From an uncultured Thermoleophilia bacterium (GTDB lineage Bacteria > Actinomycetota > Thermoleophilia > UBA2241): DNA of 64,000 nucleotides. A program made the translations under genes and the position numbers. The stretch is taken from NCBI GenBank assembly GCA_963702475.1, contig CAVPCT010000003.1, positions 480,001 to 544,000 of the forward strand. Direction: 5' to 3'. Numbering within the stretch: the first letter of the stretch is position 1; every line of letters begins with the position of its first letter. Below are positions 1 through 64,000 of the stretch, piece after piece. Under the pieces are notes generated by a model, which saw only the letters and a list, made by a program, of their open reading frames with translations, had not been told where the DNA came from and did not search any database.

Positions 1-510
1 AACAACAACCCCGTCGCCGGCGTGACCGTGACCTTCGCCGTCGCCTCCGGCGGCGGCTCCGTGACCGGCGCCACGGCCACCACCGGCGCCTCGGGCATCG
101 CCGCCGTCGGCAGCTGGACGCTGGGCACGATCGCCGGCGCCAACACCCTCACGGCTACCAGCGCCGGCCTCAGCGGCTCACCGCTGACCTTCACCGCCAC
201 CGGCCTCGCCGGCGCGGCCACCAGGTACGTCGTCACGTCGAGCAGCTACAACCCGGTCGCCGGCGCCGCCGTCATCGTCACGGCGCAGCTTGCCGACGTG
301 TGGAACAACCCGGTGAAGACGTCGGGCATCTCCGTCACCTGGAGCAAAACGGGGTCCGGCGGCACCTTCAGCGCCAACCCCACCACCACGAACACCAACG
401 GCATCGCCACGGTCACGTTCACCACAGGCCCGACCCTCGGCACCGTCTACCTCATCACCGCCTCGAGCACCGGACGCACCGGGACCAGTCCCGCTATCAC
501 CACGAGGTGA
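1..510 (+). CDS. C-terminal part of an invasin-type Ig-like (Big_1) repeat surface protein (5' end outside window)
   Basis: Frame is open from base 1. Two related Thr/Gly-rich repeats: NNPVAGVTVTFAV...TTGASGIA and DVWNNPVKTSGISVTW...TTNTNGIATVTF. Confidence 0.75.
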   Translation, partial: NNNPVAGVTVTFAVASGGGSVTGATATTGASGIAAVGSWTLGTIAGANTLTATSAGLSGSPLTFTATGLAGAATRYVVTSSSYNPVAGAAVIVTAQLADVWNNPVKTSGISVTWSKTGSGGTFSANPTTTNTNGIATVTFTTGPTLGTVYLITASSTGRTGTSPAITTR

Positions 511-728
511 TCTCCCGCCGGAGCAGCCCGCCCGGTGGTCCGCCGACCCCGAGTCAACGCACGCTCCCAGCGCCGCGGTGCGTCGTCCGGGCCGGCGCAG
601 GCGGGATACCCGCGCATCGAGTCCTCCTTGCCCATGTCGCCCGGGAAGGGCCGTCCCGATGACTTCAGTGGACCGACGGACGGTGCGGGCGCCTCCGGCG
701 CCCGCGGAAGGAGCCGGGGCACGGCACC

Positions 729-1283
729 ATGGACGGCGCGGGCATCAGGAGCTTCAGCAGAGGGTTCCGCATCGTCGTCTCGCTGCTGGTCGTCCTGGTG
801 GCCGCCGGCGTGTGTGCCGGTGCTTCCGCGCAGTGGTCCGCGGCGGCGACCGCGCTGCCCAGTGGAGTCTTCTCGCCCGGGGGCGTCGCGCTCGCCGGCG
901 GCTCCGTCGACATGGATGCGGCAGCGCTCACGCCGGGCTATACCGTGACGTGGGTGGCGGCGGTCGCCAACGACGGAGACGCCCGCGGCCGCTTCACGTT
1001 CGGGACCGGCACGCTGATGGATAACCCCGGCGCGGGCGGAGGCAGCCTCGCTGATGCGCTGAGCGTGTCAGTTGTCGACGTCACGGCTGGGAGACATCAC
1101 CACCTCGTCTACAACGGGTCTCTCGCCGGATTGCGCGGCCTGGACCTCGGCACCCTCGGTCCCGGCGATGAACGCTCGTACCGTATCGCCGTGACCTTCC
1201 CGCAGCAGACGGTCGACTCCGCCGTGTACGCGGGCAGCTCCCTGGCGCTGAGCCTCCAGTGGACGGTCGTGACCGCGGACTGA
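729..1283 (+). CDS. Secreted protein resembling the TasA/CalY (SipW-type signal peptide) family
   Basis: N-terminal hydrophobic stretch ending GASAQWS; LTPG...VANDG motif; C-terminal YAGSSLALSLQW. Confidence 0.5.
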   Translation: MDGAGIRSFSRGFRIVVSLLVVLVAAGVCAGASAQWSAAATALPSGVFSPGGVALAGGSVDMDAAALTPGYTVTWVAAVANDGDARGRFTFGTGTLMDNPGAGGGSLADALSVSVVDVTAGRHHHLVYNGSLAGLRGLDLGTLGPGDERSYRIAVTFPQQTVDSAVYAGSSLALSLQWTVVTAD

Positions 1284-1348
1284 GCTCGTCGGCCCAGATC
1301 GACCGCGCTCGGGCGCTCAGGCCGCCGTTCGAGGCGGGCGTCAGCCGC

Positions 1349-2734
1349 TCAGCGCGCCTTCTCCCACTTCTGCAGGTAGGCCACCTCGGCGAGGGTCCTG
1401 CCGGCGTCGATCTCGCCGCGCATGCGGTTCTCCTTCTCGAGCACGTCCATGGCGCGGTTGGCGAGCTCGACGGCCTGCTCCTTGGGCAGGACCATCACGC
1501 CGTCGTCGTCGCCGACGATCCAGTCGCCGGGGCGCACCGTCTGGCCGGCCACGGTGATCGGCACGTTGATCTCGCCGAAGCCCTTGGGCTCGCCGGCGTT
1601 TGCGCACACCTTGCTGCTGAAGGCGGGGAAGCCGAGGCGCGCGATCTCCGGGGTGTCGCGGATCGCGCCCCACACCACGAGGCCGGCCACGCCCTTGACC
1701 ATCGCGCTGTGCGTGGCCAGCTCGCCCCACATGGCCGGCGTGGCGTCGCAGGCGTCGATGACGAGCACGTCGCCGGGCCGACAGACGTCGATAGCCTCGA
1801 CGGGCTTGGCCCAGTCGCCCGCGTAGGTGCGCACGGTGACGGCCGGGCCGCACATGTGCGCGCCCGGCAACAGGGCCCGGATGCCCGGCAGGCTCGGCTG
1901 CCGGTGCCAGGCGTCGCTCACGTTGGCCGTCGAGACCTGCTCGAGCACCGCGCGGATGTCGCCGGATGCCGCGCGCTTGTACAGCTTGGTCTCGATGCAC
2001 ACGCGCTCGTCCACGGCGCGCCGGATCTCCGCCGCTGCGCCGGCGGCGTCGACCGACTTGATGATGGCGCCGCCCACGACCACGATCTGCGCGCCGGCGT
2101 CCACGGCCGCCGCCGCCGTCTCGCTGTTGATGCCGCCGGCCACCGAGACCGGGATCACGACGGCCTCGGCCACGGCCTTGAGCGTCTCGAAGGGCGCCTC
2201 ACCGCGCATCTGCTGGTCGATGGCCGTGTGGATGCCGATGTAGTCGGCGCCGAGCTCCTCGGCGCGCTTCGCGCGCGCGACGGGGTCGGCGACCTCGATC
2301 ATGTCGACGATGAGCCGGCAGCCGTAGTTGCGCGCCGCCTCGGCGCACTCCTTGATCGTGCTGTCCGACGCGGCACCGAGCACGCCGACCACGCCGGCGC
2401 CGGCCTTGGCCGCGTACTCCACCTCGGTGCGGCCGGCGTCCATGGTCTTCATGTCGGCGACGATGACCTTGTCGGGGAACTCGGCCTTGAGCGCGCGCAC
2501 GGCGTTGAGGCCCTCCGCCTTGATGAGCGGCGTGCCGGCCTCGATCCAGTCCACGCCGCCCGCCACCGCCTCGCGCGCCACTTCGAGCGCGCGCGGCAGG
2601 TCCACGAAGTCCAGCGCGACCTGCAGGATCGGGCGCGGCCTGCTGGGGTCGCCGCCGGCCGCGCACTCGGGCTCGCCGAGGATGGCTTCGTCCACGAGCT
2701 CCTCGCGGCCGGCCTCAGGCTCTCCGGCAGTCAT
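1349..2734 (-). CDS. 3-hexulose-6-phosphate synthase fused to a C-terminal RraA/HMG-aldolase-like domain
   Basis: HPS motifs LQVALD, WIEAGTPLIKAEG, IVADMKTMDAG, VAGGIN; RraA motifs STANVSDA, GPAVTV, WGELA, GAIRD, VRPGDWIVGDDDGV. ATGA overlap with the upstream gene. Confidence 0.9.
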   Translation of the reverse strand: MTAGEPEAGREELVDEAILGEPECAAGGDPSRPRPILQVALDFVDLPRALEVAREAVAGGVDWIEAGTPLIKAEGLNAVRALKAEFPDKVIVADMKTMDAGRTEVEYAAKAGAGVVGVLGAASDSTIKECAEAARNYGCRLIVDMIEVADPVARAKRAEELGADYIGIHTAIDQQMRGEAPFETLKAVAEAVVIPVSVAGGINSETAAAAVDAGAQIVVVGGAIIKSVDAAGAAAEIRRAVDERVCIETKLYKRAASGDIRAVLEQVSTANVSDAWHRQPSLPGIRALLPGAHMCGPAVTVRTYAGDWAKPVEAIDVCRPGDVLVIDACDATPAMWGELATHSAMVKGVAGLVVWGAIRDTPEIARLGFPAFSSKVCANAGEPKGFGEINVPITVAGQTVRPGDWIVGDDDGVMVLPKEQAVELANRAMDVLEKENRMRGEIDAGRTLAEVAYLQKWEKAR

Positions 2735-3204
2735 ACGCCCATCACCTGCACCACGACGCTGCGCTCGCGCGGGCGCGCGTCGAAGTCGCAGAACACGATG
2801 TTCTGGTAGACGCCGAGCGTCAGGCGGCCGTCGACGAACGGCACGACCAGCGACGGCCCCACGAGCCCAGCGCGCACGTGCGAGTGCCCGTTGCCGTCGC
2901 CCAGGTTCACGTTGTGCCGGTAGAACTGCCCGGCGGGCGCGACGACGTCGAGCGCCCGCTGCACGTCCTCCACCACGCCCGGCTCGAACTCCAGCGTGGT
3001 GAGCGCGCCGGTCGCGCCCGGGACGAACAGGGTGACGGTGCCGTCCGAGAGACCGGTCCGGCGCACGGCCTCGACCACGTCATCGGTGATCTTGATCATG
3101 TCGGCGTTCCCGTTGCTCGAGAACTCGATGCTGCCGGTGATGACGCGGACCAGGCCCTCACGCGCGTGGTCCTTCTGCTTGCCGTTGACGAAGACGGTCG
3201 CCAT
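2731..3204 (-). CDS. YjbQ/UPF0047 family protein (secondary thiamine-phosphate synthase)
   Basis: FVPGATGALTTLEFEPG, GDGNGHSHVRA and LGVYQNIVFCDFDARPRER motifs. Confidence 0.88.
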   Translation of the reverse strand: MATVFVNGKQKDHAREGLVRVITGSIEFSSNGNADMIKITDDVVEAVRRTGLSDGTVTLFVPGATGALTTLEFEPGVVEDVQRALDVVAPAGQFYRHNVNLGDGNGHSHVRAGLVGPSLVVPFVDGRLTLGVYQNIVFCDFDARPRERSVVVQVMGV

Positions 3205-3217
3205 GGGTCCCTTCCTT

Positions 3218-4147
3218 TCAGGTGGTCGCGTCCTCGGCGGGGTACGCGCTGGGGGTGACTGTGACGTTGTCGATGAGCCGCACGGCGCCCAGGCGGGCCG
3301 CGGCGATGAGGAGCGAGCCAGGCTCGATGGTCGCGCGCGGCTCGAAGGTGTCGGGGTCGACGATCGCGAGGTAGTCGAGGTCGAACGTGGTGTCGGACCG
3401 CGGCGCTTCGTCGCGAAGGGCGGCGGGGCGTTCGTCCGTGGGCGGCGGACCGGTCATCAGCAGTGCGCTCGCGGCAGCCACGATGACGTCCTTGGCCGTC
3501 GCGTGCGGCCGGCCGCCGGCGGCAGCCCCGGCCATCAGGGCCGCGTACAGGTTGGGTGCCGCGGCGCGCTGCTCGCACGTGAGGTACGTGTTGCGCGAGC
3601 TCATGGCGAGCCCGTCCGGCTCGCGCACGGTGGGCACGGCGACCACGTCGGCGCCGAGGTCCAGGTCGCCGACGAAGCGGCGCACGACCGCGAGTTGCTG
3701 GGCGTCCTTCTGCCCGAAGTAGAGCACGTCGGGCCGGACGACGCAGGTCAGCTTGGTGACGATGAGCGCCATGCCGTCGAAGTGACCCCGCCGGTGGGCG
3801 CCCTCGTACTGGTCGGTCAGCGGGCCGCGCACCTGGACACCGGTGGCGAAGCCCTTGGGGTACATCTCCGCGGCGGCCGGGGCGAAGACGAGGTCGACGC
3901 CGCGCTCCTCGAGCATGGCCAGATCGCTCGCCTCGGTGCGCGGGTACGCGTCGAAGTCCTCACCCGCGCCGAACTGCGTAGGGTTCACGAACACGGACAC
4001 GGTCACCGACGCGCAGCGCTGCCTGGCTGCGTCCACGAGCGCCAGGTGCCCGGCGTGCAGCGCGCCCATGGTCGGCGCGAAGCCGAGCGGGCGCGGCAGC
4101 CCGGCGAGGGCTTGCCTCGTTTCGTCGACTGTCCGAGTGACGATCAC
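3218..4147 (-). CDS. panC: Pantoate--beta-alanine ligase
   Basis: PTMGALHAGH, FVNPTQF, GQKDAQQ, REPDGLAMSSRN, RLIDN. Confidence 0.97.
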   Translation of the reverse strand: MIVTRTVDETRQALAGLPRPLGFAPTMGALHAGHLALVDAARQRCASVTVSVFVNPTQFGAGEDFDAYPRTEASDLAMLEERGVDLVFAPAAAEMYPKGFATGVQVRGPLTDQYEGAHRRGHFDGMALIVTKLTCVVRPDVLYFGQKDAQQLAVVRRFVGDLDLGADVVAVPTVREPDGLAMSSRNTYLTCEQRAAAPNLYAALMAGAAAGGRPHATAKDVIVAAASALLMTGPPPTDERPAALRDEAPRSDTTFDLDYLAIVDPDTFEPRATIEPGSLLIAAARLGAVRLIDNVTVTPSAYPAEDATT

Positions 4148-4187
4148 GGGTGCCCGTCCGGGGCCGGCGTCTGGGCAGGGGCGGTGC

Positions 4188-5075
4188 TCACGCCCACTCG
4201 TCTTTGCCGAGCAGCTGCTGCAGTGTCGTCACCTGCTCGTCGTCGAGGCGCGGGGCGGCGAGCGCCAGCGCCTCGAGGCTCAGAGAGCGGTAGGTCGCTG
4301 CGAGCCGGGGGCTCTCGCGGTCGAGCAGGCGGAGGTGCGCACGCACGGTACCCACGTCGCCGCGCGCGACCGGTCCAGTGAGCGCGTGCGCCGGCTCGCC
4401 GCTCGCCAGCAGGTTCTCCACGGTGGTCCGGAGCAGGGCTTGCAGGTAGCGCAGGCCTTGCCCATCGTGCGTGGCCTCGTCCATCAGACGCTTGGCCTCG
4501 CTCTCCAGAGCCACGAGCAGGTTGCAGCCGACCACGGCCGACAGGTGGTAGAGCGTCTTGCGCTCGTCGTCGAGCCGGAAGGGCTGCATGCCGAGGCGGG
4601 AGGCGAGCTCCTCGCCGAGCCGCAGGTCGCGCTCCTCGTGCGCCGTCACGGCGCACGACACGTCGCGCAGCAGCTCGGCGCGCGGCTCGCCCACGAACGT
4701 CTGCAGGGGGTGCAGGCAGAGCACGCGCACCCCCTGTTCGTGCAGCGGCCTGAGCAGGTGGATCGAACCGAGGCCGCTCGAGTGTACCGCCAGCGGCTGC
4801 GGCCCGCCCGCGCGGCGGCACGACCGCATGGCCTCCGCCAGCCGGCCGGCCACGCCGAAGATCTCGTCGTCGGGCACGGCCAGCCACCAGGCGTCCGCCT
4901 CGAGTGCCGCGTCGTGCACGCGCACGTGCGGAATGCTGCTGAACAGCGAGGTGTCGTCGTCGGCGTGTACCCCGACGGCGGAGACTGTGAGCCCGGCCTC
5001 GAGCAGGCCGGCGAGGACGGTCGATCCCAGGCGTCCGGGACCGATCACGCAGAAGCGGTACGCGTCGATGCTCAA
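4188..5075 (-). CDS. Rossmann-like/DUF2520 oxidoreductase (PanG-like ketopantoate reductase candidate)
   Basis: GPGRLG Rossmann motif, LAVPDD, HSSG, LHPLQTF, ALTGPVARGD. Start placed at TTG 5075 behind a GGAGAGG SD; lies directly upstream of panC. Confidence 0.8.
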   Translation of the reverse strand: MSIDAYRFCVIGPGRLGSTVLAGLLEAGLTVSAVGVHADDDTSLFSSIPHVRVHDAALEADAWWLAVPDDEIFGVAGRLAEAMRSCRRAGGPQPLAVHSSGLGSIHLLRPLHEQGVRVLCLHPLQTFVGEPRAELLRDVSCAVTAHEERDLRLGEELASRLGMQPFRLDDERKTLYHLSAVVGCNLLVALESEAKRLMDEATHDGQGLRYLQALLRTTVENLLASGEPAHALTGPVARGDVGTVRAHLRLLDRESPRLAATYRSLSLEALALAAPRLDDEQVTTLQQLLGKDEWA

Positions 5076-5297
5076 GCCCTCGACCTCTCCGGCTGCGGTC
5101 CGCCGCCGGGGCGGTACCGTGCCTGCCTCAGGCCTGTGAACCACAGGCGAGGATCCCCGTCTCCTGCCGAAGCTCGGAGCGGAGGCTGTGAAGAGGGTAG
5201 CGGCGCTCGCGCGCGCGGTCAATCACGCTGACCACGATACGGATGCGCGGCGCTCAGGCGCGACGTTCCTCCCGTGACCGGGTGGTACACTACGCCC

Positions 5298-5516
5298 ATG
5301 CCGATCTACGAATTCTGCTGCAACCAGTGCGGAACCGCCTTTGAGGAGCTGGTCCGCAACGGCACCAAGCCCGTGTGTCCGGAGTGCAGGTCGGGCGACG
5401 TCTGCCGCCTGCTCTCCACCTTCGCCGTGCACTCGTCATCCGCCAACCTCGGCGGCAAGGGAGCGACCAAGAGCTGTTCCTCCTGCGCCGGCTCCTCCTG
5501 TGCCACCTGCCACTGA
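5298..5516 (+). CDS. FmdB-family zinc-ribbon protein
   Basis: MPIYEFCCNQCG...F...CPECRS...RLLS with C-terminal CSSCAGSSCATCH. TACACT -10 element 6 nt before the ATG (leaderless). Confidence 0.88.
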   Translation: MPIYEFCCNQCGTAFEELVRNGTKPVCPECRSGDVCRLLSTFAVHSSSANLGGKGATKSCSSCAGSSCATCH

Positions 5517-6540
5517 CGACGTCATCGCCGCGCTCGACGCCCTCCGCACCGAAGTGGAGGCGTGCACGCGTTGTCCCCTGCACGAGACACGCACCAGGGC
5601 CGTGTTCGGGGAGGGCGATGCCGCCTCCGACCTCATGTTCGTCGGGGAGGCCCCGGGCTATCACGAGGACCAGCAGGGCCGGCCGTTCGTAGGTCAGGCC
5701 GGCAAGCTGCTCGAGCAGCTGCTCGCATCCATCGGTCTCACGCGCGAGCAGGTGTTCATCGCCAACGTCCTCAAGAGCCGCCCGCCCAACAACCGCGACC
5801 CGCGCCCTGACGAGATAGCCGCCTGTCAGCCATACCTCCGGCGGCAGATCGAGCTCATCCGTCCCCGGATCATCTGCACGCTCGGCAACCATGCGACGAA
5901 GCTGTTGACGGGCAACCCCGCCGGCATCACGCGCGTGCACGGTCAGCCCCAGGCGCACACCATCAACGACGTCGACCTGTACCTGTTCCCGATCTTCCAC
6001 CCGGCCGCGGCACTGTACACGCCGGCCATGCTCGACACGCTCAAGCAGGACTTCCTGCGTCTGCCCGAGCTTCTGGCGCACGCTGCGCCTCAAGGCGGGC
6101 AGGCGGCCGGGGCGCCGGGCGCCGAGCGCCCGGCCTGGCGGCCGCCCCAGCGGCAGGCCTCCCCGTCCGGCGACGGGCGGCAGTCCGCCGGTGATCAGCC
6201 GGACCTGCTCAGCGTGCCGCCGCAGGCCGCGGAGACCGCCGCGGCTGAGCAGCCTGCTTCGCCCCCCGGCGAGCCGGCGTCCTCGCCGGCGCCTGGCCCA
6301 CCCGACGAGCCTGCGCCTTCGCTTGAGTCAGGTCCGCCCCGCGACGAGCCTGCCCTCCCGTCCGGCGCGCCGGCGCCGGGTCCACCAGACGGCCCGCCGC
6401 CGTCCCCCTCGTCCGGCCCGCCGCCGGACGAGCAGCCGGCGCAGCCCGCCGCGCCCGGCCGGTCTGCCGCCGTGCCCGGCCCGCCTGACGCCCGGCCCCT
6501 CGCCGAGTCCGGCCCGCCGGAGCAGCTCGGCCTGTTCTGA
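5500..6540 (+). CDS. Family-4 (4Fe-4S) uracil-DNA glycosylase with long Pro-rich C-terminal tail
   Basis: CTRCPL, FVGEAPG, GRPFVGQAG, NVLKSRPPNNRDP, FHPAAALY. Start inferred at GTG 5500. Confidence 0.93.
   Translation: MPPATDDVIAALDALRTEVEACTRCPLHETRTRAVFGEGDAASDLMFVGEAPGYHEDQQGRPFVGQAGKLLEQLLASIGLTREQVFIANVLKSRPPNNRDPRPDEIAACQPYLRRQIELIRPRIICTLGNHATKLLTGNPAGITRVHGQPQAHTINDVDLYLFPIFHPAAALYTPAMLDTLKQDFLRLPELLAHAAPQGGQAAGAPGAERPAWRPPQRQASPSGDGRQSAGDQPDLLSVPPQAAETAAAEQPASPPGEPASSPAPGPPDEPAPSLESGPPRDEPALPSGAPAPGPPDGPPPSPSSGPPPDEQPAQPAAPGRSAAVPGPPDARPLAESGPPEQLGLF
6280..6520 (+). repeat. Three imperfect coding repeats (PGPPDx5-6[E/S]SGPP) in the UDG tail
   Basis: PAPGPPDEPAPSLESGPP / PAPGPPDGPPPSPSSGPP / AVPGPPDARPLAESGPP. 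Confidence 0.7.
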
Positions 6541-7071
6541 ATGGTCCTGCTGACGCTCGCCTCGCCGGCCCAGACACGACGGTTCGCGCGGGTGCTGGCG
6601 GCCCTGCTGCAGCCGCCCGCGCTCGTGACCGTCGACGGAGACCTGGGCACCGGCAAGACCACTATGGTGCGCGAGGTGCTGCGCGCTCGCGGCGTGCGCG
6701 GCGCCGTGACGAGTCCGTCGTTCACGCTGGCCCAGAGCTATCATGGGACGCGGGGCCAGGTCCTGCATCATCTCGATCTCTACCGTCTGGCCAGCGGGGC
6801 CGACGTCGATCTCTTCGCCTGGGACGACTACCTGGGACCCGAGGCGCTCACCTTCGTGGAGTGGCCGGCGGCCGGGCAGGGCGTGCTGCCCCCGGCCGAC
6901 GTGCGCCTCGAGCTCGAGCACCGCACGCGTAACAGCCGTACGGCGCGCCTGTTCGCGGCGCCGGCCTTCGAGGCTGCCGCGGCCGAGGGCGCGGCAGCCG
7001 AGGGCATCCGCATCGAGGCCGTCGCGCTCGCCGGCGACGCCGGCGCGGGAGGGGAGGAGCGTTCGCCATGA
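6541..7071 (+). CDS. tsaE: tRNA t6A biosynthesis ATPase TsaE
   Basis: GDLGTGKTT, VTSPSFTL, HLDLYRL, VEWP. Confidence 0.95.
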   Translation: MVLLTLASPAQTRRFARVLAALLQPPALVTVDGDLGTGKTTMVREVLRARGVRGAVTSPSFTLAQSYHGTRGQVLHHLDLYRLASGADVDLFAWDDYLGPEALTFVEWPAAGQGVLPPADVRLELEHRTRNSRTARLFAAPAFEAAAAEGAAAEGIRIEAVALAGDAGAGGEERSP

Positions 7072-7853
7072 TACTCGCCCTCGAGACGGCGACGACGGCG
7101 TGCTCCGTCGCTCTTTGCCACGGCGACGGCCGGGTGCTCGCCGAGGCCATCGCCCTGGACGGGCCGGCGCATGCGCAGCGCCTCCTGCCGGGCGTGCACG
7201 AGGTGCTCGCGCAGGCCGGCGCGGTGTGGGACGACGTCGACACCGTGGCCGCCGGCCTGGGCCCCGGGGCGTTCACCGGCCTCCGGATCGGGGTCGCCAC
7301 GGCCCGCGCCCTGGCTCAGGCCGACGGGCGCGTGCGCCTCGCCGGTGTGCCGACCACCGCGGCGCTGGCGCTGGCGCTGGCCGGCCGCTCGCCCCGCGCG
7401 GCCACGCTCGTGCCGCTCATCGACGGCAAGCGGCGCGAGGTGTTCGCGGCCGCTTTCGTGGCCGACGACGAACGCGGCGTGCGCGTGATCGAGGAGGCCC
7501 GCGCATTGGCGCTCACCGACGTTGCTGCGTGGCTGGCCAGGTTCGACGAGCCGGTGGTCGGCGGCGACGGCGTCGCCCTTCTGACCGGCGTCCTGCCCAC
7601 AGGGGTCACCGCCTCCGGCGTCACGGCGCCCACCGCGGCCATGGTGGGCCTCGCCGTGGCGCGCGGCGTCCCGGGTCTCGTCGTCGGCGCGGATGCCGTG
7701 CTGCCCCTGTACGGCCGCGCTCCCGACGCCGCCCGCTGGCCCGGGGCGGCCGAGGCGATGCCGGCCGGCGGCGTTCCGCGCCCCGGCGAGACCGCGGTGG
7801 CCGCGCCCGCCGGCGCTGCTGCGGTCGCTCCCTCGAAGGAGGCTCACCGGTGA
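7068..7853 (+). CDS. tsaB: tRNA t6A biosynthesis protein TsaB
   Basis: MILALETAT, GLGPGAFTGLRIG, IDGKRREVF. Confidence 0.95.
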   Translation: MILALETATTACSVALCHGDGRVLAEAIALDGPAHAQRLLPGVHEVLAQAGAVWDDVDTVAAGLGPGAFTGLRIGVATARALAQADGRVRLAGVPTTAALALALAGRSPRAATLVPLIDGKRREVFAAAFVADDERGVRVIEEARALALTDVAAWLARFDEPVVGGDGVALLTGVLPTGVTASGVTAPTAAMVGLAVARGVPGLVVGADAVLPLYGRAPDAARWPGAAEAMPAGGVPRPGETAVAAPAGAAAVAPSKEAHR

Positions 7854-8338
7854 CGTTCGAGGTCGTCCCCGGCGGCGCCGACGAGACCGTGGTGGTCCGC
7901 GGCATGCAGTTCACCGACCTCGAGACCGTGGCCGCCATCGAGCGGCGTGTCTTCTCGCTGCCGTGGTCGCTCGCCATCTTCAGCGGACAACTGGCGCGCG
8001 AGAGCGGCATCTGTCTGGTCTGCGAGGACGGCGACCGGATCGCCGCCTACCTGATCGCCGACATGTTCGTGGACGTGTGGCACTTGATGAACCTCGCCGT
8101 CGACGCCCCGCATCGGCGCAAGCACCTGGGCTCCGCGCTCATGGAAGCGTACTTCGCCATCACAGAGCGACAGGGGCATCGCGGTCACACGCTGGAGGTC
8201 CGGGTCTCCAACGTCGCCGCCATCGACCTGTATCGGAGTTTCGGCTTCGTGCCCACCGGGGTGCGGCCGCGCTACTACAGCGACGATCGCGAGGACGCCC
8301 TCATCATGTGGAAGGACTGGGAGGGGGAGTCAGCTTGA
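7850..8338 (+). CDS. rimI: Ribosomal-protein-alanine N-acetyltransferase
   Basis: GNAT motifs LEVRVSN...LYRSFGF...RPRYY...EDALIM. GTGA overlap with tsaB; SD AAGGAGG. Confidence 0.92.
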   Translation: MTFEVVPGGADETVVVRGMQFTDLETVAAIERRVFSLPWSLAIFSGQLARESGICLVCEDGDRIAAYLIADMFVDVWHLMNLAVDAPHRRKHLGSALMEAYFAITERQGHRGHTLEVRVSNVAAIDLYRSFGFVPTGVRPRYYSDDREDALIMWKDWEGESA

Positions 8339-9411
8339 CGGCTGCCGCCCGCGGCGGGGACGAGGCCGCCGGCCCCGCCGGCCCCCTGCTCTGCATCGAG
8401 ACGTCGTGCGACGACACGAGCGCCGCCGTGGTGCGGGGTCGTGAGGTGCTGTCGTCCGTCGTCTCGTCGCAGAACGAGCTGCACGCGCAGTTCGGCGGCG
8501 TGGTGCCGGAGGTGGCCTCGCGCCGCCACACGGAGCTCGTCAACGAGGTCGTAGCCCAGGCGCTCACGGAGGCCGGCATCACGTGGGACGACCTCGGCGG
8601 CGTCGCCGCGACCCGGGGTCCCGGCCTCATCGGCGCCCTGCTGGTGGGGCTGGCAGCGGCCAAGGCCATCGCCTACCGCCGCCGCCTGCCGCTCATCCCG
8701 GTCAACCATCTGCAGGGCCACATCGCCGCCAACTACGCCCTCGGCGTGGAGGCCCCGTTCGTCTGTCTCGTGGCCAGCGGCGGGCACACGCTGCTGGCGG
8801 TGGTGGAGCGCGGCGTCGAGTACCGGGTCGCCGCGCGGACCATGGACGACGCCGCCGGCGAGGCCTTCGACAAGGGCGCCCGTCTGCTCGGCCTGGGCTA
8901 CCCCGGCGGCAGGGAGCTGGACCAGCTGGCCGCGACCGGCGACGCGCGTTTCGTGACGTTCCCGCGCGCCGTGCCGCGCGGCCGCGACTTCAGCTTCAGC
9001 GGTCTCAAGACGGCGCTGCTGTACGACCTCAGGGAGAGGACGGAGGCCGAGGTCGCGGCGCACCGCGCCGACATCGCGGCGTCGTACCAGGCGGCCATCG
9101 TCAACCAGCTGGTCGACAAGACGCTGGCTTGCGCCGAGGCCGAGGGCCTGCGCTCGGTTGCGGTCGCCGGCGGCGTGGCCGCCAACTCCGGCTTGCGCGC
9201 GGCGCTCACCGCGCGTGGCGAGACCGCGGGTCTCGCGGTGTCGCTGCCGCCGCTGCGGCTGTGCACCGACAACGCGGCCATGATCGGCCTCGCCGCCGGC
9301 TTCCTCCCGGCCGTGCCGTGGCCCGACTACCTCGCCCTGGACGCCTTCGCCAGCGACAGTGCGGCCAGGGCCGCGCGCCCCGTGAAGAGACGCCGGCGCG
9401 CCTCCGCCTGA
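8335..9411 (+). CDS. tsaD: tRNA N6-threonylcarbamoyltransferase TsaD
   Basis: IETSCDDT, GGVVPEVASRRH, HLQGH, SGGHT, DDAAGEAFDK, CTDNAAMIG. Confidence 0.97.
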   Translation: MTAAARGGDEAAGPAGPLLCIETSCDDTSAAVVRGREVLSSVVSSQNELHAQFGGVVPEVASRRHTELVNEVVAQALTEAGITWDDLGGVAATRGPGLIGALLVGLAAAKAIAYRRRLPLIPVNHLQGHIAANYALGVEAPFVCLVASGGHTLLAVVERGVEYRVAARTMDDAAGEAFDKGARLLGLGYPGGRELDQLAATGDARFVTFPRAVPRGRDFSFSGLKTALLYDLRERTEAEVAAHRADIAASYQAAIVNQLVDKTLACAEAEGLRSVAVAGGVAANSGLRAALTARGETAGLAVSLPPLRLCTDNAAMIGLAAGFLPAVPWPDYLALDAFASDSAARAARPVKRRRRASA

Positions 9412-9556
9412 CGGCGGCTTCGCCACGAGACGGCGGGGCGCCTCCATTGGAGCCGCGGCTCGCGCGCCGCGCGCCGCTGCGCCTGAGGCCTCGCGTTTCG
9501 ACCCAGCGCACTGCCCCCCGAGGGAACGCTCTGGTAGAGTCGAACGAGACTCCACC

Positions 9557-10081
9557 ATGAGCGACGCCGCCAGCGCACACCCCGAGGTGCCCCGCGGCCC
9601 CGCCGATGATGTCCCGCGCGGCGCGGCCGAGCTCTTCGTCGGGTGCCTCGAGCGCGAGCGCGTCGAGTACGTGTTCGGCATCCCCGGCGAGGAGACCCTC
9701 GACCTGAGCGAGGCGCTGGACCACTCATCCTCCATCACCTTCGTCCCCGTGCGCCACGAGCAGAGCGCCGCCTTCATGGCCGACGCCTACGGCCGCCTCA
9801 CCGGCAGGCCCGGGGTGTGCCTCGCCACATTGGGCCCCGGCGCCACCAACCTGGCCACCGGCATCGGCGACGCCTTTATTGACAAGGCGCCACTCGTGGC
9901 CCTCGCGCGCTCCTTCGGGCTCGAGGGCGTACACGTACGGCGCGCCGGGGAGCTCCCGCAGGTTCTCGCCACGGCGTTGAGAGCTCCCGGTCCCGTACTC
10001 GTCGACATTCCGATAGACTACGCCGAGACTGAGAAGCTCGGCGTCGACTTGTGGAAACTCGCGCCGGAAGCACTCATCTAG
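9557..10081 (+). pseudogene. Acetolactate-synthase-like TPP enzyme with large in-frame internal deletion (174 aa)
   Basis: N-terminal VFGIPGEE/RHEQSAAFMA/TLGPGATN domain joined directly to the extreme C-terminal VALARSFG...GPVLVDIPIDY. Central domain and GDG TPP motif are absent. Confidence 0.7.
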
Positions 10082-10322
10082 AAGTTGCACAATCTTCATC
10101 GGGGGGGTCCGTATGGAAGAGCTGCTTCTGACTGAAGGGCCGAAGCGACCACGCGTGCGGGCGAACACTGCAGTGGTAGCCGTGTCCACGCGCGTCCGCC
10201 GAAGGGAACGGGTCTCTGCCGCGCCGTCATCTTGGCGGGCTTCGACGCGACTACTGCGACGCGCGCGGCCGTCGGGTGCCTGGACCATGCCGGACTGCCG
10301 AACGACGAAGTGGGGGGGATAG

Positions 10323-12014
10323 ATGGCTACGGAGCAAAGACGATCGGTCGCCGTGGACCTCGAGCAGCACGGCCTCAAGCAGCACCACGTCGGGGTGTGG
10401 ACGGTCGTGTTCATGATCTTCTGCCTGTGCGCGGCGGGCGCCTACGGCATCGAGGAGATGATCCCCTCCGCGGGTCCGGGGCTGTCCCTCGTCATGCTCA
10501 TGGTCCTGCCCTTCGTCTGGGCGCTGCCCTTCGGCCTGGTGGCCTCCGAGCTCGGCTCGGTCAGGCCCCAGGAGGGCGGCTACTACAAGTGGGTGCAGGA
10601 GGCGCTCGGGGAGTTCTGGGGGTTCCAGGCCGGCTGGTGGAGGACCATCTCCATCTACATCGACAACACCCTCTACGTCATCCTCGCCGGCGGTTACGTC
10701 GCCTCCGAATGGGGCCTGAACGGCACTGAGGAGTTCCTGCTCAAGGCGGGGATCATCATCATCTTCACGTACATCAACATCCGCGGCATCAGAGACGTCG
10801 GCATCATCAGCTCGGTCCTCTCGATCCTGGTGATCGTGGCGTTCGGTCTGGTCGCGATCGCGGGCTTCACGAACTGGAACATGAACCCCTTCAGCCCGTT
10901 CACGGCGCACGGGGACATCCTGGGCGTGTCGGGCCTCGCCTTCGCCGACTGGGTCACGTTCATCGGCGCCGGGATCGCCATCGGCCTGTGGATGTACTCG
11001 GGCTACGAGTCGATGTCCACGGTGGCCGGTGAGCTCAAGGACCCCCAGGTCATCCCCAAGGCCACCCTCATCGTCATCCCGATCATCATGGCCGTCTACA
11101 TCCTCCCCACGCTGGCGGGCCTGGGCTCGATCGACAGCTGGGAGGAGTGGGGCACCACGGCGGATTCGATCGGGTACGCGGACGTGGTCACCGCAGCCTG
11201 GGGCGGGGGATTCGGCATCTTCTTCGTGATCGTCGCCGTGCTGGCCCAGTGTTCGATCTACAACACCTACATCGCGTCGGGCTCGCGGGGGTTCTTCGCC
11301 CTGGCCGACGACCACCTGGCTCCCCCGATCATGGTGAAGTGCGACAAGAAGCGCGGCGTGCCGTATGTCGCGGTGCTGTCGGTCGGGATCGTCAACCTGA
11401 TCCTGGTGAATTTCGCATTCACCACCATCGTCATCGTCGACGTGTTCCTGCTGATCTCCTCGTACATCCTGGTGTACATCTCCGCCATGATCCTGAGGAA
11501 GAGGATCCCCAAGGAGGAGTACAAGTTCAGGATTCCCGGCGGGTACTGGTTCCTGTGCGTGCTCTGCATCGTGCCCATCGTCATCGCCGTGACCGCGTTC
11601 TTCATCAACGGTACGGACTTCTTCATCGGCGGGATGCTGGGCATCACGTCTGGACCGATCCTCTACGTGATCTGGAAGAAGATGTACGGCGGCCTCGCCA
11701 AGAAGGACCCGGTGCAGTACCCGGTCAATCGCAAGACGGGCCTCGCACACGGTGACCTGAAGAGGATCGCGGGGATGTTCTCCATGCTCGCGATCGTGGG
11801 TTTCGTCGCCTACCCGTGGCTGAAGTGGTTCGAGGGTGACTGGGCGGAGGAGTACTACGCCGAGACGTACGGCTCCGGGTTCCTGGGGAACTTCGGGTAC
11901 ATGCTGACGGCCATCCTGATCACCGCCGGAGTCTTCCTGGCGATCGCCGTGGTGTGCTACATCGCGGCCATCAGGGTCGAGCCGAAGAAGGGGTCGCCGC
12001 CGCCGAGCGCTTGA
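10323..12014 (+). CDS. APC-family amino acid/polyamine permease
   Basis: About 14 TM helices; GAYGIE, ELGSVRPQEGGYYKWV, YSGYES motifs. Confidence 0.9.
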   Translation: MATEQRRSVAVDLEQHGLKQHHVGVWTVVFMIFCLCAAGAYGIEEMIPSAGPGLSLVMLMVLPFVWALPFGLVASELGSVRPQEGGYYKWVQEALGEFWGFQAGWWRTISIYIDNTLYVILAGGYVASEWGLNGTEEFLLKAGIIIIFTYINIRGIRDVGIISSVLSILVIVAFGLVAIAGFTNWNMNPFSPFTAHGDILGVSGLAFADWVTFIGAGIAIGLWMYSGYESMSTVAGELKDPQVIPKATLIVIPIIMAVYILPTLAGLGSIDSWEEWGTTADSIGYADVVTAAWGGGFGIFFVIVAVLAQCSIYNTYIASGSRGFFALADDHLAPPIMVKCDKKRGVPYVAVLSVGIVNLILVNFAFTTIVIVDVFLLISSYILVYISAMILRKRIPKEEYKFRIPGGYWFLCVLCIVPIVIAVTAFFINGTDFFIGGMLGITSGPILYVIWKKMYGGLAKKDPVQYPVNRKTGLAHGDLKRIAGMFSMLAIVGFVAYPWLKWFEGDWAEEYYAETYGSGFLGNFGYMLTAILITAGVFLAIAVVCYIAAIRVEPKKGSPPPSA

Positions 12015-12021
12015 GGGATGC

Positions 12022-12065
12022 GGCGGGCTCGACGAGGGGTGCGCCGCAGGGGCACCGCTCAGTGA
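12022..12065. repeat. Palindromic intergenic repeat, copy 1
   Basis: About 38/44 nt identical to 23584-23626; hairpin core gaggggtgcgcc-gca-ggggcaccgctc. Confidence 0.7.
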
Positions 12066-12084
12066 CCGACGGAAGAGGTCTCAA

Positions 12085-12120
12085 CGAGGGGCGGGCGGCC
12101 GAAGGGCCGCCCGCCCCTCG
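12085..12120. terminator. GC-rich hairpin between convergent genes (probable bidirectional terminator)
   Basis: Perfect 16-bp stem cgaggggcgggcggcc-gaag-ggccgcccgcccctcg. Confidence 0.7.
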
Positions 12121-12124
12121 CCGT

Positions 12125-12538
12125 TCAAGGCTCCAGCGGCGTGACCGCAACGTGCGGCGCGGATCGCTCCTCCGGACCGTGGAACACGGCCTCCACGTTG
12201 TTGCCGTCCGGGTCGAGCACGTAGGCGGCGTAGTAGCCGGCATGGTACGGGCGTTCGCCCGGCGCCCCGTTGTCGGTGCCGCCGGCGGCCACTGTCGCGG
12301 CGTGGAATCGGCGCACCGTCTCACGGTCGGCGGCCTGGAAGGCGAGGTGCACCGAGGAGACCAGTCCGTCGGCGGCGCTCACGAAGAGCTCGTCGGCCTC
12401 GAAGAAGTCCGGCCCCTCCGTGAGCGTGATGGGCGGCTCCAGCGCGCCGAGCGCCGCCCGGTAGAAGACCTTGCTCCGCTCGAGGTCGGCGACCGTCAGA
12501 TGCACGTGGTCGAGCAGCCTGCCGGTGTAGTACACCAT
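12125..12538 (-). CDS. VOC/glyoxalase family protein
   Basis: LDHVHLTVADLERSKVFY, HLAFQA, YYAAYVLDPDGNNVEAV; SD GGAGG. Confidence 0.9.
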   Translation of the reverse strand: MVYYTGRLLDHVHLTVADLERSKVFYRAALGALEPPITLTEGPDFFEADELFVSAADGLVSSVHLAFQAADRETVRRFHAATVAAGGTDNGAPGERPYHAGYYAAYVLDPDGNNVEAVFHGPEERSAPHVAVTPLEP

Positions 12539-12557
12539 CGCCCGTCCTCCCGGCCGG

Positions 12558-12995
12558 TCACGCCTCCAGCAGGATCGTGACGGGCCCGTCGTTGACGAGC
12601 TCGACCTGCATGCGTGCGCCGAACACGCCGGTCTCGACCGGCACGCCCTCGGCGCGCAAGGCCGCCACGAAGGCGTCGTACACTGCCTCGCCGACGTCCG
12701 GCGCGGCCGCCGCGACGAAGCTGGGGCGGTTGCCCTTGCGCGCGTCGGCGTAGAGCGTGAACTGGGAGACGGCCAGCACGGCGCCGTCAACGTCCGGCAG
12801 GGCGAGGTTCATGAGGCCGGCCCCGTCGGTGAACACGCGGAGCCTGGCGGTCTTGCCGGCCAGCTTCGCCGCCGTCTCGGCCGTGTCGCCGTGCGTCACG
12901 CCGACGAGCGCGAGGAAACCCCGGCCCACGGAGCCGACGACCTCGCCGTCCACCGAGACGGCGCTGCTGCTCACTCGTTGGATCAGGATCCGCAT
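12558..12995 (-). CDS. dtd: D-aminoacyl-tRNA deacylase
   Basis: [25 protein letters not shown]. Confidence 0.96.
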
Positions 12996-13048
12996 AAGCC
13001 AAGTCTAGACGGCCGGTGCCGGATTCCGCCAGCCGGCCCGATGCCGGC

Positions 13049-13075
13049 CCGGCACTCAGGAGGCGCGAGTGCGGG
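13049..13075. promoter_or_regulatory. Degenerate second CIRCE-like operator
   Basis: ccgGCACTC-N9-GAGTGCggg; inner 6+6 bp and 9-nt spacer match CIRCE. Confidence 0.55.
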
Positions 13076-13170
13076 ATTCCCGCCAGCGCCCGTATCGATG
13101 CACGAAACCCGTGCAAACGGACGCTTTCCGTCAGGTCCGTCCGGCGCCGTCGCGAGCGTCCGGTGATGGT

Positions 13171-13199
13171 TTGACTTGCACGGATCCGGGACATACGAT
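13171..13199 (+). promoter_or_regulatory. Sigma70-type promoter of groES-groEL
   Basis: TTGACT-17 nt-TACGAT. Confidence 0.8.
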
Positions 13200-13215
13200 A
13201 GCGACCCCGTGTGAC

Positions 13216-13242
13216 TTAGCACTCTCGTCGTGAGAGTGCCAG
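13216..13242. promoter_or_regulatory. CIRCE element (HrcA operator)
   Basis: TTAGCACTC-tcgtcgtga-GAGTGCCAG, between the promoter and groES. Confidence 0.93.
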
Positions 13243-13275
13243 AACTGTAGACGAGACAAAGAGGAGGGTTGCTGC

Positions 13276-13569
13276 ATGAAGCTCAAGCCGCTCGAGGACC
13301 GCGTCATCATCAAGGCGGTCAAGGAAGAGGAGAAGACCGCCAGCGGTATCGTGCTGCCCGACACGGCCAAAGAGAAGCCGATGATGGGCGAGGTCGTCGC
13401 CGTAGGCGACGGCAAGTGGGACGACGAGGGCAAGAAGCGCATCCCGGTCGACGTCAAGACCGGCGACAAGGTCATCTACGGCAAGTACTCGGGCACCGAG
13501 TACAAGACGACCGATGGTGACGAACTGCTGATCCTGCGCGCCAGCGAGATCCTGGCCGTGGTCAAGTAA
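13276..13569 (+). CDS. groES: Co-chaperonin GroES
   Basis: [25 protein letters not shown]. Confidence 0.98.
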
Positions 13570-13583
13570 GAAAGGGAGGCTGA

Positions 13584-15221
<1,638 letters not shown>

Positions 15222-15312
15222 GCCGACGCAGCCTTCGGCCGGTCGGCCAGAAACCTCGCCTACGGCGGGTTCTGATCGGCCAGTGTCGCTCGGAAGAAGC
15301 GTCTTTCGCGTC

Positions 15313-15345
15313 GCGGCGGGCGGGCCCATCGGGCCCGCCCGCCGC
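15313..15345. terminator. Hairpin between convergent groEL and cyclase genes
   Basis: Perfect 15-bp stem gcggcgggcgggccc-atc-gggcccgcccgccgc. Confidence 0.7.
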
Positions 15346-15353
15346 TTCCGTTC

Positions 15354-16700
15354 TCAGGGCGCGGACGGCGGGAGCGCGGCGAAGAGTCGCCACTTCTCAG
15401 GCACGCCCTTGAGCACGTGCTCGCCGCGGTCCTCGAAGACGAGACCCGAGCCGGCCACGAGGTCCTTGACGGTGGACGACACCAGGACCTCGGAGGGTCC
15501 GGCGAGCGCCGCGACGCGGGCGCCGATGTGCACGGCGATGCCGCCCACGTCGGCGCCCAGCAGCTCGATCTCGCCGGTGTGGCAGCCGGCGCGCATCTCG
15601 ACGCCCAGCTCCCGCGCAGCGACACAGATCGCCTGCGCACAGCGCACGGCCAGCGCGGGCCTCTCGAACGACGCCAGGAACCCGTCGCCGGTCGTCTTGA
15701 CCTCGCACCCGCCGAAACGTGCGAGCGCCTGTCTCGTCGCGGCGTCGTGTCGCTGGAGCAGAGCCTTCCAGCGGGCGTCGCCGATGTCGCAGGCCGCAGC
15801 AGTCGAGCCGACGATGTCCGTGAAGAGCACGGTCAGGAGTCGCCGGTCCGGCTCAGGCGCAGGGGGAGAGACGCCCGCGAAGTCACGGATGGCGTCGATC
15901 ACGGACCTCCAGTCGCCGAGGAACTCCAGGCAGTCGCGGCCGGGCAGCACCACCCGCCGGCAGCCGGGGATGAGCGACGCGGCGTACTCGCCCTCCTCCG
16001 GCACCGTCTCGTCGCGGTCGATGACGAGCGCCGGCACGTTCAGCGTGGGGAGCACGAGGCGCACGTCGATCTCCCACAGCAGGCGCGTGACCTCGAGCGC
16101 CATTCTCGGGGACGTCTCCTGCCGCATCAGCTTCGCTATCTGCGCGGCCAGGCCCGGGTCTGCTGCGAGGCTCGGGTTGTCCCGCTCGTAGTAGGTGTGG
16201 ACCGGCGCGTCCCCGCCCCAGTCTGCCGCCACCGCCGCATCCTCAGTCGTCCGCTGTTCGGGCCGTTGCCCCCAGGGGTAGTCCGGCGCCCACGCGTGTC
16301 GGGGAGTCGGGAGGTACCAGACGAGACCTGTCACGCGCTCCGGGTGCGCGGCCGCCAGGAGCGAGGCCACGGCCCCGGACTGCATGCTCCCCTTCAGGAC
16401 GGCCCTGGCCGACCCGGCCGCGTCCATCACCGAGCGAGCATCCTCCGCCCACGACTCCAGGGTGAGCGGACCGTCCGGAGGGTCGGAGAGGCCCATCCCT
16501 CGCGGGTCGTGCAGGATGAGCCGGGAGAACGAGGCCAGCGCCTCAAAGTACCGGGCCGTGAAGCCGACCTCCCACACCGCCTCGATACTCCCGAATCCAC
16601 CGAAGGACAGAAGGTCTGCCGGCCCAGTGCCGACCACCTGGTAAGCGATCGACAGCCCGTCGGGGGTCTTCGCGTAACGCGTCTTGGGCTGCAGGGTCAT
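15354..16700 (-). CDS. Alpha/beta-hydrolase-fold plus class III adenylate/guanylate cyclase (LipJ/Rv1900c-like)
   Basis: TRYAKTPDGLSIAYQVVG, DPRGMGLSD; cyclase motifs TVLFTDIVGST, EVKTTGDGF, AVHIGARV, LKGVP. Start at ATG 16700. Confidence 0.9.
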   Translation of the reverse strand: MTLQPKTRYAKTPDGLSIAYQVVGTGPADLLSFGGFGSIEAVWEVGFTARYFEALASFSRLILHDPRGMGLSDPPDGPLTLESWAEDARSVMDAAGSARAVLKGSMQSGAVASLLAAAHPERVTGLVWYLPTPRHAWAPDYPWGQRPEQRTTEDAAVAADWGGDAPVHTYYERDNPSLAADPGLAAQIAKLMRQETSPRMALEVTRLLWEIDVRLVLPTLNVPALVIDRDETVPEEGEYAASLIPGCRRVVLPGRDCLEFLGDWRSVIDAIRDFAGVSPPAPEPDRRLLTVLFTDIVGSTAAACDIGDARWKALLQRHDAATRQALARFGGCEVKTTGDGFLASFERPALAVRCAQAICVAARELGVEMRAGCHTGEIELLGADVGGIAVHIGARVAALAGPSEVLVSSTVKDLVAGSGLVFEDRGEHVLKGVPEKWRLFAALPPSAP

Positions 16701-16710
16701 GCTCGGCGCC

Positions 16711-17664
16711 TCAAGCCCGGGTGCTCTCCTGCATGTCGCGGACGGTGCGGACAAGGCCCTGCAGCAGGCCCACGGCGATCCCGGGCTCCGCCTTGAGCAG
16801 CTTCTGGAAGTCCCTGCGCCCGACCTTGGCGGTCGTGAGCTCGCCGACCGCCGACACTGTTGCCGAGCGCGGCGCGCCGTCGATGAGAGCGAGCTCGCCG
16901 AAGCAGTCGTCGGGGCCGAGCAGGCGCAGGTGACCGCCCGGCGTGCGCACGCGAGCGGATCCGTCCAGGACGACATACATGGCGTCGCCACGCATTCCGG
17001 CGACCACCACGGTGGCGCCGTCCGGAAAGCGCACCACGCTGAAGAGCGCGGCTACGCGGCGCAAGTGCTGGTCAGGCAGCGCCGCGAACAGATCCACGTG
17101 CCGCAGCAGCAGCAGCCACCCGAGCGCATCGCGCCCCTCCAGAAAGTCGCCGGCCCGGTCGCTGGCGAGCGGAGTCTCGCCCTCTGCCCGGCGCCACGCA
17201 CCCACCTGGCGGTGGTCCGGGATGTTGGACGCGTCAGCCCGCAAGAGGTCGCGAATCACCAGCACGATGCCCGGGAGCAGACTCACCGCGAGCTCCGGCT
17301 CCGAGGTCAGCAGCTCCGCAAAGGCCTCTCGCGGGATGCGCGCGAGGGTGACGCGCCCGACGGCCCGCACCGTGGCGGCTCGCGGCGCCCCGTCGATCAG
17401 GGAGAGCTCGCCGAAGTGATCGCCCGGGCCCAGCTCGGCGACGGCGCCCTGTTGCGTCTCCGCCTCGGCCTCCCCGGTGAGGATCACATAGAACGCGTCC
17501 CCGGCCTCACCGGCGCGCACGATCGGCCGGCCCGGCTCCACCTCGTCTATCACCGCCAGCTCGAGCACCCGGCGCCGGTGCCGTCTGCCGAGCCCCTGCA
17601 ACAAGGTCGTCCGCTCGAGCTCTCGCAGGCGCTCTCTGCCCGGCCCGGTCGTCGGTCCGCTCAT
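16711..17664 (-). CDS. Protein with two tandem cyclic-nucleotide-binding domains
   Basis: Two phosphate-binding cassettes FGELSLIDGAPRAATVRA and FGELALIDGAPRSATVSA; SD GGAGG before ATG 17664. Confidence 0.88.
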   Translation of the reverse strand: MSGPTTGPGRERLRELERTTLLQGLGRRHRRRVLELAVIDEVEPGRPIVRAGEAGDAFYVILTGEAEAETQQGAVAELGPGDHFGELSLIDGAPRAATVRAVGRVTLARIPREAFAELLTSEPELAVSLLPGIVLVIRDLLRADASNIPDHRQVGAWRRAEGETPLASDRAGDFLEGRDALGWLLLLRHVDLFAALPDQHLRRVAALFSVVRFPDGATVVVAGMRGDAMYVVLDGSARVRTPGGHLRLLGPDDCFGELALIDGAPRSATVSAVGELTTAKVGRRDFQKLLKAEPGIAVGLLQGLVRTVRDMQESTRA

Positions 17665-17886
17665 CGGTCCTCCGTTCATCGCCGGTGGCGGGTCCGCTCC
17701 TTGGACGGACTGCCGCCTGCGGTCGCAGGGCGAGCATAGTCGCGCCCACGGGCGCAGACAACGTCCTGCCCCGATGCCTTGACGTCGCCGACACACGACG
17801 CGTACCGTCCTGCGACATCACGGTGTCGCGGGCGGAGCCGCACGGCTCGGGTGTGGCGCCGGGGCAAGGACGACCCGGGAGGGGCC

Positions 17887-19742
17887 ATGTCGACGATGGT
17901 TCGCACGATGCTCGCCGTCCGTTCGCCCACCACGCTGCTCATCGCACTGGTGGTGGCCACGTGCGTCACGGCTTCGCTCACTGGACAGGCAACGGCGTCG
18001 CCGTCCCCCTCGCCCGCAGGGGAGACGCTCACCTTGCGCCTCGGCTGGACCGAGAGCCCGCTCAACCTGAACCCGTTCATCGGCTACAGCAACTCGTACG
18101 AGGTCTGGCTCCTCAATTACGACACCCTCGTGGCGGTCGGCGCCGACGGTGCGCCGTCCAAAGAGACCGGCCTCGCCGAAGACTGGACGCTCTCCGCTGA
18201 TGAGAAGGAGTGGACCTTCACGATCAGAGAGGGCGTCACGTGGCAGGACGGCGAGCCGCTCACGGCGCGCGACGTCGCCTGGACGTTCAACACCATCATC
18301 GAGAACGAGCTGAGCCTCGCGGTCTATCTGAAGGACGTGGAGAAGGCGGTCGCCGTCGACGACACCACGCTCAAGGTGTACTGCAGCGCGCCCAAAGCCA
18401 ACATGCTGCTCACGCAGGTGTACATCTACATCCTGCCCGAGCACCTCTGGGGCGGGCTCAGCGTGGATGAGCTCAGCACCACCTTCCGCAACCCGGTGCC
18501 GATCGTCGGTTCCGGCCCGTTCCGGACGGTCGAGTTCAAGAAGGACGACTACGTCAAGCTGGTCCGCAACCCCTCGTACTGGGGCAGGCAGCCGACCCTG
18601 GACGAGGTCATCTTCCAGTACTACACGAACTCGGACACGATGGTGCAGGACCTCAAGAGCGGCGCCATCGACGGCGCCCAGGTCATCCCGGCCACGCAGT
18701 TCGCGCAGCTGCAGAACGAGCCGGGCATCGAGGCCATCCCGTATCCGCTCTACAACTGGGAGTACGTCGACATCAACTGCTACGACAGCCCCGACTCGCT
18801 CGGCAACCCCGTCCTGACAGACCCCGGGTTCCGCGTGGCCATGGCGTGGGCGATCGACCGCGAGAAGTGCGCAAGCCTGGCCTGGAACGGTCTCGCGGAC
18901 CCGGGTTACGGCATCTTCCCCAAGAAGGGATGGCCGGCGACTGCCGATCCGTACTACCAGCCGGAAGCGGCTGAGACGATCGGCTTCGACCTGGAGAAGG
19001 CGAAGCAGCTGATGGACGAGGCCGGTTACACGGACACCGACGGGGACGGCATCCGCAACGACCCCAGGCACGGCGACGGCGACATCGAGCTGCGACTCTG
19101 GGCGCGCGATATCTCTCCGGAGAGCCAGGTGCAGGGCAAGCTCATAGCCGGCTGGCTCCAGGACATCGGCCTGGACATCGAGTACACGGTGGTCGACGAG
19201 GGCGCGCTGGGCGACAGCATCTGGAACTACAAGGGCGACACGTACGCGCCCGACTACGACCTCGCGCTGTGGGACTTCATGGGTTACATCGACCCCGGCG
19301 ACTCCGCGGCCTGCTTCACCACCGACCAGATCGAGAACTACAACGAGATGAACTGGTCCAACGCGGAGTACGACAGGCTCACCGAGGAGCAGTACCGAGA
19401 GATGGATCCCGCTGCGCGCATGGAACTGCTCAAGCAGGGCCAGGCGGTGATGTACGCGGAGCAGCCCATGATCGTCATCGACTACCCGTCGGTGCTCCAG
19501 GCTGTGAACGTCAGTCGCTGGGAGGGCTGGCAGCCGTACGTGGGCGGCAGCGTGTGGAACAACTTCCTCGATCGGCGGAGCTACATCGAGCTCGAAGCCG
19601 AAGGTCGGCGGAGGCGCCGGCGACGGAAGGCGGCGGCTCCTCCAACGCCGTCTGGTTCATCGTCCTCGTGGGAGTCCTCCTCGGCGTGGCGCTGATCGCC
19701 TGGGTCGTGCTGCGCCGCCGCGGACGCGCTCTCGAAGAATGA
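17887..19742 (+). CDS. Family-5 (Opp/Dpp) ABC substrate-binding protein with C-terminal TM anchor; apparent frameshift near 19593-19605
   Basis: LAEDW...WTFTIREGVTWQDGEPLTARDV, GSGPF, FRVAMAWAIDRE. A C-terminal TM helix plus RRR continues in another frame to stop 19742, overlapping the next start. Confidence 0.88.
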
Positions 19743-20566
19743 CCGCGCCCTCGCCACCGGGCGACTACCACGTGCACACCACGTGGTCGGACGGGACGGG
19801 CAGTGTCGAGGGCTGCGTCGCCCGCGCGGTCGACCTCGGCCTGCCCGAGCTTGGGATCGCCGACCACGTGTCGCCGGCGCCGCGGGCGGCTGAGGAGTGG
19901 TGGGTGCCGCTCGAGCGGCTCGGCGAGTACGTCGCCGACGTGCGCCGGGCCGCGGAGCGGCACGACGACATCGTGGTCCTGGCCGGCCTGGAGGCCGAGT
20001 TCGTCGTGGGACGCGAGGCCGGGCTGGACCTTCTGCTCGACGCGTACGCGTGGGACTACGTGGTGCTCGGCGTACACGAGGTCGACGGGTTCGTGTTCGA
20101 CGACCCCGACCTGCGCCGCGACGCGCGCTGGACGCGGCCCGACGAGCTGCTGGCCGCGTACTACCGTACGATGCGCCGCGCGGCCGAGTACGGTCGCGGC
20201 GACATCCTGGCCCACTTCGACTACATCGGGCTGTGGGGGCATGAGCCCGGGCCGGCCGTCCTGCCCGAAGTCGAGGCCGCGCTCGACGCCCTGGCGGCCT
20301 CGGGCGCGGCCCTCGAGCTGAACACCGACCGCATCAGCGACCCGGCCGGGGTCATGTACCCGTCGCGCGACATCCTCACCATGGCTCGCGAGCGCGGCAT
20401 CCCGCTCGTGATCGACTCGGACGCCCACGAGGCGGAGCACGTCGGCAGGCTCTGGGACGAGGCCATCAAGCACGCCCTGGCGGCCGGGTACCGCTCCACG
20501 CTGCGCATGTCGGACCGCGCACTCGTGCCGCTGCCCGCGTCGCCCCCCGAATGTGACGGCCCGTGA
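19739..20566 (+). CDS. PHP-domain phosphoesterase (HisJ-type histidinol-phosphatase family)
   Basis: DYHVHT, GIADH, GLEAE, LAHFD, ELNT, SDAH. Confidence 0.88.
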   Translation: MTAPSPPGDYHVHTTWSDGTGSVEGCVARAVDLGLPELGIADHVSPAPRAAEEWWVPLERLGEYVADVRRAAERHDDIVVLAGLEAEFVVGREAGLDLLLDAYAWDYVVLGVHEVDGFVFDDPDLRRDARWTRPDELLAAYYRTMRRAAEYGRGDILAHFDYIGLWGHEPGPAVLPEVEAALDALAASGAALELNTDRISDPAGVMYPSRDILTMARERGIPLVIDSDAHEAEHVGRLWDEAIKHALAAGYRSTLRMSDRALVPLPASPPECDGP

Positions 20567-21762
20567 CCGGCGACGCGGGAGTGCCGGCTCTGCGCCGACC
20601 CGTTGCGGCGCGCCTGTCGGAGGCGGTGTACGGCGATCACGCGTCCACGCGCTGGTTCATGCAGCACGTGCGCGAGGTCGTGCCGACGTCGAGGGTGTCG
20701 TCCGGGCGCGGCCCGTTGTGGGAGCTGCCGCGCGCCCCCCGCGAGCTCGACGGCGCGGTCGTGCGAGGGGGCGACGGCCGCTCTTGGACGTTGCGCGAGA
20801 TGCTCGCGGCCACGCACACCGACGCCGTGCTGGTGCTCAGGCGCGGTGAGGTCATCTACGAGCGGTACTTCGGGTCCATGACCGAGGATACGCAGCACCT
20901 CTACCAGTCTGTGTCGAAGTCGGTGGGCGCGTGCGTCGCGGCCCGCCTCATCGAGCGCGGGGTCCTCACCGCCGAGACGCCGCTCACCGCTGTCGTCCCG
21001 GAGCTGGCCGGCAGCGGGTACGACGGGGCCACGGTGCGTGATCTCCTCGACATGCAGGTCGGCGTGCGTTTCAGCGAGGACTACGAGGACGATGGCGCGG
21101 AGATCGCACGCCTCGACCGGCTGTACGGGTTCAGGCCCCGGCGCTCGGACGACGAGCCGGGGTCCTCCTACCGGTTCGCCACCGAGACTGCCCGCGAGGG
21201 CGCGCACGGGCGCGTGTTCCACTACGTTTCTCTCGACCTGCAGGTGCTGGGCTGGGTCATGGAGTGCGCGACCGGCCGGAGCGTGCCGGAGCTGATCGCG
21301 GACGAGGTGTGGTCCGGACTGGGCGCCGAGCACCCCGCGTACGTCGCGCTGGATGCCGCCGGCGCCACCCAGCTCGAGGGCGGGTTCTGCTCGAGCCTGC
21401 GCGACCTCGGCCGTTTCGGGCTGATGCTGTCCCTGGGGGGCGAGGGTCGCGCCGGGCGGGTGCTGCCCGAGGCGTTCATCGCCGACTGCGAGCAGCACGC
21501 CGACCGTGAGGCCTTCAGGCTGTCCGGTCTGGCCGATGGGACCTACGAAGCCGAGCAGGGGTACCGCAGCAACTTCTGGACGGCGGCCTTCGAGGGCCGC
21601 ACCGTGCTGATGGGCCTCGGGATCTTCGGTCAGTTCCTGTACGTCGACCGCACCGCCGGCTTCGTGTTGGCCAAGTTCTCGACCTGGCCGAGCTTCTCGG
21701 ACGACCTGCTCTCCGCGCATCACTTCTGGGCGGCGCGGTCGCTCGCCGGTCTGCTCACCTGA
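20563..21762 (+). CDS. Beta-lactamase-family serine hydrolase (6-aminohexanoate-dimer hydrolase NylB-like)
   Basis: SVSKS, ATVRDLLDM, FHYVS, GIFGQFLYVD. Confidence 0.85.
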   Translation: MTGDAGVPALRRPVAARLSEAVYGDHASTRWFMQHVREVVPTSRVSSGRGPLWELPRAPRELDGAVVRGGDGRSWTLREMLAATHTDAVLVLRRGEVIYERYFGSMTEDTQHLYQSVSKSVGACVAARLIERGVLTAETPLTAVVPELAGSGYDGATVRDLLDMQVGVRFSEDYEDDGAEIARLDRLYGFRPRRSDDEPGSSYRFATETAREGAHGRVFHYVSLDLQVLGWVMECATGRSVPELIADEVWSGLGAEHPAYVALDAAGATQLEGGFCSSLRDLGRFGLMLSLGGEGRAGRVLPEAFIADCEQHADREAFRLSGLADGTYEAEQGYRSNFWTAAFEGRTVLMGLGIFGQFLYVDRTAGFVLAKFSTWPSFSDDLLSAHHFWAARSLAGLLT

Positions 21763-21851
21763 GGCGGTCGCCGGGCGGGCGCCCGGGCCATTGCGGGCCG
21801 TTGTATGGTGGGCGAAGGCGTGCTCTTCGGCCTTCGACGGCGAGGTGGACC

Positions 21852-23291
21852 ATGGAGATGTGCAGCAACCTGATCGGCGGCGAGTGGGTGGCCGCGTCCG
21901 ACCACGCGACGTTCGAGTCACGGGACCCGGCGCACGCCGACGACGTGCTGGCGGTGTTCCCGAGCGCCACGGCCGCCGATGCGGCCCAGGCCGTGGCCGC
22001 GGCGGCCGAGGCCTTCCCGGCGTGGGCGGCGACGCCGGCGCCGGCGCGGGGCGCGATCCTCTTTCGCGCCGCCGAGCTCCTGACCGAGCGGCTCGACGAT
22101 GTCGCGCGCACGCTCACGCGCGAGGAGGGCAAGACGCTCGCGGAGTCACGCGGCGAAGTGACTCGCGCCCGCGACATCCTGCGGTACTACGGCGGGGAGG
22201 GCTGGCGCGCCGGCGGCGACGTGCTCCCGGCCACTACGCCACACGCCATGCTGTTCAGCCGACGCGAGCCCCTCGGCGTGGTCGCGGTCATCACCCCGTG
22301 GAACTTCCCGATCGCCATCCCCGCCTGGAAGATCGCGCCTGCGCTCGCTTACGGAGACACCGTCGTGTTCAAGCCGGCGTCGGCGACGCCACTCACGGCG
22401 CTGCGGCTCGTGGAGTGCCTCGTGGAGGCAGGGCTGCCCGCCGGTGTGCTCAACCTCATCGCCGGATCCGGGTCCACGGTGGGTGCGGCTGTGGCCGGCG
22501 ACGCGGTCGTGCGAGGCCTGACCTTCACCGGCTCGCACGCCACCGGCGCCGGCCTCTACGCGCGCGCGGCCGAGAACTTCGCCCGCGTCCAGCTCGAGAT
22601 GGGCGGCAAGAACCCGACCGTCGTGCTCGGCGACGCCGACCTCGACCTCGCCGTCCGCCTCGTGACGGCGGGCGGGTTCGGCCTCACAGGGCAGAGTTGC
22701 ACGGCGACCAGTCGCGTGATCGTGGAGGAGAGCGTCGCCGACCGCTTCGCCGCCGCGCTCGCCGAGGCCGCCCGTGAGCTCACCGTCGGCGACGGCCTCG
22801 ACGACGGCGTGCAGATGGGGCCCGCGGTGAGCGAGGAGCAGCTGGCCGTCGACCTGGAGTACGTGCAGATCGCCCGTGACGAGGGCGCGGAACTGCTCGC
22901 CGGCGGCGGGCGCGCGCCCGGCGACGGGCACTTCGTGCAGCCCACGGTGTTCGACCACATGGACGTCCGCAGCCGCCTCGCTCAGGAGGAGGTCTTCGGC
23001 CCCCTGGTCGGCATCGTGCGGGCGCGCGACCTCGACGACGCCATCTTCAAGGCCAACGCTATCGGGTACGGACTGGCCGCAAGCGTCGTCACCAACGACC
23101 TGCACCGCGCCCTCTCGTTCGTCGACCGGATCGAAGCCGGCGTCGTCAAGGTGAACGAGCCGACCACGGGACTGGCCCTGCAGGCGCCTTTCGGCGGCTT
23201 CAAGCAGTCCAGCGCCAACACCTTCAAGGAGCAGGGCCCGGCCGCGGTGGAGTTCTACACGCGGACGAAGACGGTGTATGTGACGTATTGA
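21852..23291 (+). CDS. NAD(P)-dependent aldehyde dehydrogenase (2,5-dioxovalerate dehydrogenase-like)
   Basis: ITPWNFP, FTGS, LEMGGKNP, GQSCTATSR, EEVFGP. Confidence 0.93.
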   Translation: MEMCSNLIGGEWVAASDHATFESRDPAHADDVLAVFPSATAADAAQAVAAAAEAFPAWAATPAPARGAILFRAAELLTERLDDVARTLTREEGKTLAESRGEVTRARDILRYYGGEGWRAGGDVLPATTPHAMLFSRREPLGVVAVITPWNFPIAIPAWKIAPALAYGDTVVFKPASATPLTALRLVECLVEAGLPAGVLNLIAGSGSTVGAAVAGDAVVRGLTFTGSHATGAGLYARAAENFARVQLEMGGKNPTVVLGDADLDLAVRLVTAGGFGLTGQSCTATSRVIVEESVADRFAAALAEAARELTVGDGLDDGVQMGPAVSEEQLAVDLEYVQIARDEGAELLAGGGRAPGDGHFVQPTVFDHMDVRSRLAQEEVFGPLVGIVRARDLDDAIFKANAIGYGLAASVVTNDLHRALSFVDRIEAGVVKVNEPTTGLALQAPFGGFKQSSANTFKEQGPAAVEFYTRTKTVYVTY

Positions 23292-23353
23292 GCGTGTGCT
23301 GCGCCGAGCGTGGGCGTGTCGCACTCCGCTCTCCTGGGGAGTATTGTTTTCTC

Positions 23354-23575
23354 ATGACTCCGGACGTCGAGAGGACCTACACGCTCGTGGTCAGAGGTCC
23401 GGCACAGGACCTGCTGTACGAGCACTTCTCGCGGCTGTTCAACGGTCACGTCGGCGTGACCGTCGTGCGCGACAGGCGCCACGACCAGCGGCGTCGCGGA
23501 GCCGACGCCGTGCCGCGTGATCGGCGCCTGTACGAGCGGCGCCGCGAGCGCCCCTGGCTCGTTCCGCCTGATTGA
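23354..23575 (+). CDS. Small hypothetical protein with repeated [D/E]RR motifs
   Basis: 73 aa; VVRDRRHDQRRRG...DRRLYERRR. TATTGT -10 element 6 nt before the ATG. Confidence 0.6.
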   Translation: MTPDVERTYTLVVRGPAQDLLYEHFSRLFNGHVGVTVVRDRRHDQRRRGADAVPRDRRLYERRRERPWLVPPD

Positions 23576-23583
23576 CCTGCGCA

Positions 23584-23626
23584 GGCGGGTTGAAGAGCGG
23601 TGGGCCGCAGGCGCACCGCTCAGTGA
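23584..23626. repeat. Palindromic intergenic repeat, copy 2
   Basis: Matches 12022-12065; hairpin core gagcggtgggcc-gca-ggcgcaccgctc. Confidence 0.7.
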
Positions 23627-23795
23627 ACGGCGCAGCCTGGCCACCGAGCGGCCGGCGCTGCTCCGCCGACGGCCGGCCCGGTCGTCGTGACGACCGTCCG
23701 GTCTCCTGCCCGAATACTTGCGCGATTGCGTTGCGCTTCACATATACTGTGCGGACGTTCGGCCCGGCAGTCCAATCGTCCCGGAGGTTTTCAAC

Positions 23796-24614
23796 ATGTT
23801 CTTGATGGGTGAGTCGATCAACGGTACGCGCAAGCAGGTCGCCGAGGCGATCCAGTCGCGTGACGCCGCGTTCATCAAGCAGCTCGCCACGGACCAGGTC
23901 GAGGCCGGCGCGTCGGTGCTCGACGTCAACGGCGGCGTCGCCGGCGGCGACGAGATCGCCGACATGACGTGGCTCATCGACACCGTCATGGAAGTCACCG
24001 ACATGCAGCTCATGGTCGACTCGGCGAGCGCCTCTGTGCTCGAGCACGGCGTCAAGCTGATCATCGACAAGGGCGGCAAGGTCCCGTTCATCAACTCCAT
24101 CTCCGGTGAGCAGGCGCGCATCGACGCGGCCATGCCGCTCGTCGAGAAGTACAAGACCCCGGTCCTCGCCCTGTGCCTCAGCGAGGACGGCATCCCGCCG
24201 ACCGCCGCGGACCGTTTCGCCGTCGCCAAGTCGCTGCACGACATGTGCACCGCCGCCGGCCTGCCGGCCGAGGACATCTGGGTCGACCCGCTGGTGCTCA
24301 CCGTGTCGGCCGACAGCCAGGCTGCCGTGGTCACCATGGAGACCCTCAAGATGGTCAAGGAGCAGCTCCCGGTGCGCACCACCGGCGGCCTCAGCAACGT
24401 GAGCTTCGGCCTGCCGAACCGCCCGCTCCTCAACCGCACCATGGTCGCCATGTGCGCCGGCCTCGGCATCGACGGCGCCATCCTCGACGTGCGCAACAAG
24501 GCCATGATGGCCACGATCAAGGCTATCGAGGCGCTGCGCGGCGACGACCAGTTCTGCGGCAACTACCTCATGGCGCACCGCTCCGGCCTGCTTGACGCGC
24601 AGAGCGCCGGCTGA
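23796..24614 (+). CDS. Methyltetrahydrofolate:corrinoid methyltransferase (AcsE-like, pterin-binding barrel)
   Basis: GESINGTRK, LDVN, LMVDS, INSISGE, VDPLV, GLSNVSFGLPNR; SD GGAGG. Confidence 0.88.
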   Translation: MFLMGESINGTRKQVAEAIQSRDAAFIKQLATDQVEAGASVLDVNGGVAGGDEIADMTWLIDTVMEVTDMQLMVDSASASVLEHGVKLIIDKGGKVPFINSISGEQARIDAAMPLVEKYKTPVLALCLSEDGIPPTAADRFAVAKSLHDMCTAAGLPAEDIWVDPLVLTVSADSQAAVVTMETLKMVKEQLPVRTTGGLSNVSFGLPNRPLLNRTMVAMCAGLGIDGAILDVRNKAMMATIKAIEALRGDDQFCGNYLMAHRSGLLDAQSAG

Positions 24615-24621
24615 GAACAGC

Positions 24622-25725
24622 GTGATCGAGCCGGGCCGTTCGCGTGCCCGTGAGTTGGGCATCGCGGTGGGTACCCTGCCCGCCGGCCCTCTGAACGCCA
24701 TCACCGACGTGCCCGGCGTGGCCGTCGGTCACTGTACCGTCTCGTGGGGCGGGCCCGATCTGCCACCTGGCAGCGGGCCCGCCCGCACGGGCGTCACCGC
24801 CGTCCTTCCCCACACCGGCGACGTGTGGCACGAACGTGTCGTCGCCGGCGCCTACGTCGCCAACGGTGTCGGCGAGCTCGTCGGCATCAGCGCTATCCGT
24901 GAGTGGGGCCTCCTCGAGACGCCGGTCCTCCTCACCAACTCGCAGAGCGTAGGAGCCGTGTACGACGCCGCGGTGCGCTGGATGATGGACCGCGATCCGC
25001 GCGTGGGCATCGAAGACGCGGCCATGCCCGTGGTCGGTGAGTGCGACGACGGCTTCCTGAACGACCAGCGCGGCATGCACGTGCACGAAGAGCACGTCCG
25101 CGCCGCGCTTGACTCCGCCGCCGCCGGCCCCGTGGCCGAAGGCTGCATCGGGGCCGGTACCGGCATGTCCTGCTACGACTTCAAAGGCGGCATCGGCACG
25201 TCGTCACGGGCCGTCTCGGCCCACGGCCTTCCCTTCACCGTCGGCGTGCTGGCGCTGACCAACTTCGGCGATCGTGCCCGTCTCACCGTGGACGGCTGCG
25301 CCGTGGGCCGCCTCATCACGGACCTCCTGCCCGTCGAACACCGGGAGGGCTCCTGCATCGTGGTCCTCGCCACCGACGCTCCCCTCACCGCGCGTCAGTG
25401 CGAGCGGCTTGCCAAGCGCTGCTCTCTCGGCCTGGCTGCCACGGGCTCCATAGCATCCGACGGCAGTGGGGAGATCATGCTGGCCTTCAGCACGGCGCAC
25501 CGCGTTCCGCGGACGTCGGCCGAGCCCCTCCGCTTCACCGCCGTGACCAACGACCACCTGTGGGAGCTGTTCGCGGCGGCGGTCGACGCCACGGCCGAGA
25601 GCGTGCTCAACTCGCTCTGCGCGGCGCGCACCACGGTCGGCCGCGGCGGCAACACGGTCCACGAGCTGCCGCTCGACCGCCTCACCGGCGCCCTGCGCGC
25701 CGCCGGTCGCACGCTGACGGTCTGA
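24622..25725 (+). CDS. DmpA/P1-family (S58) aminopeptidase
   Basis: GPLNAITDVPGVAVGH, RTGVTAV, VGECDDG, KGGIGTSSR, GSCIVVLATDAPL. Confidence 0.92.
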   Translation: MIEPGRSRARELGIAVGTLPAGPLNAITDVPGVAVGHCTVSWGGPDLPPGSGPARTGVTAVLPHTGDVWHERVVAGAYVANGVGELVGISAIREWGLLETPVLLTNSQSVGAVYDAAVRWMMDRDPRVGIEDAAMPVVGECDDGFLNDQRGMHVHEEHVRAALDSAAAGPVAEGCIGAGTGMSCYDFKGGIGTSSRAVSAHGLPFTVGVLALTNFGDRARLTVDGCAVGRLITDLLPVEHREGSCIVVLATDAPLTARQCERLAKRCSLGLAATGSIASDGSGEIMLAFSTAHRVPRTSAEPLRFTAVTNDHLWELFAAAVDATAESVLNSLCAARTTVGRGGNTVHELPLDRLTGALRAAGRTLTV

Positions 25726-25950
25726 ACGGCCCCGTCCGGCGCGGGTGTCGGCGGCGCGGGCGGGCCACTCTGTCGGGAGTGCACCTGCGGGTTGGTCTCC
25801 CGCGTCGTGCGGTCCCGCTTGCCCGGCCGCGCCCCGGAAGACTATTCTGGCGGCGGCCCACGTCAGCAGGCCTGGTCGTGGTACGGCGTGCGTGAGAGGG
25901 AGGTGAGGGTTCGCCGCTCGGGGCTTCGAGCGCGGCGATCCCGGCTCGCA

Positions 25951-26919
25951 GTGGACAAACGGCGCTACTTCGTTCGCAAGATCATCAACGCCGTCCTCAC
26001 CATCGTGCTCGTGGCGTCGTTCAACTTCGCGCTCTTCCGCATCCTCCCGGGCGACCCGGCCCGCCTCCTGCTGCCCAAAGGTAAACAGGACCCCTCGGCC
26101 ATCGAGAAGCAGCGCAAGACCTTCAACCTGGACAAGCCCATGTGGCAGCAGTTCGCTCTCTACTGGGGCGACACGCTGCAGGGCAGGTTCGGCATGTCGT
26201 TCTCGGAGAAACGGCCGGTCTCCGAGGTCGTGCTGGAGCGCATCTGGCCAACGGTGCTGCTGGTCGGCGTCGGCACCCTCTTCGCCACGGTCATAGGCAT
26301 GATCACGGGCGTGTTCGCGGGGTGGCGACGAAACGGGGTCTATGACGTTGTATCGACGAACACAGGCATGGTGCTGTACGCCATGCCGACGTTCTGGTTC
26401 GGCCTGCTCATGATCATGCTGTTCGCGACCAGGCTGCGATGGTTCCCGACCGGCCGCATGGAAGAGCCGGGGGTCGTGCTGAGCGGCTGGGCCGCGTTCC
26501 AGTCGCTCGCCAGACACCTGTTCCTGCCCGCGTTCACCTTCGCCATCGCGTATGTGGGCGAGTACCACCTCATCATGCGCAGTTCCATCACCGGCGTGAT
26601 GAAGGAGGACTTCGCCCTCACCGCGCGGGCCAAGGGCCTCAGTGAGAACGCGGTGCTGTGGCGCCACGTGGTGCCGAACGCCATGCTGCCCACGGTCACC
26701 ATCGTGATGATGAACCTGGGCTTCATCATGTCCGGCGCCATCCTGGCCGAGAGCGTCTTCAACTGGCCCGGGCTGGGCCTGCTCTCCTACGAGGCCATGC
26801 AGAACCGCGACTATCCGGTGATGCAGGCCGTGTTCCTCATCGCGAGTATCGCCGTGATCATCGCCAACCTCATCGCCGACATCATGTACTACTACCTCGA
26901 CCCGCGGGTGCGCGCGTGA
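25951..26919 (+). CDS. Peptide ABC transporter permease (DppB/OppB-like)
   Basis: LPGDP, PTFWFG, TARAKGLSE, FNWPGLG, LDPRVR. The start could also be GTG 25903. Confidence 0.93.
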   Translation: MDKRRYFVRKIINAVLTIVLVASFNFALFRILPGDPARLLLPKGKQDPSAIEKQRKTFNLDKPMWQQFALYWGDTLQGRFGMSFSEKRPVSEVVLERIWPTVLLVGVGTLFATVIGMITGVFAGWRRNGVYDVVSTNTGMVLYAMPTFWFGLLMIMLFATRLRWFPTGRMEEPGVVLSGWAAFQSLARHLFLPAFTFAIAYVGEYHLIMRSSITGVMKEDFALTARAKGLSENAVLWRHVVPNAMLPTVTIVMMNLGFIMSGAILAESVFNWPGLGLLSYEAMQNRDYPVMQAVFLIASIAVIIANLIADIMYYYLDPRVRA

Positions 26920-28466
26920 ACACACTCGTCCCCCGTCGCTACAGGAACTGGGTGCTGTTCTGGACTCCGGTCGTCTGGATGACCCTCGAGCTGGTCATGT
27001 ACCCCAAAGACCTGTGGTGGTCGGCCGGCGCCGCGGCCATGCTCAAGGGCTTCTTCTCGCAGAGCGTGGGGGCGTATCCCGCCTGGGTCATGGTCCTCGC
27101 GGCCGTCGTCACCGTCGGACTCGGCGTTTGGGGGCGCGTGCGCAGGTCCAAGGCCGCGGGCTTCGACTACGTGCTCCTCGCCATGGGCGTCGTGTTCGTC
27201 GCGTGGGCGTACTTCGCCGGTCGCGGTGAGTCCGGCTGGTCGGCCGGCGCCAACGAGCTCGCCTACAACTGGGTGCTGCAGACGGTGGAGGTCGTCCTCG
27301 GCGGCGCGGCGGCGTACTTGTGGGCCGCCGGCAATCCGGAGCGGGCCGAACTGCTGGTCTGGAACACGCACCAGGTCTGGAAGCTCTACCGCGCCAACTG
27401 GCAGGGCATGGTGGGTCTCGGTATCCTCATCGCCTTCATCGGCATGGCGCTGTTCGCGCCGTTTCTCATCGACCACGGCCTGCTCGACCCCAACGCGCAG
27501 ATCAGCGATCCGGCCACCGGCGAGCTCTTCGGCGCGTTCCACCCGCCCACCTGGTACTGGCCGAACCTGTTCGGCACCGACCAGGTGGGGCAGTCGGTCC
27601 TCGCGCAGTTCATCTGGAGCGCCCGCATCTCGCTCATGGTCGGCCTGCTGGCCGCGCTCATGTCCACCGTGGTCGGCGCCGGCATCGGCATCGCCGCCGG
27701 CTACTACGGCGGCTGGCAGGGCGAGGTGTGGATGCGCATCACCGACGCGTTCCTCGTCATCCCGTGGCTGCCGCTGGCCATGGTGCTCGCGGCGGCCTGG
27801 GGCCAGAACTACTGGATGATCATCCTCATCATCGGCATCACCAGCTGGCCCGGAACCGCCCGCGTCGTACGCGCCGACACGCTGCGCGTGCGCGAGCTGC
27901 AGTTCATCGAACGGGCCAAGGCCATCGGGTCCACCGGCGCCCACGTGATGGCGAAGCACATCCTGCCCAACGTGATGCCCCTGATCTTCGCCAACCTGGT
28001 GCTCGTGGTGGCCATCGCCATCCTGTCGGAGACCACCCTGGCGTTCCTCGGTCTTGGCGACCCGCTCAACTACAGCTGGGGCACCATGCTGCACTACGCC
28101 TGGATCAGCGGCGCGGCCGGCCTGCCTGCCTGGTGGTACCTGCTCCCGCCGGGCATCGCGATCGTCCTCGTGGTGCTGGCCTTCACCTTCATCGGCACGG
28201 CCTACGACGAGGTGCTCGATCCCAAGCTGCGCAAGCGCGAGGAGAGCCCCGCCGGGGGCCGCATCACCGCGCGTGAGCCCGCGGTGGCCGTCGCCGGCGC
28301 CGCCGGCGTGGGCGGCGGGGCCGGCTTGTTCACGCCCGGCGTACAGACCGACGATGCCATGCCCGACTTCGACAAGCCGGCCGGCGGCAGCATCGGCCGG
28401 CCAGAGGGCGGCGGCTGGGTCGGGGGTCACATCAGGGACGACGACCTCGAAGAGGAAGAGCCGTGA
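26916..28466 (+). CDS. Peptide ABC transporter permease (DppC/OppC-like) with extra N-terminal TM region
   Basis: FGTDQVG, ARISLMVG, ERAKAIG, KHILPNV, SWGTML; about 140 aa extra hydrophobic N-terminus. Confidence 0.92.
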   Translation: MNTLVPRRYRNWVLFWTPVVWMTLELVMYPKDLWWSAGAAAMLKGFFSQSVGAYPAWVMVLAAVVTVGLGVWGRVRRSKAAGFDYVLLAMGVVFVAWAYFAGRGESGWSAGANELAYNWVLQTVEVVLGGAAAYLWAAGNPERAELLVWNTHQVWKLYRANWQGMVGLGILIAFIGMALFAPFLIDHGLLDPNAQISDPATGELFGAFHPPTWYWPNLFGTDQVGQSVLAQFIWSARISLMVGLLAALMSTVVGAGIGIAAGYYGGWQGEVWMRITDAFLVIPWLPLAMVLAAAWGQNYWMIILIIGITSWPGTARVVRADTLRVRELQFIERAKAIGSTGAHVMAKHILPNVMPLIFANLVLVVAIAILSETTLAFLGLGDPLNYSWGTMLHYAWISGAAGLPAWWYLLPPGIAIVLVVLAFTFIGTAYDEVLDPKLRKREESPAGGRITAREPAVAVAGAAGVGGGAGLFTPGVQTDDAMPDFDKPAGGSIGRPEGGGWVGGHIRDDDLEEEEP

Positions 28467-29503
28467 CGCCGGCCGCCGCGAAGAGCAGGTCCGCGAAGGG
28501 CCAGGCGCCGCAGAAGAAGCCGGTAGAGCGTATCGCGCACGAGGGCCTGCTCGACGTGCGCGGCCTCACCACGTACTTCAAGCTCGGCGCCGGCGACGTC
28601 AAGGCCGTGCAGGACGTCTCGTTCACGCTCAGGCCCGGCGAGAGCCTCGGCCTCGCCGGCGAGTCCGGCTGCGGCAAGACCACGGCCGCGCTCTCCATCC
28701 TCAAGCTCCTGCCCGAGAACGGGCGCATCGTCAGCGGTGACGTGCTCTTCGACGGCCGCAACCTCGCCAAGCGCACCGAGTACGGCATGAGCAGGATCCG
28801 CTGGAAGGAGATCAGCATCATCTTCCAGGGGGCGATGAACGCCCTGAACCCGGTCAAGGAGACCGGCACGCAGATCGCCGAGCCCATCCGCCTGCACGAG
28901 GGTCTGAGCGAAGGCAAGGCGATGGTCCGGGTCAGGGAGCTCTTCGACCTGGTGGGCATCAACCCCAAGCGCGTCAACGACTTCCCCCACCAGCTCTCCG
29001 GCGGCATGCGTCAGCGCGCCATGATCGCCATGGCCCTGGCCTGCAACCCTCGCCTCGTGATAGGCGACGAGCCCACCACGGCGCTCGACGTCATGGTACA
29101 GGCGCAGATCCTCGAGCTCATCGAGCGGCTGCGCAAGGAGCTGGACCTCTCCTTCATCCTCATCAGCCACGACCTCTCGGTGATGGCCGAGACCTGCGAC
29201 AAGGGCGTCGTCATGTACGCGGGCGAGGTGGTGGAGAGCGGCACCACCGCCGACATCTTCAACAACGCGACTCACCCGTACACACGCCAGCTCATCAGGG
29301 CGTTCCCCAACATCCACGAGAAGCGCGAGATGGTCAGCTCCATCAAGGGCGACCCACCCAACCTGCTGGACCCGCCGCCCGGGTGCGGCTTCTGTCCCCG
29401 CTGCGACGACAGGGTCGCCGCCTGCGAGACCGAGCACCCCGGCCTGGTCGAGGTGGAGCGTGGCCACTTCGTGCGCTGCCTCCAGGTCGAGAGAGGGGCG
29501 TGA
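28463..29503 (+). CDS. Peptide ABC transporter ATPase (DppD-like)
   Basis: [40 protein letters not shown]. Confidence 0.95.
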
Positions 29504-30552
29504 TGGCGGCCACGGCGCACAAGGGCTCCGTGGGCAGCGGCGACCTCGCCTCCGCCACGGCGCAGGACGGGGTGCTGTTCGACGTCACCGACCTGGAGGT
29601 CTACTTCCAGGTCCAGCAGGGCTTCTTCAAGGCCATGGTCGCCAAGGAGAAGAAGTACGTGAAGGCCGTGGACCACATCAGCTTCCAGGTGCTGCAGGGC
29701 GAGATCCTGGCGCTGGTCGGCGAGTCGGGCTGCGGCAAGACCACCACCGGCCGCGCCCTCCTGAGGCTCGAGGAGCCCACCGGCGGCCACATCCTCTACA
29801 AGGGGCTGCCGGTCGAGAGATTCTCCACGAAGACCCTGCGCGAGTACCGCAAGAAGGCGCAGATCATCTTCCAGGACCCCTACAACTCCATCAATCCCAA
29901 GCAGACCATCTTCGACATCGTGGCCGAGCCGCTCGAGGTCAACGGGCTCACGTCGAGCGAACGCGAGAAGGAGGAGCGCGTCGTCAAGGCCATCAGCGAG
30001 GCTGGGCTACGGCCGGCGACCGACTACCTCTACCGCTACCCGCATGAGCTCTCGGGCGGACAGCGGCAGCGCGTCTGCATCGCCGGCGCCACGGTGCTCG
30101 ACCCGGACGTCATCGTCGCAGACGAGCCCGTGGCCAGTCTCGACGTCTCCATCCGCAACGACATCCTCAAGCTCATGGTCGAGCAGAAGGAGAAGCTCGG
30201 CGTCACGTACATCTTCATCACCCACGATCTCTCCCTGGCGTGGGTGATCAGCAACCGCATCGCCGTGATGTACCTGGGGCGCATCGTCGAGATCGGCGAG
30301 ACCGAGGAGGTCGTCGCCAATCCCAGGCACCCGTACACGCGCGCCCTCATCAGCGTCATCCCGGTGCCGGACCCCCTGGCCAGGCGCGAGCACGTCATCC
30401 TCACCGGCGAGACGCCCAACCCCATCGATATCCCCTCGGGCTGTCGCTTCCACCCGCGCTGTCCCGAGGCGATCGACGCGTGTCGCGAGACCGATCCGGC
30501 GGCCGTGCACATCGGCGGGGATCACTACGCCTCCTGCTTGAGGATCTCCTGA
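29503..30552 (+). CDS. Peptide ABC transporter ATPase (DppF-like)
   Basis: [33 protein letters not shown]. Confidence 0.95.
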
Positions 30553-30575
30553 CCGCGCGGTCCGCGGTCCCCGCC

Positions 30576-32051
30576 ATGCTGCCCTCGCGCATCGACATCT
30601 GGCCCGAAGAGGCCATAGAAGCCATGCACGAGGCGTCGCTCGACCTGCTCGAACGGGCCGGCGTCCGCGTCGAGTCGCCGGCCGCCCTCGACCTCTTCCT
30701 GGCCGCCGGTTGCAGCGTCTCCGGCGGGCGCGTGCGGGTGCCGCGCCAGGTCGTCATGGACGCCGTCGACGCTTGCCCGGCGTCGGCCACCCTGGCGGCA
30801 CGCGACCCGGCCCGGTCCATCGTCCTGGACGGCGAACCGGGGCCCACGTACGTTCACAACATGGGGGGCGCCGCCGACGTGGCCGACCCGCGCACCGGCG
30901 CCCTGCGCCGCGCGCGCCTGCGCGACCAGGTCCTTGGCGCCCGGATCATGCACAGCCTCGTCAACCAGCACTGCGTCACGTCGCTCTGGCAGCCCCAGGA
31001 CGTTCCCGGCGAGCTCGAGCCGCTGTACTCGTATCTTGTCCTTGCGTTCGAGACCGACAAGCCCATCGGCGGCCCGGGTATCTCCCACGCGTACCAGGCC
31101 CGCTACCTCAAGGAGATGGCCACCGCCGTGACGGGCGCGGACGGCACGGGCGGCGTGTACCCGGTCGATCTCGCGTTCTCGCCGGTCAGCCCGCTCGTCC
31201 TGGGCGGCGACGTCACCGAAGCGCTCGTCTCGCAGGTGCGCCGCGGCGGCGTGGTGGTGGAGATCCTGCCGTGCCCGGCGGCCGCGACGACCGCGCCGGG
31301 CACCCTCGCCGGTGCCATCGCCCAGCAGAACGGCGAGATCCTCGCCGGGCTCGCGCTCGCGCAGCTCGCGGCGCCCGGCACGCCGGTGTACTACGGCCCC
31401 CGGCTCAGCGCCGTCGACCCGCGCAGCGGCGTGGTGGTCTCGGGCACGCCGGAGACCGGGGTGGCCTCGGTCGCGGCCGTCCTGCTGGCGCGCAGGTACG
31501 GGCTCGCCTGCGACTGCTACGGTCCGTGCAGCGACAGCAAGGTCGTCGATGCGCAGTTCGGCTACGAGCGCTCCGTCAACGCGTTGCTCGGCCTGGCGGC
31601 CCGCCCGCGACTGCTCTCGGGCATCGGCGAGATCCAGGCGGGCGTCGGGAGCTGCCTGGAGGTCCTCGTGATCGACGACGAGGTCCTCAACAACGTGTTC
31701 TACGCCTTGGCCGAGCGCCCGTGGGACCCCGACGCGCTCGATGTCGACGCCATGGTGGACGGCGTGCTCTCGGGGCGCGGGTTCCTCGGCACCAAGCACA
31801 CGCGGCGCTACATCCGCAGCGAGTTCGTGGCGCCGCTCCTCAGTTATCGCGGAGGCCTCAGCGAGTGGCAGGCCTCCGGCCGCGGCGGCGTCTTGGACCT
31901 GGCGTCGGAGCGCGTCGCGGCGATCGTCGAGCGCGAGCCGTCCGGTCTGCCCGACGACGTGCTCGACGAGTTGTGCGGGTTGATCGCCGCCTGCGCCGCC
32001 GAGCTCGGCGCTGAGGCCGTCCCCGACCCGCGTTCGGTCCTCGACCTTTAG
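30576..32051 (+). CDS. MttB-superfamily (trimethylamine methyltransferase-like) corrinoid methyltransferase, non-pyrrolysine
   Basis: HEASLDLLERAGV, SPVSPL, TAPGTLAGAIAQQNGE, GTPETG, SDSKVVDAQFGYE, LVIDDE, FLGTKHT; no in-frame TAG. Confidence 0.9.
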   Translation: MLPSRIDIWPEEAIEAMHEASLDLLERAGVRVESPAALDLFLAAGCSVSGGRVRVPRQVVMDAVDACPASATLAARDPARSIVLDGEPGPTYVHNMGGAADVADPRTGALRRARLRDQVLGARIMHSLVNQHCVTSLWQPQDVPGELEPLYSYLVLAFETDKPIGGPGISHAYQARYLKEMATAVTGADGTGGVYPVDLAFSPVSPLVLGGDVTEALVSQVRRGGVVVEILPCPAAATTAPGTLAGAIAQQNGEILAGLALAQLAAPGTPVYYGPRLSAVDPRSGVVVSGTPETGVASVAAVLLARRYGLACDCYGPCSDSKVVDAQFGYERSVNALLGLAARPRLLSGIGEIQAGVGSCLEVLVIDDEVLNNVFYALAERPWDPDALDVDAMVDGVLSGRGFLGTKHTRRYIRSEFVAPLLSYRGGLSEWQASGRGGVLDLASERVAAIVEREPSGLPDDVLDELCGLIAACAAELGAEAVPDPRSVLDL

Positions 32052-32114
32052 GCCTGTAGAGTGACCGCGGCGGGTCTTGGGACTCCCGCCGCGACGACGA
32101 CGGGGGGTACGCCC

Positions 32115-33200
32115 ATGCCGGTCTCGTTTCCCTGCATCCAGGCACGGGGCTCGTACAGGGAGCTGGGGAGAGCCGTGGGAGAGGGTGCACGCGAGCAGAT
32201 CGCCGCGGCCATGGAGTTCTACGAGACGCACTTCCGCGTGATGAGCGGCCTGGAGTTCGCCGAGGCCGAGCGACAGGCGCAACAGTACGCGCCGTTCGTG
32301 CGCCGGTACCTGCCGCAGTACCTCGAGGAGCTTGAAGGCATGGCCGAGGGCTCGGGGCAGCCTCTGGGCAAGCTTCTGGTGCCGAACTGCGCTGAGGAGT
32401 TCACCTGTCCCGTCGACGATGGTCCTGCCGCGCAGGAGGATCCCCCCGGTGCAGGTCACTTCTGCACGGCGGTCGCCGCCATGACCGGCGCGCGGCACCT
32501 GGTCGGCCACAACATGGACTGGTATGTCGTCGACGTCGACAAGAACGTCCTGTTCGACCTGACCACGCCCGACGGCACGAGGATCGTCACTATCGCCGGC
32601 GTGCCCTACCTGCCGATCCTGGGAATGAACTCGCACGGCATCGCCTACGTGGGCAACTCCGTGTACTGCAACGACGGACGCCCGGGCGTGCCCAACGTGT
32701 TCGTGCGCCGCTGGGCCCTCGAGGCCCGCAGCCTCGAGGAGGCGGCGGCGCGCGCCGCGATGCCCGTACGGGCGCGCGGCTCCAACCACCTGATCGCCGA
32801 CCGCGCGGGCCGCATCTGGGACCTGGAGACGTCGGCGCACGGCGCGGTGCTCACGGAGCACGAGGGGTTCGCGGCGCACACCAACCACTACGTGGCGCCG
32901 GCCATGAGCGTGTACGAGGGCAGCCACAGCCTGGAGTCCCGCGCGCGATTGGCGTTCGCCGAGGCCGCGCTGGCCGGCGGCCTCGCGGCCGGCGAGGATC
33001 CCCGCGCTCTCGTCGACGCCGTGCTGCGCAGCCACCACGGCGCTCCCGACTGTGTCTGCGGCCACCCTGACGACGCGCAGCCGCCCGGCGAGCAGGTGAT
33101 GACCGTGGCCAGCATGGTCTGCGACCTCGACGCCATGGAGCTGCACGCCTGCGCCGGCCCGCCGTGCGAGAACCCGTACACCGTCTGGCCGGTCGCCTGA
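32115..33200 (+). CDS. Peptidase C45-family Ntn hydrolase/acyltransferase
   Basis: EELEGMAEG, autoprocessing site F|CTAV, GHNMDW, GMNSHGI, HTNHY. Confidence 0.88.
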   Translation: MPVSFPCIQARGSYRELGRAVGEGAREQIAAAMEFYETHFRVMSGLEFAEAERQAQQYAPFVRRYLPQYLEELEGMAEGSGQPLGKLLVPNCAEEFTCPVDDGPAAQEDPPGAGHFCTAVAAMTGARHLVGHNMDWYVVDVDKNVLFDLTTPDGTRIVTIAGVPYLPILGMNSHGIAYVGNSVYCNDGRPGVPNVFVRRWALEARSLEEAAARAAMPVRARGSNHLIADRAGRIWDLETSAHGAVLTEHEGFAAHTNHYVAPAMSVYEGSHSLESRARLAFAEAALAGGLAAGEDPRALVDAVLRSHHGAPDCVCGHPDDAQPPGEQVMTVASMVCDLDAMELHACAGPPCENPYTVWPVA

Positions 33201-33219
33201 CGTCGCCCGAGGTCCACTA

Positions 33220-34869
33220 GTGCCCACACTCGACCTCGTCATCGCCGACGCCCGTGTCGTGGACGGCTGCGGCAACCCCTGGTTCCGCGCGGACGTCGGC
33301 GTGCGCGGCGACCGCATCGCCGTCATGGCTCCCCCCGGGACGCTGGCCGCGGCGACGTGCGTGCAGGCCGGCGGGCGGTACCTGACGCCGGGCTTCATCG
33401 ATCCGCACACGCACTCGGACCTCACCGTCCTGCTGCACCCCCGGGCCGAGACGGCCGTGCGTCAGGGGGTGACGACACACGTCACCGGCAACTGCGGCAT
33501 GTCGGCGGCGCCGCTCACCGAGAAGCACCGCGACGACGCGGTGCACAACTGGGCGCACTACGCGTGGGGCCTCGAGCGGGTGGCCTGGGACTGGCGCACC
33601 TTCGGGCAGTACCTGAAGGCGCTTCGCCGCATCGGACACGCCGTCAACATCGCCCCGCTCGTCGGACACGGGGCGCTGCGGCTGGCCGTGGTCGGCTTCG
33701 CCGCACGGCCGGTCACCGCGCGCGAGCTGCGACGCATGGAACACCTGCTGGATGAGTCCATGCGGGCCGGCGCACACGGCCTGTCCAGCGGCCTGGTCTA
33801 CCCTCCCGGCTGCTACGCCTCCACCGACGAGCTCGTCGCCCTCTGCCGGGTCGTGGCGCGCTACCACGGCATCTACACGAGCCACGTGCGCGGCGAGCGG
33901 GAGACGATCCTGGACGCCGTGGCGGAGGCCGTCCTCATCGGGCGCGAGGCGGGCGTACCGGTGGAGGTGTCGCACAACGCCCCCAAATGGGGCGCGCCGG
34001 AGGACGCGAGCGCCAACCTGGCGCTCATGGAAGCAGCCCGCGATCAAGGCCAGGACGTCACGACCGACAACGACACGCACCCCGAGCTCGCGCCGCCGCT
34101 CTCGCGGGCTTTGCCGCAGCCCGTGCTCGACCTCGGTCGCGACGAGCTGCTGCGCCTGCTGCGCGACCCGGAGCGGCGCGAGCAGCTGCGGCGCGACGTG
34201 GCCGCCGACGCACTGCCGGGCGCGGGGTACACAGGGCTGCTGCGCCACGGCCGCTTCGACCGCATCGTCGTGCTGCACGCCGCGCGGCAGCCGGAGCTGC
34301 GCGGCCGCTCCGTGTCGGCGATCGCCGCCGAGCGCGGTCGCGACCCGTTCGACACGTTCCTCGACCTCGTGGTGGACAACGACGACGAGGTCGTCGGTAT
34401 TTTCGACTACATCGCCGAGGACGATATCCGCGCCCTGCTGAGGAGCCCGCTGGCCATGGTCTCCTCGGACGGGCTGGTCATGCCGCCGGCCGAGGACCTC
34501 GACGACCCGGCGCTGTACTGGCCCTGCAGCTACGGCGAGTACGCCGGGGTCCTGGCCCGCTTCGTGCGCGACGAGGGTGTGCTGCGCCTCGAGGAGGCCG
34601 TGCGCAAGATGACCTCCTTCCCGGCACAGCGCTTCGGCCTGCACGACCGCGGCGTGCTGCGCCCTGGTCTCAAGGCCGACCTCGTGCTGTTCGACCTTGG
34701 CCGTGTCCGGGACAGGGCCACCAACCCCGCTCCGCACACGTTCCCCTTCGAGAACGTCCCGCACCGGTACGCCGAGGGTTTCGACTGGGTGGTGGTCAAC
34801 GGCGTCCCGGTGGTGGCTGACGGCGAGCACACGGGCGCGCTGCCCGGCCGTGTGCTCAAGCACGCCTGA
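33220..34869 (+). CDS. N-acyl-D-amino-acid deacylase (amidohydrolase 3 family)
   Basis: PGFIDPHTHSD, QGVTT..TGNCG, GLSSGLVYPPG, SHVRGE, EEAVRKMTSFPA. Confidence 0.92.
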   Translation: MPTLDLVIADARVVDGCGNPWFRADVGVRGDRIAVMAPPGTLAAATCVQAGGRYLTPGFIDPHTHSDLTVLLHPRAETAVRQGVTTHVTGNCGMSAAPLTEKHRDDAVHNWAHYAWGLERVAWDWRTFGQYLKALRRIGHAVNIAPLVGHGALRLAVVGFAARPVTARELRRMEHLLDESMRAGAHGLSSGLVYPPGCYASTDELVALCRVVARYHGIYTSHVRGERETILDAVAEAVLIGREAGVPVEVSHNAPKWGAPEDASANLALMEAARDQGQDVTTDNDTHPELAPPLSRALPQPVLDLGRDELLRLLRDPERREQLRRDVAADALPGAGYTGLLRHGRFDRIVVLHAARQPELRGRSVSAIAAERGRDPFDTFLDLVVDNDDEVVGIFDYIAEDDIRALLRSPLAMVSSDGLVMPPAEDLDDPALYWPCSYGEYAGVLARFVRDEGVLRLEEAVRKMTSFPAQRFGLHDRGVLRPGLKADLVLFDLGRVRDRATNPAPHTFPFENVPHRYAEGFDWVVVNGVPVVADGEHTGALPGRVLKHA

Positions 34870-35000
34870 CTTCGGCGGCCCCGTGCTTCGGCGCAGGCCG
34901 GCCCTCACACCCCGGCATGGACCGGCCCACACCAAGTGCCGTCTGCCGCCGACTGGCCGTAACGTCATTCTGAGGGTCGCCGGCCGGTCCAGAACGTAGC

Positions 35001-35058
35001 GTCCAAGTAGGCACCTGAAAAGCACTTGCTCGCCTGTCACTTGGACATCGTGTAGAAT
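35001..35058 (+). promoter_or_regulatory. Inverted repeat and -10 element upstream of the PucR-family gene
   Basis: gtccaagt (35001-35008) ... acttggac (35039-35046); TAGAAT at 35053-35058, 8 nt before the ATG. Confidence 0.5.
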
Positions 35059-35066
35059 CGCGCCCG

Positions 35067-36728
35067 ATGATCACCGTTCAGGACATCCTCGAGATCCCCG
35101 ACCTCGACCTGCGCCTGCTCGCAGGGGCCAAGTCCACCAGCAATCCCGTGCGCTGGGTCCACATCACCGAGGTGCCCGACCCCACCCGTTGGCTCAAGGG
35201 CGGGGAGCTGCTGCTCACCACCGGCTACGGCTTCGCCACCGAGGAGCAGCACCAGATCGACCTGCTCAAGGTGCTCATCGACCACAACATCTCCGGCCTC
35301 GGCTTCGGCACCGGCTTCAGTTTCGACAAGGTGCCGCCGGCCCTGGTGCGCGTGGCCGAGGAGTACGGCTTCCCGCTGTTCGAGGTGCCGTATCACGTGC
35401 CGTTCATCGCCATCACCGAGGCCGTGGCCTCCAAGATCGTCAATGAGCAGTACTCGCTGCTGCAGCGCAGCTTGGCCGTGCACGAGAAGCTCACCAAGAT
35501 CGTGCTGGAGGAGAAAGGCCTCGAGGCGATACTCTCCACGCTCTCGGCCCTCGTCGGCTGCTCAGCCGTCCTCTTCGACTTCCACGGCGTGGTGCTCTGT
35601 GAGGCCGCGTACCGCCGCCGCCTCAGCGCCGAGCTGGTCGCCGACCTGTGGGGCCGCATCAGCGACCGCCGCGCCGATCGCCAGAACTTCGCCCTCTCCA
35701 TCGCCGGTGTCGCTTCAGGCGTGCAGGTGTACCCTGTGGTCGCGTCGCACCGCATCGGTGCGTTCCTCGCGGTGGTCAAGGACAGCGGCGACTTCAGCGA
35801 GTACGACCGCATCATCCTTCACAACGTGGTCACCGTCACGGCCCTCGAGCTGGTGAAGAAGAAGGCCGTCGCCGAGACAGAGAAGCGCCTCGCCGGCGAT
35901 TTCTTCGACGAGCTCATCGCCAGCGACCTCTACGAAGAGGAGATCGCCCGCCGCCTCGCCTTCTTCGGGCTGGACCCGCGGGCGCCGCACCTCATCATGC
36001 TGCTCGACATCGACGACGCCGACGGCGACGCCGCGGCCGAGCGCAGCGAGGCGGCCGTGCAGGATGTCAAGGAGCGCCTGCACTGGGCCGTGGACGAGTT
36101 CATGGCGCGGCGCGACGTGCTGTTCATCTCCGCGTCCCGCGCCGATTCTGTGGTCATCCTCGTGCAGCCGGCCAGGCCGGACGGCGGCGACGTCATCAGC
36201 CTGGCCGGCGAGCTGCAGAGCGGCATCGCCCAGCTCCTTCCGGAGGTCAGCGTGTCACTGGGCATCGGGCGGCCGCACCGCCAGCTCATCGACCTGCGCC
36301 AGAGCTACTACGAGGCCAGCTACGCGATCAAGATCCGTACGCTCAAAGGCGAGCGTCGTGTCATCGCAAGCTTCGACGATCTGGGCTCGTACGGCCTGCT
36401 GCTCGGTCTGCAGGACACGCTCTCGCTGCAGGTGTTCTACGACAGCGTGCTCGGCAGGCTGCAGGAGTACGACGAGCAGAACTCCAGCGACCTGGTCAAG
36501 AGTCTCGCCTGTTTTCTCGAGGCCAACGGCCACTGGGGCGACGCCGCCGAGAAGCTCTACGTGCATCGCCACACGCTGCGCTACCGCATGAAGCGCGTGG
36601 AGGAGATCACCGGGCGCGACCTCGACCAGTCGCAGGACCGCATGGAGTTCTGGCTGGCCCTCAAGGCCAAGGAGCTCATGGACCAGTCCAAGAAGGGCAA
36701 GCACGGCGGGGAGCCCGTCAGGTCCTGA
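35067..36728 (+). CDS. PucR-family transcriptional regulator
   Basis: VRWVHITEVPDPTRWLKGGELLLTTG; C-terminal HTH LYVHRHTLRYRM. Confidence 0.94.
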   Translation: MITVQDILEIPDLDLRLLAGAKSTSNPVRWVHITEVPDPTRWLKGGELLLTTGYGFATEEQHQIDLLKVLIDHNISGLGFGTGFSFDKVPPALVRVAEEYGFPLFEVPYHVPFIAITEAVASKIVNEQYSLLQRSLAVHEKLTKIVLEEKGLEAILSTLSALVGCSAVLFDFHGVVLCEAAYRRRLSAELVADLWGRISDRRADRQNFALSIAGVASGVQVYPVVASHRIGAFLAVVKDSGDFSEYDRIILHNVVTVTALELVKKKAVAETEKRLAGDFFDELIASDLYEEEIARRLAFFGLDPRAPHLIMLLDIDDADGDAAAERSEAAVQDVKERLHWAVDEFMARRDVLFISASRADSVVILVQPARPDGGDVISLAGELQSGIAQLLPEVSVSLGIGRPHRQLIDLRQSYYEASYAIKIRTLKGERRVIASFDDLGSYGLLLGLQDTLSLQVFYDSVLGRLQEYDEQNSSDLVKSLACFLEANGHWGDAAEKLYVHRHTLRYRMKRVEEITGRDLDQSQDRMEFWLALKAKELMDQSKKGKHGGEPVRS

Positions 36729-36794
36729 CCGCCCGGGGTGTCAAGCTCCGCCGCGCGCCGCAGGTGCCTCGGCGCTGAGCGTCTGACGGTCTGC

Positions 36795-37553
36795 TCAAGA
36801 CAGTACCAGCGCTCCGTGGTCGACGACGACGTTCGTGCCCGTGACCGCCTCCGTCTCCAGACAGAACCGCACCGCGGCGCCGATGTCGGCCGGGTCGACC
36901 AGCCGGCCGCCCGACAGCTTGAGCGCGGCGCGTTGCGAGGCTTCCCGGTGCTCGTCGTCGGGCAGGTCCACCGGTCCCGGCGCGACGCCGCAGACGCGTA
37001 CGTGGTCGGGGGCCCAGGCGGAGGCCAAGGTCTTGACGAGGTGGATCTGGGCCGCCTTGGCGGCGCCGTGGGCGGCGAAGTTGGGCCACGGCATGATGCC
37101 CATCGAGTCCGTGATCGCCACGATCACGCCCGACTGACGTGCGGGATCCCTTCTGCGGACGAGCTCGTCGTGCGCCGCTCCCGCCGCGAAGAAGAACCCT
37201 CTGGCGATGGTGTCGAGCGAGGCGTCCCACTCGTCTCCGGAGACCCTCTCGGGACGCTGCGGCCTGAACGCGCCGCTGGCCGCGTACACCACGGCGTCGA
37301 GGCCGCCGAGCGCCGCGGCTCCGTCGGCCACGAGCGCGCGCGCGCCCTCAGGCTCGCGCACGTCGCCGGTGGCCAGGACGGCGCCGCCGGCCCCGGCGGC
37401 CAGAAGCTCCGCCAGCCGCTCACCGGCCGGCGGCCCGGCGCTCCGTGAAGTGATGCACAGGCCGGCGCCGCGCTTCGCGAGATCGCCGGCGATCGCCCGA
37501 CCCAGGCGGTGCACGCCGCCGATGACCAGCACTCGTGCCCCCGCGATGTCCAT
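36795..37553 (-). CDS. Short-chain dehydrogenase/reductase (pteridine-reductase-like)
   Basis: GGVHRLGRAIA, HGAAKAA (His in place of catalytic Tyr), VAPGPV, VTGTNVVVDHG; SD GGGAGG. Confidence 0.85.
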   Translation of the reverse strand: MDIAGARVLVIGGVHRLGRAIAGDLAKRGAGLCITSRSAGPPAGERLAELLAAGAGGAVLATGDVREPEGARALVADGAAALGGLDAVVYAASGAFRPQRPERVSGDEWDASLDTIARGFFFAAGAAHDELVRRRDPARQSGVIVAITDSMGIMPWPNFAAHGAAKAAQIHLVKTLASAWAPDHVRVCGVAPGPVDLPDDEHREASQRAALKLSGGRLVDPADIGAAVRFCLETEAVTGTNVVVDHGALVLS

Positions 37554-37790
37554 GTCGTCCTCCCGCGCCGTGGCTCTCCACTCGCGTCCACGGCCACCAT
37601 TGTAGTGCCCGCCCGTGAACGCTGCGCGCTGTCCCGGCTTCCCGTGTGACTTCAGTGGGCGAATTCTTTGCATTGTGGGCTTTTCTGTTCGTTCCGATGT
37701 GCTAGAGTGCACAATCGTGCACGACCATGTGCAACCGCGCACGCGCGAGTCGCGAGCGAAACTGAGCGAGCAGAGGAGCGAGGAGGAGCC

Positions 37791-38912
<1,122 letters not shown>

Positions 38913-38923
38913 GCACCCTTTCG

Positions 38924-39053
38924 GCTCCGGTGCGGCCAGTGGCCGCACCGGAGCGGACGTGCCAGAATGGAGCCGCGTTCGGACGACCGTCCGAACGCGG
39001 CTCCATCTGCGTCCGGGCGACGATGTGACCCCGGCCGGCGCTGCCGGCTGGGG
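38924..39053. other. Three tandem strong hairpins in the ald-aor spacer
   Basis: 15-bp inverted repeat 38924-38954, 18-bp stem 38967-39006, third stem 39029-39053. Confidence 0.7.
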
Positions 39054-39101
39054 AGGGGGCGGAGGGGCCTCAGGCGAGCGCGCACGGCAAAGGAGCGACC
39101 A

Positions 39102-40877
39102 TTGGGCGACCTTCTCCGCATCGACCTCACCGCTGGGACCTGCAGCGAAGAGACCATCCCGCCACAGCTCATCAGGGAGCTCATCGGCGCCAAGGGCGTC
39201 GGCACGCACTACCTGTGTGAGGAGGTCGGGCCGGACGTCGACCCGCTGAGCCCGCAGAACAAGCTCGTCTTCTGCGTCGGACCCATGGGCGGCACGTCCA
39301 TGTACGGAAGCAACCGCTACGCCGTGTACTTCGCCTCGCCGCTCACGGGCGGCTACGGGGAGTGCTACTCCGGCGGCAATCTCACTCCACAGTTCGCGAA
39401 GACCGGCTACAAGGTCGTGATCGTGGAGGGCAGGGCCGACTGCCCCACCTACCTCGAGGTCAGCGAGCAGGGCGCGCAGTTCCACGACGCCTCGGACGTG
39501 TGGGGCATGGACGCGTTCGCCGCGGAGGACGCTCTGCTCGCACGCACCGACAACAAGAAGGCCCAGGCCTGCGTCATCGGACAGGCCGGCGAGCGTCTGG
39601 TGCGCTTCGCCTGCGTCAACAACAACTACTGGCATCAACTCGGCCGCGGCGGCCCCGGCGCGGTGTTCGGCAGCAAGAACCTCAAGGGCATCGTGTGGCA
39701 CGGCGACCAGAAGGTGGAGGTCGCCCGTCCGGACGACTACAAGGCCGTGGTCCGAGACCTCGTGGAGCGCTGCAAAGACGATCCAGGGGTTGCCGCCTAC
39801 CAGCGCGGCGGCACGCTCAACATGCTGCGCATCATGAACACGCAGAACGCATTCCCGACCAGGTACTGGCGCGCGGGCTCCATGGAGACGTTCGAACGCA
39901 TCACGGTCGAGACCATGCTCGAGGAGCACGGCACGGTCAATCAGACCTGCCCGCCGTGCGTGTTCAAGTGCGTCAAGCGCAACACCGTCTTCAAGGGCCG
40001 CCACGAGGGGCTCGTGGTGGAGGGTCCTGAGTACGAGACCGCCTACGTGTTCGGCGGTCTCTGCTGCATCGACGACTTCGCCGAGATCATGTGGCTCAAC
40101 GACCTCTGCGACCGGTACGGCGTCGACAGCATGGACGCGGGCAACCTCTGCGCCCTCGCCATCGAGTGCAGCCAGCGCGGCATCATCGAGGACCAGCTCG
40201 GCTGGAACGATCCCGAGGGGGTAGGCGCCTTCCTCACGAAGCTGTGCCTGCGCGAGGGCATCGGCGACCTCTGGGCCGAAGGCCTCCTTGCCGTGGAGAA
40301 GGAGTACGGCCTGGAGGGCCTTGCCGTGCACTGCAAGGGCATGGCGCCGGCGGGCTACGAACCGCGTCGCATGAAGGGCATGGGTCTGGGCTTCGCCACC
40401 ACCACGCGCGGCGCCTGCCACCTGCGCGCCACGATGTACAAGCCGGAGATCACCGGGGTCATCGATCCTCAGGAGATCGTGGGCAAGGCGGCCATCTACT
40501 GCGACTGGGAGGACCGCCTCACCATCATGGACACGCTCGTCTACTGCCGCTTCTACCGCGACATGGTGCAGTGGCCGTACATCACCGCCGTCGTCAACGC
40601 AGCGGTCGGCACCGACTACACGCCGGACGACCTGCACAAGATCGCCAACCGCATCATCACGATGACCCGCGACTTCAACCTGGCGCGAGGCATCGGTCGC
40701 GAGACCGAGCGGCTGCCCGAGTGGGTGTCCGACGCGCCGCGCGAGGACAACGGCTGGACCTTCCCCCAGAGCGAGATGGAGCACATGCTCCGCGAGTACT
40801 ACGAGATCCGCGGCTGGGGCGAATTGCCCGAGGTCGCACCGGTGGCGCACAACGCGCTGCTCGACGAGAAGATCTGA
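39102..40877 (+). CDS. Aldehyde:ferredoxin oxidoreductase (tungsto/molybdopterin AOR family)
   Basis: LRIDLT, SPLTGG, GRGGPGAVFGSKNLK, CPPCVFKC, GPEYET, RGACHL; TTG start after AAAGGAG. Confidence 0.93.
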   Translation: MGDLLRIDLTAGTCSEETIPPQLIRELIGAKGVGTHYLCEEVGPDVDPLSPQNKLVFCVGPMGGTSMYGSNRYAVYFASPLTGGYGECYSGGNLTPQFAKTGYKVVIVEGRADCPTYLEVSEQGAQFHDASDVWGMDAFAAEDALLARTDNKKAQACVIGQAGERLVRFACVNNNYWHQLGRGGPGAVFGSKNLKGIVWHGDQKVEVARPDDYKAVVRDLVERCKDDPGVAAYQRGGTLNMLRIMNTQNAFPTRYWRAGSMETFERITVETMLEEHGTVNQTCPPCVFKCVKRNTVFKGRHEGLVVEGPEYETAYVFGGLCCIDDFAEIMWLNDLCDRYGVDSMDAGNLCALAIECSQRGIIEDQLGWNDPEGVGAFLTKLCLREGIGDLWAEGLLAVEKEYGLEGLAVHCKGMAPAGYEPRRMKGMGLGFATTTRGACHLRATMYKPEITGVIDPQEIVGKAAIYCDWEDRLTIMDTLVYCRFYRDMVQWPYITAVVNAAVGTDYTPDDLHKIANRIITMTRDFNLARGIGRETERLPEWVSDAPREDNGWTFPQSEMEHMLREYYEIRGWGELPEVAPVAHNALLDEKI

Positions 40878-40892
40878 GCGCGCGACCGGCTC

Positions 40893-41225
40893 TCAGAGGC
40901 CCAGGTAGTCCCTGACCTTGCGGTACGGCCGCATGCTGTCGTTGAACGCCTGCAGCACCAGGGCGAGGCGGCGCAGGGCGCGGTCGAGGTCGTCCAGGTC
41001 GAGGGCGATGCGGTCGACCTTCTGACCGATGTGGTACGAGAGTGTGGTGAGCTCCTCAGCGCGGCGTGCCAGACCCTCGGCCAGCGGCAAAGCCACTTTG
41101 GAGATGCGGAGGCCGCGTCTGATGAGCCTCCACGCCTTCAGGCCCATGTGGACGGCGAAACCCAGGACCACCACGAAGCACGCGAGGCCGACGATGAGCA
41201 GGTAGATGCCGGTGAACTGATCCAT
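40893..41225 (-). CDS. Hypothetical protein with N-terminal TM helix and coiled coil
   Basis: TAGACT -10 element 7 nt before the ATG; hydrophobic N-terminus; fills the gap between genes. Confidence 0.7.
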   Translation of the reverse strand: MDQFTGIYLLIVGLACFVVVLGFAVHMGLKAWRLIRRGLRISKVALPLAEGLARRAEELTTLSYHIGQKVDRIALDLDDLDRALRRLALVLQAFNDSMRPYRKVRDYLGL

Positions 41226-41273
41226 GGGCGTCAGTCTACCCCGTCGTGGGGGCGCGCGACAGACAAGGCGTCC

Positions 41274-42416
41274 TCAGAGCCCCTGCGGCAGGCGGATAGG
41301 GTATCTGCAGAAGAGGGCGGCGCCGCGGCCGGCGAGCCGGCTGACCTTGACCACGTCGCCCGTGTGCGGCGCCTCGATGAACAGGCCGTTGCCGATGCAG
41401 ATGCCGACGTGGTGGTAGAACGCCGGCGTGCCGAAGAACACGAGGTCCGCCGGCTGGACCCTGCTCGCCGGCACGGGCGTGCCCTGGTACGCCTGCATGG
41501 TCGCCCCGTGCGGGAACTGCACGCCGAACTTGGCGTACACGTACAGCACGAGGCCGGAGCAGTCGAAGCCGCCCGAGGGGGTCGCGCCGGCCCACACGTA
41601 CGGGATGCCGAGGTACTTCATCGTCTCTTTGATGACGGCGACCTGGGCGTCGCTGCCGTTGATGCTCTCGATGTCGACGCCGGCGGCGTCGGCCAGGCGC
41701 TGGGCCGCGGCAGCGTCGCGGAGCTCCTGCTCCCGGACGAGCTCCTTGACGCGCGCGTTCAGGTCGGAGAGCAGGGCCCGCCGATCGGCCAGCTGGTCCT
41801 CGACGTCCGCGCGCCGCGCGCGCAGCTCCTGCTCACTGCGCAGCGCCTCGGCGCGGTCGTCCTCGATCTGGCCGGTGAGCCCGGCGACGCCGGCCTCGAG
41901 CTTCTCTATGCCGGCCACGGTGTCGCGGTCTGCCTGGCTGATCTGGCGGAAGTAGTCGATCTGCGTGTCGATCTCGGTGAAGTCCCCGGCTCCGAGCAGG
42001 ATGTCGAAGACGCTGATACCGCCGTTCTTGTAGATGTCGGCCATGCGCTCGCCGAGCACCGCGCGGGCCACGTCGAGCTGCGTCTGTGCCCGCGCGAGGT
42101 CGGCGCGCATGGAGATGAGCTGGGCGTTGAGGTCGTCCAGCTGGGCGCGGGCGAGGTTGTACTTCTCGACGGTGACCTGGGTCTTGCGGTCCAGCCGCGC
42201 GACCTCCGTGCGCACCTGCGTCGCCTGGGCGCGGGCGGACGCGATGTCGGCGGTGAGGTCGGCCGGCGACGCAGACGGGGCGGGAGTCGCCGAAGACGAG
42301 GCCGCCGCCGCGATGGCGAGGACGGCCGCCGCCAGGGCGACGGCGATCGCCGCCGCCGCGCGGCGCCGTGGGGCGAGTGCGTGCTGCCGGAGCGGGGTCT
42401 TCACGGTCTCGTTCAC
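41274..42416 (-). CDS. Secreted coiled-coil plus NlpC/P60 peptidoglycan hydrolase (RipC/CwlO-like)
   Basis: LGIPYVWAG, FDCSGL, DLVFF, HHVGI; signal peptide; start approximate. Confidence 0.9.
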   Translation of the reverse strand: MNETVKTPLRQHALAPRRRAAAAIAVALAAAVLAIAAAASSSATPAPSASPADLTADIASARAQATQVRTEVARLDRKTQVTVEKYNLARAQLDDLNAQLISMRADLARAQTQLDVARAVLGERMADIYKNGGISVFDILLGAGDFTEIDTQIDYFRQISQADRDTVAGIEKLEAGVAGLTGQIEDDRAEALRSEQELRARRADVEDQLADRRALLSDLNARVKELVREQELRDAAAAQRLADAAGVDIESINGSDAQVAVIKETMKYLGIPYVWAGATPSGGFDCSGLVLYVYAKFGVQFPHGATMQAYQGTPVPASRVQPADLVFFGTPAFYHHVGICIGNGLFIEAPHTGDVVKVSRLAGRGAALFCRYPIRLPQGL

Positions 42417-42465
42417 TGTATCGGATGATACGTCGGCTCCTTTACGTCGTGCGACCGCACGAGGC

Positions 42466-42494
42466 TTTACAATCCTCGGACGGACGTCTAAACT
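42466..42494 (+). promoter_or_regulatory. Sigma70-type promoter of the tRNA gene
   Basis: TTTACA-17 nt-TAAACT. Confidence 0.7.
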
Positions 42495-42511
42495 CTGTGG
42501 TCCAGATACGT

Positions 42512-42588
<77 letters not shown>

Positions 42589-42593
42589 TGTGA

Positions 42594-42623
42594 GAGAGAG
42601 GCGCCCGCAAGGGCGCCTCTCTC
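42594..42623 (+). terminator. Terminator hairpin after the tRNA
   Basis: 13-bp stem gagagaggcgccc-GCAA-gggcgcctctctc. Confidence 0.75.
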
Positions 42624-42737
42624 GTTCACCCACGTGTCCCCGGCCTGTGTGTGCCGTCGCTGTGGTGCAGTCCACCCCGCGTGTGGGTATACAGGCCGCG
42701 ATTCTCAGTCGACCACTCACCTGTGCAGGGGGTCCCC

Positions 42738-43484
42738 ATGAACACTGGAAAGGCAGCCGCGGCGGAGTTCTTCGGCACGTTCTGGCTTGTCTTCGGCGGC
42801 ACCGGCGCCGCGGTGCTCGCCGCGTCCGTCGGGGACAGCGGGATCGGCTGGCTCGGCGTGTCACTCGCCTTCGGACTCACCGTGGTCACGATGGCGTACG
42901 CCGTCGGCCACATCTCCGGGGGGCACTTCAACCCGGCCGTCACGCTCGGCCTCTGGGCCGGCCGGCGCTTTCCCGGGAGCAAGGTGCTCGTCTACCTCGT
43001 CGCTCAGGTCGCCGGCGCCATCTGCGCCAGCGCCGTTCTGTACGTGATCGCCTCCGGAAGGGCCGGATTCACGCTGGCCGACGGCTTCGCGGCCAACGGC
43101 TACGGCGAGCACTCGCCGGCGGGGTACTCGCTGGCGGCCGGTATCGTCATCGAGCTCCTGATGACGTTCGCCTTCCTCCTCGTCATCCACGGCGTCACCG
43201 ACCGGCGCGCACCCGCCGGCCTTGCGCCCCTGGCCATCGGCCTGACGCTGGCGCTGATCCACCTGGTCTCCATCCCGGTCACCAACACGAGCGTGAACCC
43301 GGCCCGAAGCCTGGCTCCGGCGCTCTTCGTGGGGGGCTGGGCGCTGGCACAGCTCTGGGTGTTCATCGTCTTCCCCATCATCGGCGGCCTCGTCGGCGGG
43401 CTCGTGTACCGGTACGTGCTCGAGGTGCCGGCTGAGGCGCGCGACAGGGTGGAGGGTCCGGGCGAGGCGCCCGAGGGGGCCTGA
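42738..43484 (+). CDS. aqpZ: Aquaporin Z
   Basis: [33 protein letters not shown]. Confidence 0.95.
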
Positions 43485-43542
43485 GCCGTCGGGAGGACCG
43501 GCCGGCGAGGCGCAGCGGGTGCGCGGGCCGGTCCTTCTCGGT

Positions 43543-43585
43543 GCAGACGGCCCCGGCGGCGCAGCGCGCCGCCGGGGCCGTCTGC
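43543..43585. other. Perfect 20-bp hairpin downstream of aqpZ, abutting a TATGCT -10-like hexamer
   Basis: gcagacggccccggcggcgc-agc-gcgccgccggggccgtctgc. Confidence 0.65.
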
Positions 43586-43634
43586 TATGCTCGCAGCCGT
43601 TCCGGAGGGACATCATCCTCAGGAAGGAGGCGCC

Positions 43635-43982
43635 ATGACCGTCCTGCTCGTGGTCTCAACGGCCCCCTACGGGAGCGAGGGGCCGTACAACGCGTTCAGG
43701 CTTGCCGACGCACTCGCGCTGCGCGACGAGCACGTCGAAGTCTTTCTCATGGGCGACGCGGTGTGGGCGGCCCAGGCCGGGCAGGACCCGCGCGGAGCAC
43801 ACACCTCGCTGCAGCAGATGGCCGAGGCCCTGCTGGAGAAGGGTGTGGACGTCACCTGTTGCGGGACTTGCTGCACCACACGCGGCCTGGCCGAACAAGA
43901 CCTCATCCCTCAGGTGCGTCCGGGCACCATCCACGACCTGGCGGCGGCGGTGGCGAGGGCCGACAAGACCGTGTCGTTCTGA
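43635..43982 (+). CDS. DsrE/YchN-family protein
   Basis: APYGSE..YNAFRLA, FLMGDAV, CGTC..RG; SD AAGGAGG. Confidence 0.88.
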   Translation: MTVLLVVSTAPYGSEGPYNAFRLADALALRDEHVEVFLMGDAVWAAQAGQDPRGAHTSLQQMAEALLEKGVDVTCCGTCCTTRGLAEQDLIPQVRPGTIHDLAAAVARADKTVSF

Positions 43983-44018
43983 CGGCCGCCCGGCCCGGCT
44001 GACGCCCGCAGGCCCGTC

Positions 44019-45465
44019 GTGACGCGCGCCGACCCTCACTGCCTGCGCCTTGAGCGGCGGGTGGCCGCCTTCGTAGCCGAGCACGAGGTGCTGAGGCCGG
44101 CCGAACGCGTGCTGCTCATGCTCTCCGGCGGTCCCGACTCCATGGCGCTGTTCGCCATCGTGGCCGCCGTCGACCGGCGTCTCGCGCTCGGGCTCGGCTT
44201 CACGGCGGCGCACGTGGACTACCGGGCGCGCGGCCGTGAGTCGGACCGCGACCGCGAGATCGTGGAGCGCGCCTGCGCCGCGGCCGGCGTTCCGCTGCAC
44301 GTACTGCGTCTGGAGGAGCAGCTCAAGGGAGGCTCTTTCCAAGCGCGCGCGCGCGAGGTGAGGTACCGGCACGCGCGCGAGGTGATGCGGCGCGAGGCGG
44401 CTTCAGTCATCGTCACAGGTCACAACCGCGACGACCAGGCCGAGACGGTGTTGTACCGGCTGGCGAAGTACGCGAGCCCTCGAGGTCTCGCGGGGATGCG
44501 GCCGCGTGACGGCTATCTTGCGCGGCCGCTCCTGTGCCTCGGCGCGGCCGAGGTCCGGTCGTACTGCCGAGCAGCCGGTGTGGCGTTCGGCGAGGACGCG
44601 AGCAACGCCACGGCGGCGTACGCGAGGAACGTGCTGCGCCTCGAGGTCGTACCGCGGCTCGAGGCGCTCAACCCTCGCCTGACCGAGACGCTGGCGGCGG
44701 CGGCGTTGCAGGCCGCCGCCGAGGCCGACGTCCTGGCGGAGGTCGTCCGTGACGCCCGGCGCCGCGCGGCGGCCGACCCGGGCCCGCGTGAGCTGGCGGC
44801 CGTGGACGTCGCCGCGCTGGTGGCGGAACCGCCCGCCGTGCGCGCCCTCGTGCTCCACGACCTCGTCGCGGAGGCGCTCGGCGAGGGCGTATTGGTCGAG
44901 CGACGCGTGGTAGAGGCTCTCCTCGCCCTGGCGGCCCGTCCCGGAGGCGGCAGGACGCACCTCGGCCGCGACCTCGAGGCCGCCCGCGAGGGCGGCCTGC
45001 TCGTCGTCCGCCTGGCGCCGCCGCCGCATGCCTGCGCGCCTGTCGCCATCGACGGTGCCGAGCTGACCGCATCGGGCGAGGGTGTCCGGCTCCCCTTCTG
45101 CGGCAGGCACGTCGGGGTCGCGCTACGGCCGGGCGCCGTCTTCGATCGCGCCGCGGCCCGGTCGGGCGCGGGCTACGCCGGCTTGGCTGCGGCCCCCGCG
45201 CGGGTCGTCGTGCGTCACCCGCGCCGGGGCGAGCGCTTCGCACCGGCGGGCCTGGGTCGCGAGACCACGCTGGCCCGATTCCTGACCGCCGCAGCGTGTG
45301 TCGCCGGACGACCGCCGGTGCGCCGTCGTGCTCGACGTGGACGGCGCCGCCGCCTGGGTCGGCTTTGCTGTCCGCGGCGGCGGGCGCGGCGCGAGGGTTG
45401 CGCAGCCCTTCGTCGTGGACGAAAGTAGTGGCTGTACCCTGCACGTGAAGCTGGAGGAAGCGTGA
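44019..45465 (+). CDS. tilS: tRNA(Ile)-lysidine synthase; apparent +1 frameshift near 45293
   Basis: SGGPDS, AREVRY, GHNRDDQAET, RPLL. The C-terminal domain (RVSPDDRRCAVVLDVDGAAAWVG...LEEA*) continues in another frame to TGA 45465, overlapping the hpt start. Confidence 0.92.
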
Positions 45466-46028
45466 GCGACCCCATCGCCGAAGTCCTCATCGGCAGCGAG
45501 GAGCTGGCCCGCCGCGTCGACGAGATCGGCGCCCGGATATCCCGCGACTACGAAGGCAAGGAGCTCCTGCTCGTCTGCGTGCTCAAGGGGGCCGTGTTCT
45601 TCCTGGCCGACCTCGCGCGTCGCATCGAGTGCCCCGTGTCCCTGGACTTCATGGCCGTGTCGAGTTATGGCTCGTCCACCGACTCTTCTGGTGTCGTGCG
45701 CATCCTGAAGGACCTCGATCTCGACATGCGCGGCCGTCACGTCCTCATCGTCGAGGACATCATCGACTCGGGCCTTACGCTCAGCTACCTGCTCAAGAAT
45801 CTGCGCAGTCGCGGGCCCGCCTCGCTGGAGGTGTGCGCGCTCCTCACCAAGCCGTCGCGGCGGCGTATCGAGATCCCCTGCCGGTACGTCGGCTTCGAGA
45901 TCGAGGACAAGTTCGTGGTCGGATACGGTCTCGACCTCGCCGACCACTTCCGCACGCTCGACTTCATCGGCGTCCTCACCCCCGAGGCGGCCGCGGACAT
46001 CATGGACCAGGCGGGTTCTTTGCTGTAG
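45462..46028 (+). CDS. hpt: Hypoxanthine phosphoribosyltransferase
   Basis: VLKGA, SSYGSST, VEDIIDSGLTL, FVVGYGLD. Confidence 0.97.
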   Translation: MSDPIAEVLIGSEELARRVDEIGARISRDYEGKELLLVCVLKGAVFFLADLARRIECPVSLDFMAVSSYGSSTDSSGVVRILKDLDLDMRGRHVLIVEDIIDSGLTLSYLLKNLRSRGPASLEVCALLTKPSRRRIEIPCRYVGFEIEDKFVVGYGLDLADHFRTLDFIGVLTPEAAADIMDQAGSLL

Positions 46029-46121
46029 AGCAGGGGGTATGCTTAGGTGGCAAGCCGGGCGCGTGCACGTGTCGTGCCTGCCTTCTTTCAGTCCATTCCA
46101 TACCGGCACCAGAGGGTGTAC

Positions 46122-48306
46122 GTGAGCAGATTCATCCGCAGCGCGCTGTTCCCGATCCTCATCGTCATCATCGTGGCGATGTTCATCGAGTGGGTCATCC
46201 AGGGGAACAGCGACAACAACGCGCCGAAGGCCGTGTACTCGGCTCCGGGCATGGCCACAGAGCAGGTCCTCGAGAACGACCTGCGCGCCGGCATCGTCCA
46301 GTCCGTGATCATCGACCCCACGAGCAAGCTGGCCTCGGTCACGCAGGCCGGCGGCGTCTCGTACGTCACCCAGGTCGCAGATCCGGTGCTCCTGAAGACC
46401 GAGCTGACGGAGGTCGAGCCCCCGATCACCGTGAGTGAGGGCGCGGTCACCAAGCCCCCCGTGGTGCCGAGCTTCACCAACGACCTCATCAACGGCAAGG
46501 TCGCCAGCGTGGTGATGAACACCAAAGACCAGGTGCTCGACGTCACGCTGGTCGCCCCGGAGGGAAGCAAGGCCACGCAGTACACCGTGGGCTTCGCCGA
46601 CCCGACCATGACCACGGAGTTGCTCAACCAGTACCAGGTGCCCTACGACGCCAAGAGCCCCAAGTCGCCGTGGTGGACCGGGGCGCTCACGTTCATCCTG
46701 CCGTTCATCCTCATCATCGGGTTCTGGATCTTCATCATGAACCAGATGCAGGGCGGCGGCTCCAAGGTCATGAGCTTCGGCAAGAGCAAGGCGAAGCGCG
46801 TCAGCGTCGACTCGCCCAAGGTGACGTTCAAGGACGTCGCCGGCTGCGAGGAGGCGGTCGAGGAGCTGCACGAGATCAAGGAGTTCCTCGAGAACCCCAA
46901 GAAGTTCCAGCAGCTCGGCGCCCGCATCCCCAAGGGCGTGCTGCTCTTCGGCCCGCCCGGCACCGGCAAGACCCTGCTGGCCAGGGCCGTGGCCGGCGAG
47001 GCGGGCGTGCCGTTCTTTTCCATCAGCGGCTCGGACTTCGTCGAGATGTTCGTCGGTGTCGGCGCGTCACGCGTTCGCGACCTCTTCGAGCAGGCCAAGC
47101 AGAACGCGCCGTGCATCATCTTCGTGGACGAGATCGACGCTGTGGGCCGCCACCGTGGCGCCGGCCTCGGCGGCGGCCACGACGAGCGCGAGCAGACGCT
47201 CAACCAGCTGCTCGTCGAGATGGACGGCTTCGAGATGAAGGACAACATCATCCTCATCGCCGCCACCAACCGCCCCGACATCCTCGACCCGGCGCTGCTG
47301 CGCCCGGGGCGCTTCGACCGGCAGATCGTGGTCGACCGTCCCGACAGGCCGGGGCGCCGCGCGATCCTCGACGTGCACTCGCGCGGCAAGCCGATCAGCA
47401 AGGACATCGACCTCGACGCGCTGGCCGCGCAGACGCCGGGCTTCACCGGCGCCGACCTGGCCAACCTCGTCAACGAAGCGGCCCTGCTGGCGGCGCGCTA
47501 CGGCAAGAAGATCATCGAGATGAACGAGCTCGAAGAGGGCATCATGCGCGTCCTCGCCGGACCCGAGAAGAAGACCCGCATCATCTCCGAGAAGGAGAAG
47601 GCGGTCACGGCCTACCACGAGATGGGCCACGCCCTGGTCGGCCACTTCCTCGAGCACACCGACCCCGTGCACAAGATCTCGCGTGGTCAGCCGCGGCCAG
47701 GCCTTGGGCTTCACGATCTCGCTGCCCACCGAGGACAAGTTCCTCACCACCAAGGGCGAGCTCATGGACACCCTGGCCATGACCCTCGGCGGGCGCGCCG
47801 CCGAGGAGGTCGTGTTCGGTGAGATCACCACCGGCGCCGCCAACGACCTGGAGAAGGCCACGGCCACGGCCAAGCAGATGATCATGCGCTTCGGTATGAG
47901 CGAGGAGCTCGGGCCGCGCACGCTCGGTCACGACCAGTCCATGCCGTTCCTGGGGCGCGAGTTCCAGCAGCAGGCCGACTACTCGGACGAGGTGGCGCGC
48001 CAGATCGACGATGAGATCCGCCGCATCATCGAGGAGGCGCACCAGACGGCCGTCGACCTGCTCACCGAGAAGCGCGACCTGCTCGACACCATCAGCAAGA
48101 TCCTCATGACGCGCGAGACCATCGAGGCCGCCGAGTTCCAGGCCCTCGTCGACGGCGTGCCCGATGAAGAGGTCTTCCGCGAGCGCGACGAGAAGGCGGC
48201 ACAGCGGCGCGCCAAGCTCGGGCAGGACCGCGGCACGCGGCGCCCGTCGCAGCCTCCCGTGCCCAAGCCGGCGCACGTGAACCCGGTCAACCCGGAGACC
48301 ACCTGA
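46122..48306 (+). CDS. ftsH: ATP-dependent zinc metalloprotease FtsH; apparent +1 frameshift near 47682
   Basis: [29 protein letters not shown]; HKIS|VVSRGQALG continues in ORF 47683-48306. Confidence 0.96.
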
Positions 48307-48332
48307 CGGCCCCGGGCCGGCCGGAGACGCTT

Positions 48333-48902
48333 GTGGATCGCGAGAAGATCGAAAGAGGAGTGAGGCTGCTCCTCGAGGGCATCGGGGAGGACCTCGAGCG
48401 CCCCGGGCTGGTCGGCACGCCCCGCCGTGTCGCCGACATGTACGAGGACATCTTCTCGGGCATCGCAGGGTCCGACCCCGCCGAGCTGCTCACAGCCATG
48501 GAGGGCGACCACCACCGCGAGATGGTCATCATCCGCGACATAGACTTCTACTCGGTGTGCGAGCACCATCTGCTGCCGTTCGCCGGCATGGCGCACGTGG
48601 CCTACATCCCCAGCCGGGAGGGGCACATCTGTGGCCTCTCCAAGCTGGCCAGGGTCGTGCGCCAGGTGGCGGCGCGCCCGCAACTGCAGGAGCGCATCAC
48701 CACCGAGGTGGCCGACATCATCGTGCGCGCCCTCAATCCGGCGGGCGCGCTGGTGCTCATCCAGGCCGAGCACCTGTGCATGTCGATGCGCGGCGTGCGC
48801 ACGCCGGGCTCCAAGACCGTCACCAGCGCCGTGCGCGGCATCATCCAGTCGCACGACGCCACACGGGCCGAGGCGTTCGCCCTCATCAACACGCCGCGCT
48901 GA
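48333..48902 (+). CDS. folE: GTP cyclohydrolase I
   Basis: CEHHLLPF, GLSKLAR, QLQER, HLCMSMRG. Confidence 0.97.
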   Translation: MDREKIERGVRLLLEGIGEDLERPGLVGTPRRVADMYEDIFSGIAGSDPAELLTAMEGDHHREMVIIRDIDFYSVCEHHLLPFAGMAHVAYIPSREGHICGLSKLARVVRQVAARPQLQERITTEVADIIVRALNPAGALVLIQAEHLCMSMRGVRTPGSKTVTSAVRGIIQSHDATRAEAFALINTPR

Positions 48903-48913
48903 CCTGCCGCCAC

Positions 48914-49756
48914 GTGACCGGCGTCCCGCCCACCTGCTCGCTGGACATCCTCTTCCCCTGCCTCATGGGGGTGGTGAACGTCACCCCCGACTCGTTCTCG
49001 GATGGGGGCAGCTTCTTCGACGCGGAGGATGCCCTGGCGCAGAGCCTCGCGCTCGTACGTGACGGCGCCGCGATCGTCGACATCGGTGGCGAGTCCACGC
49101 GGCCGGGGTCGGATGCGGTGAGCCTCGACGAGGAGATGCGTCGCGTCGTGCCCGTGGTCGAGGCGCTCGCCGAGCGGGTCGGGGTGCCCATCTCCGTCGA
49201 CACCATGAAGGCCGAGGTCGCCCGCCGCGCACTCGCCGCCGGCGCCGCGGTCATCAACGACGTCAGCGCCCTGCGCTTCGACGACGCCATGGTGGACGTC
49301 GTCGCGGAGTCGGGCCGCCCGGTGTGCCTCATGCACATGAAGGGCGAGCCGAAGAGCATGCAGGACGACCCGCGCTACGACGACGTGGTCGACGAGGTCC
49401 AGCGCTTTCTCGAGGAGCGCATGTCGTACGCCCTGGCGCGGGGTGTGCGCGAGGACCAGATCATGCTCGACCCCGGCATCGGCTTCGGCAAGACGGTCGA
49501 GCACAACCTCGCCCTGCTCAGGCATCTCGAGCGCTTCACCGCACTCGGCAGGCCGGTGGTGCTGGGCACGTCGCGCAAGCGGTTCCTTGGGGCCATCCTC
49601 GGCTCCAGCCCTACCGAGCGCATCACGGGGACCGTCGCCACCACGGTCATCGGCCTGCTCGCCGGGGCGCACGTGTTCCGTGTCCACGACGTGCGCCCCA
49701 ATTTCGAGGCGCTCCGTGTCACGCTGGCCGTTCTCGAAGGCACGCCGGCGGCGTGA
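48914..49756 (+). CDS. folP: Dihydropteroate synthase
   Basis: MGVVNVTPDSFSDGG, GGESTRPG, DPGIGFGK, SRKRF, RVHDV; start approximate. Confidence 0.96.
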   Translation: MTGVPPTCSLDILFPCLMGVVNVTPDSFSDGGSFFDAEDALAQSLALVRDGAAIVDIGGESTRPGSDAVSLDEEMRRVVPVVEALAERVGVPISVDTMKAEVARRALAAGAAVINDVSALRFDDAMVDVVAESGRPVCLMHMKGEPKSMQDDPRYDDVVDEVQRFLEERMSYALARGVREDQIMLDPGIGFGKTVEHNLALLRHLERFTALGRPVVLGTSRKRFLGAILGSSPTERITGTVATTVIGLLAGAHVFRVHDVRPNFEALRVTLAVLEGTPAA

Positions 49757-49790
49757 GCTCCGACGGCCGCCGCACCCCCCAGGAGGCTCG

Positions 49791-50156
49791 ATGACACGCA
49801 CCCTTTCCATCGCTCTCGAAGGCATCGAGCTCCGCGGTCGCTGCGGCGTGACCCCCGAGGAGCGCATGATCGGCCAGACGCTCGCCATCAACGTCCGGCT
49901 GGAGCCGGCGGAGTGCAGTGGCGCCGAGACCGACGAGCTTGAGGGTACCGTCAACTACGGGCAGGTCGCGCGGATCGTGCGCGACATCGTGGAGAACGGC
50001 GAGTTCAAGCTGCTCGAGCGGCTGGGCACGGTGCTCTGCGACACGATCTGGGGGGCGTTCGAGCTCCGCTTCCTGGAGGTCTCGGTGGCCAAGATCGCGC
50101 CGCCCACCGTCATCCCCGCCTCCGCGGCGCGCGTGGAGATCGTACGCACGTCGTGA
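49791..50156 (+). CDS. folB: Dihydroneopterin aldolase
   Basis: GVTPEER..GQ, TVNYG, FKLLE; position between folP and folK. Confidence 0.9.
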   Translation: MTRTLSIALEGIELRGRCGVTPEERMIGQTLAINVRLEPAECSGAETDELEGTVNYGQVARIVRDIVENGEFKLLERLGTVLCDTIWGAFELRFLEVSVAKIAPPTVIPASAARVEIVRTS

Positions 50157-50662
50157 GCGAGGCGCCGGTCAGGCGTGCGTTCCTGTCGCTCGGGTCTAAC
50201 CTGGGCGACCGCGCGGCCACGCTGGCGGCCGCCCGTGAGGCGCTGGCCGCCCTGCCGGGCACCACGATCGTCGCTGTCTCCGGCATCTACGAGACGGCGC
50301 CGCAGGATCGCGAAGGGCAGCCCGAGTTCCTCAACCAGGTGGTGTGTCTGGACACGGGGCTCGACCCTCACGATCTCCTCGCCGAGTGCCAGCGCATAGA
50401 GCACGAGCACGGCCGCACCCGTGAGTTGCGCTTCGGGCCTCGCACGCTCGATGTGGATATACTCCTCGTCCAAGATGTGGAGTCTCGCGACCCGGAGCTC
50501 ACGCTGCCTCACCCGCGCATGCTGCGACGGGCCTTCGTGCTGGTCCCGCTGCGGGAGATCTGGGGTCACGCGCGGGGTATGGACGAGATCGACGTCGCCG
50601 CCTTGGCCGCCGAGGCCGCGCGCGAGCAGCCTGTGCGGCCGTACCGCGCGGCGGAGGCCTGA
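50153..50662 (+). CDS. folK: 6-hydroxymethyl-7,8-dihydropterin pyrophosphokinase
   Basis: SLGSNLGDR, FLNQV, GPRTLDVDIL, LPHPRM. Confidence 0.96.
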   Translation: MSEAPVRRAFLSLGSNLGDRAATLAAAREALAALPGTTIVAVSGIYETAPQDREGQPEFLNQVVCLDTGLDPHDLLAECQRIEHEHGRTRELRFGPRTLDVDILLVQDVESRDPELTLPHPRMLRRAFVLVPLREIWGHARGMDEIDVAALAAEAAREQPVRPYRAAEA

Positions 50663-50729
50663 CCCTTTGAGCGCGACTGCCCAGGCCCTCCCGGGGCGCA
50701 GGCCGCGCCGGTCGCGCTGAGGCTCGCCG

Positions 50730-52373
50730 GTGCCGCGCCCGTACATCGCCAGCCGCACGCCAGGCGTGCTCAACCGGCGCACCTTCGACGTGCTCGTGCT
50801 GGGCGGCGGCATAGCCGGCCTCACGGCCGCCATGGGCGCCGCCCGGCGCTGGCGCGTCGGGCTCCTCACCAAGGCCGGGTTCGACGACACCACCACGTTC
50901 CTCGCACAGGGAGGCATCGCCGCCGCCCTGGGACCCACCGATTCGCCGGACCTGCACTTCGAGGACACCGTGAACGCTGGGGCCGGCCTGTGCGACGAGG
51001 CCGCCGTACGTGTGCTGGTGGACGAGGGCCCCGAGCGTGTGCGCGAGCTCATGGACATCTGCCCGCGCTTCGACAAGGTCGATGGGCAGATCGTGCTGGG
51101 TCGCGAGGGTGCCCACTCGGTGGCGCGCGTGGTGCACGCCGGGGGCGACGCTACCGGCAGCGAGGTGTCGAGCGCCCTCGCCGAGGCGGCTCGGGTGGGC
51201 AGCAGCGTGGCGCTCTACGAGAACGAGTTCGTCATCGACCTGCTCACTGTGGACGGCCGCTGCGTCGGAGCCCTCTCGCTGGACCTCGACGACGGCGTGC
51301 CCACGCTGAACGTCGCCATGGTCACCGTGCTCGCCACCGGGGGCGCGGGGCAGGTGTACGGGCGCACCACCAACCCGCGCGTGGCCACCGGCGACGGCGT
51401 CGCCATGGCCTACCGTGCGGGCGCCGCCATCCGCGATCTGGAGTTCGTGCAGTTCCACCCCACAGGGCTCGCCGCACCGGGGCAGGAGACGGTGCTGCTC
51501 ATCACCGAGGCGTTGCGCGGCGAGGGCGCGTACCTGCGCAACGAGGCCGGCGAGCGCTTCATGGCCAAGTACGACGCGCGCGGCGAGCTCGCGTCCCGCG
51601 ACGTGGTAGTGCGTGGCATGGAGGTGGAGATGCGCGCGGCCGGCACCGACCACGTCTATCTCGATGCCACCCATCTCGACGCCGCCTGGCTGCAGGAGCG
51701 TTTCCCCAATGTCACCAAGGGTCTCGCAACTCACGGACTCGACCTGGCCACACAGCTCATCCCCGTGTCGCCGGTGTGCCACTACTTCGTGGGCGGCGTG
51801 GTCACCGACGTGTGGGGCCGCACCACGGTGCCGGGCCTGTACGCCAGTGGGGAGGTGGCGAGCACCGGCGTGCACGGCGCCAACCGGCTGGCCAGCAACT
51901 CGCTTCTCGAGGGCCTCGTGTTCAGCGACCGTGTGGTGCGCGACCTCGACCGGTACGTCGGGCGCCTGGGCGAAGACGTCAGGCGCCTGCGCTTCGATCT
52001 GCCCGAGGCGGCCGGCGACGGCGGCGGCAGCGATGCTGCTCAGGCCCGTCGCCGGCTCACCGCTGTGATGTCGGACAAGGTCGGCGTGGTGCGCCGCGCC
52101 GACGCCCTCGGCGAGGCGCTGGCCGACCTCGGCTCCCTCACCTCGGAGGTGCAGTTCGCGCGGATGGGGGCCCCGGAGTACGAGCTTCTCAACCTGCTCA
52201 CGCTGGGCACCCAGATCGCCAAGTGTGCGCTGCTGCGCGAGGAGTCGCGCGGCGTGCACCTGCGCGAGGACTTCCCGGCGCTCGACGACGAGCAGTGGCG
52301 GCGTCATCTCACGTTGCGGCTGCCGCCCGAGGAGCGCGAGGAGGGTCTCGTGGGCAAGGTGGAACGCCAATGA
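50730..52373 (+). CDS. nadB: L-aspartate oxidase
   Basis: AQGGIAA, REGAHS, QFHPT, TEALRGEG, HGANRLASNSLLE, ESRGVH. Confidence 0.95.
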   Translation: MPRPYIASRTPGVLNRRTFDVLVLGGGIAGLTAAMGAARRWRVGLLTKAGFDDTTTFLAQGGIAAALGPTDSPDLHFEDTVNAGAGLCDEAAVRVLVDEGPERVRELMDICPRFDKVDGQIVLGREGAHSVARVVHAGGDATGSEVSSALAEAARVGSSVALYENEFVIDLLTVDGRCVGALSLDLDDGVPTLNVAMVTVLATGGAGQVYGRTTNPRVATGDGVAMAYRAGAAIRDLEFVQFHPTGLAAPGQETVLLITEALRGEGAYLRNEAGERFMAKYDARGELASRDVVVRGMEVEMRAAGTDHVYLDATHLDAAWLQERFPNVTKGLATHGLDLATQLIPVSPVCHYFVGGVVTDVWGRTTVPGLYASGEVASTGVHGANRLASNSLLEGLVFSDRVVRDLDRYVGRLGEDVRRLRFDLPEAAGDGGGSDAAQARRRLTAVMSDKVGVVRRADALGEALADLGSLTSEVQFARMGAPEYELLNLLTLGTQIAKCALLREESRGVHLREDFPALDDEQWRRHLTLRLPPEEREEGLVGKVERQ

Positions 52374-53203
52374 ACGCCTGCGAACGGGCGGCGCGCGAGG
52401 TGGCGGCGCGGGCCCTGGCCGAGGACCTCGCCGGGTACGGCGACCTGACGGGCTCGGTGTTCCCGGGTCCAGGCGTTGCGCGCGTCGTGGCGCGTGAGGA
52501 GGGTGTGCTCTCCGGCCTCGTGGCGCTCGCCGCCACGGCCGAGCTCATGGACCCCGTCCTCGGACTGGATGCGTTCGTGGCCGACGGCGAGCGCTTCGCC
52601 GCCGGCGCGGCCCTCGTCGAGCTTCGCGGCCCGTTCGCGAGCATCCTCGCCGCGGAGCGCACCGGCCTGAACTTCCTCTGCCGCCTCTCGGGTGTGGCGA
52701 CGCTCACGGCGCGGTACGTCGCCGAGACGAGCGGCACGAAGGCGCGCATCGCGGCCACGCGCAAGACGACGCCGGGCCTGCGCGCCCTCGAGAAACAGGC
52801 CGTGGTACATGGCGGCGGCACGCCGCACCGCTTCGGCCTGTTCGACGGTGCCATGATCAAGGACAACCATGTCGCCGCGGCCGGGGGCGTCGCCGCGGCC
52901 GTCGCGGCCGTCCGCGCCGCCTCTGCGCACGTCCACAGCCTCGAGGTGGAGGTCGACACACTCGCCCAGCTCGAGGAAGCGCTCGGCGTCGACGTCTCTA
53001 TCGTCCTGCTCGACAACATGGACACACCCACGGTGCGAAAGGCCGTTGCGCTGGTCGCGGGGCGCGCCCTTGTCGAGGTCTCCGGCGGCGTGCGCCTCGA
53101 GCGCGTACGCGAGCTCGCCGAGGCGGGGGTGGACATCATCTCGGTGGGCGCCCTCACCACCAAGGCCCCGTGGCTCGACCTGGGCCTCGACGTGGAGGTG
53201 TGA
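52370..53203 (+). CDS. nadC: Nicotinate-nucleotide diphosphorylase
   Basis: AERTGLN, TRKTTPG, HRFGL, IKDNH, EVEV, LLDNM. Confidence 0.96.
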   Translation: MNACERAAREVAARALAEDLAGYGDLTGSVFPGPGVARVVAREEGVLSGLVALAATAELMDPVLGLDAFVADGERFAAGAALVELRGPFASILAAERTGLNFLCRLSGVATLTARYVAETSGTKARIAATRKTTPGLRALEKQAVVHGGGTPHRFGLFDGAMIKDNHVAAAGGVAAAVAAVRAASAHVHSLEVEVDTLAQLEEALGVDVSIVLLDNMDTPTVRKAVALVAGRALVEVSGGVRLERVRELAEAGVDIISVGALTTKAPWLDLGLDVEV

Positions 53204-53204
53204 C

Positions 53205-53978
53205 GTGCTGCTCGCCGTCGACGTCGGCAACACCCAGACGCACATCGGGGTCTCCGAAGCGGGGGAGATCATCAGCGAGTGGCGTCTGGCCACGGTGCGC
53301 CACCGCACCAGCGACGAGATCGCCGGCCTGCTGCAGGGGTTCTTCTCGCTCCAGGGCCTGCGGCTCAAGGAGGCGATCGACGAGGTCGGCATCGCCTCGG
53401 TGGTACCGCGGCTCACGCAGCAGTGGGAGGAGATGTGCGAGAAGCACCTGGGAGTGCGGGCGTTCGTCGTGGGCCCCGGGGGGCGCACCGGCATGCGCAT
53501 CATCATGAAGAACCCGGCCGAGGTGGGCGCCGACCGCATCGTCAACGCGGTCGCGGCCTTCGAGAGGTACGGGGGGCCGTGCATCGTGGCCGACTACGGC
53601 ACGGCCACCACGTTCGACGTGGTCTCCGCGGAGGGTGACTACATCGGCGGCGTCATCGCCCCCGGCATCGAGGTGTCGCTCGAGGCTCTCACTTCGCGTG
53701 CCGCCAAGCTGATCAAGGTCGAGGTCGCCGAGCCCGAGCACGCCATCGGCAAGTCCACTATCGAGGCCCTGCAGTCGGGCGCTGTGTACGGCTTCGCCGG
53801 CGAGATCGAGGGCATCGTGCACGCGGTGTGGCGCGAGCTCGGGCAGGAGGTGCCGGTGATCGCCACCGGCGGTCTCGCCGCGCTCATCGCCCGTCACACC
53901 GACGTCATCTCGTTCGTCGACCCATACCTCACGCTCCGCGGCATCGAGCTGGTGATGCGGCGCCAGCAGCGCGACTGA
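53205..53978 (+). CDS. coaX: Type III pantothenate kinase
   Basis: LLAVDVGNT, VGADR, DYGTATTFD, IATGG. Confidence 0.96.
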   Translation: MLLAVDVGNTQTHIGVSEAGEIISEWRLATVRHRTSDEIAGLLQGFFSLQGLRLKEAIDEVGIASVVPRLTQQWEEMCEKHLGVRAFVVGPGGRTGMRIIMKNPAEVGADRIVNAVAAFERYGGPCIVADYGTATTFDVVSAEGDYIGGVIAPGIEVSLEALTSRAAKLIKVEVAEPEHAIGKSTIEALQSGAVYGFAGEIEGIVHAVWRELGQEVPVIATGGLAALIARHTDVISFVDPYLTLRGIELVMRRQQRD

Positions 53979-53991
53979 CGCGCGACGCGCC

Positions 53992-55137
53992 GTGAATACC
54001 CCCCGAAGCAGAGGTATCGAGGGGGGCGTCGAAGGCGAGCCCCTCTGCGGCAGGCGCGTGACGGACCAGCCGCCGTCCGGCGGCGAGGCCCGGCCGCACG
54101 ACGAGGCAGGGGGGGCGCCCCGGCCTCCCGGCGGTGGCCAGGGGGCCGTCCCGGCGAAAGGGGACAGCCGGCTGTCGGCGCCCCTGCGCATCGGCCCGCT
54201 CGCGGTCGGCTCGCGCCTGTTCATGGCGCCCATGGCCGGCATCACCACGCCGCCGTTTCGCGCCTCGGTGCGCCGCTGGGGAGCCGGCCTCGTGTTCACG
54301 GAGATGATCTCCGCGTGCGGCGTGCACTACCGCAACCGCCGCACGCTGGACTACCTTGCATGTCGTGAGGACGAGCACCCGATCGGTTACCAGCTGTTCG
54401 GGGCCGAGCCGGAGGTGCTCGCGGACGCCGCCGCAGCGGCCATCGAGGCCGGTGCCGATCTCGTGGACATCAACATGGCGTGCCCGGTGCGCAAGGTCGT
54501 CAAGACCGGTGCGGGCGCGGCGCTGCTGGCCGAGCCGGACCGCGCCTCAGCGATCGTCGCGGCTGTGGTGCGCGCCGCCGGCCCGCGCGTACCGGTCACC
54601 GTCAAGATGCGCTCCGGGCTGCGCGACGGCGACGAGGCGTGGCGCAGGGTGGCGCCGCTCCTCATCGAGGCCGGCGCCGCCGCGCTGTGCATCCACCCGC
54701 GGACGGCCGGGCAGCTGTACCGGGGGCACGCCGATCACGATGTGACGAGGGCGCTCGCGGCCGAGGCACCCGTTCCCGTGATCGCCTCCGGCGACGTGGA
54801 CGGCCGCGCCGCGGCTCTCGCCCTGCTCGACGCCGGCGCCGCGGCGGTGATGCTCGCGCGCGGCGCTCTCGGCCGGCCGTGGCTCTTCCGCGAGGTGCTG
54901 GACGGCGCGCCGCCCCCGCCGCAGGCGGCGCGCCTGGCCGAGCTGCGCGCCTTCGTGGCCGACGTGCTGGCCGACATGGGTCCGCGCGCCGTCGGCCACC
55001 TGCGCCAGTTCTGGCCGCGGTTCCGGCGCAGCGGGACGATCGACAAGCCGCTCTCGCTGGCGCTCATGCACGCGGCCGCGGAGGCCGAGCTCCGCGACCT
55101 CCTCGGCCTTCACGGATCGCCGGCGCCCGGCCGGTGA
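53992..55137 (+). CDS. dusB: tRNA-dihydrouridine synthase
   Basis: APMAGIT, QLFG, DINMACP, VTVKMR, HPRT; true start may be downstream. Confidence 0.9.
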   Translation: MNTPRSRGIEGGVEGEPLCGRRVTDQPPSGGEARPHDEAGGAPRPPGGGQGAVPAKGDSRLSAPLRIGPLAVGSRLFMAPMAGITTPPFRASVRRWGAGLVFTEMISACGVHYRNRRTLDYLACREDEHPIGYQLFGAEPEVLADAAAAAIEAGADLVDINMACPVRKVVKTGAGAALLAEPDRASAIVAAVVRAAGPRVPVTVKMRSGLRDGDEAWRRVAPLLIEAGAAALCIHPRTAGQLYRGHADHDVTRALAAEAPVPVIASGDVDGRAAALALLDAGAAAVMLARGALGRPWLFREVLDGAPPPPQAARLAELRAFVADVLADMGPRAVGHLRQFWPRFRRSGTIDKPLSLALMHAAAEAELRDLLGLHGSPAPGR

Positions 55138-55200
55138 CGGCAGGGTGCCGGCCGCCGCCGGGCTCTTTCCGGCGACCTCGCCGGGTCCTCCGCGACCCGT

Positions 55201-55229
55201 TTGCGCGCGCCCCCCCGATGGCCTATACT
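55201..55229 (+). promoter_or_regulatory. Sigma70-type promoter of greA-lysS
   Basis: TTGCGC-17 nt-TATACT. Confidence 0.65.
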
Positions 55230-55294
55230 TTCCGACCGTTCGGCGCGCGGTCGCTCTCTGGCGGCCGCGCCGTCGTGTTGAAGAGGAGGAACCA

Positions 55295-55774
55295 GTGGTC
55301 GACCGCGAGATCATCCTCACCCCCGAGGGCTTCCAGCGCCTCAAGGAGGAGATCGAGTACCTGTCGAGCGTCAAGCGCGACGAGGTCGCCGAGCGCATCC
55401 GGGCATCTCGCGACTTCGGCGACATCTCGGAGAACTCGGAGTACGACGACGCCAAGAACGAACAGGCCATGCTCGAGGCGCGCATCTACGCGCTCGAGGA
55501 GCGACTGCGCAGCGCCATCGTCATCGATTCCGACGCCATCAGCACCGATACCGTGGGCGTGGGCACCAAGGTCACCCTGCAGGACATGAAGGCCGGAGAC
55601 GTTGTCCAGTACAGCATCGTGGGCTCCGCCGAAGCCGACCCGTCGGCGCACAAGCTGTCCAACGAGTCGCCCGTGGGCAGGGCGATCATCGGACACAAGC
55701 CCGGCGACAAGGTCACGGTGAGCGTCCCCCAGGGCTCCAAGAAGTTCAAGGTCCTGGCCATCGAGAAGGCCTGA
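55295..55774 (+). CDS. greA: Transcription elongation factor GreA
   Basis: LTPEG, GDISENSEYD, SNESPVG; SD GAGGAGG. Confidence 0.97.
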   Translation: MVDREIILTPEGFQRLKEEIEYLSSVKRDEVAERIRASRDFGDISENSEYDDAKNEQAMLEARIYALEERLRSAIVIDSDAISTDTVGVGTKVTLQDMKAGDVVQYSIVGSAEADPSAHKLSNESPVGRAIIGHKPGDKVTVSVPQGSKKFKVLAIEKA

Positions 55775-55784
55775 TCCCGGCGCC

Positions 55785-57269
55785 GTGGAGGAGCGTAGCG
55801 ACCACGGCGACGTCTTCGCCGAGCGTCGCGCCAAGCTCGCGGCGTGGCGCGAGACCGGCGCCGCGTATCCCACCCGGTACCAGCCTCGCGACGAGATAGG
55901 GCCGTTGCACGATGCGTACGCGTCGCTGGAGGCGGGCCAGGATTCGCCCGACGTGCACCGCATCGCCGGCCGTGTCATGGCCCGCCGCGTGCACGGCAAG
56001 CTCACCTTCGTCGTCCTCAAGGACCTGAGCGGCGAGCTGCAGCTCTTCTGCCAGCTCGACGCCTTGGGCGAGGAGAGCTACGCGGCGCTCGAGGGCCTCG
56101 ATCTCGGCGACTTCGTCGGCGCCGAGGGCGCCGTGATGCGCACCCGTCGCGGTGAACTGAGCCTGCGTGTCACCTCCTGGGAGCTGCTCAGCAAATCGCT
56201 GCGCCCGCTGCCGGAGAAGTACCACGGCCTCACCGACGTCGAGACGCGCTATCGCAAGCGCTATCTGGACCTGGCGGCCAACGACGACTCGCGCGAGGTG
56301 TTCATCAAGCGCGCGAAGATCATCGCCACCGTCCGCCGCTTCCTCGATGCGCGCGGGTTCATCGAGGTGGAGACGCCGGTGCTGCAGCCGCTCTACGGCG
56401 GCGCCCTGGCCAAGCCGTTCATCACGCACCACAACGAGCTTGAGCGCGACCTCTACCTGCGCATCGCCGTCGAGTTGTATCTCAAGCGCTGCATCATCGG
56501 CGGCATCGACCGCGTCTACGAGATCGGCAAGGACTTCCGCAACGAGGGCGTGAGCTACAAGCACAACCCCGAGTTCACCATGCTCGAGACGTACGAGGCC
56601 TACGTGGACTACAACCACGTCATGACCATGGTGGAGGAGATGGTCGCCGAGGCGGCTCGCGCCGTCGGCGGCCTCCAGGTGCACTTCCGCGGCCACGACA
56701 TCGACCTCACACCGCCGTGGCCGCGCCTCACCATGCGCAAGGCCATCGAGCAGGAGACCGGCATCGACATCGGCGCCGACGACGCACGCACGGTGGCCGA
56801 CCTGCAGGCGCGCATGCGCGACAAGGGGCTCGACGGGGCTGTTCAACCGGCGCCGACCTGGGGCACCCAGGTCGACGAGCTGTTCAGCGAGTGCGTCGAG
56901 CCCAAGCTCATCCAGCCGGTGTTCATCACCGAGCACCCGCTGGAGACCAGCCCCTTCGCCAAGAAGACGCCACACGACCCGCGCTTCGTGGAGCGCTTCG
57001 AGGGCTTCATCGCCGGCATGGAGACCAGCAACGCCTTCAGCGAGCTCAACGACCCCGACGACCAGCGCGAGCGCTTCGTGCAGCAGATGGCCGACCTGGC
57101 CGACGGCGACGAGACGGCGCACCGGCTGGACGAGGACTTCCTCGAGGCCATGGAGCACGGCATGCCGCCCACCGGCGGACTCGGCATGGGCATCGATCGC
57201 ATCGTGATGATCCTCACCGGGGCGCCGAGCATCCGCGACGTCATCCTGTTTCCGGCGCTGCGCAGCTAG
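55785..57269 (+). CDS. lysS: Lysyl-tRNA synthetase (class II)
   Basis: LRPLPEKYHG, RYRKRYLDL, FRNEG, HNPEFT, GMPPTGGLGMGIDR. Confidence 0.98.
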   Translation: MEERSDHGDVFAERRAKLAAWRETGAAYPTRYQPRDEIGPLHDAYASLEAGQDSPDVHRIAGRVMARRVHGKLTFVVLKDLSGELQLFCQLDALGEESYAALEGLDLGDFVGAEGAVMRTRRGELSLRVTSWELLSKSLRPLPEKYHGLTDVETRYRKRYLDLAANDDSREVFIKRAKIIATVRRFLDARGFIEVETPVLQPLYGGALAKPFITHHNELERDLYLRIAVELYLKRCIIGGIDRVYEIGKDFRNEGVSYKHNPEFTMLETYEAYVDYNHVMTMVEEMVAEAARAVGGLQVHFRGHDIDLTPPWPRLTMRKAIEQETGIDIGADDARTVADLQARMRDKGLDGAVQPAPTWGTQVDELFSECVEPKLIQPVFITEHPLETSPFAKKTPHDPRFVERFEGFIAGMETSNAFSELNDPDDQRERFVQQMADLADGDETAHRLDEDFLEAMEHGMPPTGGLGMGIDRIVMILTGAPSIRDVILFPALRS

Positions 57270-57455
57270 CGCGGCAGACTCAGCGTGAGCTTTGCTCGCT
57301 GCCTGCCAACGAACACGGCACGCCAGTGACACCCTGCGGCCGCACGCACCTGGTGCCGTCCCTCGTGCATGATGGGCTTCGTTTCTGCGAGTACCGGCTC
57401 CTCCCGGATCAGGACGTTGACTTCGCCCGCAGTGTCCAGCGGAGGCATGTAGTAG

Positions 57456-57779
57456 ATGGCTAAGGAACTCAGTGAGCTACGCGACGAGTTGTGCCGCAGT
57501 ACGACGGACTTCTGTCACGTGTGCTTTGAAGGCTCCGTCCACCGCCGCGAGCAGAATCCGCCCAATGTGTTCCGCGGTGCAGGGCGCCGAGATCCTGACC
57601 TGTTCTTCGTCTTCGAAAAGCCGAACGACAACGACGCCTTTCGGGCCAGCGATGCCATTCCAGTCTCGGTCTTCGATCCCCGACCACTACTCGGCGTCCG
57701 CCAGCCTAGCTACGAGAACCTCCTTCGCCTTCTCGAGCTCGTCGGCTTGGCGGCCCCTACGCCGGCGCCGCCTGCCTGA
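57456..57779 (+). pseudogene. Hypothetical ORF resembling the N-terminal part of a UDG-superfamily protein, probably truncated
   Basis: CHVC...GAGRRDPDLFFVFEKP resembles the UDG pattern CxxC...GxG...LMFVGEAP; 107 aa only; SD GGAGG; atypical codon usage. Confidence 0.4.
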
Positions 57780-57861
57780 CGATTCTCCTGAGGGCGAACG
57801 CGCCGCTGGTGATGCCAGGAACGTTCGGCTCATGCTGGAAGGTGGGCACAATCGACGGGGT

Positions 57862-57882
57862 GATGTACACTGACGATGTACA
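57862..57882. promoter_or_regulatory. Putative vapBC operator/-10 region
   Basis: Direct repeat gaTGTACA x2 (palindromic core) overlapping TACACT. Confidence 0.55.
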
Positions 57883-57899
57883 TTCGGCGGAGGTGCAGC

Positions 57900-58154
57900 A
57901 TGCAGCGAACCCAGATCTACCTCACGGATCGCGAACAGACGGCGGTCAAGTCGATCGCGCGGCGCTTGGGCAAGACCCAGAGCGAGGTGATCCGCACCGC
58001 GGTGGACCGATTCATCGATCGCGAGACCTCCTCAAGTCAGCTCGACCTGCTTCGCAGCGCAAGGGGACTGTGGAAGGATCGCCAGGACCTGCCCGACGCG
58101 GATGTCCTGCGGCGCGAATGGGACCGGCCGGACGTCGGAGCTGACGACTCGTGA
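57900..58154 (+). CDS. vapB: CopG/RHH antitoxin (VapB)
   Basis: MQRTQIYLT...SEVIR.AVD, GLWKDRQDLPD; GTGA overlap with the PIN gene. Confidence 0.88.
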   Translation: MQRTQIYLTDREQTAVKSIARRLGKTQSEVIRTAVDRFIDRETSSSQLDLLRSARGLWKDRQDLPDADVLRREWDRPDVGADDS

Positions 58155-58540
58155 CGGCGAACCGCTTCCTCCTTGATACCGATGTGATCATCGAGTACCT
58201 GCGCGGCCGCGATGAGGCGATCCGGTATCTCGAGTCTCTCGAAGGCAGGTTGTACGTCTCGGCCATCACTGCGGCGGAGCTCTACTCGGGCGCGAGGGGC
58301 AAGGATGAGGAGTCGGCGCTCGAGCAGTTCCTGGACGCATTCGAGGTCATCCCTGTCGATCGGGCGCTCGCTCGCCTCGGGGGCCTGTGCAGGCAGCGCT
58401 ACCGGCCGGCTCACGGCACCGGACTCGCGGATGCGATCGTGGCGATGTCGGCCGAGTCCGAACATGCGGCGCTGGTGACATTCAACGGACGGCACTATCC
58501 CATGGTCAAGGGCGTCATCGTGCCGTATGTCCGCAGCTGA
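58151..58540 (+). CDS. vapC: PIN-domain toxin (VapC)
   Basis: LLDTDVIIEYLRG, SAITAAEL, LADAIVA, LVTFN..HYP. Confidence 0.92.
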   Translation: MTANRFLLDTDVIIEYLRGRDEAIRYLESLEGRLYVSAITAAELYSGARGKDEESALEQFLDAFEVIPVDRALARLGGLCRQRYRPAHGTGLADAIVAMSAESEHAALVTFNGRHYPMVKGVIVPYVRS

Positions 58541-58648
58541 GCAGTGTCGGGCAATGAGATCGAGCCGAAAACGCTACGGGCCGCCTCGCGAGCATGGCGG
58601 GAGACGTCGGGTCTGCCTTCCATACCCGCCGGCACGTGGAGGTCGAAC

Positions 58649-58720
58649 GTGGGCTTCGAGCTCGACGAGGGCAAGAGCCTTGCCAACAAGGCCATAGCCA
58701 GGCACGGCATCGACTGTTGA
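58649..58720 (+). pseudogene. 5' remnant of a BrnT-family toxin gene
   Basis: SD GGAGG then VGFELDEGKSLANKAIARHGIDC*, matching the BrnT N-terminus pattern FExDxxKSxxNxxKHGIDF. Confidence 0.6.
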
Positions 58721-58947
58721 GCGCCTGGCAATGGCAAGCTGAGCCAGATCGGAGTCCTCACCAGACGCGCGGCTTCTTCGGTCGATTGGCAGGGTGAGTC
58801 GTTCTCCGACACTCCACTGTGCGGCGCCTCACCGCCTCGCGCCTCAGGCGTCCCAGCTCCTCCTGGCCCTGGGGCGTCACGCTCGCTCGGTAGCGGTGGC
58901 GTTGGACAGAACCATGGACCCGGCTGGTCGTCACCCGGTATTCACGC

Positions 58948-58976
58948 TTGACGTTACTAACGCGTAACATTACTAT
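58948..58976 (+). promoter_or_regulatory. higBA promoter with palindromic operator; leaderless start
   Basis: TTGACG-17 nt-TACTAT; GTTAC-taacgc-GTAAC in the spacer; ATG 6 nt downstream. Confidence 0.8.
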
Positions 58977-58982
58977 CCAGGC

Positions 58983-59261
58983 ATGATTGTCTCGTTCAAG
59001 GACGGCGACACCGAGCAGCTGGCATCGGGGCGGCGCGTGGTGAGGTTCGTGAACATCGAGGCGGTCGCCCGGCGCAAGCTGCGGCAGCTCGAGATCGCCG
59101 GACGGCTCGAAGACCTGCGCGTGCCCCCAGGTAACCGGCTCGAGGCGTTGCGGGGCGACCGCACCGGCCTGCACAGCATCCGCGTCAACGACCAGTTCCG
59201 TGTCTGCTTCCGCTGGACGGCCGGCGGCGCCGAGGACGTGGAGATCGTGGACTACCACTAG
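58983..59261 (+). CDS. higB: HigB (RelE/ParE-family) toxin
   Basis: MIVSFKD, ARRKL, PPGNRLEAL.GDR.G.HSIRVNDQFRVCFRW, VEIVDYH. Confidence 0.95.
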   Translation: MIVSFKDGDTEQLASGRRVVRFVNIEAVARRKLRQLEIAGRLEDLRVPPGNRLEALRGDRTGLHSIRVNDQFRVCFRWTAGGAEDVEIVDYH

Positions 59262-59270
59262 GAGCGACGG

Positions 59271-59573
59271 ATGGACGAGAAGCTCAAGCCCGTGAGCCCC
59301 GGCGAGCTGCTGCTCGAGGAGTTCCTCCTGCCCATGGGTATCACCAAATACCGTCTGGCCAAGGAGATCAGCGTGCCCGCGCAGCGCATCGGCGAGATCG
59401 TTGCGGGCCGGCGCGCCATCACCGCCGACACCGACCTGCGGCTGTGCCGCTTCTTCGGTCTCTCCAACGGCTATTGGCTGCGCGCCCAGGCGGCGCACGA
59501 CACCGAGGTCGCCGAAGTGGCGCTGGCCGACCAGCTGGCGCGGATCAAGCCGTGGAGGGAGTCGGCGGCCTGA
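59271..59573 (+). CDS. higA: HigA antitoxin (HTH)
   Basis: PVSPGELLLEEFL.PMG, RRAITADTDLRL, YWLRAQ. Confidence 0.95.
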   Translation: MDEKLKPVSPGELLLEEFLLPMGITKYRLAKEISVPAQRIGEIVAGRRAITADTDLRLCRFFGLSNGYWLRAQAAHDTEVAEVALADQLARIKPWRESAA

Positions 59574-59586
59574 GGGTGGCGGGTCA

Positions 59587-59649
59587 GTCCAACAAGCGGA
59601 TCAAGCCGATGGCGCCAGCGCTGTTCAAGCGCAAGGGTTCGACCACGGC
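59587..59649 (+). mobile_element. Partial attC-like recombination site (left half preserved)
   Basis: GTCCAAC-aagcg-gatcaagccgatggcgc 13 nt after the higA stop; complementary GTTGGAC at 58901-58907 upstream of higB; right arm not recognisable. Confidence 0.5.
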
Positions 59650-59704
59650 CACGGTCACTGCCTTCGGATAGACCGGGCTCGAACGCGGACTGAGGGGATG
59701 GGGA

Positions 59705-60622
59705 ATGGCTGTTCCTGGCTTCGAGTCGCTCATGCTGCCCGTTCTGGCGTTTCTCGGCGACGGGAAGATCCGGCGACCCGCGGAGATCTACGACCCCGTC
59801 GCCGCCAGGCTCGGAATCAGCGCAGAAGACCAGAGCGCCATGCTGCCCAGTGGTGCGATGAGCCGCTACCGGAATCGCATCCTGTGGGCGCTCCATCACA
59901 TGAAGCGCGCGGGTGTGGTCGCCTCTCCCAGCCGCGGCCGGTACGTGATCGCAGACCAGGGCAGGGCGCTGCTCGAGCAGGCTCCGTCCGCCGTCACCAT
60001 GAAGACGCTCGAGCAGTATGCGGAGTACCAGGAGTTCAAGGAGCGCGGGCGTCACAAGCCCACACCATCCGAGGTGACCGCCGACGATGTCGAGACGAGC
60101 ACGCCCGAAGAGCGGCTGCAGGCCGCATACGAGGAGATGCAGGATCACGTCGCGGCTGAGGTCCTCGAACGTCTTCGGGGGGTCGATCCGCTTCGCTTCG
60201 AGGGGATTGTCCTCGAAGTGCTGACGGCGATGGGCTACGGGGGCTCTGACCCTGAACGCGCGACGCTCACCGCCTACAGCCATGACGGTGGGCTGGACGG
60301 CGTCATCAACGAAGACCCGCTCGGTCTCGACCAGGTCGTCGTGCAGGCGAAGCGGCATAACTCCGCGGTCGACGTGAAGCTCATCCGGGAGTTTGCTGGC
60401 TCACTCGACGAGCACGGAACCGACAAGGGGGTGTTCTTCGCGACGGACAAGTTCACAGGACCGGCGCTCGACTACGTGAAGTCCATCAAGAAACGCATCA
60501 TCCTCATCGACGGCGCAGAGCTGGCGCGACTGATGGTCGTTCACGGGGTTGGCGTTGTTGTGGCCCAAGAACTCAAGATCGTCCGAGTCGACGGCGACTT
60601 CTTCGAGGATTCGGGTATCTAG
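59705..60622 (+). CDS. mrr: Mrr-type (type IV) restriction endonuclease
   Basis: Mrr_N (LMLPVL..LGDG, LPSG, NRI.WA) plus catalytic DGGLDG...QAKR, KGVFFAT, IILIDG. Confidence 0.93.
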   Translation: MAVPGFESLMLPVLAFLGDGKIRRPAEIYDPVAARLGISAEDQSAMLPSGAMSRYRNRILWALHHMKRAGVVASPSRGRYVIADQGRALLEQAPSAVTMKTLEQYAEYQEFKERGRHKPTPSEVTADDVETSTPEERLQAAYEEMQDHVAAEVLERLRGVDPLRFEGIVLEVLTAMGYGGSDPERATLTAYSHDGGLDGVINEDPLGLDQVVVQAKRHNSAVDVKLIREFAGSLDEHGTDKGVFFATDKFTGPALDYVKSIKKRIILIDGAELARLMVVHGVGVVVAQELKIVRVDGDFFEDSGI

Positions 60623-60695
60623 GCTCGCTCGCGCACGAGTGGGATGGGGCTGTCAGGCACCTGGATGCGACCGAGGCTCCTCGCGACCTCGTGCC

Positions 60696-62853
60696 TCAGG
60701 CCTCCTGAGGCGCCGGCTCGCAGGCGCCGTCGCCCACGGCCGGCGCGTCCGCGGTCTCTCCGTCCAGCTCCTCACGCGCCGCCCGCTTCGTCCAGCGCGG
60801 CCCCGGCCACCCGGCCTTCGGCCCGATCCACAGCGTCAGGCCGGGCACCAGCGCCGTGCGCACCAGGAACGTGTCGATGAGCACGCCGAGCGCCACGCCG
60901 ATGCTGATCTCGGCGAGGTCCTTGACCGGCTGCGAGAGCAGGATGAGGAAGGTGCCGGCGAGGATGATGCCGGCGCTGGTGAGCACCCCGCCGGTGGCCG
61001 CCAGCGCCTTCATCGTGCCGTCCTGAAGCCCGCGCAGCAGGGCCTCACCGCGGATGCGCGTGGTGATGAAGATGTTGTAGTCGCTCCCCAGGGCCACCAG
61101 GAAGATGAACATGTACAGCGGGATGCGGTAGCTGATCTCTCCCCAGCCCAGGATCTTCTCGGTGATGACGATGGTCGCGCCGAGGGCGGCGAGGTACGAG
61201 AGCACGTTGGTCAGGAGCAGGTAGAGCGGGGCGACAAGGGCGCGCAGCAGGAGCGCCAGGATGATGCCGACCACCACCAGGGCGATGGCGGCGACCACGA
61301 GCGTGTCGCGGTTGCTGATCTCCCACGTGTCGGCCTGGATGGCGGTGGGGCCGCCCACCAGAGCTTCGCCCCCTCCCTGGGCGGCCGCCTTGCGCGCCGT
61401 CTCCCGCAGTTGCCGCAGTTGCTGCAACGCCTCCTTGGAGTAGGGGTCACCCTCGAAGATCACCTGGAAGCCGAGAAGCCTGCCGTCGTCGGCCGTGCCG
61501 ATGGGGAAGGCCGCCGCCACGCCCGGGCTCTGGTTGAGCGCGCCGGTGATCATGCCGGCGACGAACTCAGGCGGCGCCTCCTCGGACTTGATCAGGACCG
61601 TGGTCGGCGCCAGCGCCCCCTTGGGGAAGTGCTTCTCGAGCAGGGTGAAGCCCTCCTTGGACGGCATGCTGGTGAGGAAGTCGTCGGTGAAGCTGAAGCG
61701 CGGGCTGTAGTAGAAGCACCCGAGGGCGAGCACGACGAGGATGGCCGCGACCAGCGGCGGCCGCGCGGCGGGGCGAGCGGACGACCCGCTCGGCGACCCG
61801 CTGCCAGGCGCCCTGCTTGCCCGCGTCACCCAGCCTGGGCACGCGCGGCCAGAAGGCGCGGCGTCCGAGCAGCGCGAGGATCGCCGGCATGAGCGTGAGG
61901 GCGGCGATGAGGGTGATGAAGACGCCGCCCCCCAGCACCGGCGCGAACGATGTGTAGTCGCCGTACTCCGCGAAGGCCAGGGTGAGCACGGCCAGCGTCA
62001 CCGTGAGGCCGCTGGCGGCGATGGCCTCCCACGTCTCCGCCAGCGCCGTGGCGAGTGCCGTGCGCGCGTCGGGTTCGTGGCGCAACTCCTCGCGGTAGCG
62101 GGAGATGAGGAGCAGGCCGTAGTCGGTGCCGGCACCGAACAGCAGGATCACCATGAGCGAGGTGGCCTGCCCCGAGAGCGTGTCGCCGAAGGCGTTGGCG
62201 CCGATGGCCAGCAGGCCGCCGGCCACGAAGTAGCCGAAGCCCACCGTGATGAGCGGCACGAACGGGAGCACCGGCGAGCGGTAGATGAGCAGGAGCAGCA
62301 CGAGGACGAGGATCACCGTCCCGATCAGCAGCTTGATGTCGGCGTTGAGAAAGATCTTGTACACGTCGGTGATGAGGCCGCCCGGACCGGTGACGCGGAC
62401 CTGCATGCCGCTCACGGAGTCGCCGAAGTGGTCGCGGATGGCCTGCACCGAGTCGCGGAACGACTCCTCGCCGGGGTTGCCGTCAAGGCTCGCGAACACC
62501 AGCGCCCCCCTGCCGTCCTCAGAGAACTGGACGCTGGCGCTGTTGACGGGCTCGGCGCCGCCGGTGAGCCAGGCCTCGCCTTCGCCGACGGCCGCCTTCT
62601 GCGCCTCGGTCAGTGGCGTGTCGGAGCTGTACACCACGATGATGGGCGTGCCCTTGGCGTCGGCGAACTTCTCCTGCTGCAGGGCGTCGGCGCGCTTGCT
62701 CTCCACCGTGGGGGCCAGGGACTTGGAGGCGTCGTTGCTGGTCACGCTCTGGATGGTCGGGCCCATGGAGAGTGCGCCGGCGATCGCGATCCAGACGGCG
62801 ATCACGATCCACGGGTGCCGGCCGCGCGTTGACCAGGTGATGATGTTTCGCAT
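60696..62853 (-). CDS. MMPL (RND-superfamily) transporter; apparent +1 frameshift near 61755
   Basis: VTGPGG, FGAGTDYGLLLISRYREEL; second half VGGPTA, ALGSDYNIF, TGGVLTSAG, DTFLVRT in ORF 60696-61829. Confidence 0.9.
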
Positions 62854-62867
62854 CGGGCGGGCGCGCC

Positions 62868-63311
62868 TCAGGACCCGTGCCGGCGGTCCGGTCCGTCATG
62901 CGGCGCGCGACTCGTGCGACGATCGGCCACCGATCTGCGAGCCAGGTCCACGCGCTCCTCCGGCACGAGGCAGGCGCGACCGCCGCGCCGGGCGTCGTTC
63001 TGCGCCTGTATGAGGAGCGTCACGAGGTCGTCGTCCGGCCCGAGAAGCCAGAGGCGCTCCTGCAGCACGCCGTCCTGACCCGGGCCGTCCACTTCTCTCC
63101 ACACGTCGCCGTCGTCCAGGAGCAGGTAGCGCACCTCGGCCGGCCGCTGGCGCGGGTCCTCGAGGAGCCACCCGCGCACTTCTCCGCCGGACGCACCGAA
63201 ATCCACCGAGCAGTTGGGGCTGAGACCGGCCAGGCGAAACGTCTTCAGGTGCTTCAGCACGATCTCTTTGAGCTTCGCCCGAGGGTACTTGGGCTGGTAC
63301 GGGTGCTCCAT
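62868..63311 (-). CDS. Hypothetical protein with C-terminal ADRR...GPDRR motif
   Basis: SD AAGGAGG before the ATG; host-like codon usage; directly upstream of the MMPL gene. Confidence 0.7.
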   Translation of the reverse strand: MEHPYQPKYPRAKLKEIVLKHLKTFRLAGLSPNCSVDFGASGGEVRGWLLEDPRQRPAEVRYLLLDDGDVWREVDGPGQDGVLQERLWLLGPDDDLVTLLIQAQNDARRGGRACLVPEERVDLARRSVADRRTSRAPHDGPDRRHGS

Positions 63312-63567
63312 CGTCCTCCTTCGCGGCGCCGGCGTCTATCGTAACCCGCCGGCCCGAGGCGATGAAGCATCTGGCTCGGCTCCCGCCTCACCCGGCAGAC
63401 TGTCCTCGCGGGAGTTCGAGGACCGGGTCGCGTCTTGGCGTCAATCGGGTACCATAGACCTACGTCAGGTCTCCAGGGGGTACGTTGGAGACCCACAGAG
63501 CAAGCACCGGCGGCCGCCCACGTTCCCATCACCAGCAAGGGCGGCGCTTTCCGGAAGGAGTGGCCTG

Positions 63568-64000
63568 ATGTTCGAACGCTTCACCGAACGCGCCAGGCAG
63601 GTCGTCGTCCTCGCGCAAGAAGAGGCGCGGGCGCTCAAGCACAACTACATCGGCACCGAGCACCTGCTCCTCGGCCTCCTGCGCGAGGAGGAGGGGGTCG
63701 CCGCCCGCGTACTCGACGGCCTCGAGGTGTCGGTGGAGGAGGTGCGGGCCGCCGTCGTGCGCATCGTCGGCTCCGGCGAGGAGTCGCCGCAGGGCCAGAT
63801 CCCGTTCACACCACGGGCCAAGAAGGTCCTCGAACTGGCGCTTCGTGAGGCCCTCAGCCTCGGCCACAACTACATAGGCACCGAGCACATCCTGCTCGGC
63901 CTCGTGCGCGAGGACGAGGGCGTCGCGGCGCGCATCCTGCTCGACCTCGACGCCGAGCCCGAGAAGATCCGCAATGAGGTCATGCGCACGCTCAGCGGTC
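63568..64000 (+). CDS. clpC: ATP-dependent Clp protease ATPase ClpC, N-terminal part (runs off the window)
   Basis: MFERFTERARQVVVLAQEEAR.LKHNYIGTEHLLLGL...IPFTPRAKKVLELALREA; SD AAGGAG. Confidence 0.95.
   Translation, partial: MFERFTERARQVVVLAQEEARALKHNYIGTEHLLLGLLREEEGVAARVLDGLEVSVEEVRAAVVRIVGSGEESPQGQIPFTPRAKKVLELALREALSLGHNYIGTEHILLGLVREDEGVAARILLDLDAEPEKIRNEVMRTLSG

Follow-up and report, generated by a model that had tools for sequence, protein, structure and literature searches.

In the quaternary-amine systems of Eubacterium limosum, one corrinoid protein (MtqC) and one MtqA, from separate clusters, serve three non-Pyl MttB enzymes (MtpB, MtcB and MtyB, which also have RamQ in common); each MttB is the methyltransferase that is specific for the substrate, the gene for the corrinoid protein lies away from mttB, and a Pterin_bind enzyme then methylates tetrahydrofolate (THF), for use in acetogenesis (PMC8604678). 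The substrates are free acidic betaines bound via a conserved Arg; this residue, R312, is reported to occur in every member characterised so far, all of which act on acidic substrates (PMC13080624). In the choline system of E. limosum (MthK, MthB, MthC and MthA), the corrinoid protein lies inside the cluster and a neighbouring enzyme prepares the substrate: MthK phosphorylates it and makes it acidic, reportedly the first known case of such a modification ahead of an MttB member (PMC12155760). Glycine betaine is the substrate of MtgB-MtgC-MtgA in Desulfitobacterium hafniense. A different logic is that of Escherichia coli ddpXABCDF, in which the genes of a Dpp-type ABC importer share a transcript with that of an enzyme acting on D-aminoacyl peptides; operons of this type are not known to contain corrinoid-dependent methyltransferases.

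Here we describe a locus from an uncultured anaerobic actinobacterium of soil and sediment, belonging to an uncultured Thermoleophilia family (GTDB lineage Actinomycetota, Thermoleophilia, UBA2241; assembly GCA_963702475.1), in which a non-Pyl mttB is embedded among genes for an ABC importer and for three amide-cleaving enzymes. This sets it apart from the E. limosum quaternary-amine systems as these have been described. As in those systems, MttB would confer the substrate specificity, a shared corrinoid protein encoded apart is proposed, and the putative THF-methylating enzyme is of the Pterin_bind type; in contrast to them, Asp occupies the position of the betaine-binding Arg. The hydrolases may prepare the substrate as MthK does for choline, but the candidate preparation is hydrolysis, the predicted donor is non-acidic and the cluster itself contains no corrinoid gene. 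While the logic of ddpXABCDF-type operons fits the DmpA-like and D-aminoacylase-like genes, MttB and a MeTr-type methyltransferase stand here in the same gene string. This linkage suggests, without proving it, a new route by which bound methylated amines of a non-acidic kind give up their methyl groups, and a new form of MttB methylotrophy is plausible in which import and hydrolysis precede demethylation, a coupling that we infer.

Gene content and operon spacing

The window is the 64,000-nt stretch at positions 480,001-544,000 of contig CAVPCT010000003.1, of which we examined positions 17887-40877 (~23 kb, 17 genes). Pfam, NCBIfam and PDB sequence searches recovered every gene family named in an earlier, sequence-only reading at its place (Table 1), and the co-orientation that it ascribed to nearly all genes holds for 16 of 17, the SDR alone lying on the minus strand. 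Central to this stretch is an operon of 11 closely packed genes (23796-34869), whose named members are MeTr, DmpA, DppBCDF, MttB, C45 and the D-aminoacylase-like amidohydrolase (Amido3). From MeTr to the amidohydrolase, the gaps or overlaps (negative) are, in order, -23, 225, -4, -4, 41, 23, 9 and 19 bases; the last three separate dppF, mttB, C45 and the amidohydrolase, bearing out the earlier remark that the mttB-C45-deacylase genes directly follow the ABC ATPase. The outer gaps are larger, with 504 bases between ALDH and MeTr and 197 between the amidohydrolase and PucR, and a terminator-like hairpin lies at 23324-23342, inside the first of these. The arrangement is no accident, because relatives, both genomes and metagenome contigs, show this gene order again, and spacing and recurrence together mark MeTr-DmpA-DppBCDF-MttB-C45-amidohydrolase as a close-packed conserved block. 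The 23 kb as a whole is more than one unit, comprising this core, a backbone, a variable block and separable modules.

Table 1 Features of positions 17887-40877 of the window, with supporting matches.
Feature	Position	Strand	Support
Family-5 solute-binding protein, SBP_bac_5 (SBP)	17887-19695	+	PF00496, 280 bits
PHP-domain phosphoesterase, HisJ (histidinol-phosphatase) family	19739-20566	+	PF02811; TIGR01856 115 bits, cut-off 90.2
NylB-like beta-lactamase-fold serine hydrolase	20563-21762	+	PF00144; 187 bits vs 6-aminohexanoate-dimer hydrolase 1wyc
NAD(P)-dependent ALDH	21852-23291 (ORF opens 21801)	+	PF00171, 544 bits
Small ORF, 73 aa	23354-23575	+	tblastn matches in relatives
MeTr/MtgA/MtqA-type methylcorrinoid:THF methyltransferase, Pterin_bind	23796-24614	+	NF005719 290.8 bits, cut-off 259
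DmpA/BapA-type self-processing aminopeptidase, Peptidase_S58	24592-25725	+	PF03576, 381 bits
DppB-type ABC permease	25951-26919 (ORF opens 25792)	+	PF00528, PF19300; Opp2B/Opp4B-like
DppC-type ABC permease	26916-28466 (start uncertain; ORF 26658-28466)	+	PF00528, PF12911 OppC_N
DppD/OppD-type ATPase	28463-29503	+	PF00005, PF08352
DppF/OppF-type ATPase	29545-30552 (ORF opens 29383)	+	PF00005, PF08352
Non-Pyl MttB-superfamily methyltransferase	30576-32051	+	PF06253, 246 bits, profile 29-499 of 500
C45-family Ntn (Cys-nucleophile) acyltransferase/hydrolase	32061-33200	+	NF040521 198 bits, cut-off 85
D-aminoacylase-like metal amidohydrolase, Amidohydro_3 (Amido3)	33220-34869	+	PF07969; 263 bits vs 1m7j
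PucR-family regulator	35067-36728	+	PF07905, PF17853, PF13556
SDR (short-chain dehydrogenase)	~36795-37550	-	adh_short, adh_short_C2
Alanine dehydrogenase (Ald)	37791-38912 (ORF opens 37668)	+	TIGR00518 465 bits, cut-off 392
Tungsten-type aldehyde:ferredoxin oxidoreductase (AOR) family	38967-40877	+	PF02730, PF01314

Gene families, catalytic residues and operon spacing are directly established. MeTr matches 2yci MeTr (167 bits), D. hafniense 4o0q, which we take to be MtgA (156 bits), and AcsE (151 bits), and is the sole such gene besides AcsE and FolP among only three Pterin_bind genes in the host genome. MeTr-type genes are kept even by genomes of the family in which MttB matches are few or absent; the link between MeTr and this MttB is therefore not an exclusive one. 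The DmpA-type enzyme (313 bits against 2drh, 251 against DmpA, 1b65) retains its processing/nucleophile site, a G-S aligned with that of 1b65 (249-250), and C45 retains its nucleophile, a Cys aligned with Cys103 of 2x1d. Likewise, HxH, Cys, His, His and Asp of the amidohydrolase, presumably its metal and catalytic residues, are aligned and conserved relative to 1m7j. Both C45 and Amido3 are single-copy, making this locus their only place in the genome.

The MttB pocket and a proposed pathway

The mttB gene has no in-frame stop, and Cys318 occupies the pyrrolysine position. Its product falls, by tree and alignments, in a separate deep "Asp-type" clade apart from the characterised enzymes; grouping with one of these, which the sequence-only reading had said would tell against it, was not seen, and the literature searched yielded no characterised member of the clade. 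The best solved match is D. hafniense MtgB, the one bacterial member with a solved structure (9yce/2qne; low identity, 173 bits), in alignment with which (7xcl was also aligned) all four betaine contacts, Y97, R312, H348 and F356, are replaced by G98, D313, S348 and G356; unlike MtgB, this MttB has no adjacent corrinoid gene. The G/D/S/G motif is invariant within the clade, with Asp at the Arg312 position in all 44 clade rows of one alignment and in alignment A1 too. Three MttB paralogs in the host genome that keep the Arg belong to another clade. Because Asp invariably replaces, in this clade, the Arg with which all characterised non-Pyl enzymes bind the acid group, a non-acidic methyl donor is predicted, with a neutral or cationic tail, for example an amine, amide or amino-alcohol; the "methylated amino-acid conjugates" proposed earlier are a guess.

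We regard as evenly balanced the chance that the operon imports and hydrolyses a bound compound, after which MttB demethylates it onto a corrinoid and MeTr passes the methyl group to THF. The Dpp-type importer and a family-5 binding protein would take up a small amide- or peptide-like compound, which up to three cytoplasmic amide hydrolases (DmpA-type, C45 Cys-Ntn and D-aminoacylase-like) would open. MttB would then take an N-methyl group off the intact compound or one of its cleavage products and load it onto a Co(I) corrinoid protein, encoded elsewhere, probably common to many MttB paralogs and presumably kept reduced by RamA-like activators. Finally, the MtgA/MtqA-like enzyme at the operon head would hand the methyl group to THF and thence to the Wood-Ljungdahl pathway. 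That the hydrolases and MttB work on one substrate, in this order, and what that substrate is, we infer.

The genomic supply of partner proteins is directly established. The host genome holds ~58 MttB paralogs, 14 with TAG at the pyrrolysine position, together with PylS/PylD, 43 B12-binding matches (41 over cut-off), RACo/RamA-like activators at three places and the Wood-Ljungdahl-related genes ACS, AcsE, MTHFR and FTHFS, so that the corrinoid protein, activator and pathway expected from the sequence-only reading are all present. A full corrinoid gene was found within 10 kb in none of 125 related loci, implying a shared corrinoid protein encoded elsewhere. Dpp-type genes adjoin 24 of the 58 paralogs; the Dpp-MttB linkage is thus common in the genome and does not by itself imply that a peptide is taken up.

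Conservation in relatives and competing readings

Conservation was directly observed, in neighbour counts covering loci whose MttB shares 60% identity or more and drawn from two overlapping collections of kin genomes, so that the counts are not independent. C45 is the most constant neighbour, being the next gene after mttB in 87 of 96 evaluable loci, and the two adjoin each other in seven genera of the family; the gene before mttB encodes SBP_bac_5 (47) or DppF (25) in 72 of 79. Cluster-bearing genomes all belong to one family (24/35 of its genomes versus 0/165 in other families of the class sample), and the conserved order therefore partly reflects common descent. The co-conservation expected of a single pathway holds in part: the core order recurs in this one Thermoleophilia family, but Dpp-C45 occurs without MttB, and MttB elsewhere occurs without hydrolases.

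Such separations suit an alternative that we consider unlikely, though a serious contender, in which two unrelated functions lie side by side: scavenging by DppBCDF and the three hydrolases of D- or beta-aminoacyl or N-acyl peptides, such as cell-wall debris, and demethylation by MttB and MeTr of a free small methylamine, entering via the binding protein that precedes mttB in most relatives (SBP') or, in other phyla, an MFS carrier. They would share a transcript only because the spot next to MeTr gathers catabolic genes, and the stretch between GroEL and PucR does vary among relatives. MttB is missing from SBP-DppBCDF-C45-PucR in G164 (100% complete; DmpA and Amido3 also absent), MeTr-DppBCDF-C45-PucR in G213 and SBP'-C45-Amido3 in G159, while L024 has ALDH-MeTr-SBP'-MttB-PucR without DmpA, Dpp, C45 or Amido3; Amido3 is also missing from L020/L079 and L121. 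Orthologues of MttB outside the family (65-74% identical) lack any cassette gene, with an MFS transporter upstream in L034 and L035 and unrelated neighbours in L037, L077, L098, L101, L103 and L104, and the hydrolases' nearest homologues of solved structure use unmethylated substrates. Against this separation stand the position of mttB inside the operon, tightly between dppF and C45, the constancy of C45 beside it and the single-copy state of C45 and Amido3. In L045, moreover, SBP', MttB, C45 and Amido3 are each split into three to five frame-shifted pieces between genes in one frame and appear to decay jointly; as L045 is a metagenome assembly, the frame shifts could be sequencing errors.

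The sequence-only reading had taken all of 17887-40877 as one pathway, with SBP, PHP, NylB-like and ALDH in early steps, PucR as regulator and Ald and AOR oxidising the carbon skeleton. Co-orientation agrees with this, as do ALDH just upstream of MeTr in ten loci (L005, L010, L011, L024, L031, L045, L046, L096, L114 and L115) and the cassette followed by PucR in most, but we judge it improbable. MeTr and PucR-SDR-Ald, the latter a syntenic backbone, remain in relatives without the cassette (GroEL-MeTr-PucR in G007, 100% complete); SDR is kept in all variant loci and AOR is absent from three of four. The SBP-PHP-NylB-ALDH block is not consistently present: SBP and PHP vary, PHP adjoins MeTr or ALDH in some relatives only and, in the fetched stretches, NylB-like occurs only in the closest relative, L046. 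The gap and hairpin between ALDH and MeTr also speak against one unit, as do the 11 AOR and 12 ALDH paralogs in the genome. PucR weakly matches PmfR and AdeR models, and given the role of AdeR the latter resemblance may mean that PucR acts on ald; control of the cassette, alone or together with ald, would be conceivable too. The flanking genes on either side would thus be candidate members of the pathway.

Very improbable, in our view, is an MttB homologue that is no amine demethylase and has another kind of methyl donor or a different role. The change of all four betaine-contacting residues, among them Arg to Asp and the two aromatic ones to Gly, and the lack of a characterised clade member in the literature searched would allow it, but Pyl-type paralogs likewise carry Gly at the F356 position, the match to the MTTB model is full-length, 63-91% identity is maintained across the family and a methylcorrinoid:THF methyltransferase heads the same operon.

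Among the flanking genes, SBP heads the variable block and has an N-terminus resembling a lipoprotein signal; by sequence comparison it differs from SBP' (33-40% identical, versus 47-52% to a third SBP type), an orthologue of which lies elsewhere in the host genome (C3:68739-70316, 59-61% identical). ALDH comes nearest to the models for 2,5-dioxovalerate dehydrogenase and ketoglutarate-semialdehyde dehydrogenase without reaching their cut-offs (NF052305 602 bits, cut-off 750). The conserved 73-aa ORF just upstream of MeTr has an Arg-rich C-terminal half, no Pfam match and, in the Atlas, only unnamed Actinomycetota clusters; tblastn matched it in 32 of 125 loci, each time shortly before MeTr.

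Gene content and extent of the operon

Every gene named by the sequence-only reading was located in the window, which has a G+C content of about 70%, using profile and PDB sequence searches (see the table). That reading had treated them as one 23-kb unit, and while the genes are present as claimed, their spacing delimits a smaller one. MeTr is preceded by 504 bases and a terminator-like hairpin, and PucR by 197 bases, which makes an operon of 11 genes, rather than the full stretch, the natural unit. From MeTr to the amidohydrolase, genes overlap or lie 9–41 bases apart, with a single gap of 225 bases. A consensus scan returned one promoter-like and eight terminator-like sites (0.6 and 4.9 expected), among which the hairpin trailing ALDH alone was informative. 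The only Rfam match in the window was a tRNA; no riboswitch turned up in the cluster.

Features of the window, with the evidence for each assignment where a score is available
Feature	Position	Strand	Remarks
174-aa ORF	9557-10081	+	Thiamine-diphosphate enzyme, N-terminal TPP-binding domain only
Amino-acid permease	10323-12014		Adjoins the 174-aa ORF
SBP_bac_5 binding protein (SBP)	17887-19695		
PHP/HisJ-family phosphoesterase			Downstream of SBP_bac_5
NylB-like beta-lactamase-fold hydrolase			187 bits to 6-aminohexanoate-dimer hydrolase
Aldehyde dehydrogenase (ALDH)			Upstream of MeTr
73-aa ORF	23354-23575	+	C-terminal half Arg-rich
Operon, MeTr to amidohydrolase	23796-34869	+	
Pterin_bind methyltransferase (MeTr)			Above curated cut-off of methyl-THF:corrinoid methyltransferase model
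DmpA-type S58 peptidase			313 bits to 2drh
DppB, DppC, DppD, DppF			Dpp-type ABC importer genes
MttB-family gene	30576-32051		Zero in-frame stops
C45 Ntn hydrolase			After mttB
D-aminoacylase-like amidohydrolase (Amido3)			263 bits to 1m7j
PucR regulator			After amidohydrolase
SDR			Opposite strand
Alanine dehydrogenase (Ald)			Downstream flank
AOR-family enzyme			Downstream flank
tRNA	42512-42585		Rfam match
FtsH, two overlapping ORFs	46047-48306	+	AAA + Peptidase_M41 positions 1-35, then M41 37-190
folP and folK (HPPK)	48557-50662	+	About 25 kb downstream of MeTr
Mrr-type restriction endonuclease	59705-60622	+	Near MMPL transporter genes

The three amide hydrolases of the operon retain the residues typical of their families. 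In DmpA, a G-S pair aligns with G249-S250 of 1b65, which we take to be the self-processing site yielding the N-terminal Ser nucleophile. The C45 protein scored 198 bits against NF040521 (cut-off 85), and its Cys aligns with C103 of 2x1d, presumably the nucleophile at the C45 self-processing site; the residue before it is Phe instead of Gly. In the amidohydrolase, the HxH motif, Cys, two His and Asp of 1m7j, which we assume to be the metal site and catalytic residues of the D-aminoacylase subgroup, are all aligned and kept. Both C45 and the amidohydrolase are single-copy genes in the window's own genome. Two permeases, two ATPases with an oligo_HPY tail and a family-5 binding protein point to an importer of the Dpp/Opp type. 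A second family-5 binding protein, SBP', is distinct from the SBP of the window and precedes mttB in most relatives; its solved relatives in a PDB sequence search were generic (AppA, 105 bits; AgaA, 99 bits) and indicated no ligand class. MeTr, by family a pterin-binding TIM barrel, scored 290.8 bits against NF005719 (cut-off 259) and matched solved MeTr, D. hafniense 4o0q (presumably MtgA) and AcsE at 151–167 bits. It is distinct from the ACS-linked copy at C5:452332 on another contig of the genome.

Shortly 5' of MeTr, and always in that place, lies the 73-aa ORF, which had matches in 32 of 125 related loci and no family in Pfam; it might encode a small regulator of MeTr that binds nucleic acid. 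The linkage of MeTr and folP is also seen in genus relatives, at distances of about 8 to 31 kb.

The MttB protein and its relatives

To our knowledge, the substrates of all characterised MttB-family enzymes are either trimethylamine, used via pyrrolysine, or acidic quaternary amines, which a conserved arginine binds. The MttB of the window belongs to the family (PF06253, 246 bits, cut-off 25, profile positions 29–499 of 500) and is not of the pyrrolysine type: its reading frame contains no stop, it scored 271 bits against TIGR02369 (cut-off 525), and its Cys318 aligns where 7xcl has the pyrrolysine X334 and where 14 paralogs of this genome carry a TAG. Its best solved match was the glycine-betaine enzyme MtgB, at only 173 bits. 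Glycine betaine is reported to be held in MtgB by Y97, R312, H348 and F356, and R312 to be conserved in all MttB members of known function, where it salt-bridges the acid group of substrates that are all acidic (PMC13080624). Likewise, choline's need for phosphorylation is explained by this requirement for an acidic substrate in another paper (PMC12155760). In a HMMER alignment to 9yce, less certain near residue 98, the four MtgB positions correspond to Gly98, Asp313, Ser348 and Gly356 in the window's MttB. Thus, the cation-pi aromatics Y97 and F356 as well as H348 of MtgB are absent, and the arginine reported for the characterised non-Pyl members (MtgB, MtcB, MtyB, MtpB and MthB) is replaced by aspartate.

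This substitution is not confined to the window. Asp313 was present in all 44 aligned rows of the clade, within an invariant motif that has Cys on both sides of the Asp. In a quick maximum-likelihood tree (IQ-TREE), the window clade (12 rows, including a 52% identical sister group and paralog C9:72801) stood apart from the genome's remaining 50 paralogs, the separating branch being long and fully supported; the Pyl clade fell on the opposite side, together with three paralogs that carry the Arg. A search without profiles, over 1.84 billion representatives, recovered 692 relatives at E-values up to 1e-30; in the 14 that were full-length within the top 28, among 150 matches listed of the 692, the equivalent of position 313 was Asp in 12 and Asn in two, down to 31% identity. 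Such agreement among distant sequences places the window's MttB in a broad, uncharacterised 'Asp-type' branch, whose methyl donor is most simply predicted to be non-acidic and which may correspond to a large uncharacterised substrate class. The contexts of the 52–54% sister clade vary (SBP with an ornithine-cyclodeaminase-family gene; MFS with pirin; SBP with M24 peptidase and amine oxidase) and hold no common hint to a substrate.

Outside the family, MttB orthologues 65–74% identical lack the partner genes. Three of these, from Chloroflexi/Limnocylindrales records (L034, L035 and L037; 65–69% identical), have no corrinoid, MeTr or hydrolase genes beside them. An MFS carrier precedes mttB in two of the three and gave only weak drug-efflux-like matches, from which no ligand class could be assigned. 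Chloroflexi sequences nested within the Thermoleophilia clade in the tree, suggesting a likely horizontal transfer of mttB out of Thermoleophilia.

Genome background and conservation in relatives

The window is part of a >1.1-Mb contig within a 4.3-Mb assembly (94% complete, 6.5% contamination) that is rich in MttB genes. The family model had 75 matches, and tblastn identified 58 paralogs (more than half of the query covered), including 34 on contig C4, for example at C4:2-235 kb. A single in-frame TAG falls exactly at the pyrrolysine position in 14 paralogs, and genes for both PylS (C3:657647-658372) and PylD (C3:640193-640975) are present; from these sequences, this actinobacterial lineage of Thermoleophilia appears to read UAG as pyrrolysine. 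The sequence-only reading depended on a corrinoid protein in the genome and had proposed checking for it, for an activator and for Wood-Ljungdahl genes. All were found: 41 B12-binding matches above cut-off, RACo/RamA-like genes (RACo_C_ter) at three places, and ACS, AcsE, MTHFR and formyl-THF synthetase, so the objection that a missing corrinoid protein would raise does not arise.

No corrinoid gene was found in the window itself, and within 10 kb in the 125 loci only a 35-residue fragment was seen, at the edge of L040. The same holds for 40 of the 58 paralogs in the genome, which have no corrinoid gene within 8 kb, while a family-5 binding protein or DppB/C-like permease lies within that distance of 24 of the 58. 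E. limosum offers a published precedent, with a corrinoid protein and second methyltransferase that are shared and encoded elsewhere (PMC8604678). One candidate for the shared corrinoid protein is a B12-binding protein about 3 kb downstream of MTHFR (C5:566624-571011). Only three Pterin_bind genes are present in the genome, namely folP in the window, AcsE beside ACS and the operon's MeTr, and the same three occur in most genus relatives. Genes of the MeTr type are retained even where a family genome carries two MttB genes or lacks them altogether, which makes MeTr a backbone gene of the lineage; many systems probably share it as their second methyltransferase.

Conservation was assessed across the 125 loci, which come from overlapping collections (one contig appears as both L020 and L079) and from genomes that are kin. 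Where MttB is at least 60% identical, the next gene is C45 in 87 of 96 evaluable loci, and the preceding gene is a family-5 binding protein (47) or DppF (25) in 72 of 79. Genes usually run in the order (PHP)-(ALDH)-MeTr-DmpA-DppBCDF-[SBP']-MttB-C45-Amido3-PucR-SDR(-)-Ald-AOR. The window has no SBP' before mttB, and a 59–61% identical orthologue is found 430 kb away on the same contig (C3:68739-70316). In a 201-genome sample of the class, the window's own family had the MttB clade in 24 of its 35 genomes, versus none of 165 from other families; 60 of 89 family genomes carried an orthologue, and MttB-C45 adjacency, by coordinates, spans seven genera.

The cassette is modular. Among related genomes, SBP-DppBCDF-C45-PucR (G164), MeTr-DppBCDF-C45-PucR (G213), SBP'-C45-Amido3 with MttB absent (G159) and GroEL-MeTr-PucR-SDR-Ald alone (G007) were observed; one locus (L024) has ALDH-MeTr-SBP'-MttB-PucR without hydrolases or permeases, and a few loci lack the amidohydrolase. 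A further locus points the opposite way: at L045:8200-14250, SBP', MttB, C45 and Amido3 are each broken into 3–5 frame-shifted pieces between intact flanking genes, a pattern consistent with joint decay of one functional unit, barring a local assembly error.

Proposed function and neighbouring genes

We consider most likely, at about an even chance, a reading in which the operon's transporter would import a small amide-linked compound, which would be cleaved before MttB harvests its N-methyl group, the methyl then passing through a shared corrinoid protein to MeTr and into methyl-THF. As the main alternative, a salvage system for D-, beta- or N-acyl-peptides may merely share a transcript with an unrelated methyl-amine demethylase. 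Hydrolases without MttB and MttB without hydrolases both occur among the modular variants, set against the steady MttB-C45 adjacency and the joint breakage at one locus, and we hold this alternative to be less probable. The comparative data do not support the wider pathway of the sequence-only reading, which also enlists ALDH, AOR, Ald, PucR and the upstream block, and we consider it improbable. The 'methylated amino-acid conjugates' that this reading named as substrate are one of several possibilities.

For coupled hydrolysis and demethylation, a more specific and tentative proposal, to which we would give rather low odds, is that the Asp-type branch demethylates non-acidic N-methylated compounds that first enter as amide-linked conjugates and are then released by dedicated amidases. 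If true, no earlier MttB pathway would be coupled to hydrolysis, and in sediments and soils anaerobic methylotrophy would extend beyond free betaines to methyl-amines in bound form. The reversed charge at the arginine position, together with the importer and hydrolase wiring, offers a concrete lead, open to testing, towards a new class of methyl donor in anaerobic one-carbon metabolism. The genome context probably reflects dozens of substrate-specific methyltransferases in one lineage that feed a single downstream methyltransferase through shared corrinoid proteins. Carrier organisms appear common in metagenomes from lake sediment, wetland, soil and wastewater.

In full-text literature searches, we found no paper joining MttB with hydrolases of the DmpA, C45 and amidohydrolase types, and MttB in Thermoleophilia was treated in metagenome surveys only. 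One peat mire survey reports that Actinobacteriota express Pyl-type mttB and mtbB, which may or may not come from the same lineage (PMC10805028).

What is special to the operon is the combination of three amide hydrolases, an Asp-type MttB and a place directly behind the lineage's only MtgA-like gene. Elsewhere in the genome, a NylB-like paralog (50% identical) adjoins a Pyl-type MttB, and a PHP paralog (34%) adjoins another MttB paralog (C6:108122-110813 and C1:222461-225631); hydrolase-MttB pairing may be recurrent there.

Other observations concern the flanks of the window. The FtsH gene is split by either a frameshift or an assembly error, the 174-aa ORF beside the permease is possibly a truncated gene, and an Mrr-type restriction endonuclease gene lies towards the window's end.
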